A stretch of DNA of 64,000 nucleotides, taken from positions 22,444,001 to 22,508,000 of the forward strand of contig CM069138.1 in assembly GCA_035221665.1 (NCBI GenBank). Direction: 5' to 3'. Both the position numbers and the translations under genes were made by a program. This document shows, piece by piece, positions 1 to 64,000 of the stretch. The DNA is from Okamejei kenojei. Its lineage: Eukaryota. The notes beneath the pieces were generated by a model. That model made no database searches. It saw nothing but the letters and a program-made list of their open reading frames with translations, and had not been told where the DNA came from. The first letter of the stretch is position 1; every line of letters begins with the position of its first letter.

Positions 1-85
1 AAATGTCACCTGTCCATTTCTTTCCGCAGATGCTGCCTGACCCACCGAGTTGCTCCAGCAGTTTGTATTTATGTCTGGTACTTAC

Positions 86-129
86 CATAGCGACATTGGG
101 GGCCGGTTCTGTATTGGTCTTGGTTTCAA
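86..129 (-). CDS. Cytoplasmic mini-exon 2 (V)ETKTNTEPAPNVAM
   Basis: TTATTTTATTTCAG| ... ATG|GTAAGT, 44 nt; phase 1-0 matches the previous exon. Confidence 0.72.
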
Positions 130-264
130 CTGAAATAAAATAAGAATCCGTTGAGTTGTCACATACGGGTGATAATCAAAATGAAATCATAGTGCGGGTA
201 TACTTATTGCCATCCCTTATCCAGTGCATTCAGATAGCTGCAACATTCTGCAGAACACATACTG

Positions 265-525
265 TATGTTTAGTTCAGACATACATGGTGGAAACAGGCC
301 CTTCAGCCACAAAGTATACACCGGCCAGCAATCCCCGTACACTAACACTATCCTCGACACTAGGGACAAACCTGTACGTCTTGGAAGTGTGAGAGGAAAC
401 CAGAGCAATTGGGGAAAACCCACATGGTCAGAGGGAGAATGTGCAATCTCTGTACAGACAGCACCCGTAGTCAGGATTGAACCCAGGTCGCTGGTGCTGT
501 AAGACAGCAACTCGACCACTGCGCC
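265..525 (-). mobile_element. tRNA-derived V-SINE-like element
   Basis: tRNA-like head (GGCGCAGTGGTCGAGTTGCTG...GGGTTCAATCC) and shared core; same family as the copies below. Confidence 0.7.
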
Positions 526-1192
526 ATTGTGCTGTCATATGTATGGAGAGTTTCTCACTCTTGACAGGGGCATGACAAGACTCACATATTTCTTAAAGGC
601 TAGACATCTGGCTTACTTCTGGAGTCTGCAGGCTGTGGATCAGGCACATTTTAGGGAGTTAGGGCGTAGGCCTATGCTTCAGTGCAGTATTGTAGAAGCT
701 GCCTTTTAGTTGGTGGATCTGTAAACTTCTCAATTAAATGTAAAGGATTATCATTTAATTAATTCATGGACATATGCCCTTTAGTTCACTATCATAGGTT
801 TAAATCAGCCACCATCAAATGGATTACAATTTGAGAGTCTGTGTTAATGTTGGTCTTTCTTAAATTCTGCCATTAATTTGTCACTTGGAGCAGGCATCTT
901 TCTAGAGGCTGCAGGAATTGATATATATCCAATAAGACTGATGGCGTGTCCATTTAGTGGAGGAGGGCAGAGGCAGCAGTACTTGGTGGCAGGCTGCTCT
1001 CTATTTTAGGGACACAAGAGACTGCAGATGCTGGAATCTGATAAGGTAGCGTGGCGTCGAAGGAAGGAAATGGCTGGAGATCTGCAATAGCCTGGGGCTT
1101 GCCTGGAACAGGCACTGCTCATAAGAACTAGAACGAGGACTTTGAAAATAGCACCACTAGATGGCGCCTCTTGCATGCGTGCCCAGTAGACT

Positions 1193-3514
1193 ATTTTACT
1201 TCGGAGTCACGTGAGTGACTACGTGAGAAGAAGCCCCGCCTGGCGCATGATTGGCATTACGTCGACGCTGTCGGTAGGCAAAGAGCTGCAGAGCGCAGCT
1301 CCACCAGCGGTAAGGAACAGGCCCGCAGGTAAGTGCATTGAATTATTTACAGGGCGTGTTTCAAACTCCGTGGTGCTGGCGTGCAGAGCCAGCAGGAGTT
1401 GAACGGAAAAGTGGAAATACTCTGGAGGAAAAACGGAGGTTAAAATGCGTCCCGGCAGATTAGTGGAAGCTCAGCGATCGGGACGGCAGATTAGTGCGGA
1501 GCCGGTTCCGATACCGGTGGCCGTTAAGATTAATTGTAGGGAGCCTTTAGTCATTCCACAAACTAAAGCCACGGGAAGAATCTTCAGTGGGAAGGAAAGA
1601 AGTCTGAGAGGCCGTGGTTTTAAATGGCTTTAAATGATTTTAATAAAGAAAGGCCTCCAGACAAGAAAGCCTTATGGCTCAGAATAAATTAAATGGATAA
1701 ATACTCCAGTATTATTTTCAACCAAGGGTCTAAAAAACCCAGAATATTCCCAGGCAGGCCGAGGGGTTTCCCTAACAAATATATGGTGCTTTTTACACTG
1801 TGGGAATATGAACCTCGGATTGGGCTGGAGGTAGTCTCCTTGAGCAAGTCTCAGGAGTACCAGGGCAGTACAGAAACTGACCCTAAAAGTGGTTTTGGTC
1901 GTGTACCCACCATGCACGTATAAATCCAGGTGTACTTAATGGGTACAAAGTACAATACCTGAAGGGAGCGGTGAGGCCATGGAAGGTAACCATGGTGGCC
2001 AACATCAATTGGTTTTCTCACCAGCTTCCGGAGGCTGTTATGGGTTGAAACAGCAGATTTATATGAAAACACTTGTGCTTTACTAGTGTGCCAATGGTGA
2101 AAGACAGTCAAAGATCTTTTATCATACTGCTAACAATATCAGATATATTGGAGAATCCTTGCTGGATTGCAATTTTTGATCAGCACCTAAGCAATAGGCC
2201 ATTAATAGGGCTCATAGTGCTTTATTGTCATATTTAGGACAAATTGCTGACCATGAGATCTAGCGGGTCTCAACGTTAATATCCCGATTGGGAAAGGAAT
2301 ATTATAATTTTAAATCTGCCCCAAAGTAAAAATACAGAAGTTGGGAGGTCAGCATAGTTCTCACTTTGCTTAGGCAACGGGCTCCAATTCTTATCATTGT
2401 TTCGGAATTTAACATTTGAAGTAATAATGTCATGGCTTTAGTATCAGCACAAAGAGTGCAAACATTGCAAATGTTACGTTAGACTGTTGCTACAGATAAC
2501 ATTGTCTTATATGTTTATGACTTAACCAAACAAAGCAGACCAGGAGGAGCTGGAACCAAGGTAAATTTTAAAGCATATCCTGTCGACCAAAAATTGTGTG
2601 TGGATAAGCATTGACTCAATATGTTGAAGTAGGCAAGAGTCTCCATGGTGGTGAGACAGTGCTACTTATTACACACAAAAAAAAAACCACATAATGTATC
2701 AGTACAAACTGATGGTTCCAGATAGTTACATTCTAGATGGTTAAAACAGGTTTTGGGACAGCAGGAGTAGTTAAATGTTAAGGAGATGTTAAAAATAATT
2801 CCACCAGGGAGGTAGGTGCATCCATGGCAAGGGCACAGGATGGGCCACTCGATCAAAAAATTAAAAAAGTAGGATGATGTAAAATAAACTTTTCAAAGTT
2901 TACAAGAAACCAGTTCTCACGGTGTCAGGGTTGGACACGCAATGTTGGGTTCTCTTTGATGAGCTTTGTTTTATATTATCAATTTATATCTTTGGTTATA
3001 TCTTACCCTATGATAGAAGGGTTATTACTTTCATTCTTTTATAATGAAACGACTTATTACATAAACTAAAGAAATGTTTATAAGATGTATTATTTACTCA
3101 CTACTGTGTTGATTGAGCCAGAGTGTCGTATGGAATGAATCTACGACATAAAAAACACAGAGCTACAAAATCTTCACGTAGTCACTCACGTGACTCCGAA
3201 GTAAAATAGTAAGATTAAACGAGAACTTACCAAGTTTGAAGTTTGATCATTATTTTATGAGGAGGAACGATGAGGGATTACGTGCCCTCCACTCCCAACC
3301 CTCATAAAATAAATAATCATCTGGTAGTTCTAGTCTATGTTGAGCCTTACTATCTTACTCCGGCTATTGGTTCTGTTTTTTTCATGCCGCTGCTTTGAAT
3401 TATGCCGATCATGCGCCAGGTGGGGCTTCTTCTCACGTAATCCCTCATCGTTCCTCCTCATAAAATAACGATCAAACTTCAAACTTGCTAAGTTCTCGTT
3501 TAATCTTACTATTT
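1193..3514 (+). mobile_element. DIRS-type retrotransposon, internally deleted/degenerate
   Basis: Left end TATTTTACTTCGGAGTCACGTGAGTGACTACGTG, internal complementary region about 3173-3284, inverted right end to 3514. Tyrosine recombinase remnant MALVSAQRVQTLQ near 2432. Confidence 0.85.
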
Positions 3515-4469
3515 CTGTACACTTGCTAATTAGGGATCGGCAATATTCTACTGGACTGTCTGTATGAAAAATAATTTCATTGTGTTAGCACTTCGCAAAT
3601 GTGACAATAAAAGCACTATTGAACCATTGTTTCCGCATATCACCTTCTGACTTAAAACATCTGTAGGATTCCAGCATCTCTTGTTTCAACATTAGCTTTC
3701 AGCCTCTATTCCCACCTTCTGCTCCCCACTTGGCTCATCTTCCCTTCTTTCCTCTCTTCATCTGTTTCTATCTATTACTGCCTGCCCTGCCTCACACCTC
3801 CCGTTCACCTCTTTTTGTTGGCTATCTGCTCTCTATAATCACGACTCAAAACATTGACCAAAACTCTATTTTAGTTGCCTTGATGGAAACCTTGAGTGCT
3901 TGAATAAGATTGTTCAGATACAAGCTCTAATAGAGAGGAGATATGTATTCCAATTGTTCCTATTGATCTGAGATATAGGAGCAGATTTAGGCCATTTGGC
4001 CCATCAAGTTTGTTCCACCATTCAATCATGGCTGATCAATATTACTCTCCCAACCCCATTATCCTATCATATCTCCCTGTAACCTTTGGCACCCTCACTA
4101 ACCAACAACCTATCAATCCCCCGATTTAACAATACCCAATGACATGCCCCTCCACTGCCATCCATGGCAACGGATTCCACAGATTCACTCAGATATGGTG
4201 TTAGAGTGCAAGATGACTGTTGTGAAGAATTTTCTTTGAAGTGTCTTTGAATCTTTATATTCATTTTTCTCTGTCAGAGAACTGTGAAGCTAATTTATTG
4301 AGTATGTTTAAAGGAATTGAAAAGCCATAGAGGTTGAATAGTTTAAGTTGAGAATAGTGCAACAATGTTCTACTTTCTTGGCTGTTATGTTCTTACATTT
4401 GGAATCATTACTGAACTTAGCCAACTTTTGAAGAAATCCCCAATATGAGTACTGAAATTAACTTTTTAC

Positions 4470-4513
4470 CTGTAACTGTCGAATCAACTGTGGTCAGTTC
4501 TTCAGTAGAGTTC
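4470..4513 (-). CDS. Cytoplasmic mini-exon 1 (G)NSTEELTTVDSTVT
   Basis: TTTCGCTAG| ... CAG|GTAAAA, 44 nt; phase 2-1 matches the TM exon. Confidence 0.7.
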
Positions 4514-4690
4514 CTAGCGAAATGATATAGAACACACTGTCAGTGAACTATTTATATTTGTTGAATGTCTCTGAAGAACAACAACGGGATTACATTGGTA
4601 TTGGTTTATTGTTCTTATGTGTACCGAGGTGCAGTGAAAAGTTTTATTTGCATGCTATCCAGTCAAATCATACTACACAATCAAAGCAGA

Positions 4691-7600
4691 TAGAAACATA
4701 AAAAATAGGTGTAGGAGTAGGCCATTCAGCCCTTCGAGCCTGCACCGCCATTCAATATGATCATGGCTGATCATCCAACTTAGTATCCTGTACCTGCCTT
4801 CTCTCCATACCCCCTGATCCCTTTAGCCACAAGGGCCACATATAACTCCCTCTTAAATATAACCAATGAACTGGCCTCAACTACCTTCTGTGGCAGGGAA
4901 TTCCAGAGACTCACCACTCTGTGAAATATATTTTCCACATCTCCGTCCTAAAGGAATTACCCCTTATCCTTAAACTGTGACTCCTTGTTCTGGACCTCCT
5001 CAACATCGAGAACAATCTTCCTGCATCTAGCCTATCCAACTCCTTAAGAATTTTGTAAGTTTCTATAAGATCCCCCCTCAGTCTTCTAAATTCTAGCGAG
5101 TACAAGCCAAGTCTATCCAGTCTTTCCTCATATGAAAGTCCTGACATCCCAGAATCAGTCTTGTGAACCTTCTCTGTACCCCCTCTATGGCAAGAATGTC
5201 TTTCCTCAGATTTGGAGACCAAAACTTGTAACGCAATACTCCAGGTGTGGTCTCACAAAACCCTGTACAATTGCAGTAGAACCTCCCTGCTCCTATACTC
5301 AAATCAAATCCTTTCGCTATGAATGCTAACATACCATTTGCTTTCTTCACTGCTGCTGCACCTGCATGCCTACTTTCAATGATTGGTGTATCATAACACC
5401 CATGGTCGCGTTGCATCTCCCCTTTTCCTAATTTGACACCATTCAGATACAACTCTACCCTCCTGTTTTGCCACCAACGTGGATAACCTCACATTTATCC
5501 ACATTGTAACTGCAACTGCCATGCATTTCCCACTCACACCAGCCTATCCAAGTCACCTTGCAGCCTCCTAGCATCCTCCTCACACCTAACACTACCCCCT
5601 AGACCAGAGCTTAGTGTCCATCCGCAAACTTGGAGATGTTGCATTCAATTTCGCTCATCCAAATCATTAATATATATTGTAAATGGCTGGGGTCCCAGCA
5701 CTGTGCCTTGCGGTGCCCCGCTAGTCACTGCCTGCCATTCTGAGAAGGACCCGTTTACTCCTACCCTTTGCTGCTGTCCTGCCAGCCAGTTCTCTATCCA
5801 CATCAATACTGAACCCCAATACCATGTGCTTTAAGTTTGTATATTAATCTCTTATGTGCGACTATGTCGAAAGCCTTCTGAAAGTCTAGATATAACACAT
5901 CCACTGGTTCTCCCTTATCCACTCTACTAGTTACATCCTTGAAAAATTCTATAAGATTCCTCAGACATGGTTTACCTTTTGTAAATCCATGCTGACTTTG
6001 TCCAATGATTTCACCACTTTCCAAATGTACTGCTATCCCATCTTTAATAACTAACCCTAGCAGTTTTCCCACTGCCAATGTGAGACTAACTGGTCTGTAA
6101 TTCCCTGTTTTCTCTCTCCCTCTTTTTTTAAAAAGTGGGTTACATTATGCTACCCTCCAAGTTCCTCAGTTCCTCAGGAACTACTCCAGAATCTAAGGAG
6201 TTTTGAAAAATTATCACTAACCCACCATTTCTGTGACTACTTCCATGAGTACTCTGGGATGCAGACCATCTGGCCCTGGGGATTTATCGGCCTTTAATCC
6301 ATTCAATTTACCCACCACCACTTCCCGGCTAACCTGGATTTCACTTAGTTCCTCCACCTTATTTGACCCCCGGTTCCCTGCTATTTCCGGCAGATTATTT
6401 ATGTCTTCCTTAGTGAAGACAGAACCAAAGTAGTTATTCAATTGGCCTGCCATGTACTTGTTCCCCATGATCAATTCACCCGTTTCTGACTGTAAGGGAC
6501 CTACATTTGTTTTAACTAAATTCTTTCTCTTCACATATCTATAAAAACCTTTGCAGTCAGTTTTTATGTTCCCTGCCAGTTTTCTGTCATAATCTATTTT
6601 CCCTTTCCTAATTAAGCACTTTGTCCTCCTCTGCTGGACTTTCCCCCAGTCCTCTGGTAGGCTGCTTTTTCTGGCTAATTTGTATGCTTCATCTTTTGTT
6701 TTTATACTATGCCTGATTTCCCTTGTTTCCCTTGGATGCTCTACCTTCCCTGATTTATAATTTTGCCAAACTGGGATGAACAATTATTGTGGTTCATCAA
6801 TGCAGTCTTTAAATACCTTCAATTGCACATCCACTGTCAACCCTTTAAGAATCACTTGCCAGTCTATCTTGGCCAATTCACGTCTCATACCTTCAAAGTT
6901 ACCATTGTTTAAGTTCAGAACCCTTGTTTCTGACTTAATTATGTCATTCTCCATCCTAATGAAGAACTCAACCATATTATAGTCACTCTTGCTCAAGGGG
7001 CCAAGCACAACAAGACTGCTAACTAACCCTTCCTCAATACTCAATACCCAGTCTAGAATAGCCTGCTCTCTCGTTGGTTCCTCTACATGTTGGTTTAGAA
7101 AACTATCCCGCATACATTCCAAGAAATCCTCTTCCTCATCACCCCTGCCCATTTAATTCACCCAATCTATATGTAGATTGAAGTCACCCATTATATCTGC
7201 TTTACCCTTGTTGCACTAATTTCTAATTTCCTGTTTGATGCCATGCCCTACTCCACTACTACTGTTAGGTGGCCTGTACACAACTCCCACTAGCGTTTTC
7301 TGTCCCTTAGAGTTTCGCAGCTCCTCCAAGCTAATGTCCTTCCTTTCTATTGCATTAAATCTCCTCTCTCACCAGCAACACTACCCCTTTTCCTTTCTGT
7401 CTATCCCTCCTGAATATTGAATATCCCTGGATGTTCAGTTCACAGCCTTGGTCCCCCTGGAGCCATGTCTCCGTGACCCCAACCATTGCATAGTCATTAA
7501 TAGCTATCTGCACATTCAACTCGTCCACCTTATTATAAATGCTCCTTGCATTGAGACACAAAGCCTTCAGGCTTGTTTTTTACAACGCTCTTACTCCTTA

Positions 7601-8690
7601 TACAATTATGTTGACAAGTGACCCCTTTTGATTTTTGCCCTGGAAACCCACCATCTCTTATTCTCTGTTTTAATATTTTTCTTCTTTCTTTCCCCCCTAC
7701 ATGTTGGGTCTGAGTGCTTCCCTTCTCTGCCTCCTGCCTCACAAACGGACTACTGGCTTTCTCCTTCGCTCCTCAGATGCTGCTGCAACCCGCTGAGTTT
7801 CTCCAGCTTTTTGTGTAACCACTGGCTTTCTCTATTTGAGTCCCTCCCCCAACCGTTCTAGTTTAAAGTCCCCCCAGTAGCCTTTGCAAATTTCCCTGCC
7901 ATGATACTGGTCCCCCTCGGGTTCATGTGCAACCCGTCCTTTTTATACAGGTCACTCCTTCCCCAAAATACGTCCCACTGTTCCAGAAACTTGAATCCCT
8001 GCCCTCTGCACCAGTCCTTCAGCCAGGCATTTATCCTCCACCTTGCTCCATTCCTACTCTCACTTGTCGCGTGGCACAGGAAGTAATCCTGAGATTGTTA
8101 TCTTTGCGGTTCTTTTCCTTAACTCTCTTCCTAACTCTCTGAATTCTCCTTTCAGGATCTCTTCTCTTTTTTTACCTATGTCATTGGTACCAATATGTAC
8201 CACGACCTCAGGCTCCTCTCCCTCCCTTTTTAGGATATCTTGGACACGTTCAGACACATCCCGGACCCTGGCACCAGGGAGGCAAACTACCATCCGGGTC
8301 TCCGGACTGCGTCCACAGAATCGCCAATCTGACCCCCTACTATAGAGTCCTCTATTATTTATGCCCTCCTCTTCTATTCGTTAATCTTCTGAGCAACAGG
8401 GCCAGTGTCTGTACCGCAGGCCAGGTCGCTGTTGCTGCCCCCAGGTAGGCTGTTCCCCCCAACAGCACTCAAACTGGAGTACTTATTTTCGAGGTGTACA
8501 GCCACTGGTGTACTCTCTAGCGCCTGCCTCTGCCCCTTGCCTCTCCTAACCGTGACCCACGTGTCTGCCTCCTGTGGTTTTGGAGAGACTAACTCCCTGT
8601 AACTCCTCTCTATGACCTCCTCACTCTCCCTGACCAGACGGAGGTCATCGAACTGCTGCTCCAGCTTCTTAACACACTCCTTTAGGAGCC
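4691..8690 (-). mobile_element. CR1-clade LINE, near full length, degenerate
   Basis: ORF1 SGNH-esterase motif (VVHIGTND), APE endonuclease (CLNARS, GVTETW), RT (QHGF, YLDFQKAFD), TTTCTA-type 3' end. Confidence 0.9.
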
Positions 8691-8792
8691 CCACCCCAGA
8701 TACAAGTACAACAGGTGGTGCAAAGATAAAAATACAAGAGAAACAAATGTGGTGTTGTAGCATTTTAGCTTTACGGCCACAGTCAAAAAAAA

Positions 8793-9085
8793 GTGGCGCC
8801 ACAATGGCTCAGCAGTAGAGTTGCTGCCTTACAGCGCTAGATACCCAGATTCTATCCTGACTACGGCTGCTGTCTATACAAAGTTTGTACATTCTCCCCG
8901 TGACCTGCGTGGATTTTCTCCGGTGCTCCAATTTCCTCCCTCACGTCAAAGATGTACAGGTTTGCAGATTAATTGGCTTCGGTAAACATTGTACATTGGC
9001 CCCAGTGAGTAGGATAGTGTTAGTGATCACTGGGCTCAGAGGGCTGAAGGGCCTATTCCCACACTATATCTCTAAAGTCTAAAGA
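8793..9085 (+). mobile_element. tRNA-derived V-SINE-like element
   Basis: GTAGAGTTGCTGCCTTACAGCGC...TTTGTACATTCTCCCCGTGACCTGCGTGG core. Confidence 0.75.
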
Positions 9086-9414
9086 AAGGTCTGCAATGTG
9101 GTGGGCTGTTCAATAATCACATAAAATAGTCTTATTTTCTAAATGGGGAGAGAATTCAGAAATCAGAGGTGTAAAGGGACTTGGGAGTGCTGATGCAGGA
9201 TTCACAAAACATTAATTTGCAAGTCAAATCAGTAGTAAGGAAGATGAATGCAAAGCTAGCATTTATTTTGAGGTTACAATACAAAATAGGTTGTAATGTC
9301 AGGCTTTAAGGCACTGCTCAGTCCGTGTTGGGCCCTATATCTGAGGAAGGATGTGCTGGCATTGGGACCCAGCCTCTTCAGTCCCTCCACATAACTGAAG
9401 TTTTAGTTTAATTT

Positions 9415-9648
9415 AGTTTAAGATACAGCGTGGAAACAGGCCCTGCGACCCACCGTGTCTGCGCCAACCAGTGATTCCCGCACAATAACACAATAATACT
9501 TCTTTGGAGTGTATGAGGAAACGAGCACCCGGAGCAAACCCATGCAGGTCATGGTAAGAACAGACAAACTCTGAACAGACAGCACCCATAGTCAGAATCG
9601 AATGCGTGTCTCTGGCGCTGTAAGGCAGCAACCCCACCTTTGCACCCG
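9415..9648 (-). mobile_element. SINE (same family)
   Basis: Reverse complement of the 8793-9085 family. Confidence 0.65.
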
Positions 9649-9786
9649 TGCCTGAACTGTTCCATCCCACGAAACTTCCATGTTCCACAATTCTGTCCTC
9701 CGGTCTTTGCTGGATTCAACGCCTGTGCCCACCATGCTTAATTCAATATCATATTAAAGCGAGATGTGAAAATACATTTTACTCAC

Positions 9787-9934
9787 CCTTCGGCTTTAAA
9801 TATGTGTTGAAAGCACACCCATTTTTTCATATAGCACACTGCTGTTGCTAAGATGCTGAATAAGAGGACGAATACCAGGACACAGGCTACAATACCGCCC
9901 AAGATTTTCAAAGACAACTTTTCATATGGTTGTT
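9787..9934 (-). CDS. Transmembrane exon (E)QPYEKLSLKILGGIVACVLVFVLLFSILATAVCYMKKWVCFQHIFKAE(G)
   Basis: Not in the ORF track; read by hand. Acceptor TTTTTCAG|, donor GG|GTGAGT, 148 nt, phase 1-2. About 25 hydrophobic residues followed by a KK stop-transfer signal. Confidence 0.88.
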
Positions 9935-11318
9935 CTGAAAAATATCAAAGATTTATAGAGTTTAAATGCAACCTCATTTTTAGTAAACACACAGGCTCTG
10001 AATGCAGGGGCAGCAGCGCTGAAGATGTCCCATCATAGCATTATCCAAAGCAACCTAAATTGGGATTAAAGAAAAGAAAATGGTGAACACACTCAGCAGA
10101 TCAGGCTGCATCTGTGCGGAGAGATGCAATCTACGCTGCAAGTTAAAAATCCTTCATCAGAACTGAGCAAGCGAGTTGGTCTGAGAGACCAGGTTGGTCT
10201 AAGTAGCCAGGAACCTGGGGGAGGGCAGGGGGTGGAACAAAGTGAATGTCTGTGATAAAACATAGAACAGTATAGCAGTATAGCTCAGGAACAGGCTGCA
10301 TCTGTGCCGAACATGTGTTTATTTATGTTATTCATGTGAATATTGAACTGAACTGTTCTGTAATGTTTGCTTACAATATTCTGTTGTGCTGCAGCAAGCA
10401 AGACTTTCATTGTCCTCTCTGGGCCACATGAAAATATACTCTCTTGACTTGACTTGAACATGATGACAAATTAAACTAATCTTCTCTGCCTGCAAAATAT
10501 GACACAATGTTCTAGAGTAACTCAGCGGGTCAGGCAGCATCCCTGGAGAATATGGATAAGCAACATTTCGGGTCGGGATTTTCCTCAGTCTGATTGTGTG
10601 TGTGTGTGTGGGGGGAGGATAGAAAACTAGAAGAGAGGAAGGGCAGAACAAAGCGTGGCAGGTAATAGGTAATACAGGTGAGGGAGTTTGACAGGAAGAT
10701 GGTTGGACGAAGGCCAGAGTAATTGTCAGAGATATAGGGCCCAGAGTAAAAAACAGGTAATTGTCATCGAGTCACTGAGTGATTAGTGTGGAAACAGTGG
10801 GATTGGCCCTCCGGTGACAGCTCTCAAGACACTTCCAGTGACTGCTCCAATTGCCTCCACCCTAGTGTCTTTCTCCTCAGTAAATACAGATGTGAAATAC
10901 TCATTTAGGACCTTGCCCATCTCCTGTGGCTGCACAGAGGTGACCGCTTTGATTCCTGAGAGGTCCCACTCTCTCTCTAGTTACCCTTTCCCCCCTTATG
11001 TATTTATAAAGTATTTTGGGATTGGCCTTAATGCAGAGCTGCCAAGGTCTGTCATAGCATTTCAGTATTCTAGTACCTGAAAATCAGTATTTTGCTGAGG
11101 AAATCAGTATTTTTATGCGGTGGCGCTTTGCTGAAAAATATGCTTTTTTTTATGTGCGGCCATACCCATGTAAGAGTGCAAGAACGCATAACTTTGCTAC
11201 CAATTGACATGTCTTCTACGCACTTTACTTAACAGTGCATTCATTGCCATCTCTTTGTAGACTGCTGTTTGAACGGCTGCATCCTGCTTTTAGCACCAGA
11301 TGATGATGTAGAATCCAT

Positions 11319-11505
11319 NNNNNNNNNNNNNNNNNNNNNNNNNNNNNNNNNNNNNNNNNNNNNNNNNNNNNNNNNNNNNNNNNNNNNNNNNNNNNNNNNN
11401 NNNNNNNNNNNNNNNNNNNNNNNNNNNNNNNNNNNNNNNNNNNNNNNNNNNNNNNNNNNNNNNNNNNNNNNNNNNNNNNNNNNNNNNNNNNNNNNNNNNN
11501 NNNNN
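11319..11505. other. Assembly gap (187 N), next to a CT-rich low-complexity tract (11506-11655)
   Basis: Run of N. Confidence 1.
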
Positions 11506-12139
11506 TCCCTCTCTCCTTTTTTTCTCCCTCCCTCATTCCCTCCCTTTCTCTCTCCCTCCCTCTCTCCCTCTCTCCTTCTCACACTCCCCTCTGCATCCTC
11601 TACCTCTCTTCACCCCTCCCTCTCTCCCGCTCTCCACCCCTCCCTCTCTCCCCCTTGAGCCCACCCACCGTTCTGTAAAATCAAGGCCAATCCCAATGTA
11701 ACTGCAATCCCACTGGTAACTTTTCACCACTAGGCTTATCCAGAATTCTATACTGCCTGAAAAATAATCAAAGGCTCAAAGAGAATTCCAAAGACATTGT
11801 TATACGATAATTTTCTTGAACAGTCTGTGACCCATAACGCTTTGGCCATAGCAGGATGTGTAAAGCCCATAACGCTATGTTTAAAGCCCATAGCACTCCA
11901 GCTGGTAGCACTATATTTACAACCCACAGCGCGCTGCCGACAGCTCTTTGTTTAAATTCCCACGCGTTAAACTGATAGCACTCTGTTTAAACCTGGAGTG
12001 GGACAGGCATTGACTCTGGAGAGAAGGAATAGGTGACGTTTCTGGTCGAGACCCTTGTTCAGACTGAACTGAACTCCATATTTAAAATCCGTATTTAACA
12101 ACACAAAAATTGTTCATCAGTATACTTATCGCGTAGCCA

Positions 12140-12680
12140 GTCATAGTGCGAACTCCATCAGCAAGTTCGCTGACGATACCACTGTTGTGGGACGTATCAC
12201 AGATGGGAACTTGTACAGAAGTGAGATCGACCGACTGACCAAATGGTGCCAGCACAATAACTTGGCCCTCAACATAACCTGGCCAGCACAATAACCTGGC
12301 CCTCAACACCAGAAAAACACTGATGCAATCATAAAGAAAGCACATCAGCGCCGCTACTTCCTCATAAGATTATGGAGAGTCGGTCTGTCAAGGAGGACTC
12401 TCTCTAACTTCCACAGGTGCACAGTGGAGAGCTTGCTGACTGGTTGCATCGTGACATGGTTCGGAAACTTGAGTGCCCTGGAGCGCAAAAGACTACAAAA
12501 AGTAGTAAACATTGCCCTGTCCATCATTGGCTCTGACCTCCCGTCCATCGAGGGGATCTATCACAGTTGCTGCCTCAAAAAGGCTGGCAGCATCATCAAG
12601 GACCCACACCATCCGGGCCATACACTCATCTCCCCACTACCTTCAGGTAGAAGGTACAGGAGCCGGAAGACTGCAACGAC
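12140..12680 (+). mobile_element. Rex1/L2-like LINE RT 3' fragment
   Basis: KFADDTTVVG...YRSEIDRLTKWCQHNNLALN; ESLLTGCIVTWFGN...DPHHPGH...LPSGRRYR. Confidence 0.75.
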
Positions 12681-13738
12681 TTAACATAGACATCCCCACA
12701 CAGTAGAATCAAAGTTTCCTACTGTGAGGGAAGGCTCCAAAATTCAGTCATCCTCCTCTGTTATCTTCCCGTGGTCGGGAGGCTCCCGAACCCCCCGCAG
12801 TTGCCGCTACGGGCAGCCCGCTCTTCAGGCCCGCTCGCCGGGGTGATGGAAGTCCGACGTTCGGACTGGAGGACATCCTCAGCGGCTTGGACATCAGAAT
12901 CGGCCACCTCCTACCGGAGTCCGCAGCTCCCAAAGTCCACAGGCCATGCTGGGCGGAGATTCAACACTGGCGGCCCTCGGCAAAGGGCCCCAGGACTCCG
13001 CGATGTTGAAGTCAGCACTGGCCGCGCTGGAAGCTCTGCAAACCACAGCTCCAATGTTGAAGCAGCAGGCGATCCAGGTATGCAACGCCCGCTCCGTGAT
13101 GTATCCAGCGCAGCGCCGCCACTGCTGCAGCTCTGGTTCCGTCCCTGGCAGGAAAGGCCGATCCAATCCAGGTGGTAGGCCACGGGGAGAGGGGCGAGGA
13201 CGCAACTCGGAGAATAGTCGAGTCCTCGCCAGGAAGTGACTGGGAAACGATTTCCCCCTTACCTTACCCCCCTCCCCCACATTGAAAAGCTAAATAATTA
13301 TCCAAAACAAACTTTAAAAATTACTAAAAATAAAAAAGGGAGAAAAACAGACAGACCATAGGCAGAGGCTGTCATAAATGTGGCGCCCCTAGTGGCCCTT
13401 CTAATAAGGTGAAGTGTGACTGTAAGCTTGGAGTTTGGAGCCAGATCAGAAAAGTGATGGTCCACAAATAGCCAACAGATGTGTATTTGTCTGTCTAATT
13501 CATTAGAAAGCATAAATAAATACATGAAAATGAATCGGGATGGGCAAGTTGGGCCAAAGGGCCTGTTTTCACGCTGCATGACTATGAAAACTAAAAGATT
13601 CAATACTTTTAATGCTATTAATATTGTAAATATTGTAAACTGAAATAAAAATGAACGCGCAAAACCGCTATCCCACCCCTGGCATGCTCCATATTTTCAC
13701 TAGCGGAGATCGTTTAGTATTGTGTAAACTGAACTTAC

Positions 13739-14083
13739 CAATTACAATGAGCTGGGTTCCATTCCCTCTGATATCTCCCCACACTGTGCAGTAATAGACG
13801 GCAGTGTCATTGAGCATCACGTTTGTGACATTCAGGATGAAGCTGTTGTTGGAGGTGATTTTGCACGGCTGGAACCGTTCAGTGAAGCCTGGTCTCCTTC
13901 GTACGCTGCCTCCTGCCTCGTGTGTTAAAACCCACTCCATGTCCTGCCCGGGTAGTTCTCGGTACCAGTGGACGTCAGTGTTTCCCACTTCAGAGTTCTC
14001 CATGGAGCACCATAACCGTGCCGTGTCATCCTCAGTGACACGCTCCAGCCTCGGGAATTGGATCAGGATCGGAGAATTTGCAT
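13739..14083 (-). CDS. Ig V-set (VJ-joined) exon V6, type A, membrane-proximal
   Basis: ARLWCSM...WYRELPGQ...DTAVYYCTVWGDIRGNGTQLIVI; TTAAAG| and G|GTAAGT; 345 nt. Confidence 0.92.
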
Positions 14084-15928
14084 CTTTAATGGGAAAATAT
14101 GTCTTCTTAAAAAAAAACACCTAGCACAACCATGCTTAAAGAGTGCACAGAAGCTAACACTAAATTATTAGAATTGTTTTAGTCATTCTATGGGTGGGAG
14201 ATTGCAACCTTCTCGTAGTCCACCCTGTTTCGATTAATGCAATCAACCTGACGTGCACAAACAAATAGATTAAGTGTTTTGTTAGGCTGTGCATGGTGTA
14301 CGCAAGAAGAAGAAGTCTTTCTATAGCATGCAATATGGAATTCTTTTGATTAGGGCTCTAGATGTGTATCGCACAGGAATGGGCTCTTGTGATACTTAAA
14401 ACCAGAACAATGTTACTGAGTTCAGTGATCCTGCAATATTATATAACCTGTGCATACAGGTTATGATAGGTTTGCTCGTGCTGCTCAAGAGAGTTTAAAC
14501 TAGTAAGGGTAAACAAAAATGCTGGAGAAACTCCGTAGATGCTGCCTCACCCGCTGAGTTTCTCCAGCATTTTTGTCTACCTTCGATTTTCCAGCATCTA
14601 CAGTTCCTTCTTAAATTAGTGAGACATGGGTTTGGGACCCAGAATGACAGCAGACTCATATGCTGAAAATGGAACAGGCAAGCCTAGTGGAAGCATTGGC
14701 AGAGATGGGAGGGGGAGCATGAGAGGACCGGTAGGTTTAACTGCATTTACTTTAAAGCAAGAAGCACAGCAAGTGAGAGGGATGTTGAGAGTGTAGATCA
14801 GCAGACAAGATTATGAGAGGAAGCGTGGATGATGGAAGAGCTGTAATCTATAATTAGTTTATTATTAAGTGGGGCATTTGGAATATATCAGGACAGGGTG
14901 GAGTCAAAAGGTTTTTGTAAAGGAAATCATATTCCACAAATCAGCTAATGTTTTGAGATTGTAGTTAGCAGCACAGATAAGGGAAAACTAGCTGATGTGC
15001 ATTTGGACTTTCAGAAAGCATTTGACAAGCTACAAAGATGGAGCAGATAAAAAAAAAACACTCACATATACCTGTCTTTCCACTCGCTATTCATTACACA
15101 CCCCTAGCCCCTCTGGGTACCTATATCTGCCATATCACCTCCACCTTCCGGTTCCGATCTACCACACCATCCACCCTCGGGTTCTACATTTTATTTTTCA
15201 CCTTCTTTCCTTATCAGATTTCATTATTTGTCATCTTTTGTCTTCTCCGCTTATCACCTCCAGTCTTTTTTAATATCTTCCCCTATCCCTCCTGCACCTC
15301 ATTCATCTGACAATCAACCCTTCCATATCTGAGTCTACCTGTCACTTGCAAGCTCTTGCCCCAACCCTGTTCCCTCACCTCTTTCCACCAGCTCTCTCCT
15401 ACTCCATCAGTCTGAAGAGGTCTTGACCCGAAACATTGTCTGTCCATTTACATTCCCAGATGTTGGCTGACCTGCTGAGTTCCTCTGGAACTAATATCTA
15501 CATTGGAGATCCTTGGACTATCTTTGATTGGACTTCCCTGGCTTTATCTAGCACTAAACGTTAATCACATTATTCCCTTTATCGTGTGTCTGTAAACTGT
15601 GGATGGCTCAATTGTAATTATGTATTGTCTTTCCGCCGACTGGTTAGCCCACAAAAGCTTTTTACTGTACTTTGGACACGTGACAATAAATTAAACTCAA
15701 ACTCATAACCTCAAGCTTGGCTTTTTCCGAAGAATTTGATAATATTTCTTCTCCCATGTACTTATACATTTTTTGGATTTTATGAGCTAATCTATTCCTT
15801 TTAACAACTCATATGAAGTTATCCTCTTTCTTTCCTTACTCTGATTTGTTTCAGGAGGGTTATGGGCCAAAAGCAGGCAGATGGGACTTGTGTAGCTGGG
15901 ACATGTTGGCTGGTGTGGGGAAGTTGGG

Positions 15929-18705
15929 CAGAAGAGACGAGGAGTTACAGAGAGGTGGTCACTCCAAAACCACAGGAGGCAGACAAATGGGTCACGGTTA
16001 GGAGGGGCAAGGGGCAGAGGCAGGGACTAGAAAGTACCCTGGTGGCTGTACATCTTGACAATAAGTACTCCTGCTTGGGTACTATTGCTGGGGACAGCCT
16101 ACCTGGAGGTAGCAACAGCGACCGGACCTCCGCTACAGAGACCGGCCCTGTTGCTCAGAAGGGTAAGGAAAAGAAGAGGAGGGGAATAGTAATAGGGGAC
16201 TATAGTTAGGAGGTCAGATGGGCGATTCTGTGGACGCAGTCTGGAGACTCGAATGGTAGTTTACCCCCTTGGTGCCGGGGTCTGGGATGTGTCTGAACGT
16301 GTCCAAGATATCCTGAAAAGGGAGGGAGAGGAGCCTGAGATCGTGGTGCATATTGGTACCAATGACATAGGTAGAAAAAGAGAAGAGGTCCTGAAAGGAG
16401 AATTTAGGGCGTTAGGAAGAGAGTTAAGGAAAAGGACCGCAAAGGTAACAATCTCGGGATTACTGCCTGTGCCAAGGTGCAGATAGCTATTAATGACTAT
16501 GATATAGTTGGGATCACGGAGACTTGGCTCCAGGGTGACCAAGGCTGGGAACTGAACATCCAGGGATATTCAATATTCAGGATGGATAGACAGAAAGGTT
16601 AAGGAGGTGGGGTAGCGTCACTGGTTAGAGAGGAGATTAACGCAATAGAAAGGAAGGACATTCGCTTGGAGGATGTGGAATCGATATGGGTAGAGCTGCG
16701 AAACACTAAGGGGCAGAAAAGGCTAGTGGGGGTTGTGCACAGGCCACGTAACAGTAGTAGTGAAGTTGGGGTTGGTATCAAACAGGAAATTAGAAATGCA
16801 TGCAACAAAGGTAAAACAGTTATAATGGGTGACTTCAATCTACATATAGATTGGGTGAATCAAATTGGCGGGGGTGCTGAGGAAGAGGATTTCTTGGAAT
16901 GTATGCAGGATAGTTTTCTAAACCAACATGTAGATGAACCAATGAGAGAGTAGGCTAGTCAATACTGGGTATCACTGGGGAACAAGGACATGGCAGACCA
17001 ATTGAATAATTACTTTGATTCTGTCTTCACTAAGGAAGACATAAACAATCTGCCGGAAATGGCAGGGAACCGGGGATCAAAGAAGATGGAGGAACTGAAT
17101 GAAATCCAAGTTAGCCTGGAAGTGGTTGTGGGTAAATTGAATGGATTAAAGGCCAATAAATCCCCAGGGCCAGATAGGCTGCATCCCAGAGTACTCAAGG
17201 AAGTAGCCATAGAAATAGTGGATGTATTAGTGATAATTTTTCAAAACTCTTTAGATTCTGGAGTAGTTCCTGAGTATTGGAGGGTAGCTAATGTAACCCC
17301 ACTTTTTAAAAAAGGAGGGAGAGAGAAAATGGGGAATTACAGATCAGTTAGTCTAACATTGGTAGTGGGGAAACTGCTAGTCAGTTATTAAAGATGTGAT
17401 AGCAGCACATTTGGAAAGTGGTGAAATCATTGGACAAAGTCAGCATGGATTTACGAAAGGTAAATCATGTCTGACGAATCATACAGAATTTTTCGAGGAT
17501 GTAACTAGTAGAGTGGATAAGGGAGAACCAGTGGATGTGTTATATCTGGACTTTCAGAAGAGATTAGTATACAAACTTAAAGCACACGGTATTGGGGGTT
17601 CAATATTGATGTGGATAGAGAACTGGCTGGCAGACAGGAAGCAAAGTGTAGGAGTAAACGGGTCCTTTTCAGAATGGCAGGCAGTGACTAGTGGGGTACC
17701 GCAAGGCTCAGTGCTGGGACCCCAGCTATTTACAATATATATTAATGATTTGGACGAGGGAATTGAATGCAACATTTCCAAGTTTGCGGATGACACGAAA
17801 CTGGGGGGCAGTGTTAGGTGTGAGGAGGATGCCAGGAGGCTGCAAGGTGACTTGAATAGGCTGGGTGAGTGGGGAAATACATGGCAGATGCAGTATAATG
17901 TGGATAAATGTGAGGTTATCCACTTTGGTGGCAAAAAAAGGAGGGAAGACTATTACCTGAATGGTGGCCGATTAAGAAAAGGGGAGATGCAACGAGACCT
18001 GGGTGTCATGGTACACCAGTCATTGAAAGTAGGCATGCAGGTGCAGCAGGCAGTGAATAAAGCGATCGTAGTTAGTATTCATAGGAAAATGATATGCATA
18101 TAGGAGCAGGGAGGTTCCACTGGAGTTGTACAGGGTTTTGGTGAGACCACACCTGGAGTATAGTGTACAGTTTTTGTCTCCAAATCTGAGGAAAGACATT
18201 CTTGCCATAGAGGGGGTAACGAGAAGGTTCACCAGACTGATTCCTGGGATGTCAGGACTATCATATGAGGAAAGATTGGATAGACTCGGTTTGTACTTGC
18301 TAGTCTTTAGAAGATTGAGGGGGGATCTTATAGAAACTTACAAAATTCTTAAGGGGTTGGACAGGCTAGAAGCAGGAAGATTGTTCCCAATGTTGGGGAG
18401 GTCCAGAACAAGTGGTCACAGTTTAAGGATAAGGGGGAATTCCTTTAGGACCGAGATGAAGAAAACATTTTTCACACAGAGAGTGGTGAGTCTCTGGAAT
18501 TCTCTGCCACAGAAGGTAGTTGAGGCCAGTTCATTGGCTATATTTAAGAGGGAGTTAGATGTGGCCCTTGTGGCTAAAGGGATCAGGGGGTATGGAGAGG
18601 TACAGGATACTGAGATGAATGATCAGCCATGATCATATTGAATGGCGGTGCAGGCTCGAAGGGCCGAATGGCCTACTCCTGCACCTATTTTCTATGTTTC
18701 TATGT
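15929..18705 (+). mobile_element. CR1-clade LINE with internal deletions
   Basis: IVIGD and HIGTND (ORF1), MGDFN, GVPQGSVLGP, KFADDTK; 3' tail (TTTCTATG)n. Confidence 0.9.
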
Positions 18706-19025
18706 AGGTGCCTGTTTCCTCGCATTATGACTATTTGACTTTATGCTATTGATTGGTAATATATTCCATCACTGACAACTCAAACCCAAAGGTTTGTTCA
18801 TCCAAAACCCATTTGCGGAGACTTTTTACACTTTTGATTTTTGTTTCCTTGTATTCCTCTTTTCACATACTTTTCTATTTCCTAGCTATTGCACATTACA
18901 TGCCAAGAACTTCTCCACTCTCTGTTTTACTGGGAGTGGTACAGTTCCAATGTGTCTGTGAGTCATTGCGTGAAGGTTGAAGTGTAAGCTGCTGTTATCG
19001 TCAGTGCAGGCAAACAATGACTTAC

Positions 19026-19373
19026 CAGTTACATTGAGCTGGGACCCTGCTCCATAGATGTAACTCCACACACTGCAGTTGTAGACAGCAGTATCATTGA
19101 TGGAGACATTGGCGATGGTCAGAATGTAACTGTTGCTCATGGCATTCCTGAAAGACTTAAAGCGGTCAGAGATACAGCCGGACCTGGTGACGTTGCCATC
19201 CACGAAGTGGCTCATTACCCACTCGCTGTTTTTCCCAGGTCGCTGCTGGTTCCAGTGGACGTCAGTGTCATTCACACTGGCATTGTGCAAGACACATTGC
19301 AACTGCACAGTTACACCCTCTGCCACCTTGCTGATTGATGGAGATTGGATCAGGACCGGATCATCCAGGGGAT
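19026..19373 (-). CDS. Ig V-set (VJ-joined) exon V5, type B
   Basis: Differs from V3 at 2 internal residues (SISK/SVSK, RSGC/RSSC); CACAG| and G|GTAAGT; 348 nt. Confidence 0.92.
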
Positions 19374-21268
19374 CTGTGTGAATATACATGGAACTCAATG
19401 GATGTTATCATATCTCTCCAGCATTTAGTGTGTAAGTTTCTAAAATTTGAATACCATCACATGCTTCCCAGTGAGGGTCAGGATAATTGAAGAGTAAGAT
19501 TATTGAGGATGTCAGACTTATGCATGTTCTCCAGACTTGCTGGCTGACCTTTTAAATTACTCCAACAACTTGTGCCTTTTGTTTTTTAACATATTATTTG
19601 CCTTCCAAACTGCTCATTCTATCTACATGTTGATCTTGTTATTTTGTGCATAAGAACACCCAGATTATTTTGACATTACAGTCACACAACATTCAAAAAA
19701 ATACTTTGCATGTCCATTTTTCCTGCAGAAGCGAATGATTATATTTTTACAAGTTATAGTCCATCTGGCTTGTGCTGATCTTTATACTTGTCTGTGCCCC
19801 CTGCAGCCTCCTCACATGTTGCATCACCTACCAACTAACCTGGATATGTTATACTTCGTCTCCTCATCCTTGATTGTGAACAGTGAGGGTCCCAGTACCA
19901 AACCCTGCACCACCTCTCAGCTTGAATACCTGCAGTTTATTCCAGTTCCTGCAGGAGATTTAACCAAGATATTCTCCCATCTATGTGTCTGCTTGTGATG
20001 AATAATGGTCAATCTCGTTTACAGCTACTGTCTCCGCATGGCTCATTGAAAAACCCAACCCTACTTTGCTAGTCACAAACATCTAACAACGTGAGCTTTA
20101 AAAGATTTCTCACCCAAGATGTCCATTTGATACATCCACGTTGACTCTGTTCTTACACCTACCCTATTCTTCTGCCTTTGTGTCGGATTCTTATCCTTCC
20201 TTTACTGCCAACGGTGCAATGAGTTATCTATTTCACTCGAACATGGAAATTATATTGAGGGGGAATTTCAACCCTGCTTCACACTATTTAACGTGGATTA
20301 GGGGCCCATATCAACACAATGCAGATGAGCAAAGACTCAGCTCCAGCCAACAATGAACTGTCAGCCTGAGGGAGGGCACGAACACAGGTGATCAATGTGT
20401 AACCTGTTTCTTCGCAGCTAGTCCCAGATCCCTGGCCTTGGATCCAGTGACAGCGTTGTTGTTGCTGCCTCTGCGCTGTACGTGGTACAAGTGTCAGTGA
20501 TTCCTGGTTGAAAACAAGCCTGAAGGTTCGCTGGTCGGCGGGACTGGGAACCTGTCAAAAGGCTCATCTGTTGGCATGACTGGGAGAGAGTTGGAGACGT
20601 CAGACACAAGGAGCAAGGGCCGGTGTGAGGTTGAACCAGGGAAATGTCTCCAGCGCCTTCAGTTAGGCTGCTGGATGCACCCCCGAGACACAAAGATGGC
20701 CGGGCGAGGAGAGGAGAGGGACATTGGTTTGTGGGAACTACTCCAGTAGTGGGCTGAGCGGATGAGCGGATGTTGCACTTTGAATGATGGAGCCAAAACA
20801 TGGCGGCACCAGCATGTGCAATACATGCAAAAAGAATTTCACTGCACAGTTGCATATGTGACAAATAATGAACCATTGAACCATTGAAATAAGGAGGCAA
20901 CATTAGTTCATCTAAAGCCATGACAAGTTGGTGTTCTGCTCTCCTGTACCTTATCTCAAACAGCTGCGAGCAATGCCCTGCTTTTACACTGCGCACTGAA
21001 CAATGTTTCTAGTTTTCTCTACAATGAAGAACACACTGCACATTGAAATTTGTTTTCCACAACCAAGACATGACATACAGGTCAGTTACCATATCAGTGC
21101 TCTCACCATTAGTGAGGGGCCACAATGTTTTGGTCTCCAGAATCAGGGCTCCAGTATGATCTCCTTACTCTTTTGGTAATTCCAGTACGTGTGCCAATTC
21201 AAGGGAAGTGAATTACACCCAATATAGTTACACATAGGTGAATAAAACCAATTATAATTTGTACTCAC

Positions 21269-21613
21269 TGGTTACGTTGAGCTGGGTTCCATTCCCTCTG
21301 ATATCTCCCCACACTGTGCAGTAATAGACGGCAGAGTCATTGAGCATCACGTTTGTGCCCATCAGGATGAAGCTGCTGTTGGAGGCCTCTCTGAAAGGCT
21401 GGAACCGCTCAGTGAAGCCTGGTCTCCTTCGTACGCTGCCTCCTGCCTCGTGTGTTAAAACCCACTCCATGTCCTGCCCTGGTAGTTCTCGGTACCAGTG
21501 GACGTCAGTGTTTCCCACTTCACTGTTCTCCATGGAACACCTTAACCGTGCCGTGTGACCCTCAGTGACACGCTCCAGCCTCGGGAATTGGATCAGGATT
21601 GGAGGATTTGCAA
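21269..21613 (-). CDS. Ig V-set (VJ-joined) exon V4, type A
   Basis: ARLRCSM...DVHWYRELPGQDMEWVL...GFTERF...DSAVYYCTVWGDIRGNGTQLNVT; TTTCAAG| and A|GTGAGT; 345 nt. Confidence 0.92.
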
Positions 21614-22319
21614 CTTGAAAGGGAAAATATCAATAGATGAACACTAATGTTGGGGTTGCTAAATAATTTATGTGTTTCAACATAAAATACATTAATCCTT
21701 TGACATTAGATAACCTCATGTAAAAGTGATGCTAACATAGTTAGCATCTGATATTAAAATCCTGATTGCAGCTGATTGCAACTTTCTCCCTGTTTACGAT
21801 TATCTTTCACTCTCTCTCTCTCCCTTCCTCCAGTGTTGGGAGGTGTTGCCTCACAATGGGGATTTCATTTTTCATTTAGCTTTGTTTAGCCGTCTATTTG
21901 TTGCACTCTACACAGAGATAAGCAGATCTCTGTATATTGGAGGAATAATATACAGTCTTGGGATGCGTCTGAACATGTCCAAGATATCCTGAGAAGGGAG
22001 GGAGAGGAGCCTCAGGTCATGGTGCATGTTGGTATCAATGACATAGGTGGAAAAAGAGAAGAGGTCCTGAAAGCAGAATTTAGGGTTAGGAAGAGAGTTA
22101 AGGAAAAGGACCGCAAAGGTTACAATCTCAGGATTACTGCCTGTGCCACGCGACAGTGAGAGTAGGAATGGAGCGAGGTTGAGGATAAATGCGTGGCAGA
22201 ACGACTGGGTGCAGAGGGCAGGGATTCAAGTTTCTAGATCATTGGAACCTCTTTTGGGGAAGGAGCGACCTTTATAAAAAGGACGGGTTGCACTTGAACC
22301 CGAAGGGGAACAGTATCCT

Positions 22320-25113
22320 TTTTTTTTTGATAATATTTGTATTGTCTCTGATTTTGAAATATAGGACTAAATTTTATGTAATTAAAAATACGTAATACTA
22401 GTAAAACTTTTATGATATTCATTATATTTTCATACTGTTAATAATATTTGTATTATCATTGATTTTAAATTTAAAATTATATATTTTATATAATTGAAAA
22501 TACATGATACTAATAATACTTTCATAAAGTTAGTGATATTTATATTCGTACTGATATTAAAAATTTAAGATTATGTGTTTCTATACTTTTTTCTAATTTT
22601 TTATATAAGTATGAAAAGATAGAGAGAAAAAGTGTGAAAAGTTTGATGGAGAATGGAATATTACTCATTATTACCCATATCACACATCTGAGCTATGCTT
22701 TTACAAAATTGTATTCCCTTAGTTTTGAGTGCCAGCAGGGTTAACAGGGGAATATTTTCTTGTATTCCCCTTTCTTGCGAACGCCTATGGACTTTACGTG
22801 TTAAAACAGCGGTAAATATAGACTTATATTCCCCTGGTCTCACATCCGGGAACTTGGCAATGTGGCGCTGCGTGGGAAATTTAGAATTTGTTCTCGACAA
22901 AACAAGCAAAATGGCAGCCTCCTGCGAGAAGAGGTTCGCGACTTTTGACGAACAGCAATTTGACGAGATTTTACAAAACAAAGACGCGCAGAACACGAAG
23001 AAGGCAACGAAACAAGCAGTAACAATATTCAAGGAATATTTGATGGAGAAGGGTCTAGATGTCGATATTCAAACGGCAGACAGGAAGACTTTGGCGTCCA
23101 TTTTGGCTAAATTTTACGTGGAAGTCCGCCGAGCTGAGATGTTGAGATTTTCCTCTAGATGTCTGATATGGGTAATAATAACAATATTGACTGTCCTTAT
23201 CTTCGACTCGGGCAATATGAATCTACTTCAGGCAATATATGTCGTATCCCCCTCAAGGCCAGTCAATATTCTATTATTAATCCATCCTTGGAGATATATT
23301 CATGATTTATTATATATATTTCTTCATCTATTCAAATATTCAGGTCTCAGTCAAGTCCTCGCGCCGAACCATTATGACCCTGTAAATATTTAATATATGG
23401 AGACCAAATCCTTCTGAAGAGATCTAACCTGTCCATTAGGACAAGCCTCAATCTCTCCAGATGAAGTGTCTCCGACATTTCTATATTCCACATTTTGATT
23501 GTTGGGGATGTAGGGCCTTTCCAAAATTTTAATATTAATTTTTTCCCAATTATTAAACAATAGTCGATAAAAGTTCTTTGGTTCATTGTTATTAGTTGGT
23601 CAGTTTCAAGTATTCCAAGTATTATTAACTTTGGATCAGGAGTCAAAGTTATATTGACAACATTCGAAATTATCTTAAATATTTCATTCCAGTATTTTTA
23701 CAATTTTTATACAGTTAGTGAATGAGTGTGACAAATTTGCTTCTGAGATTTGACATTTATCACATATAGAGGATATTTTTGGGAAAATATTATGTAATTT
23801 AGATTTGGAATAATGTAATCTATGTAGTATTTTAAACTGTATAAGGGAATGTTTAGCATTTAACGAACAATGATGTATATGTTGTAAACTTTCATCCCAT
23901 ATTTCTGGTCTTATAATTTGGCCTAATTCATTTTCCCAAGACTGTCTATGTATTTCTGTTGATGGGACATCACTTTCCAATAAAAAATTGTATTTATATG
24001 ATATCATTTTTTCCGTATTTGGGTGTTTATTCAAGCATTCATCTAAAATTTCTGTCTTTCTATTTCTAAGTTCTTGTGTATTTGCAGAAGCATAATTTCT
24101 GATTTGTAAATATCTAAAATATTCTTTATTGTGTAGTCCATAAGTTTGTTGTAACTCTTGAAATGAGAGAAAAGAGTTTTCCTTATAAAGATCACCCATC
24201 TTAGAAATTCCTTTATTTCTCCATTGTAAAAAAGCCTTATCCATCATTGAAGGTTTGAACGTAACATTATTGGCGATGGTAAGACCTAATGGTATAAATT
24301 TTAGTTTTAATGTTTTCTTTATTTGTTTCCAGATGCGGATTCCGTTTTCTATTATCGGATTTTCACTATAAATTATCTTAGCTACGTAAGTGTTAGCAAA
24401 TATTATAGAGCTAATTTCAAATGGAGAACAATCTTCTTTTTCCATATTTAACCAATTTGGTTTATTATCTATTTCTTCTAGCCAAAAATTCATATTTTTA
24501 ATATTGACTGCCCAGTAATAAAACATAAGATTTGGTAATGCTAATCCTCCATTTATTTTAGGTTTACATAAATGTTTTTTATTTATTCTATGGCTCTTGT
24601 AATCCCAGATAAAGTTAGTAATTAGAGAATCTACTTTTTTGAAAAAAATTTTAGGGAGATATATCGGAATTAATTGAAATAGATATAATAATTGTGGGAG
24701 AAAAATCATTTTTATTGCATTAATTTTACCTAACATTGAAATAGGTAAGCTTTTCCAGTATAAAATATTCTTATTTAATTTATTCAATAATGGAGGGAAA
24801 TTAAATTTAAATAAAGAGTCAAATCTTTTTGTAACGAAAATCCCAAGATATTTAATATTTTCGTTTGTTATCTTAAAAGGGAATTGTTGTAATATATGTA
24901 AATTATTCACCGTTATTGGCATGAGTTCACTTTTATTCCAATTGATACTGTATCCTGAGAGAGATCCGAATTCCGTTATTAGTTTTAACAAATTTCGGAT
25001 ACTTGTTTCTGGTTCAGTGATGTAAAGTAATACATCATCTGCATATAAGGAGATTTTATTTTTGGTATCTCTAGTATCATATCCATGTATTTCCGGGTGT
25101 AATCTCAGGGACA
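22320..25113 (-). mobile_element. 5'-truncated L1/Tx1-clade LINE with poly(A) and about 14-bp TSD
   Basis: ORF 23684-25144 has SLYADDVLLY, KYLGI, GGLALP and a C-terminal CxxC...H...C. Poly-T at 22320-22328. TSD GGGAACAGTATCCT (22306-22319) / GGGACCAGTATCCT (25114-25127). Confidence 0.88.
22667..23279 (+). mobile_element. Non-autonomous Crypton-like element fragment inside the L1 3' UTR
   Basis: Encodes NTKKATKQAVTIFKEYL...LASILAKFYVEVRR, resembling the N-terminus of Crypton/KCTD1/ZMYM-type tyrosine recombinases. Bounded by ATTATTA direct repeats. Confidence 0.6.
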
Positions 25114-28100
25114 GGGACCAGTATCCTGGCGGGGAAATTCGCAAAGGCTACTGGGGAGACTTTAAACTAGAATGGTTGGGGGGAGGGACTCAAATAGAGA
25201 AAGCTAGTAGACAGCTGTCTGAGGCAAGAGGCAGAGAAATGAAGTACTCAGACCCAACATGTAGGGGGGAAAGAAGAAAAAAATAATAAACAGAGAATAA
25301 GAAGTGGTTGGTTTCTTAAATGGGTGAGCGGAGAGAAAGAGAGGTATAAAATGAGGGTAGATTTAATTGGTAACAAGGTGAAAAGTAAAAGTGGCAGGCA
25401 GACAAACCCAGGGCAAAAATCAAAAAGGGCCACTTTTCAACATAATTGTATAAGGTGTAAGAGTGTTGTATAAACAAGCCTGAAGGCTTTGTGTCTCAAT
25501 ACGAGGAGCATTCGTAATAAGGTGGACGAGTTGAAGGTGCTGATAGCTATTAATGACTATGATATAGTTGGGATCACGGAGACATGGCTCCAGGGTGACC
25601 AAGGCTGGGAACTGAACATCCAGGGATATTCAATATTCAGGAGGGATAGACAGAAAGGTAAAGGAGGTGGGGTAGCGTCACTGGTTAGAGAGGAGATTAA
25701 TGCAATAGAAAGGAAGGGCATTAGCTTGGAGGATGTGGAATCGATATGGGTAGAGCTGCGAAACACTAAGGGGCAGAAAAAGCTAGTGGGAGTTGTGCAC
25801 AGGCCACCTAACAGTAGTAGTGGAGTTGGGGATGGCATCAAACAGGAAAAAAGAAATGCGTGCAACAATGGTAAAACAGTTATAATGGGTGACTTCAATC
25901 TACATATAGATTGGATGAATCAAATTGGCAGAGGTGCTGAGGAAGAGGATTTCTTGGAATGTATGCGGGGTAGTTTTCTAAACCAACATGTAGATGAACC
26001 AACGAGAGAGCAGGCTATTCTATACTGGGTATTCGGTAATGAGGAAGGGTTAGTTAGCAGTCGTGTTGTGCGTGACCCCTTGGGCAAGAGTGATCATAAT
26101 ATGGTTGAGTTCATCATTAGGATGGAGAGTGACATAATTAATTCAGAAACAAGCATTCTGAACTTAAAGAAAGGTAACTTTGAAGGTATGGGACGTGAAT
26201 TGGCCAAGATAGACTGGCAATTGATTCTTAAATGGTTGACAGTGGATGTGCAATGGAAGGCATTTAAAGATGGCATGGATGAACTACAACAATTGTTCAT
26301 CCCAGTTTGAGAAAATAATAAATCGGGGATGGTAGAGCATCCGTGGATAACAAGGGAAATCAGGGATAGTATCAAAACAAAAGATGAAGCATACAAATTA
26401 GCCAGAAAAAGCAACCTACCATAGGACTGGGAGAAATTCAGTTCAGCAGAGGAGGACAAAGGGCTTAATTAGGAAAGGGAAAATAGATTATGAAAGAAAA
26501 CTGGGAGGGAACATAAAAATTGACTGCAAAAGTTTTTATAGCTATGTGAAGAGAAAAAGATTAGTTAAAACGAATGTAGGTCCCTTGCAGTCAGAAACAG
26601 GTGAATTGAACATGGGGAACAAGGACATGGCAGACCAATTGAATAACTACTTTGGTTCTGTCTTCACTAAGGAAGACATAAATAATCTGCCAGAAATAGC
26701 AGGGGACCGGTGGTCAAATAAGATGGAGGAACTGAGTGAAATCCAGGTTAGCCGGGAAGTGGTGTTGGGTATATTGAATGGATTAAAGGCTGATAAATCC
26801 CCAGGGCCAGATAGGCTGCATCCTAGAGTACTCAAGGAAGTAGCCACAGAAATAGTGGATGCATTAGTGATAATGTTTCAAAACTCTTAAGATTTTGGAG
26901 TAGTTCCTGAGGATTGGAGGGTAGCTAATGTAACCCCACTTTTTATATAAGGAGTCAGTGAGAAAATGGGGAATTACAGTCCAGTTAGTCTAACATCGGT
27001 AGTGGGGAAATTGCTAGAGTCACTTATTAAAGATGGGATAGCAGCACATTTGGAAAGTGGTGAAATCAATGGACAAAGTCAGCATGGGTTTACAAAAGGT
27101 AAATCATGTCTGACGTATCTGATAGAATTTTTCGAGGATGGAACTAGTAGAGTAGATCAGGGAGAACCAGTGGATGTGTTATATCTGGACTTTCAAAAGG
27201 CTTTCGACAAGTTCCCACATAAGAGATTAGTATATAAATTTAAAGCACATGGTATTGGGGGTTCAGGATTGATTTGGATAGAGAACTGGCTGGCAGACAG
27301 GAAGCAAAGGGTAGGCGTAAACGGGCCCTTTTCAGAATGGCAGGCAGTGACTAGTGGGGTACTGCAAGGCTCAGTGCTGGGACCCCAGCTATTTACCACA
27401 TATATTAATGATTTGGATGAGGGAATCGAATGCAACATCTCCAAGTTTGCGGATGACACAAAGCTGGCGGGCAGTGTTAGGTGTGAGGAGGATGCTAGGA
27501 GGCTGCAAGGTGACTTGGATATGCTGGGTGAGTGGAAAAATGCATGGCAGATGCAGTATAATGTGGATAAATGTGAGGTTATCCACTGTGGTGGCAAAAA
27601 AAGAAGGGTAGACTATTACCTGAATGGTGGCCGATTAGAAAAAGGGGAGATGCAAAGAGACCTGGGTGTCTTGGTACACCAGTCATTGAAGTACGCAATT
27701 CTTAAGGGGTTAGACAGTCTAGATGCAGGGAGATTGTTCCCGATGTTTGGGCGGTCCAGAACAAGGTATCACAGTTTAAGTATAAGGGGGATTTCCTTTA
27801 GGACCGAGAAGAGGAAAACATTATTCACACAGAGAGTGGTGAGTCTCTGGAATTCTCTGCCACAGAAGGTAGTTGAGGCCAGTTAATTGGCTATATTTAA
27901 GAGGGAGTTACAATTGATGTGGCCCTTGCTAAAGGGATCAGGGGGGTATGGAGAGAAGGCAGGTACAGTATACAGAGTTGAATGATCAGCCATGATCATA
28001 TTGAATGGCGGTGCAGGCTTGAAGGGCCGAATGGCCTACTCCTGCACCTATTTTCTATGTTTCCATGTTTCTATGTAAGAACCTGTTTCCACGCATTATG

Positions 28101-28398
28101 ACGATTTGACTTTATGCTATTAGTTGGTAATATTTTCCATCTCTGACAACTCAAGCCCAAAGGGTTGTTCATCCATAACCCATTTGCAGAGACTTTTTAC
28201 ACTTTTGATTTTTGTTTCCTTTTACTCGTGTTTTCACATACTTTTCTATTTCCTAGCTGTTGCACTTTACATGCCAAGATAACTTCTCCACTCTCTGTTT
28301 TACTGGGAGTGGTACAGTTCCAATGTGTCTGTGAGTCATTGCGTGAAGGTTGAAGTGTAAGCTGCTGTTATCGTCAGTGCAGGCAAACAATGACTTAC

Positions 28399-28746
28399 CA
28401 GTTACATTGAGCTGGGACCCTGCTCCATAGATGTAACTCCACACACTGCAGTTGTAGACAGCAGTATCATTGATGGAGACATTGGCGATGGTCAGAATGT
28501 AACTGTTGCTCATGGCATTCCTGAAAGACTTAAAGCGGTCAGAGATACAGCTGGACCTGGTGACGTTGCCATCCACAAAGTGGCTCATTACCCACTCGCT
28601 GTTTTTCCCAGGTCTCTGCTGGTTCCAGTGGACGTCAGTGTCATTCACACTGGCATTGTGCAAGACACATTGCAACTGCACAGTTACACCCTCTGCCACC
28701 TTGCTGACTGACGGAGACTGGATAAGGACCGGGTCATCCAGGGGAT
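28399..28746 (-). CDS. Ig V-set (VJ-joined) exon V3, type B
   Basis: VQLQCVL...DVHWNQQRPG...SDRF...DTAVYNCSVWSYIYGAGSQLNVT; CACAG| and G|GTAAGT; 348 nt, phase 1-1. Confidence 0.92.
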
Positions 28747-28813
28747 CTGTGAGAATATACATGCAGCTCAATGGAAGTTATCATATCTCTCCAGCATTTA
28801 GTGTGTAAGTTAC

Positions 28814-31800
28814 TAAAATAGTAAGATTAAATGAGAACTTACCAGTTCGAAGTTTGATCTGTATTTTATGAGGAGTTACGATGAGGGATTACGTGAAGAC
28901 CCCGTCCAGCACGCATGCGCGACATTTCTTCAAAGCAGCGGTGTGGATTCACAGAAAAACACAACAATTGAAATAAATATAGTCAAGAAAAAAATAAGAA
29001 ACTTAATTACCAGTTGATCTGTATAATAGAGGGTGGGAGCGGAGGGCACGTAATCCCTCATCGTAACTCCTCATAAAATACAGATCAAACTTCGAACTGG
29101 TAAGTTCTCATTTAATCTTACTATTTTACTTCGGAGTCACGTGAGTGACTACGTGAAGACTTCAAAGCTCTGTGAATCCGAACCGTGTACCAGCTCATGC
29201 TTCACTCACTGCCTGAAGACCTTAGAGGGAGGAAGCATGTTATACAATCAACAATAACCTGTTTGTGAACAAAAAAGGTTTATTAATAACAACAAAAAAC
29301 AGAGAGCTCCCCCGGGCTTAAATTAAATATTATCTGCAGACTCTAAAATTCTGTCTGCAAATGTAGCAGGCTCCGCCAGCGGCTTATTATAAAACCTTTG
29401 GAAAGTTCTTTCCGAGGACCATCCTGCTCTGGCCAGAATATGGTCCATAGGCACATCCATTTGCCTAGCCGCCGACGTAGATGCAGCCCTGGTGGAATGA
29501 GATTTGTACACATTAGTATAGATTCCCGCGGACTTAAGCACCTGCTTGAGCCACCTTGAAATGGTTTGGCTCGTCACCTGACCATGAGGCTTCTTGTGGC
29601 TTATCCATAAGGCTTTTTCTCTCCCTCTTAAGTTATATGTTGTGTCTATGTAGTTGGCGAGATGGGTCTTGGCACACAACCGTGGGTCAGGTGAATATGC
29701 CCGGAACTCCATAACTGGAGGCGTGGTACCTGGTCTAGATTGTTTGACCAGCCCCTGAATGTGAAATGTGATACAGTCCAATGACTCTGTCATGCTGTCC
29801 AGCCTCAGAAGGTGGAGGGACTGTACCCTTTGAGCTGACACTAGAGCCATGAGCATGACTGATTTCAGTGTAAGTTGTTCCAGAGTAAGTGACCTGGGTG
29901 GTGGCCATCCCCTAAGGTAACGTCAGTACTATGCTGACATCCCAGATCTGAGTGTACCTAGGCCTAGGGGGATTGGTGTTAAAAAATGCCCCTCATGATT
30001 TTGACCACTAGTGGATGGGACCCCAAAGTCAGTTGTCCTGCTGCTGGAACCAAATAAGCTGACAACGCACTCCTGGCTGTATTAATGGCGCTGTAGCTGA
30101 GTCCTTCCGATGTAATCCAAGCAGAAACTCCACAACACTGGTGGCTGTAGCTGTGGTGTAGGTAGTTCCTGTTTTGGAGCAATACCGTTCCCATTTTCTT
30201 ATATTGGTCAGGTATTGTCTCCTGGTGGACTCCCGGTGAGATGCGGTCATCATGTTGATGGCGTCCTCAGACAGTCCCAGGCCCAGTAGAGGGTCTTTTT
30301 AGAATCTGCAAGCCAGGAGATTGACTCTGTCATGGCACGGGTGACTAATGCCTGACACTGGGTGGATTAATAACTGTCGACTGCTGGGGAATTCCAACGG
30401 TGTTTCAACAGCCATGTCGAAAGCCACTGGGAACCATGGCTGTGTAGGCCAGTCAGGTATTATCAAGATTCCTGAAGCGGAATCCAATTGAATCTTGCGT
30501 AATACCCGACTGATGAGGCAGAAGGGAGGAAAAGCATAAAAGAACATTTTCCCCCAATGCAGCGAGAATGCATCAACTGCTGCTGCCTCAGGGTCTGGTT
30601 CCCAAGCGACATACGTTGGTACCTGGTGATTCAGCCTGGATGCAAATAGATCGATATCTGGTGTGCCATATTGCTTTGTAATTTCAGCAAACACTTTGGG
30701 ATTTAACATCCATTCGATGTTATCATTAAATCTACGTGACCTGGTGTCTGCCACTGTATTTTGCTTACCTGGAAGGTAAGTTGCTGATAACCAAATATGC
30801 CTTTCAACACACCATTGCCAGATTAGGTTGGCCAAATTGTCACACGATATCGACTTTACACCACCCATGTGATTGATATAAGCCACCACCGTGGTATTAT
30901 CTAGTTGCAACCGGACCATGTGCATGATGCGTATTACATGAATATGCTTTTAAAACCCATAAAACGCACCCAACATTTCTAAATAGTTGATACCCCGTGT
31001 CTGTAGGCAAGATGATTCAAATTTACTCCATCTGCCCCCTGTGCTGGATTGCATGTTAGTTGCTCCCCAGCCCAAAGCACTGGCATCCGTTTGAATGGTT
31101 AATACTGGGTTGGTGATCATTATGGGGACTGGAGCTGAGTCTTACATTCCTCGCCCACCATTGTAACTCTGGAATGGATTTAGCAGTTAAACTCATAGCT
31201 CGGTCAAAGTGACCTGAGTTTTGCTTTAGTGCATGCACTTTAGCTCTTTGCAAATTTTGATAGTGCAAAGGCCCAAATTGTACAGCTGGGAAAGCTGCTA
31301 CCATTTTGCCAATAACTCTAGCTACTTCCCGTATGGTTGGCTGATGTTTATTCATGAGTTTGTTGCATGATAGCGCCAAATTCTGATGCTTTCCCCTTCG
31401 GCAGAGTTACAATCATGCGAACAGTAATCTATCGTAAATCCAAGATAGTCCATGGCAGTGGACGGTGTAAGATTGGATTTTTCTGGATGTATGACAAACC
31501 CCAAAGTTTTCAAACAAAACGTTTGGTGGCTGCGACTGCCAAAATAGCTGTTTTCCCTACTATTAAAAATGTCGTCTAAATACGCCATGACTATATGCTT
31601 TTGTTTCCTCAATAATGCCAAGGCAGGTTTTAAGATTTTAGTGAACAACCTTGGAGCAGAGGTTAGCCCATTTGGTAAGGCTTTATATTGCCATAGCTGT
31701 TTCATCCAGATAAATTTTAAATATTTTCGATGGTCCTTGTGTATGGGTACTGAGTAGTAGGCATCTTTTAAAATCAATGCTTGCTAGAAAGTACCCCTAG

Positions 31801-33675
31801 AAACAATAGTCTGGCTGTTTCAAAAGTATCCCATCTTGAAATGTATATACCTGACAGACTTGTTCAAAGTAGTTAAGTCAATGATGATGCGTCGTCCACC
31901 ATCTTTTTTGATTTTAGTGAAAATATTAGACACAAATTCCAAAGGTTCATGTTTTGTTCTTTCAATGACACCTTTAGCTTGTAATCTCATCAGTTCAGCT
32001 TGACCCTCTTGTTTTTCCTTGACTGAGAGGGTGAATACCCTTTTGGGTATATGCTGAACTGGTGGAAAATCTTTATGGACAAAGTCAATTTTGTAGCCAT
32101 GAACGCTGCTGAGTATATACTTGTCATTAGTGATGGATTCCCATGCATCCAAAAAACAAGTGCAATCTCCCCCCTGTTAGCACAGAGCCCCTACTGCACA
32201 TATGCTGAGAGGAACCAGACCCACCTACCTCCATGGTTATTGGTGCTTCTTCTGCCTCTTCGCTGGGTGATGAGGCGTCTGCTGGGCTGTAGAGGGTTGA
32301 TGTTGATCTCGATGTTGTTGGGGGTGGCGCATTTTCCATGGGGTCCGCTCTGGGCCCTGGCCTAAAAAAGGCTTACGGGGAATGGTTGCGGACCCCGAGC
32401 TTTCACCAGTCCCATAGTGTGGTCGACGACTGGTGGACGCCATGGGGTACTGCCGCCTGGGTTTGTTGGGTCTGCTCGGTCCCAAACCTGCCCTCACGAG
32501 ACCAAAGGTCTTGGATTCTTCTTCCAGTGTCTTTCACCTTTTTTGGAAGGTCTTTCCCAAAGAGCAGAATAGGAGGTTCTGACCCCGGTGTTTTGCAGAG
32601 TCCCGCAAATTTAGGGTTGAGGGCAGGCTTGATAATCTCCTTTCGCAAATTATTTATCTCATATTGAGTGGTGCACAGCAGAGCTAATGTGTCTTGCTGA
32701 TTTGTGGAGATGTCCGCACCATCAATGGACCGAGCATAAGATGTTATTCCTGCAGTCAGGAATTTAAGGATCTTCTGGAGCTTCAACTCCAGGTTTCTGA
32801 TGTTCTGCCCCAAATGTCCCCAAATTTGGCTATTGACAGCAGGTACATTCAAAGATGTACAATTTCCTGGGGCTGTATATAGTTGAAGAGCCTCATTGAC
32901 CACTTGTTCTTGTAGGGGTTTAGAGGACAGGTGGTTAATGCTGGCTGCAAGTTTCGGCTCTAATGGCCGACCCGCTTGTGGAATGGCCACGTAGCGGTTG
33001 ACCACACCCAGCAGCTCTTCCTGTTCCTGTACACCCTGCGTACTCCCGATATCTTCAGCCAGTGACCCCCTCTTCTTGACCAGCCCAGACCTGGTCGCCA
33101 ATGCTGCCTTCAAAAGAAGGTGAAGCAATGGCCAGTGCCGTAAAAAGGCACTGCTGGAGTGCCCAGAACTCCCTTGGCGAGGCTGCTGCTGCTCTCTCAG
33201 CAGATCTCGCTGGAGCAATTGGCTCCATAAGCCGTTCCAATGCGGCTTAGGCGGCTGCCTGCGTGCTCTCGAGCGGTAAGGCATCTTCATCCCGAAACGT
33301 CGGACACTACCGCCCGGGTTCCGGCTGTAGGTACCTCCAGCCCGCTGCTCAGGCAGCACTAGCGGTGCTGGGTCTCGGCTCGGTAGTTATAACCGCCGCC
33401 TCTTGCCCCCCCTCCAAAGAGCATTCCTCAACGGAGGACGAACGGGGGCGAGCTGCAGACTTCTTTCCTCGGGCCTTGCTCATTCTCCTGGAACACAAGA
33501 CCACAGAGAGAAAGACACACGGCCACGGTAAACTTACCTGTCGGCCCGACTTTCAATTTGTAGCGGGAGCGCCTTGAACTCCCGTTCGTCGCGGTGCACT
33601 GCATGAACGCTAATGTCGCGCATGCGTGCTGGACGGGGTCTTCACGTAGTCACTCACGTGACTCCGAAGTAAAAT
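28814..33675 (-). mobile_element. Full-length DIRS retrotransposon (gag, RT, RNase H, methyltransferase-like domain, tyrosine recombinase), frameshifted
   Basis: RT: LKDAYY, LPNGL, YLDD (31352-32152). RNase H/MT: DNTTVVAYINHMGG, DLFAS...YAFPPF (30299-30925). YR: HSTR...AGW...FY (29323-29856). Gag-like 32403-33359. ITRs plus ICR at about 29047-29159. Confidence 0.93.
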
Positions 33676-35505
33676 TTGAATACCATCACACACATCCCAG
33701 TGAGGGTCAGGATAATTGAAGAGTAAGATTATCGAAGATGTCAGATTTATGCATGTTCTCCGGTCTTGCTGGCTGACCTTTTAAGTTATTCCAACAACTT
33801 GTGCCTTTTGTTTTTTAACATATTATTTGCCTTCCAAACTGCCCATTCTATCTACATGTTGATCTTAAGTTATTTTGTGCATAAGAACACCCAGATTATT
33901 TTGACATTACAGTCACACAACGTTCAAAAAAATACTTTGCATGTCCATTTTTCCTGCAGAAGCGAATGATTATATTTTTACAAGTTATAGTCCATCTGGC
34001 TTGTGCTGATCTTTATACTTGTCTGTGCCCCCTGCAGCCTCCTCACATGTTGCATCGCCTACCAACTAACCTGGATATGTTATACTTCGTCTCCTCATCC
34101 TTGATTGTGAACAGTGAGGGTCCCAGTACCAAACCCTGCACCACCTCTCAGCTTGAATACCTGCAGTTTATTCCAGTTCCTCCAGGAGATTTAACCAAGA
34201 GATTCTCCCATCTATGTGTCTGCTTGTGATGAATAATGGTCAATCTCGTTTACAGCTACTGTCTCCGCATGGCTCATTGAAAAACCCAACCCTACTTTGC
34301 TAGTCACAAACATCTAACAACGTGAGCTTTAAAAGATTTCTCACCCAAGATGTCCATTTGATACATCCACGTTGACTCTGTTCTTACACCTACCCTATTC
34401 TTCTGCCTTTGTGTCGGATTCTTATCTTTCCTTTACTGCCAACGGTGCAATGAGTTATCTATTTCACTCGAACATGGAAATTATATTGAGGGGGAATTTC
34501 AACCATGCTTCACACTATTTAACGTGGATTAGGGGCCCATATCAACACAATACGGATGAGCAAAGTCAGATCCAGACACCAATGAACTGTCAGCCCGAAG
34601 GTGGACATGAACACAGGTGATCAGCGTGTAACCTGTTTCTTCGCAGCTAGCTAGAACCCTGGCCTTGGATCCAGTGACAGCGTTGTTGCTGCCTCTGCGC
34701 TGTGGGTGGTATAAGTGTCAGTGATTCCTGGTTGAAAACAAGCCTGAAGGTTCGCTGGTCGGCGGGACTGGGAACCAGTCAAAAGACTCATCTGTTGGCA
34801 TGACCAGGAGAGAGTTGGAGACGTCAGACACAAGGAGCAAGGGCCGGTGCGAGGTTGAAGCAGGGAAATGTCTCCAGCGCCTTCAGTTAGGCTGCTGGAT
34901 GCACCCCCGAGACACAAAGATGGCCGGGCGAGGAGAGAAGAGGGACATTGGTTTGTGGGAACTACTCCAGTACATCGAGCTGTGGACTGAGCGGATGTTG
35001 CACTTTCAATAATGGAGCCAAAACATGGCGGCACCAACATGTGAAATATATGCAAAAAGAATTTCACTGCACAGTTGCATATGTGACAAATAAAGAACTA
35101 TTGAACCATTGAACAATTGAAATAAGGAGGCAACATTAGTTCATCTAAAGCCATGACAAGTTGTTGTTCTGCTCTCCTGTACCTTAACTCAAACAGCTGT
35201 GAGCAATGCCCTGTTATCACACTGAGCACTAAACAATGTTTCTAGTTTTCTCTACAATGAAGAACACACTGCACATTGAAATTTATTTTACACAACCAAG
35301 ACATGACATTCAGGTCAGTTACCATATCAGTGCTCTCACCATTAGTGAGGGGCCACAATGTTTTGGTCTCCAGAATCAGGGCTCCATTATTATCTCCTTA
35401 CCTTTACAGTAAATTCCGGTACACTGAGCCAATTCAAGGGAAGTGAATTACACCCGATATAGTTTATGCATAGGTGAATAAAAACCAACTATACTTTGTA
35501 CTCAC

Positions 35506-35853
35506 TGGTTACGTTGAGCTGGGTTCCATCCCTCTGATATCTCCCCACACTTGTGCAGTAATAGACGGCAAGAGTCATGAGCATCACGTTTGTGACCGTC
35601 AGGATGAAGCTGCTGTTGAGGCCTCTCTGAAAGGCTTGAACCGCTCAGTGAAGCCTGGTCTCCTTCGTATACGCTGCCTCCTGCCTCATGTATTAAAACC
35701 CACTCATGTCCTGCCCTGGAGTTCTCGTAACCAGTGGACGTCAGTTTTTTTCCCACTTTGGCGTTCTCCATTGGAACACCGTACTGTGCCGTGTGACCCT
35801 CTGTGACACGCTCCAGCCTCGGGAAATGGATCAGGATCGGAGGATTTATGCAA
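35506..35853 (-). pseudogene. Ig V-set exon V2 (type A), frameshifted as assembled
   Basis: Colinear with V4 (21269-21613) and splice sites intact, but with roughly a dozen 1-2 nt indels and an early in-frame TAA. Either a pseudo-exon or consensus error. Confidence 0.8.
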
Positions 35854-36073
35854 CTTGAAAAGGAAATATCAATAGATGAACAGTAATGTTGGGGTTGCTA
35901 AATTCTTTATGTGTTTCAACTTAAAATACATTCATCCTTTGACATTAGATAACCTCATGTAAAAGTGATGCTAACTTGGTTAGCAACTGATAATAAAATC
36001 ATGATTGCAGCTGATTGCAACTTTCTCTCTCCCTGTTTCAAGAGTATCTTTTCACTCTCTCTTTTCTCTTTCA

Positions 36074-36128
<55 letters not shown>
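36074..36128. repeat. (TC)n microsatellite
   Basis: Read directly; much shorter at the paralogous site near 21810. Confidence 0.95.
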
Positions 36129-36130
<2 letters not shown>

Positions 36131-36802
36131 AATGGGGATTTCATGTTTCAGCTAGCTTTGTCTAGTCGTATATTAAGTCCTTTGTTGCACTCTACACAGA
36201 GATAAGCAGATCTCTGTATATTGGAGGAAGAAGGATGTATGGAAATAGTACAGATAGATCATTGAGGTGGTGAAGTTAGTTTACTTTACTGTAGAGATGC
36301 AGCATGGAAACAGGTCCTTCAGTCCACTGAGCCCATGCTGACCATCGAGTAATTGATCTCAGTGTGGCAGACGGTGCAACTAATAGTGACTGTGCATAAA
36401 CTGTGGATGGTTCGATTGTAATCATGTTTAGTCTTTCCGCTGACTGGTTAGCAAGCAACAAAAGCTTTTTCATTGTTCATCGGTAGACGTGACAATAAAG
36501 TAAACTCAAGCAAAGTTATTGTAAATGAAGAAACTATCCTCCTGATACTGGAATGTCTTTACATTCATCTGTTCACACTGTGTGTACCTCTCCGGCAATG
36601 CCAAAGTACATCCTCCATCCTGGTCTCAGAACGCAGTGCCGAGTGATCTGCATTATTCAGTTAAAAAATAATTTTGGCCTATTTTCATTCTCCAGTTTAC
36701 AGTGTGAACTTGTAATGATGTCGGTCTCCGTAAAACTGCCAACATGACATCATGATTCCTCATGATGTTAGGATTGGAAATAGAACCAATTTATATACTC
36801 AC

Positions 36803-37165
36803 TGGTTACATTCAGCTTGGTTCCATTTCCAAATATCTTCCCCCAAATGCCACAGATGTAATCAGCAGAGTCAGCAATCATCACCTCTCTGATGGTCAGT
36901 GAGTAGCTGTTACTGGCGTCGTCCCTGGAAAGCTGAAATCGATCGGAGAAGCCTCGTGACCTGTAAGTTTTGCCATTCACATTAAGACTGAGTTTGATTC
37001 CTTTTTCAGTTAATTCATTACGTGAGTTGTACCAGTGAACGTCGAATTTGTTCACAATGTTATTCACATTGGTGCTGTTCAGGACACACCGTATCTTCAC
37101 TGTTTCACCTTCACGCACCACCAGAGCTCCTGGGGATTGGATCAGGGATGTGTTTGCCTTTAGAC
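36803..37165 (-). CDS. Ig V-set (VJ-joined) exon V1, divergent B-like type
   Basis: TVKIRCVL...DVHWY...GFSDRF...SYSLTI...DSADYICGIWGKIFGNGTKLNVT; acceptor CCCACAG|, donor A|GTGAGT; 363 nt, phase 1-1. Confidence 0.92.
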
Positions 37166-38286
37166 CTGTGGGTAATAACAACCAATGATCAGAACAGATG
37201 ATGATCACAAAAATAATTTGAAACAAAAGGCTCTTGGATATTTATTAATGTTCTGCACATGTATCCTCAATTTGTAAACTTTTTTGTTTTCTCCTGAGCT
37301 TCGCTCTTTCACTCTGCACTGAAATGACAAACATTACCGTTGGTAAAAGCAACAGCTCAAAAGTACAAACACTGAATATCAAAGGTTAAATCCTGCTCCA
37401 TGTACAGCTTGTTGACTGTACACAGTGTGTTAAACTGAGCAGTAAATCAGGAACAAAGCTGGCAGTTCTAGTAACATTCATTTAGTATATGTAAGATTCT
37501 ATTGCAGAGTCAGATAAAGAAGACTAAGGAAATTCAGCATGCTTCCAAAAGCTCTTACCAATGTCTACACATGGACCACATAAAACATCCTATTGATTAC
37601 ATCACAGCCTAATTTGGCAATTACTCTACCCTACACTCCACGCTGCCTCGGGAAAGCAACCAACATAGTGAAAGACCATTCACTCCCCTGTCATTCCTAC
37701 TTGTCCCCTTTCCTGTTGGCAGAAGATACAAAACTTTACAGCATCTGGAAGCAGTTTTTACGATATGACAATATTTTATTCATCCCTGGAGGAAAATTGG
37801 TCTGCCAACAGTCACAACACACAAGGTACACAAATACTTGAAATTAAAAGTGAAAAAAAAGAAAAAGACAAGCAACTGTTGGCTGGCTTCCGTGTGCACA
37901 GCGCCTGAACCAGAATGAACGAACAAACAAAACAAACGCAGGCTTTTCCCCTGGGAAGAGGATTCTAAAACTAGAGTGCCCCCGCACACCAGTTCCCACT
38001 TTGTTCTCCCACCGTCCCTCACGGCAGTCCCCATATGCCGGGTCCCCATTGATCTTTGCAACAGCCCTCACTTTCCTTGGCTCCTACTCTTTCTCTGATT
38101 ATCCTCTTACTCTAATACAATTGTTCAATCCTTGGGATTCTTCTTAATTTTGACTGTTAGTGATACTTTTTCTTGCCTCTTTCCTCTCCTAATTTATATT
38201 GAAAGTGGTCTTTTGCTCTTTATACCCAAGTGTCTCTCCTGTTTTCATTTGCCTATACCTGCCAAATGCTTCCCTTTACTTCATCT

Positions 38287-38770
38287 GATAGGTTTACAAG
38301 GTTAATTCCCAGGATGGCTGGACTGTCATATGTTGAGAGAATGGAGCGGCTGGGCTTGAACACTCTGGAGTTTAGATGGATGAAAGGGGATCTTATTGAA
38401 ACATATAAGATTGTTAAGGGTTCGGACTCGCTGGAGGCAGGAAACATGTTTCCGATGTTGGGGGAGTCCAGAATCAGGGGCCACAGTTTAATAAGGGGTA
38501 AGCCATTTAGAACGGAGACGAGGAAACACTTTTTCTCACAGAGAGTTGTGAGTGTGTGGAATTCTCTGCCACATAGGGCGGTGGAGGCAGGTTCTCTGGA
38601 TGCTTTCAAGAGAGAGCTGGATAAGGCTCTTAAAGATAGCGGAGTCAGGGCATATGGAGAAAAGGCAGGAACGGGGTACTGATTGGGGATGATCAGCCAT
38701 GATCACCTTGAATGCAGTGTGGGCCTGAAGGGCTGAATGGCCTACTCCTGCACCTATTGTCTATTATCTA
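38287..38770 (+). mobile_element. CR1 LINE 3' fragment
   Basis: RFTRLIP...GDLIETYKI...FFSQRVVSVWNSLP plus 3' UTR. Confidence 0.8.
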
Positions 38771-40598
38771 GTCTCTATCAAATGTGGGTGCCACGTTGGT
38801 GCATGAAGACTGCTGCCTCACAGAGCCAGAGACCCTGCTTCAATCCTGATCTCAGGTGCTGTCTGTGTGGTGTTTGCATGTTCTCCCTGTGTGCCCACAT
38901 GGGTTTCCACCAGGAGCACCGGTTTCCTCCCACATTCCAAAGACATGTGGGTTTGTAGGTTAGTTGGCCTCTGTAAATTGCCTCTATTATGAAGGGAGTT
39001 GATGAGAAGTGGGATAACATAGAACTAGTGTGAACGGGTAATCAATGGTCGGCATGGGCTCCGTGTTCCAAAGTGCCTGTGTCCATGCTGCATCACTACA
39101 TGACTGAACTAAACAAAATTAAATCCTCAACACCTTTGTTCACTATGTGTTCCCTGATCCTTCTATCCTTACTTTTCACTTCTCCAGGATTGTTAGCTCT
39201 GAAACTACACAAGTAGCACAATTAGAAGACTCCCACTATTTGTATGTCGTTCTACCTACAACCAAATGCTCCCCATCTACTTCCACCAGGTGCTGTATTA
39301 TTGAAATCGGGCTTCCCCAATTTAGGACATTGTCCTCCGCACCAATTTTTTCCCTTTCCATAACAGTCTTGAAACTTAAAGCAAAATAACACCAATAAAA
39401 TAACATCAGCAAAATAACACCAATATAATGATCCTTTGCTAAAAATAAAATTTCCTGGAAGAACTGAGCCAGTCAGGCAGCATATGTGGACCAGTCTGGA
39501 CCCCAAACTTCAACTGTCCATTTCCCTTACCAGTGGTTGCCTGATCTGCCAAGTTCCTCCTGCATTTAGTTTATTGCTCCACATTCCAGTATCTGCCATC
39601 TCTTGTGCCTCCATGCTCCAGGGACACTGCTACCATTAGCCCAGCCTTATTTCCCAAGATTAGGTCCAGTGCAGCTAATAGGACTATCTACACATTGGCT
39701 GAACTCTCCCGTGTGCGCTACTAATTCTTCCCCATTTAAACACTTTGCACTATGCACTCTCAGTCAATATTGGAGAAGTATAAATCCCCCACCATTATAA
39801 CCCTATTCCTCTTGTATTGGATGTGGACCATTGGCTTAAAGATAGATCTGCAGTACAATTCTGCTCCATTTGGGGAGATATGTAGGGAGGGTGCAGTTGT
39901 AAGAAAAACAGAGTGTAACAGCAAGAACTTCCAACTTTCAACATCAGGCCCTACGACCCATGATGACTGCACTGAAAATGCTGGTCCGCGCGCTACTTAA
40001 ACTAATCCTCTTCTGCCACCATGCACATCCCTCCATTTCCACATATTTCTACTTGCCTATCAAAAGGTTTCTTAAATGCTAAGATAGTAACTTATCGTAT
40101 CCACAATCACCACTGACAGTTATTATTCCAGGTGCCTAAATATAGTAAAAAAACAGCTTTGTATCTTCTTTACATGTTTTTCTTCTTACCTTAAACCCTA
40201 ACCTCACCCTTCCTAACTTTTAGAGTGGCATGGTGGTGCAGCGGTAGAGTTCGCTGCTTACAGACTACAGCCCTAAAGACCCAGGTTTGAACCACTACAC
40301 ACTCAATCCTGACTATGGGTGCTGTCTGTACCGAATTTGTACGTTCTCCCCGTGACCAGGTCGGTTTTCTCCAAGATCTTTGGTTTACTCCCACACTCCA
40401 CAGACATATAGGTTTGTAGCTTAATTGGCTTGGTATCAATGTAAAATTGTCTCGAATGTGTGTTGGATAGTGTTAATGTATGTATAATCGGCTGGACCTT
40501 CTGGCAGCCTTCTTCACTGTCCACCGCATACATTTTTGTGTTATTTGTAAAGGTACTGGCATAAGAGCTGAACTCCATTGATTTCACTCTCCTACATA

Positions 40599-42246
40599 CA
40601 GTGGCTTGCAAAAGTATTCATACCCTTTGAACTTTTCCACATTTTGTCACGTTACACCCACAAACGTAAATGTATTTTATTAGGATTGTATGTGATAGAC
40701 CAACACAAAGTGGCGCATAATTGTGAAGTGGAAGGAAAATGATGCATGGTTTTCAAATCTTTTTACAAATAAAAAACTGAAAAGTGTGGCGTGCAAAAGT
40801 ATTCAGCCCCCTTTACTCTGATACCCCTAAATAAAATCTAGTGCAACCAATTGCCTTCAGAAGTCACCTAATTAGTAAATAGAGTCCACTTGTGTGTAAT
40901 CAAATCCCTCATATAAATACAGCTGTTCTGTGAAGGCCTCAGAGGTTTGTTAGAGAACATTAGTGAACAACACAATGTTCCTTGGGCATCATGAAGCCCA
41001 AGGAACACACCAGACAGGTCAGGGATGAAGTTGTGGAGAAGTTTTAAAGCAGGGTTAGGTTATAAAAAGATATCCCAAGCTTTTGAACATCTCACGGAGC
41101 ACTGTTCAATCCATCATCTGAAAATGGAAAAGAGTATGGCAACAATTGCAAACCTACCAAGACATGGCCGTCCACCAAAGTGACAGGCCGGGCAAGGAGA
41201 GCATTGATCAGAGAAGCAGCCAAGAGGCCCATGGTAACTCTGGAGGAGCTGCAGAGATCCACAGCTCAGGTGGGAGATTCTGTCCACAGGACAAACTATT
41301 AGTCGTGCACTCCACAAATCGGGCTTTATGGAAGAGTGGCAAGAAGAAAGCCATTGTTGAAACAAAGCCATAAGAAGTCCCGTTTGCAGTTTGCCACAAG
41401 CCATGTGGAGGACACAGCAAACATGTGGAGGAAGGTGCTCTGGTCTGATGAGACCAAAATTGAAGTTTTTTTTGTTTTGCATAAATGCAAAATGCTATGT
41501 GTGGTGGAAAACTAACACTGCACATCACCCTGAACACACCATCCCCACTGTGAAACGTGGTGGGTGGCAGCATCATGCAGGTGTGGGGTGCTTTTCTTTT
41601 TCAGCAGGGACGGGAAGCTGGTCAGAAGTTGATGGAAGATGGATGGAGCCAAATACAGGGCTATCTTGGAAGAAAACCTGTTAGAGTCTGCAAAAGACTT
41701 GAGAGACTGGGGCGGAGGTTCACCTTCCAGCAGGACAACAACCCTAAACATACAGCCAGAGCTACAATGGAATGGTTTTAGATCAAAGCATATTCATGTG
41801 TTAGAATGGCCTAGTCAAAGTCCAGACCTAAATCCAATTGAGAATCTCTGGCAAGACTTAACAATTGCTGTTCACAGACGCTCTCCATCCAATCTGACTG
41901 AGCTTGAGCTATTTTGCAAAGAAGAATGGGCAAAAATTTCAGTCTCTAGATGTGCAAAGCTGGTAGAGACATACCCCAAAAGACTTGCAGCTGTAATTGC
42001 AGCGAAAGGTGGTTCTACAAAGTATTGACTCAGGGGGGCTGAATACTTTTGCACGCCACACTTTTCAGTTTTTTATTTGTAATAAAATTTGGAAACCATG
42101 TATCATTTTCCTTCCACTTCACAATTATGCACCGCTTTGTGTTGGTCTATCACATAAAATCCCAATAAAATACATTTACATTTGTGGTTGTAACGTGACA
42201 AAATGTGGAAAAGTTCAAGGGGTATGAATACTTTCGCAAGCCACTG
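40599..42246 (+). mobile_element. Tc1/mariner DNA transposon, full length, IR/DR type, frameshifted transposase
   Basis: TA duplications at 40597-98 and 42247-48. ITRs of about 210 bp start CAGTGGCTTGC(A/G)AAAGTATTCA and carry an inner repeat GCAAAAGTATTCA. Motifs WSDETK, QQDNNPKH, WPSQSPDLNPIENLW. Confidence 0.95.
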
Positions 42247-44489
42247 TATCTTTCACCTTGTTGAATACTGATGCAATGTAGTCCTTAAGTACCTCACCTG
42301 CATCGTCTGACTCCAAGCATAAAATCCCTCCTTTGTGATCCTATCTTCTCGCTAGTTATCCATTTGTTTAAATGTGTTTATTGAATGCCTTGTTAATTCT
42401 GCTTGTCAGGGGCATTTCATGGCCCCTTTGGTCATCCTACTTCCATGCTTTAGTTCCTTCCTGCTTTCTTTATATTCCTTAAAGTTACTGTCTGATTTCA
42501 TCTTCCTACATATTACAAATGCTTCTGTTTCCTTTTTGACCAAATTTACAACGTTTTGCTGCCTGCTTCCCATTCTTTCCCTTCTCCTTATGGAACATAC
42601 CGGTCTCAAGTAACCCCAGCATTCCCTCTCTCCCTATCTCTCTCCCACCCAAGTCGCACCAGCTTCTCGTTTTCACCCAACAAACAGCTAACAATGCCTG
42701 TTTCCTTTATCATAGTTATTTTTTTGCATATCTTTCATTCATTGTTCTTTATCTCTCTACATCGTCATCGATATCTCTAATTTCCCTTATCCCTAACTAG
42801 TCCGAGGAAGGGTCTTGACCCGAAAAGTCACCCGTTACTTCTCTCCAGAGATGTGGCCTGTCCTGCAAGTTACTCCAACTTTTTGTGTCTATCTTTGGTT
42901 TAAACCAGCATCTGCAATTCCTTCCTACTCATACCAGTCTTGAACTTTGGTCTTCAAATGACTCCCACGTTAGATGTGGACTGACCCAAGAACAGCTGCA
43001 CTCAAATTACTCTCTCTAACTGGTGACCAATAGTGTTGTAATTTGCTCTCCCCCAGTCCAGATGTATCCTATTCAGAATTATCTTAAACATCTGATGGAG
43101 TTGTGAACAGTCTGTTCCAAAAATGTTCTCCCACTGAAATGCCAATCACCATTACCTGACTGTCTACTGCCCGCACATGGAGATCTAGCAAAAACCTCAA
43201 ACCAAATTAATATCATATCATAAGATCATAAGTGATCGTAAGTGATAGGAGCAGAATAAGGTCATTCAGCCCATCAGGTCTACTCCACCATTCAATCATG
43301 GCTGATCTATCTCTCCCTCCCAGCCCCATTCTCCTGCCTTCTCCCCATAACCTCTGACACCCGTACTAATCAATATTGTTATCCGGATGAGAACATTTTT
43401 TAGTAAGCCTGGAAATAGATAATGAATTAGTTTAAGAACTGATATAGAACCTATTCAGTATGTAGGATCTACAGATATCAAAGCTATCAAACATGACATA
43501 ACTTGCAGCTTAACGTTCCAGGTTTTTGATGTTTCAGGTGTGGTAGAGAGGGAGGTAAATGGAGGAGTTGCACTATTAATTGATGAAGGTTAGGCAGTGG
43601 ATGTTGCAGACATGGATATTAGTAAGGTTTTTTATAAGTTCTCTCATGATAAGCTGATCCACAAATGTCTGGAATTCACGATGACTTGGTCATATGCATT
43701 CAGAAATGGCTTAATAATAGAAGACACCGGGATGTGGAAGGAAGATATTCTGGCTGGAGTTCTGTAACCAGTGGGAATCTGCTATTCTAAGTCAATGCAC
43801 TTTGCCACAACTGTGGGAAAACCCTCATTAACAATGTGCAACTGACAGAGGTGGGAGATGAGGACAAGGGGAATCCTATCCTTGTTCTGGGTGGACGGAG
43901 AGGGATTGAGAGCGGAAATGTGAGACTTGGTACATGAACATTACAGAGTCTTGTCAGCAATCACGGTATTTTTCACAGACATAGTTGAAGGAGACAGAGA
44001 GCTCAGTAATATGGCTTGAAGACGACAACTTCTCCCTCATTGTCAGTGATGATGATGAAACTTTTGTGGATATTACGTCCATTTAATTTGCAGAAAGGAT
44101 TTCATTAGGTTCCAAAAATGTGAGCACACAAAATATGAGGTAACTTTGTTAAACAAGGGACAGAGAAGTTCCATGCTCCGCTGAGTGTGCCAAATGGCAA
44201 TCCTTGGTAATCCTTAGGGAAAAAATCATTTTCCCCTCAGCATGCCTCCAATGCTTCTGCAATTATTTTTAATTTTGGTTCACTGTGTTTTGATCACACT
44301 ACAAAGAGAAGTAGGTAATAGAAGCTTCACTCACCATTCAATATGATCATGGCTGATCTGCCCAGAATTCATCTCATCCTCTGTGCACAATCACCCTCGA
44401 TCCTCCCGATCCCTCAAAAGGTTATCTACCTCCACCTTAAGTGCTTTAAATGGTCTAGCTTCTACAACTCCCTGAGGCAGAGTTTAGTG

Positions 44490-44800
44490 TGGTTTAGAGA
44501 TACAGAGCGGGAACAGGCCCTTCGGCCCACTGGGTCCGCACCAACCAGCGATCCCTGAACATTAACACTATCTTACATAAACTAGAGACAATTTACACTT
44601 AAACCAAGCCAATTAACCAACAAACCTGTACGCCTTTGGAGTGCGGGAGGAAACCGAAGATCTCTGAGAAAACCCACACGGTAATGGGGAGAACGTACAA
44701 ACTCTGTACAGGCAGCACCAGCATTCGGGATCAAACCCGGGTCTCTGGCGCTGCAAGCACTGTAAGGCAGCAACTCTACCGCTGCGCCACCCTGCCGCCC
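44490..44800 (-). mobile_element. SINE (same family); further copies near 38785-39100, 40225-40480, 53515-53715 and 55055-55258
   Basis: Shared tRNA head and core. Confidence 0.7.
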
Positions 44801-46619
44801 AATTTCAGAAATTCACTACTCTCCGCAAAAATGTCTACACACCTTAGTGTTTTAAATGGCCAGGCATTTATTGTAATATGTTCCCTCAGTCAAGATTCTC
44901 TCACAAGTGCAAACATCTAAGCATCTACCCCATCACGCCGGGATCACCAGCTGATGTTGTAATAAAAGAGACTGGAGATGACCAATACTGTATGTGGTAA
45001 CTTTTAGTAGCGATCTGTATGATTGGTCAAACAGAGATTTGCCGTTTGGGGAAAGCTTTAAGCTATCTCTGATGAAGAAATGGATAGAGATAGCGAAACA
45101 ACACCAACCCCCAAAGAAGGAGGAAGCAGGTGATAAACGAAGAGGGAAATAAGGGTCCTGTGCCTATAACACAAAAGCAGGTGGTAGTGTTGTTAGTTAT
45201 AGTTGTACTGCTGTATATAACTTTAAGATTAAAGGACAAAATAACTCTTACATCCCTCTGGAGCAACAGCAAGGGAACGCCCAACAGGGATGTTATCGAA
45301 TCCCGTACTGATACTTTTATAATCTCTAGAACGGACCCACTGCCGTCACTGAGAAGACAGGCTCTGTGCAAACTGGGAGCATTCTTACACTGCACCGCAG
45401 ACAGTAAGTTTATGGAACGATCTCAAGTTCGGACCCATCAATTGCTAAATTAAATTAATGAGGAAAAACAAGGGCAATATATACATACACTGAACCTTTT
45501 TTTCTCGTTTATTATGTTGTTTACAGTATACTATGTTTACATATTCTGTTGTGCTGATGAAATAAAGAAAGTTGTTCTATCTGGGACATATGAAAATAAA
45601 ACACTCTTGATCCTTGACATCTATCCTGCACTCCAATAAACAATCTGGTTGATGGGCACAATGGTGGATATTCTGCCACTATTTCTGATGAATTCCCCAA
45701 CACTTAGAGAATGTTTAAACTTTTCCTAGCACCCTAGTTACCTAATGAAAGAGACCTGCCTTTTACAATCCATATTTCGAAACATGTTTCGAAAAATAAC
45801 GGTGTTCCTCATTGCTTAAATACAACTGCAATAACTGTTAGGAAAAGGAACTTGCTTTAACTTAATACTCAATTTTAACTTTTGAACTTCTACAGATATA
45901 CAGTTGAGAGAATATTGACTGGTTGCATCAGGCCACTCAAACATCCAAGAGTGAAGAAAATTGCAAAAACTGGTGAACGCTGCGCAGTCCATCATGGGCT
46001 CTGACCTCCCCACCATCAAAGGAAGTTACAGGAATCACTGCCTCAAGGCAATAGAAAATAGATAATAGGTGCAGTCGCAGGCCATTCAGCTCTTCGAGCC
46101 AGCACCACCATTCAATGTGATCATGGCTGATCATTTCCAATCAGTACCCGGGTTTCTGCCTTCTCCCCATATCCCCTGACTCCGCTATCGTTTAGAGCCC
46201 TATCTAGCTCTCTCTTTAAAGTATCCAGAAAACCGGCCTCCACCGACCTCTGAGGAAGAGAATTGCACAGACTCACAACTCTCTGTGAGAAAATGTGTTT
46301 CCTCGTCGTTGTTCTAAATGGCTTACCCCTTATTCTTAAACTGTGAACCCTGGTTCATAAACTCATGGATATTTATGAATATTCTGTATATTCATTTCCA
46401 ATTTGTACTCATTTTCTTTTCATCTGAGCTCCACTCTTTCACTCAGCACTGAAATTACCAACAATCGTTTTGGTAAAAGCAACTGCACAGAAGTACAAAC
46501 ATTGAATGTCAATGGATAAATCCTGTCCTATGTAAGTGTTTGTTGACTATAACTATGTTAAACTGAGTAGTATATCAGGAACAAAGATAGTATTTTAGTA
46601 ACATTCATTTAGCATAGTC

Positions 46620-47305
46620 AATAGACAATAAACAAGAGGCAATAGGTGCAAGAGTAGGCCATTTGGCCCTTTGAGCCAGCATCGCCATTCACTGTGATCA
46701 TGGCTGATGATCTACAATCAGTACCCCTTTCCTGCCTTCTCCCCATATCCCTTGAATTCGCGATCTTTAAGAGCTCTATCGAACTCTCTCTTGAAAGCAT
46801 CCAGAGAAAGGGACTCCACTGCCTTCTGAGGCAGAGAATTCCACAGATTCGTAACTCTCTGGGTGAAAACGATTTTCCTCATCTCCGCTTTAAATGGCCT
46901 ACCCCTTATTCTTAAAATATGGTCCCTGGTTCTGGATTCCCCCAACATCGGGAACATGTTTCCTGCCTCTAGCGTGTCCAAACCCTTGATAATCTTATGT
47001 GTTTCAATAAGATATCCTCTCATTCTTCTAAACTCCAGAGTAAACAAGCCCAGCCGCCCCATTCACTTAACATATGACAGTCCCGCCATCCTGGGAATTA
47101 ACCTTGTAAACCTCAATAGCAAGAATGTCCTTCCTCAAATTAGAGGACCAAAACTGCACACAATACACCAGGTGTGGTCTCACTAGGGCCCTGTACAACT
47201 GCAGAAGGACCTATTTGCTCCTATATTCAACTCCTCTTGTTATTAAGGTCAACATGCCATTTGCTTTCTTCAATGTCGGTATCTGCATGCTTACTTTCAT
47301 TGACT
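46620..47305 (-). mobile_element. CR1 LINE 3' fragment
   Basis: ORF 46718-47062 is the CR1 ORF2 C-terminus; 3' tail present. Confidence 0.8.
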
Positions 47306-49149
47306 GATATACTAGGGAGCATGTTGGTGTCTGTAAAAGGCTTTTAGAGGCAGCAAATGTGACAAAAGTATCATAAAGACACAGGTGTGTTGGAAGGAAC
47401 TGGAGATGCTGGTTTACACCAAAGATAGACACAATAAGCTGTAGTAACTCAGCAGGTCAGGCAGCATCTTTGGAAAATTAGGTGACAATTTGGGTCGAGA
47501 ACCATCTTCAGACCAAAGAAGGGTCTCGATCTGAAACATCACCTATTCCTTTTCTCCTGAGATGCTGCATGACCTGCTGAGTTACTCCAGCTTTTTGTGT
47601 CCATTAAGACACAAATGTTTGGCACTGCATTTGCTGGAATTGTGGAAAGCATCCTAGCAAGATGCATCACAGCTTGGTTTGGCAAAGTCTACCCAAGATT
47701 GCAAGAAATTGTGGATTATAGTTTATTACAATTCAGCCACTCTCTCCTATCGACTACAACGACACTTCATGCTGCCTTGGGAAGGCAGCTAACATAGTCA
47801 TTGATCCTTTTTACCCCAGTTATTCCCTTTTCTTCCCTCTCACTTCGGGCAGAAGATATAAAAGCTTGAAACCATATATCACCAGATTCAGGAACAAACT
47901 TTTCTCTACTGTTATCAGACTACTGAAGAGAACGCCCTTAAGGTGGGGTGTAAGCCCTATCTTCCAACTTATCTCATTGCCGATCTTAAGACTTTTTCTC
48001 TGTAACTTCAAGAACCAGAGGACATAGATGTAAGTGAGGTGGGAAAGATTTAACAGGAACCTGTGGGGTAATGTTTTCACACAAAGGGTGGTAGGTGTAT
48101 GAAAGGAGCTGCCAGAGGAGGTAGCTGAGGCATTATCATAATGTTTCGAAAACATTTGGACAGGTACATAGATAGGATGTATAGGGAGATATGGGCCAAA
48201 CAGAGGCAGGTGGGACTAGTTTAGACGGGGCATGTTGGTTGGCATGGGCAAGTTGGTCGGTATGACTCTAACTGTAATGGTATAATGCTGTAACATTATA
48301 TTCTGTGCTCTGGTAATTTTCTTTTTACACTACCTGTTGTACTTGTGTATGACTGGAGTGTACTCATGGAAAGTGTGATTTGCCTGGAAACAAAGCTTTT
48401 CACTATATCTCAACATACATGACAATACTAAATCCACACTGATAGTTAATAAAATGATGAGAGGCGTAGATAGAGTAGATGAACAGCGCTTTTCGAGAAT
48501 GAAAACATCAAATATCAAATATGCGAAGTGGCGGCGTCTAACGGCAACGGCTCGGCTGCAGTCCATCTGTCTTTTAAAAAAAAAAATTCCTGTTAGATAT
48601 ATGTTTTTGGTTCTAATTTTTAAGTCTGTATAAGGGTTTCGGCCCAAAACGTTGCCTATTTCCTTCGCTCCATAGATGCTGCCGCAGCCGCTGAGTTTCT
48701 CCAGCAATTTTGTCTACCAAGGGAAGAGATAATACTTTTGCCTTCCATCACAGTGAGGAGATGTTGCAGATTCACTGTGATGGATGTTTGTGTAAATTGT
48801 GTTAAGTGTGTGTTTTTTTTGTTGTTGTAATGTCATAACTTAGAAATTTCATAGGAATGAAATTTCGTTCAAACCTTGTCTGTTTAAATGACGATAAAAG
48901 GCATTCTATTCTACAAAGCTTTAAGAGTGAGAGGGCGAAATTTTAAAGGAGCTTTACAAGGTCATTTTTTTTACATGGAGTGGTAGTGCTGAAGTAAGTG
49001 GTGAAAGTAGATATGAGAGAATGTTTCAGCGGAATTCAGAAAGACATATCAACAGGCAGGGAATAGAGTGACATCTACAATGTGCAGGAATTGTGGTTGG
49101 TTTGGGATTAAGCAAATCCCTTGATGAGTTTAAGGACTCTAGTACACAA

Positions 49150-49575
49150 GAGTTTAGTCACTGGCGTTTAGAAGGATGAGGGGGATTTTATAGAAACATA
49201 TAAAATTATAAAAGGACTGGACAAGCTAGATGCAGGAAAAATGTTCCCAATGTTGGGCGAGTCCAGAGCCAGGGGCCACAGTCATAGAATAAAGGGTAGG
49301 CCATTTAAGACTGAGGCGAGAAAAACCTTTTCACCCAGAGTTAGTGAATTTATGGAATTCCCTGCCACAGAGGGCAGTGGAGGCCAAGTCACTGGATGGA
49401 TTTAAGAGAGAGTTAGATAGAGCTCTAGGGGCTAGTGGAGTCAAGGGATATGGGGAGAAGGCAGGCATGGGTTATTGATAGGGGATGATCAGCCATGATC
49501 ACAATGAACGGCGGTGCTGGCTCGAAGGGCCGAATGGCCTACTCCTGCAACTATTTTCTATCTTTCTATGTTTCT
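49150..49575 (+). mobile_element. CR1 LINE 3' fragment
   Basis: Homologous to the 3' ends of the long CR1 copies; TTTCTATG tail. Confidence 0.75.
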
Positions 49576-52379
49576 AAGAGGGGAATTTAGAGTTCAAGAA
49601 GAGGACATGAGATAGCTTTGGCAGATAAGTAAATGAGAATCCTAAGAGATTCTGTAAGTACAGTAAATGGAGAGCTAAAGAGTACAGAGTGAGAGAATAT
49701 GTCCATTTAAGGAGCAATGTAGTCATCTATGCTTGGATTCTTAAGCGGTGTATGAAATCCTAAATTAATATTTCTCATCGGTACTTACTGTGGAAGGAGT
49801 CAAGGAAGCTAAGGAGTTATGGAATAAACATTGGAAGATCCAGTAAAGTAAGTTGTTTGAGGTCGGTCGTGATAAGGCAACAGTGGCATGATATAGGGAT
49901 ACCTAAATAATTAATAAGTATATACCAGTAACAATGTCACAAAATAGCTTTTTGATAAATTGCATTGATGTTAATGGCTCTAATTATATGTTGACAGATT
50001 TTCCCTCAATCTTCCAATCAATCAATCAATCAATCAACCTTTATTGTCTAGCAAAGCAACAGTTGTACAGTGCAAAAAGAGAAGATGTTTCCCAGGAAAT
50101 ACCAGAGCATCGCACATCAAGCTTAAACATTTCACACATAAATAAAAACTATAACAAACAACCCAGTCACTGATAAAAACAATACGAATAGTTAAAAGTG
50201 CAGGTAAAAAAACCCAGCAACATTAAAATACAAGTAAAAACAGTCATAAATTGTCCAGGGCAGCTGATTTAAGTGGCCAGTGCCAGAGTTTGTCATTAAA
50301 TTCCACAGTCTGGCCACTCAATTACTCTGTTTGTGTCTTGGTAACTTGCACCACTGCCTAACTGAGTAGTGTCTTTGAACATGGCTGAACTTCATCAGGT
50401 CACTGTCTGATCTATTGATTCTCATTTCTGTCGCTGTCTCACCGACAAATGTTTTCAGAATATTGGGCTCTTCATTCAGATCTGCAGCAGCTGATTCTGC
50501 TTTTATATATAACTCTGAATTCCCCCATCTGGTTAAAAGTGCAGGTCCCTAAGGATTACCAAGGGTTGCCATTTGACACGCCCTGCCAATTATGCAACCT
50601 CTCTGTCTCTTATTTTGCAAAGTTATCTCAAATTTTGTGTGCTCACATAACTGGAACCTGATGAAATCATTCCAGTAAATTAAATGGAGGCAATATCGAC
50701 AAACGTTTCATCACCATTACAGACCATGAGGGAGAGGTTGCTGTCTTCACACCATATTACTGAGCTCTCTATCTCTTTCCCCTAAGCTTGTGAAAAAGAC
50801 TGTGACTGCTGACAAGTCTCACACTTCAGCTCTCTTTCCCACTCTGACCTCCCAGAACAAGGATAGAGTTCCTCTTGTCCTCATCTCCCATCCCTGCCAG
50901 ACCTATATTATTAATGAGCATTCCCACAAACAATTATGCTTTGACATGTGCTTAGAAAAGCAAGATGTAGGATCAGTCAGGGTTGAAGCTTAGAAGCAGC
51001 AAGTTCTGCAAGTGTCCTCCATTTCTGCCAATCATCCAAGTGACTGTCTTAGTTTTTTTCTCTCTCCATTAGTACAGCCAGCCCAGCTATCAGCAACACA
51101 TATATAGACAAGGAAGCACCATCTCTTCATCACCATCTCTTCATCACCATCACCATCAACGAGATCTGGGGGTCCTTGTTCATCTGTCTATGAAAGTAAG
51201 CATGCAGGTACAGCAGGCAGTGAAGAAAGCGAATGACATGTAGGCCTTTATAACAAGAGGAGTCGTGTATAGGAGCAAAGAGGTCCTTCTGCAGTTATAC
51301 AGGGCCCTGGTGAGACCACACCTGGAGTATTGTGTGCAGTTTTGGTCCCCTAATTTGAGGAAGGACATTCTTGCTATTGAGGAAGGCAGCATTGCCGGGA
51401 TGGCGGGACTGTCATATGCTGAGAATGGAGCGGCTGGGCTTGTACACTCTGGAATTTAGAAGGAGAGGGACCTTATTGAAACATATAAAATTGTTAAGGG
51501 TTTGGACACGCTAGAGGCAGGAAACATTGAATGGCGGTGCAGGCTCAAAGGGCCAAATGTCCTACTATTGCACCTATTTTCTATGTTTTCTATGAAACAT
51601 GTCACCGATTTTGAGAGATTCCAGAACCAGGGGCCACAGTTTCTGCCTTCTCCCCATATCTCCTGATTCTGCTATCTTTAAGAGCCCTATCTAGCTCTCT
51701 CTTGAAAGTATCCAGAGAACCGACCTCCACCACCCTCTGAGGCAGAGAATTCCACAGACTCACAACTCTCTGAGAGAAAACGTGCTTTCTCATCTCCATT
51801 CTAAATTACTTACCCCTTATTCTTAAACTGTGGCCCCTAGTTCTGGTCTCCCCCAACATCGGGAACATGTTTCCTGCCTCTAGCGTGTCCAAACCTTTAA
51901 CAATCCTATATGTTTCATAGATAGGATGAAAGCACACAGTCTTTTTCCCAGGGGAGGGTAATCAAAAACAAGAGAGCATAGGTTTAAAGTGAGAGGGGGC
52001 TGTAGGTGGTGTTTTGTACATGGTACATGCTGACAGAGGAAGTGGTTGAGTCATGTGCAATTCAACATTTATAAGGCATTTGCACAAACACATATAGGAA
52101 AGGGTTTGAGGGATGTGAGCAAACATGGCCAAATGTGACTAGCTTAGATAGGGCATCTTGGTCAACACAGATGGGTTAGACCAGATCTATTTGATAATCT
52201 TGCCTGGGTTTGACCTTATTGAATCTGATGAATGTTAATATGCCTGAAACTAACTTGGTTTCTCTCCCCAACCGCAGCTCTGAGCTGCTGAGTGTTCTTG
52301 GCTTTTGTGTTATTATCATACCTGCCTCTGCAGTCTTTTGCCTGTATCTCTTTATTGGGCCAAAATTTCTTCCTAGCCA

Positions 52380-55340
52380 ATGTTCTCTCTCCTAATAGAT
52401 TCATAACATCTTTTGTCATCAGATCTGATATTCTTCACACTGAATTTAATGCAAACATATACGTCAGGCTATTGTTCATTGACTGAGGCACAGCGTTCAA
52501 CACCATTATCCTGTCCAAACTCAGGGATCAGGGTCACTGATCCACCCTATTCAACTGGTTGCTTGACATCCCCATTGGCAGACCTCAGTCTGTATGTATT
52601 GGCAACACTATCTCCACCTTCCTGATCATCAGCACAGGGGCACCTCAAGGCTGTGTGTTCAAACCCCTGCTCTACCTTCTGTGTACTCATGACTGTGTAG
52701 CCAGACGCAGCTCCAAAGCCATCTTTAAATTCTCCAATGATACACCCATCCTTGGATGAGTAATGGCCAATGCTGAGTCAGGGTACTGGAGGGAGATCGA
52801 TAATTTAGTGGAGAGGTGCCAGAACAAGAATTTTGCTCTCAGCATCAGCAAGAAAAAGGAACAGGTTATTGACTTCAGGAGCAGAAAGCCGAGGGACTAT
52901 GCACCTGTCCATGTTGGTGGAATAGCAATGGAGAAAGAGTTAAAAGGTTCATGTTCCTGGGCTTTCACATCTCTGATGTTCTGTCCTGAGCCCAGCGCAC
53001 TGGTGCAATCTCAAAGAAAGCTCACCAATGCTTCTACCTCCTCAGAGGTTTGAGGAGATTTGGCACGTTGCCCAATACTCGATCAAACCTCCATAAGTGT
53101 ACAGTGGAAAGGTTACTAGCTAGTTGCATCATGGCCTCGTTTGAAAATGTGAATGCTCAGGAATTAAGGAGGCAGCAAAAAGCAGTGGACATTGCCCAGT
53201 CCATCATCGATACTGACCTCCACACCGTCGAAGGGATCTACAGGAAGCGCTACCTCAAGAAGACAGCTTATAACGGGAAGCAGGTGCTGGAGCCTGAGAA
53301 CTGTTACCACCAGGTTCAAGAACAGCTTTTTCAAATCAAGAAACAGGTTTTTGAATTAAATTGAACACTCTAACCACAACCCTATCTCACCACTGAACAG
53401 ACTTTGCACGACTGTGGTTACTTTACAAACTTTGATAATGCTTTATCATCATCTAGTTTAGTTAGATAAGTTATGGCGCACTTGTTGTTGCTGTTCTGAC
53501 TAATCTTTATTATAGAGATACAGCGTAGAATCAACCCCTTTGGCCCACTGAATACGTGCCAACCAGTGAACACCCCGTACACACTAGAGACAATTTACAA
53601 TTTTACCAAAGCCAATTAATGTACAAATGTGTATGTTTTTGGAATGTAGGAAGAAACCAATACACTCAGAGAAATCCCACATGGACACACAGAGAATGTA
53701 CAAACTCCGTACAGCTAGTAAGTAAGAATTTAATTGCTCCAGTCCACTTCCGCCGCATATGAAAAATAAACACTCTTCTCGTTTAAATCAGCATCTGCAG
53801 TTCCTTCCTTCACGCCCTTTTTGCGTGCTGTATGACTATGACTTTTTACTGTGTGTGTTAAAATCTGTCAGTTTTTGTTCTCTCTCCTAATAGATTTATA
53901 AAATCTTTTGTCATTAGATTTGATATTCTTCACACTGGCTTTTAATGAAAACATATACATCAGGCTATTGTTCATTGACTGAGGCACAGCATTCAACACC
54001 ATTATCCTGTCCAAGCTCAGGGATCTGGGTTCACTGCTCCACCCTATTCAACGGGTTGCTCGACTTCCCCATTGGCGGACCTCAGTCTGTATGTATTGGC
54101 AACACATACCACACATCTCGACCTCCCTGACCATCAGCACAGGGACACCTCAAAGCTGTGTGTTCAACCCCCTGATCCACCCTCTGTATACCCGTGACTG
54201 TGTAGCCAGACGCAGCTCCAAAGCCATCTTTAAATTCTCCAATGATACTACCATCCATGGATGAGTAATGGCTAATGCTGAGTCAGGGTACTGGAGGGAG
54301 ATCGATAATTTAGTGGAGTGGTCAGAACAACAATTTTTTCTCAGTATCAGCAAGAAAAAAGAACAGGTTATTGAATTCAGGAAGGGAAAGCCGAGGGACT
54401 ATGCACCTGTCCATGTTGGTGGAATGGCAATGGAGAAAGAGTTAAAGCTTCATGTTCCTAGGCTTTCACATCTCTGATGGTCTGTCATGGGCACAGCGCA
54501 CAATCAGAAAGAAAGCTCACCAATGCTTTTACTTCCTCAGAAGTTTGTGGGGATTTTACACATTGCCCAATACTCTATCAAACCTCAGCAATTGTACAGT
54601 AGACAGGTTACTAGCTGGTTGCATCATGCTCTCATTTGAAAATTTGAATGCTCAGGATTGAAGGAGGCAACAAAAAGCAGCGGACATTGCCCAGTCCATC
54701 ATCGACACTGACCTCCACACCATCGAAGGGATCTACAGGAAGCGCTGCCTCAAGAAGACAGCTAATATTGTCAAGACCCACACCATCCAGCCCACACTGT
54801 CTTCTCACTGCTATCATCGGGAAGCAGGTGCTGGAGCCCGAGAACTGTTACCTCCAGGTTCAAGAACAGGTTTATCCAATCAACAACAGGTGTTTGAATT
54901 AATTTGTACACCCAAACCACAACCCTATCTCACCACTGAACAGACTTTGCACGACTGTGGTTACTCCACATACTTTGATAATGCTTTATCATCATCTAGT
55001 TTAGTTAGATAAGTTATGGCACACTTGTTGTTGCTGTTCTGACTAATCTTTATTATAGAGATACAGCGTGAAATCAACCCCTTTGGCCCACTGAGTACGT
55101 GCCAACCAGCGAACACCCTGTACACACTAGAGACAATTTACAATTTTACCAAAGCCAATTAATGTACAAACGTGTATATTTTTGGAGTGTAGGAAGCAAC
55201 CAAAACACTCGGAGAAATCCCACATGGTCACACAGAGAATGTACAAACTCCGTACAGATTAATGTGTCTAAAGCCAGTAAGTACGAATTTAATTGCTCCA
55301 GTCCACTTCTGCCGTATATGAAAAATAAACTCTCTTCTAG
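52380..55340. repeat. About 1.5-kb tandem duplication of a LINE RT fragment plus SINE (52380-53780 vs 53876-55340)
   Basis: Near-identical blocks, e.g. MANAESGYWREIDNLVE and MPTSEHPVHTRDNLQF ORFs each occur twice. Confidence 0.88.
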
Positions 55341-55772
55341 TTATTGTATCCCCTTTACACATCTCATTACTTTTCTTCCCTCCATTACATCTGCCTATTT
55401 AATCACCACTCTTTCTTGCATTTGTATCATGCATTTCGTTTAGATATGAGTTGCGAATGTACAGGTGTTTCCTATCTGCTGACGTTTCAGCCGAATAATT
55501 TGCTCAGAGATGAATCAGAACAGGCTCAGATCACTTCTAAACCTTGATTAGCTAAGCAGTGAAACAAAATGATATCCATGCTTGATATGAACTCCAGAGC
55601 AGTACACTTCTGTTTCCTTCTCACAAAAAACCAAGAACACAAAACATTTCAATTTTAAACAGAAATATTTAACTGTAAAATAGTAGATTCACATCACTGC
55701 AATATGTAAATTGAACTTGAAAACAGATGAAACTAACCCAGACTGGTCGACCCATCCTGGGACTGTACTTAC

Positions 55773-55821
55773 CCACTGCACAGAGGAACAGAGTCAAGGT
55801 GGAGAATATCAGTGCAAACAT
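55773..55821 (-). CDS. Leader (signal peptide) exon MFALIFSTLTLFLCAV(G)
   Basis: ATG at 55821 in ACATC-ATG context, 16 mostly hydrophobic codons, phase-1 donor G|GTAAGT. Splices in frame to V1, giving ...CAVGLKA/NTSLIQSP, a plausible cleavage site. Confidence 0.8.
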
Positions 55822-55952
55822 GATGTTAAACTTGATTTGCAACAATTAGACTTCTGTTCATTCAGACCCGATGTTCCCTTTACTGCTTTAGAAGTGACTG
55901 CATCCTCTTCTACTGCCCCACAAGATTGTTTCATCACAAATGCGTGGAGTGT

Positions 55953-55990
55953 AAAGAGGAAGTCATGGGGAAAGTGGGCAGTGGAAACCA
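55953..55990. promoter_or_regulatory. Candidate haematopoietic promoter motifs upstream of the leader (ETS/PU.1-type AAAGAGGAAGT, GGGGAAAGT, RUNX-like AACCAC)
   Basis: AAAGAGGAAGT at 55953-55963 lies about 130-140 bp 5' of the ATG. No obvious TATA box there. Motif match only. Confidence 0.4.
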
Positions 55991-58076
55991 CTGAAAATTG
56001 ACTCTCAAACTGTAGGCAGATCACCAGATTAATTTTCACCATTCTCTCTGGATGCATCAACGATGGTCACAGATGCAAGTTTCAGATGTTCTGAGGGTCA
56101 ATCCTTATAGTCACCCCTGATGTTCATGCACATTTTTCAGATTCAAATGTTGGAACAAAGCCAAATGCTCTGATTAATTTTCGCCTTTTATTAGGTAAAT
56201 TGGAAAGAGCAAGTGACTGAAGTGTAAGTAGGTGAGCCTTTTGGGACCAGCGACCACAGGTCTATTAGCTTTAAAATAATTATGGATAACCACAGGGTGG
56301 GCCCACTTGTTACAATTCTGAATTGGGACAAGGCGAACTTTGGTATCAGATAGGAACTTGCGAAAGTTGCTTAGAATAGGCTTATACAAGTGTGATGAAA
56401 AGAGTTCAGCGTTTGCCTATTCCTGTTGGAGTGAAAAGCAAGGCAGGTGGGAGTAAGGAAGCTTGGATGAGGAGAGAAATCGAGACTGTCAGGAAGAAGG
56501 AGGAGGCAAGGGCCAGGTATAGGCAGCAAGGATTGTGCATCCCTCGAGCGGTTGTGAGAACTGAGGAGCAGGATTAAGAAGGAAATCAGGAGAGAAATAA
56601 GGGGACAGGAGATACACCTGGCAGATAATATTAAAGAAAATTGAGTTTAATGATTTGAAATAACAAGGCATTTCAGTTGCTGGTTTATACCAAAGATAGA
56701 CACAACATACTGTAGTACCTCAGTAGGTCAGGTAGAGTCTCTGGAGAAAATGGATAGGTGATGTTTCATTCGGGACCCTTCTGCAGACTGTTTGCAGGGG
56801 GGAGGCAGAAAAAAAGGAGAAGAGGGGGCTGCTCAAATCACAGTCGGTAACAGATGACCTCAGGCGAGGGTTGTTGGATAAAGGCGACAGATAGAAGCAG
56901 GTGTGAGCCCAAAAGAGGCACATGGTTGCGAACTGTTGAAGGACTTTTGGCGTAAGGGGGGAGGGAGTTGGAAGTAAGGGAAGGGGAGAGTGTTAAGGGG
57001 GGAGAGAGAGAAAGGGGACAGGGAAGGAAAGTGTTTGTAGAAGTTACCTGAAGTTAGAAGTTAAAGATTTAAAAATTGAGTTGAGTTGAAAAGGTTTTTG
57101 AGGGCCAAGCCAAAAAGGTTTTTGAGGGCCAAGCCATAATTGTTGGAGTTACTTAAGCATTTTGTGTGTTTCCTTCCGAAACCAGCATCTGCAGTTCCCG
57201 GCTTCTACATAGATGTTGGCCATATGAAATTCCGCATAGGATTTGATTAGGTTCTTCATGGTAAACTGCTCTGGAAATTTAGGTGATATGGGATCCATGA
57301 AAAGTTAAGCAACTGGATTAAAAATTGGCTTCATGGAAGGCAGCAGAGGGTGATGGTGATGGGTTGTTTATCGGACTGGAAGTCTATGACTTGTGGTGTG
57401 TTCCAGGGATCGGTGATGTGCCCATTGCTATGCGGTTTATATCAACGATTTGGCTGAGAATGTAGAAGGCATGATTAGTACGTTTGCGGATGACACTAAA
57501 ATGGCTGATTTCATAGATAGTGAAGATAGTGAATTTGTTATACAAAGAATAAGCGAGAATTTGTTAATTTGTTAATTTGTTAAGTGTGAAAGTATGCTGA
57601 GCAGATTTATTAGCCTGTTGTCACAACTTGAAGGCCCTAACTATAGCAAGAGGTTGGGCTGGCCAGGACTTTATTCCTTTGAGCCCAGGAGGCCGAGGGA
57701 TTATCTTATAGAGATTTATAGGATCATGAGGGGTATACGTAGTGTGAATGTACAGTGTCTTTTACCCAGAGTAGGGGAATCAAGAACCAGAGGACATGGG
57801 TGAGAGAGGAAAGATGCAATAGAAAACTGAGGGGCAATGTTTTCAGACGATGGTGGATATATAGAATGATCTGACAGAAAAGGCAGTTAAGGCAGGTACA
57901 ATAACTGCATTTAAAATACACTTGGACAGATACATGGACAGGAAAGCTTTAGAGAGATCTGGGGTAAGCCTGGACAAGTTGAACTAGTACAGATGGGACA
58001 TCTTGGTCAACTTGGTAAATTTAGACTGAAGGACCTGTTTCCGTGCTGTGTAACATTGTGACTCTTCCAAAAGTAC

Positions 58077-61000
58077 ATTTTACTTTGGAGTGACGTGAGT
58101 GACTACGTGAAGAAGACCCCGTCAGGCCGCGTGCGCGTCATTAACGTCAGAAGCACTGGCGCAGCGACCGGTTAGGATGACGAGTTGGCAACAACTCTAA
58201 ATTATTTGCTCTCCCATCAGCTGCAAGAGCTGACCATGGACGAGACGGTGAAGAAATGTGAGACCCCGGTTAATTGCTAACTCCTGAATGTACCGGCGGT
58301 TAACCATGTGATATGGGTCCATATGGGCTTTGGTATTCGGGCACAAGAAATGAAGCTCCAGCGAGTGCTGAAGTTGCTCGCTGGAGGCATTACGGCATTC
58401 GCCAGATTGGTGGATGAGGTGCCATCTGTATTACAGCAGGATGCCTTAGCCCTTCTATGCAGTGCCCACTTTGAAATAAACTGTTTGCGCAAAAGTACAA
58501 TACGCCCGATGATACACCCTAAATTTGCGACGCTCTGCAAGCCAAGTAATATTCAACCGCCAATTTTGTTATTTGGGGATGAACTCGCTAAGCGAGTGAA
58601 AGAGCTCGACGACGAGGCAAAGACGGTGAGGTTGATTGAAGCCCCGATGACCAGCAGAATAGTTCAGTGCCAACACCCCTGCCCATAGGCAGCAGAGACC
58701 GCAGCCAGTCAAGGGACCAGCCGGGCATTTACGAATGTGCGCAGTTGGCGCACTGCTACTGGGGCACGAGCAAACGTGACTCCTCCCACCGGGAACCGGG
58801 GACAACAAATTCCACCGGTCACCATGGAGGTAGGTGGGTCTGGTCATGATAGGAACATATTAAGTGAAAGACACCTACAAGTTGGGGGGAGATTACACAG
58901 GTTTCTAAAAGAATGGTCTGAGATAACATCAGATCCGTTTACACTGTGCAGCATAAAAGGTTTTCGAATTGAATTCTATCCCAATTTGAGTCCACCCACT
59001 CAGCATGTTCCAAGCCAGACACTCATTTTCTCACAGAAAAAGAATATGGAGATACAGGCAGAAGTTGAAAAATTATGCAAAAAAGGGGTAATTGAGAATT
59101 CGGTTTGCCAACTCCACCAATTTGTGTTAAATAATTTTCCTCTGTCAAAAAAGGATGGAGGATGTAGAATCATCCTCGACCTGATGAGCCTTAACCCTTT
59201 TGTACAGTATAAACATTTCAAAATTGAAACTTTTACTACTGCTAAACATCTGCTTTCCAGGCGATGTTATATGGCAAGCATCGATCTTAAAGATGCATAT
59301 TACTCAGTGTCTGTTCACTACTATGATAGGAGATATTTGAAATTTAGTTGGATGAGTCAATTATGGCAATTCAAAGCACTGCCTAATGGATTAACCTCAG
59401 CTCCGAGATTGTTCACCAAATTGTTAAAACCAATACTGGGGCTACTTAGAGCTCAGGGTCATATTGTAATGGCCTATTTGGACGATATTTTTTATTGTAG
59501 GTAAGACTCGGGACACAGTTGAATCATCCGTTTCAGTTTGTTAAGCTCACTTTTGAGAGGTTGGGGTTTATCATTCATCCAGATAAGTCCAAATTAACAC
59601 CAGTCAGAGTTATTGATTATTTGGGTTTCACTATTAACTCAGATCACATGTCAGTGACTCTTCCCAGGGCCAAAAGGCTGTGTTAAGCTCATTGAAACAC
59701 AACGACCTTCAATTAGACAAGTGGCCAGCTTGGTTGGCAAATTAATGGCTTCATTTCCAGCTGTGCAGTTTGGAACTCTGCATTACCAGCAATTGCAATG
59801 AGCGAGGGAACAGGCACTGATGATGCATTCAGGTCGTTATGGCAGGCACATGCAAATACCAGCTGCGGCCATTGCTGAAGTACAATGGTGGATTATGAAT
59901 GTCTCAAGTTCTTCCAGCCAAATTCTGCTTGAACCACCTTCTATTGTCTTACAGACTGATGTCAGTGCGCTAGGTTGGGGCGCTACTGATACTATTTCCA
60001 GCTGTGGAGGCAGATGGAATATGCATGAAGCACCTCTTCTGCAATCATGAGGAATTAATTACTTAGAGTTTTGGGAACATTTTATGGGCTTAAAGCTTAT
60101 TGTTCTATTAAATGTCACTTGCACATTCAAGTTCATATTGACAACACTACGGCAGTGGCGTATGTTAATCATATGGGTGGAATCAAGTCAAAATCTGATG
60201 ATAGGTTGGCAAATCTGATTTGGGACTGGTGTATTTCCAGAGACATTTGGCTTTCAGCTATCTACCTACCAGGTAGATTCAACATCGTGGCAGACACAAG
60301 GTCTCGCAAATTCAATGACAACACAGAATGGATGTTGTATCATGATATATTAAACGATATTTTTGCTCAGTATGGGATGCCAGATATCGATTTGTTTGCA
60401 TCCAGACCACCAGTTGCCTAAATATGTTTCATGGGAACCAGCTCCTGAGGCAGCAGCGGTAGATGCATTCTCGCTGCATTGGGGTGGAATGTTTGTGTAT
60501 GCATTTTCCTCCTTTCTGCCTCATCAGTCGGTGTCTGCAAAAAATTAACCAGGACTCCGCCTCAGCAGTATTGGTGGTACCCGAGTTGCCTACTCAGCCA
60601 TGGTTCCCTCTCGTGTTGCAGATAAACATACAGCCACTTATGACTAATAGGTTTCATCGAAACCTACTGGTGCACCCTGTAACTGGTGGTCAACACCCTT
60701 TATATGATCGTTTCAATCTGTTGGTTTTCAAATTCTAAGAAGGGCATACCTGGGGAGAGGACTATTGGATCGCATTGTGGATGTTCTTACTGCGGCCAGG
60801 AGGGATGGTACCCAGAAGCAGTACATCTCTTATATAAGGAAATAGGAGGTGTTCTGCTTCCGGCAAAATATTTCATATTACACAGCAGGCATCTCCGACG
60901 TACGAGAATTCCTGTCAACCCTCTTTTTCGATCAAAGATTAAGCTATAGTGCGATCAATATGGTCAGAAGTGCCCTGTCTTCATATTTCTGGATGGGATC

Positions 61001-62215
61001 AGAATGATATTCTATGGGGTCGCACCCTCTCATCTCCAGATTTAAGAAGGGAATTTTTAATTCCAATCCTCCCCGGCCCAGGTATTCGACAATCTTGGAT
61101 GTTATCGAAGTACTTATTCTTCTTCGTCAATGGACTCCTATCACAGCCCTGTCTTTGGCTAAACTCTCCATGAGGTAGTCATGCTCATGGCACTGGTTTC
61201 GGCACAACGGGTGCAGACATTACAGAAGCAGTGACTCGACAGGATGGAAGTATCTGCAGATGCCATTACGTTTTCCATCTATTATCTACTCAAACAGAGC
61301 AGACCGGGGGTCACAAGATTTAGCATTACCCTTTTGGCATACCCTACGGAATAATGCCTATGTGTGGTATCACACTTATTATGTTACATCAAGGCCACCA
61401 GCACCCTAAGAGGTGCAGAATCAGCATTATTGATTAGCCACAGAAATCCGCATAGTAAGGTGTCAGTTCAGACTATTTCAAGGTGGCTAAAGCACGTTCT
61501 GGCTTACGCAGGTATTGACACTGACATTTTAAAATCTCATTCCACCAAGACGGCATCAACGGCAGCGGCCAGGGCAATGGACGTCCCCATAGACCATATC
61601 TCACGGCCGCAGGGTGGTCAAGTGAGCAGATGTATCAGCAATATTATCATAAACCACTCGCTCAACCAGGGGTATTTGCCCATTCTGTTTTAAGTCCAGT
61701 TTTATATCTTCCCCCTGGCACAGAGGTGTTGCTATTGTTTTCTTTAAAAATTAAACAGTTATTACATTTAAAATCAATGTCATGGTTTAATGCATTATTG
61801 ACTCTTTCCTCATTCTGAGTCAATCGATGCAGTAAGACGCCTGGATTTGAATCTATGGCATGAAATCACAGAGCTTTGAACTCTTCACGTAGTCACTCAC
61901 ATGCCTCGGAAGTAAAATAGTAAGATTAAATGAGAACTTACCAAATTGAAGTTAGATCTTTATTTTATGAGGAATTACATTGGTGATTACATGCCCTCCA
62001 CGCCCAACCCTCTCTCACAAAGGTCATCTGGTAGTTCTAGGTTTCTGCTCTTACTATTATACTTAAATTACTGTTACCTGTGATTTCATACCGCTGCTTT
62101 GAAGATTGATGCGCATGCGGCTTGATGGGATCTTCTTCACGTAATCACCGACGTAACTCCTCAGAAAATAAAGATCAAACTTCAAACTGGTAAGTTCTCA
62201 TTTAATCTTACTATT
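58077..62215 (+). mobile_element. DIRS retrotransposon, near full length (5' gag partly deleted)
   Basis: Same terminal/ICR structure (ICR about 61883-61993). RT 58737-59504 (IDLKDAYY, YLDD), RNase H 60071-60421, YR 61364-61693. Confidence 0.92.
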
Positions 62216-62779
62216 AAAGGAAAGAAAGTAACTAGAGAGAGAATAGGTTTCCTCAGACATAAAGGTACTCGACCTCAGAATTTTATAAATGTTCCATTTG
62301 ACTGCCCCTCAGCCTTGGATGCTCTAGAGAAAACAGTCCACATTTATGCAACCTCGCCAGAAACTAATGACCAGGTAGCATTCTGGTAAACCTCTTCTAC
62401 AACTTCTCCAAAGCAGCCACATCATCCCTGTAATGTGGTGACTAGAAATGCACAAAGAACTCTGAATGTTGCCCGACCAAAGTTTCATGCATCTGCAACA
62501 TGACTTGCCAGCTTTTACACTCAATGTCCTGGTCAATGCCAGCAAGTATATAGTAGACCTTCTTTACCAGGAGTCAAGAAACCAGAAATGAACTGAAACA
62601 GTGAAATTGTTCCTTGCTGCAGCTTCCGACACATTCCAACACACAACTACAATAAGAAATAAACGCACTATCAATTATGTTACCCTAAATAAATGGGGCT
62701 ATGGCAGTGCAAAAACCCACCAAATTACATGGAGCAATCATAATAGTCCATAGTGAGGTGCTGAAGTAGGGTTGTACAG

Positions 62780-63120
62780 GGTGGTTCAAGAACTTGATGG
62801 TTGATGGGAAGAAGCTGTTCTTCAACTTGGAGGTAACAGCCTTCAGGCTCCTGTACCTGCTTCCTGATGGTGCAGGGAGATGAGAATATGGCCAAGGTGA
62901 TGTGGGTCTGTTTAAAGGTTGTTTTCTTGGCACCATTTGGTCAGTTGATCGATCTCCCCCCAATACTCTGACTCATCATCATCCATAATTTGTTCAACTA
63001 CGGTGGTGTCGTCGGCGAATTTGAAGATGGAACCATTTCCGGCCACACAGTAATGGGTACAGCGTACGGGGCTGAGCACCCAGTCTTGAGGTGCTCCTGT
63101 GCTGGTGGTTATCAAGCTGG
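62780..63120 (-). mobile_element. Rex1/L2-like LINE RT fragment
   Basis: TGAPQ...FKFADDTTVV...WCQENNL; PSGSRYRSLK...KNSFFP. Confidence 0.7.
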
Positions 63121-64000
63121 AAGTTTTGCTGTGAGGTGGAGGAAATGCATTACTGATTAGGGAGAAGTTCACAGTAGCACTTAGAGAGAACATACGAGAG
63201 GAATAATCTACTGTGGGTAGTTTATTCACAGCAGGTAGAGTTCACAATAAACAAAGGCACAATCTTGCTGACGGGATGATATAATGGGCCCTCCAAAAAC
63301 CAGCAGGAAATAGAAGAACAAATATATAAACTAATTACAGGAAACTATTAAACTATCAGGGTTGTCAAAATGAGTGATTTTTAACTTCCTCAATATTAAC
63401 TCAGACGTCTTTTGTGCTAGAGGCATAGTTAGGGCAGGGTTTGTTAGTTTCAATCCAAAAAGCTTTCTTGAACAGTGTGTGGGTAGTCAAATTGGAAAAG
63501 TGAACATACTGGAACGTACTGGTATTTGGTCCTAGCCACGCGACTGACATTTATCGCCATCCAATGTACCCAACCTTGACAACCATGTCCCTCCTCCTGA
63601 CTGGAATATGCCAGTTTTGAACTCTTGATCATTTGGTCTTTAACAGGCCCCCGCATGCCAGATGAACTTACCCAATAACAAGAGTCACAGTCAATAGAGT
63701 CCCGGGGAGCCACGCAGGACTGATCCACCCGCCGAACAACCACGCCGCCGACCGGAACGCACCCCGATAGGCCTGACTTGCCCAGAGACCTGACTTGCAC
63801 ATGCCTCCCAGAGGACTGCGGAGAACCTGGGCAGCAAGGCCTGTCTGGGCCAAATGAGCCCGGGGCGGCGTGAGCCTCGGCAGCAACGGGAGCCTTGGCG
63901 GTGGTGGGGATTCATGATCGTCCCGCAATCAGCGGTCGATGAGCATGCAGCGGGGAGAGGAAGACAATGGAGAACCTGGCGCGGGGGGACTGCCATGAAG

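Follow-up and report, generated by a model that had tools for sequence, protein, structure and literature searches.

The question raised by this locus is whether six V-set exons of Okamejei kenojei, lying within one window (the whole stretch of 64,000 nucleotides that was analysed), build a single ectodomain, and whether its alternating domain types pair with each other or follow one another in a rod.

Exon layout and domain types

Six V-set exons were located on the minus strand, all at the positions originally predicted, and the Pfam V-set profile matched five of the six, V2 being the exception. The gene model was built by homologue-guided search (tblastn) of the window, and in this model V1 to V6 are read as exons of a single skate gene in the order leader-C-A-B-A-B-A-TM-tail:

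55773..55821, minus strand: leader exon (MFALIFSTLTLFLCAVG), found by tblastn with homologue N-termini (82-94% identity), with a GT donor
36803..37165, minus strand: V1, type C head VJ exon, with a 12-residue CDR1 and F118 kept
35506..35853, minus strand: V2, VJ exon of type A, containing 13-14 indels of one or two bases
28399..28746, minus strand: V3, type B VJ exon with 7 N-glycosylation sequons
21269..21613, minus strand: V4, type A VJ exon of the internal subtype
19026..19373, minus strand: V5, type B VJ exon, its protein 98% identical to V3
13739..14083, minus strand: V6, type A VJ exon, membrane-proximal
9787..9934, minus strand: transmembrane (TM) exon, its membrane segment without a charged residue
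4470..4513, minus strand: cytoplasmic exon 1, from the homologue-guided search
86..129, minus strand: cytoplasmic exon 2, from the homologue-guided search

The leader is split, its exon ending in phase 1 and V1 supplying the remainder. The five intact V exons are all symmetric (phase 1-1) and divisible by 3 in length (5/5), the J motif lies inside each V exon and is followed by a GT donor, and V6 joins the TM exon directly, without a C1 exon, in the homologue-guided model. Cytoplasmic exon 1 reads TVDSTV where many orthologues have the first Tyr motif, and the ITIM- and ITSM-type motifs are carried by the last exon, which falls outside the window, some 2.2 kb past its start (L041, about 7806-7680). 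V gene segments of a rearranging locus were ruled out by the absence of RSS, neither RSS-12 nor RSS-23 giving a match within the window at three or fewer mismatches, and by the splice donors after J. A CACAGTG heptamer inside the A exons was rejected as a functional RSS because the nonamer is absent, and separate single-V genes because only one leader and one TM exon were found in the window by the homologue-guided search.

The motifs that define the two alternating types were recovered as first described in V4 and V6 (type A, WYRELPGQ and YYCTVWGDIRGNG) and in V3 and V5 (type B, WNQQRPGK and YNCSVWSYIYGAG). The assignment of V2 to type A holds for its DNA, but its motifs are unreadable in a single frame because of 13-14 gaps relative to the other A exons. 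All five intact domains show the predicted seven-residue spacing from Cys to GxG, together with W at +3 and I at +6. The same spacing was found in 300 of 303 scorable domains from 127 homologues (counts here and below are of predicted gene models including isoforms, hence not independent) and is therefore not due to chance, I at +6 being invariant in B, present in 91% of A and in only 47% of C. The so-called CDR3-like loop is indeed of fixed length, but it is a 6-residue FG hairpin and not a diversity loop.

CDR1 has 8 residues in 171/182 A and 62/62 B domains and 12 in 63/67 C domains, and CDR2 has 7 in 166/182 A and 58/62 B. The complete FGxG J motif occurs in type C only; A has lost the Phe/Trp of J at position 118, which is mostly S, D or N (S in 59%), and has E or K at position 44. 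Conserved front-face residues are H40, W52 and W107 in A and B, with Q44 and Y118 in B, and about half of the B domains have N at 103, usually within an NCS sequon. Domains overall carry 2-4 Cys, most frequently 2 (160/183 A and 44/62 B domains, with 3 in 18/62 B), and none has 6.

V1 had been described as resembling B, and it does group with V3/V5 in trees of 33 rows (support 95/86) and 85 rows (91/85; 17 of 75 proteins plus genome exons), but it shares 45% identity with V3 (B) and just as much with V4 (A). AU tests on the 33-row set do not reject A+B or A+C (p 0.27). By its sequence, V1 represents a third, ancient type of its own (C), for which a loose sister relationship to B has 91-95% bootstrap support, the alternatives not being rejected.

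Internal duplication and the state of the assembled gene

The family is present in elasmobranchs and Callorhinchus, that is, in sharks, rays and a chimaera, and its members carry 1-7 tandem V domains. Domain transitions in the homologues (A>B 55, B>A 26, B>B 0, C>B 1) confirm that the alternation of A and B is a real and old module, A>A being also frequent (47); P0128-P0129 (sialoadhesins) were excluded from the architecture counts. The commonest layout is C-A (26/127), the Callorhinchus genes are head-head-A, and C-A-B-A-B-A was found in 0/127 homologues. Consequently, the proposed two-domain ancestor is plausible as a head-A unit, while the six-domain array itself is late and local.

The gene belongs to a cluster in which at least eight head exons are intact. 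Two neighbouring paralogues are C-A-B-A-TM, and therefore the extra A-B unit is attributed to internal tandem duplication; on this comparison of sequences, a four-domain gene was enlarged late and locally to give the six-domain array. The duplicated units are the following:

25534..36232, minus strand: unit 1 (A exon, intron, B exon and a CR1-type LINE), from self-BLAST
about 28820-33669: DIRS-type element interrupting unit 1, with Pfam RT and tyrosine recombinase
16283..21948, minus strand: unit 2, from self-BLAST

At their junction, near 21950, intron-3-like gives way to intron-1-like sequence. Since C and B would share one head-domain ancestor, C-A may have been duplicated to C-A-B-A in early elasmobranchs and then to C-A-B-A-B-A in this skate gene. 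One flank of the locus holds CHRNA2/4-like, GULO-like and butyrophilin-like genes, and in the 140 kb below 21.69 Mb, on the left flank, a recognisable neighbour gene was not found.

In the assembly, both V2 and the last exon carry frameshifts. One reading, which we judge improbable, is that the six-domain gene does not function, either because both exons are truly broken or because the extra A-B unit is an artefact of assembly, the four-domain paralogues being the ones expressed. The 13-14 gaps of V2 and the four 1-base insertions of the last exon relative to paralogues, whose intact tails read VLYADI...TEYAAI, agree with it, as does transcript evidence from the read runs X1, X19, X20 and X22, taken as RNA-like solely from exon-bounded pieces and one GT..AG joint: the diagnostic V3-to-V4 joint of the six-domain form is absent among the 15 of 180 joints listed, in reads dominated by LINE sequence, and the runs disagree with the assembly in many positions, so that they may come from other individuals. 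However, the V2 indels are packed (17 events in 400 bases versus 0-4 per 200 bases across the 1.8 kb below), substitutions between V2 and the A exon of a paralogue amount to only 2.7%, which is below intron divergence, all read depth in all four runs is without the assembly's indel at 35528 and 35719, and an X1 contig matches a V2-like stretch with 1 substitution and 4 gaps. Likewise, the 3.7% intron divergence between the two A-B units, their distinct junction and their different insertions fit a real duplication. We infer from the other samples and the paralogues that the frameshifts of V2 and the last exon are errors, the small indels of V2 being probably errors of the assembly consensus. 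Run X1 also contains a spliced joint with GT..AG ends from a B exon to a V6-type (terminal A) exon, which could derive from V5 or from a paralogue.

Head variation and the arrangement of the stalk

Among the 8 intact C exons of this genome, variation clusters in the C-C'' strands and the FG loop, where 37 columns hold 33 extra states versus 14 in the 73 other columns, a concentration reached in 0 of 20,000 permutations for a front-face window that was defined after the alignment was seen. The 13 A exons show the opposite, with 10 extra states in 33 front-face columns versus 43 in 72. With broken exons excluded, among them a C exon interrupted by a stop codon at 23.14 Mb, pairwise dN/dS is 0.86 for C, 0.59 for A and 0.13 for B, and cross-species conservation of C (63%) is slightly below that of A or B (67-70%). 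The mean number of sequons per domain is 6.4 in B, 3.0 in A and 2.8 in C. A TM is present in 95/127 homologues; of these 95, an ITIM-type motif occurs in 59 and an ITSM-type motif in 38, while a charge in the TM was flagged for 1. Taken overall, C remains below 1 in dN/dS, and A and B show front-face conservation beyond the obvious need of a passive spacer.

The exon order, the splice phases, the TM exon, the family-wide layout and the internal duplication of one A-B unit are established. The six exons probably encode the ectodomain of a non-rearranging type I membrane receptor, likely inhibitory, in which a variable ligand-binding head would tip a glycosylated head-to-tail rod. V1 is the likely ligand-binding domain and would bind a fast-changing ligand through its front (GFCC') sheet, with A and B serving as spacers, and the symmetric phase-1 exons would allow stalk length to be altered by duplication or exon skipping. 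Judged from their motifs, the tail tyrosines may recruit phosphatases of the SHP-1/SHP-2 type, a mode of action established for PD-1, SIRP-alpha, NITRs and other ITIM/ITSM receptors.

Inter-domain linkers had been put at about 6-8 residues, but 114 of the 118 matched junctions have only 3-4. According to an excerpt of PMC4887975, scFv monomers need a linker of about 15 residues, and linkers of less than 12 force dimers and higher multimers. The AlphaFold A-B model (pLDDT 90, pTM 0.71) fits single V domains at about 1.5 A, but its superposition on scFvs leaves 10-13 A rmsd (TM about 0.45), and no solved two-domain arrangement is close to it, the nearest being end-to-end chains (7.4-8.7 A). The model geometry thus speaks against Fv-like packing. 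The remaining four of five A-B models had pLDDT 61-71, the four-domain model reached a pTM of 0.34 and had no counterpart for the whole chain in a fold search, and a complex prediction for two A-B tandem copies, made without alignment, scored 0.23 against a mark of 0.32, which speaks neither for nor against such a complex. From the scFv interface set (Q44, L/P50, Y103, F/W118), A is without F/W118 and B without Y103.

Pairing of A and B could also take place front-to-front between two receptor chains, which would form a stable dimeric stalk comparable to a natural diabody or triabody. The multimerisation of scFvs with linkers below 12 residues (PMC4887975, same excerpt) is in line with such an arrangement, as are the precedence of A over B, always or nearly so (55/59), with B>B absent, the conservation of H40, W52 and W107 together with Q44 and Y118 of B on the front face, and the strong purification of B (dN/dS 0.13, 4 exons). 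On the other hand, the J Phe/Trp is gone from A (S in 59%) and E/K stands at 44, N103, usually as an NCS sequon, would lie in the middle of the interface in about half of B, and many members are without B (26 C-A, A-A runs) or have an odd number of domains, so that we hold this arrangement to be unlikely. Pairing of adjacent A and B within one chain like VH/VL, as in the original prediction, would fit two alternating V types with a V-set fold and J-like ends, but it is largely refuted by linkers of 3-4 residues instead of about 15, short linkers being what that prediction had itself named as speaking against it, and is highly improbable because of the lost interface residues (among them the J Phe/Trp of A), the glycosylation of B and a model that does not superpose on scFvs. 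Its other proposal, the rod, is the better reading.

Relatives of the family and its possible origin

Sigma-2-type V domains are 35-42% identical to those of the family, whereas identity to the IgH, lambda-like and TCR exons of the same genome does not exceed 34%; by identity, sigma-2-type Ig light chains thus appear to be the nearest V relatives. AU tests on 41 rows gave p values of 0.34 for family+sigma-2, 0.41 for family+TCR alpha/delta and 0.19 for IgL without the family, the trees of these rows favouring no one placement. The best single-domain match outside the family among 1.84 billion representatives was P0150 (120 bits), which, like L043-L045, we label as sigma-cart, the sources calling them lambda- or kappa-like. 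A search of the ESM Atlas returned only generic V-set clusters.

The likeness to sigma-2 (sigma-cart, NS5, type I) consists of nearest identity and the 8/7 CDR1/CDR2 lengths of A and B, lengths that are also seen in lambda-like exons, with 12 residues in the CDR1 of type C. In PMC5985310, sigma-2 is reported with CDR1/CDR2 of 8/7 and as germline-joined in gar, turtle and coelacanth. The skate family differs by being without C1 and membrane-bound, by its inhibitory-type tail, by its tandem V domains and by its 6-residue CDR3. It is possible, though we propose it only tentatively, that the family began more than 400 million years ago, when an inhibitory TM/tail gained in front of it a germline-joined VJ exon of sigma-2 type, or the immediate unsplit ancestor of such an exon, and that this exon then multiplied into head and stalk domains. 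If so, sharks and rays would own a NITR/KIR-like cluster, either recycled from the adaptive system or a relic of the RAG-invaded VJ gene.

PRARP reportedly has ITIM/ITSM tails, as the skate paralogues have VLYADI and TEYAAI. PRARP/VJC1, UrIg and UrIg2 are described in parts of PMC12227049 and PMC10751288 as non-rearranging single-exon VJ genes with a split leader, as in the skate gene. However, PRARP/VJC1 has one VJ followed by C1 domains, unlike the V domains and TM of the skate family, and UrIg/UrIg2 have VJ plus several C1 domains, UrIg being secreted (PMC12227049, in part), whereas the skate gene has a TM exon and no C1. NITRs of ray-finned fishes are summarised, in sections of bioRxiv 10.1101/2021.06.11.448072, as clustered, with germline single-exon VJ, a variable head, a conserved membrane-proximal domain and ITIM tails; evidence for homologues in cartilaginous fishes is cited there as lacking. 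The present family resembles them as a clustered multigene family with non-rearranging single-exon VJ, a J-like GxG, a variable head above a conserved membrane-proximal domain and an ITIM tail, but has 1-7 tandem V domains without a six-cysteine I domain, and charged-TM activating forms are almost absent from it. For the alternation pattern itself, bowfin DICPs (D1a-D2a-D1b-D2b) and the C2-C9 repeats of UrIg2 may serve by analogy as precedent, both having alternating two-domain modules through internal duplication, although their domain families are others and DICP domains are not among the close matches.

A head V on an Ig stalk with an ITIM + ITSM tail is also known from SIRP, PD-1, Siglec and pIgR/MDIR-type receptors, pIgR and MDIRs having several tandem domains. 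Stalks are C1 in SIRP and C2 in Siglec, and MDIR domains are of the CD300/TREM-like I/C2 set, whereas, compared with the clearnose skate MDIR by description only, the domains of the present gene are V-set and nearest to Ig light chains.

The A/B alternation is in itself ordinary exon duplication, and it is the family that is of interest: few clustered inhibitory receptors have been described in cartilaginous fishes, and here non-rearranging VJ receptors that combine ITIM/ITSM tails with a front-face-variable head form a cluster and occur across sharks, rays and a chimaera. It offers candidate NK- or myeloid-type 'self' receptors of the oldest jawed vertebrates and adds a sigma-2-close single-exon VJ lineage to the hunt for the RAG-split gene. 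The literature search, which lacked two key papers, did not find a description of the family; members are possibly already listed in Fu et al. 2019, Ohta et al. 2019 or Cannon et al. 2006. RefSeq labels on family members ('SIRP-like', 'pIgR-like', 'IGSF3-like') are automatic and inconsistent.

Gene structure and assembly

Minus-strand V-set exons were found by six-frame translation at all six named places and five of them reach Pfam V-set, V2 being the one that fails, while a homologue-guided search recovered the six V exons together with the following exons:

55821-55773, minus strand: leader exon, the single one found
9934-9787, minus strand: TM exon
4513-4470, minus strand: short cytoplasmic exon
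129-86, minus strand: short cytoplasmic exon
about 2.2 kb beyond the window start: last exon

The nearest homologues are those of the skates Amblyraja, Leucoraja and Rhinoraja (85-90% for V6). All five intact V exons have AG/GT ends, phase 1 on both sides and lengths divisible by three (363, 348, 345, 348 and 345), so that duplication or skipping of any intact one would preserve the reading frame. Each V exon contains its own J motif and an RSS scan of the window gave 0 and 0 matches; the locus is one non-rearranging receptor gene, and a set of V segments was rejected. A perfect RSS heptamer, CACAGTG, lies across the Cys-Thr-Val codons of A exons (approximately 13781-13787 and 21310-21316, minus strand); the nonamer is absent beside these heptamers, which were treated as chance. 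In run contigs splicing occurs at the predicted exon ends, with a GT..AG joint from B to V6-type and pieces whose ends fall precisely on 19026 and 21269; these may stem from this gene or a paralogue, and the six-domain joint was not among the run-contig joints displayed.

V2 differs from the other A exons by 13-14 gaps, yet from one paralogue's A exon by 2.7% substitutions, introns differing more (3.7-5.2%). Its indels are clustered: 17 fall within 400 bases, compared with 0-4 in each 200 bases of the 1.8 kb below. The assembly indels at 35528 and 35719 are absent from all read-contig depth (contigs of four runs), and one contig of X1, an RNA-like run, matches the V2 region with one substitution and four gaps, in runs that may be of other individuals and with paralogous contigs contributing. 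The last exon (L041, a stretch of this genome, 7661-7830; G000:C8:~22441.7 kb, same contig) carries four one-base insertions, some past the stop, and a 12-base in-frame insertion relative to the paralogues, in both of which this exon is open. The indels of V2 and the last exon are thus probably assembly errors.

Domain types and arrangement of neighbouring domains

The A and B motifs and the seven-residue spacing between Cys and GxG were found as originally predicted, the spacing in 300 of 303 scorable domains, and it is a trait of the whole family. The same loop, described as CDR3-like, is in IMGT terms a 6-residue FG hairpin of constant length and so no diversity loop. V1 had been likened to B. 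In trees it falls in its own clade spanning sharks and rays, type C (support 100/99), which is sister to B (support 91/85 with 85 rows in the tree and 95/86 with 33); its identity is 45% to A and to B alike, and neither A+B nor A+C is rejected by AU testing (p 0.27). The label B-prime is therefore fair but unproven.

Fv-like pairing of adjacent A and B domains within one chain, as the original prediction proposed, is very unlikely because of the linkers, the interface positions, the B sequons and the model. Between the end of the G strand and the L/I-x-Q in the A strand of the following domain there are 6 or 7 residues in 114 of 118 junctions; three of these residues are part of the following domain, leaving linkers of 3-4 residues. 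According to PMC4887975, scFv monomers need about 15, while 8-12 give diabodies and fewer than 5 higher multimers. In most A domains the J Phe/Trp is replaced by S, D or N, and position 44 is E/K; B domains have N or S at 103 (NCS in 25 of 40) with a mean of 6.4 sequons. Of five AlphaFold models built for a Leucoraja A-B tandem, the best (pLDDT 90, pTM 0.71; the rest at pLDDT 61-71) lies about 1.5 A from single V domains and 10-13 A from scFvs. Pairing of A and B between chains has low odds, and keeps some chance because H40, W52 and W107 of the front face are conserved in both types. A third Cys (SxCIS) was noted in the C'' region of batoid B domains (V3/V5), and an extra Cys (QPCK) in the D strand of the terminal A exons, V6 included, of all three C-A-B-A-type genes; disulfides between domains or between chains might result.

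Relatives and predicted function

Among the 120 matches listed by a word-based protein search, which is weak for distant relatives, 118 were elasmobranch family members and 2 lizard sialoadhesins. A full HMMER scan placed shark and ray V-C1 light chains, which we take to be sigma-cart, first among single-domain matches outside the family; VJ-C1 proteins of coelacanth and sharks ranked lower. The CDR1/CDR2 lengths of sigma-2, 8/7 according to PMC5985310, are common to A and B domains, and lambda-like exons have them too; AU tests rejected none of five placements of the family. Assignment to NITR (six-Cys I domain), PRARP (C1 domain) or UrIg (C1 domains) failed, the family having neither domain. 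A full-text literature search on the family, its relatives and linkers returned no description of it, and members may be in Ohta et al. 2019, Fu et al. 2019, Cannon et al. 2006 or supplements. This family represents a new form of germline VJ receptor, probably inhibitory.

When the 8 C exons that are intact in this genome are compared, most differences fall in the C, C' and C'' strands and FG loop, with 33 extra states in 37 columns, a window chosen after the alignment had been inspected, against 14 in 73 (equalled by 0 of 20,000 permutations); in 13 A exons variation lies elsewhere. The overall dN/dS values are 0.86 (C), 0.59 (A) and 0.13 (B), and type C retains F118 and a hydrophobic residue at 103. 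ITIM-type motifs occur in 59 and ITSM-type motifs in 38 of 95 TM-bearing homologues, membrane charge being flagged in one. From these sequence comparisons, head domain C is predicted to bind ligand, the A/B domains would form a glycosylated stalk carrying it and the tail would be inhibitory. Such a head-on-stalk plan with an inhibitory tail is established for SIRP-alpha, PD-1 and NITRs.

Origin of the alternation and cluster surroundings

The A/B alternation is a real pattern with an ordinary cause. Two neighbouring genes sharing the same TM exon are C-A-B-A, and self-comparison revealed an A-intron-B-LINE unit in two copies (junction near 21950) whose introns diverge by 3.7%, similar to paralogue divergence; a DIRS-type element is present in the first copy only. 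The mobile elements are:

29326-33386, minus strand: degenerate DIRS-type (tyrosine recombinase) retrotransposon with Pfam RT and recombinase, in the V2-V3 intron
58281-61690, plus strand: degenerate DIRS-type (tyrosine recombinase) retrotransposon with Pfam RT and recombinase
23350-25147, minus strand: intronic transposon fragment
15800-18700 and 25474-28060, plus strand: intronic transposon fragments
41361-42025, plus strand: intronic transposon fragment

The intronic fragments are presumably L1-type and CR1-type LINEs and Tc1-type transposase. The 127 predicted homologues were most often laid out as C-A (26), C-A-B (13) or C-A-B-A (11), with no C-A-B-A-B-A among them, and domain order was A>B 55, A>A 47, B>A 26 and B>B 0 times. 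A Mobula homologue is C-A-B-A-B and a Carcharodon one A-B-A-B-A, so this expansion has occurred more than once. Two Callorhinchus milii members (P0268, P0269) are head-head-A-TM, their A domains with extra cysteines (YxCC...VC), so the family is older than the holocephalan split; the Callorhinchus hits that were examined contained no B domain. The most parsimonious course would run from a head-A form to C-A-B-A in early elasmobranchs and on to local growth. A precedent for alternating modules is given by bowfin DICPs, with a D1a-D2a-D1b-D2b ectodomain (bioRxiv 10.1101/2021.06.11.448072).

The cluster flank (L068-L069, L076 and L087 of this genome; G000:C8:23.15-23.35 Mb) holds a CHRNA2/4-like gene, butyrophilin-like C exons and a weak GULO-like exon match (E 0.058). 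This flank resembles the human 8p21 CHRNA2-GULO interval. At L008/L095 (G000:C8:21.684-21.693 Mb) a family member has a divergent type D head, followed by an A domain and, ahead of its TM, a 1,888-codon open frame that codes for a very long Asn/Gly/Ser/Glu-rich stalk; its orthologue is the predicted Rhinoraja protein P0045. This gene attains length by a different route than the V-domain array.
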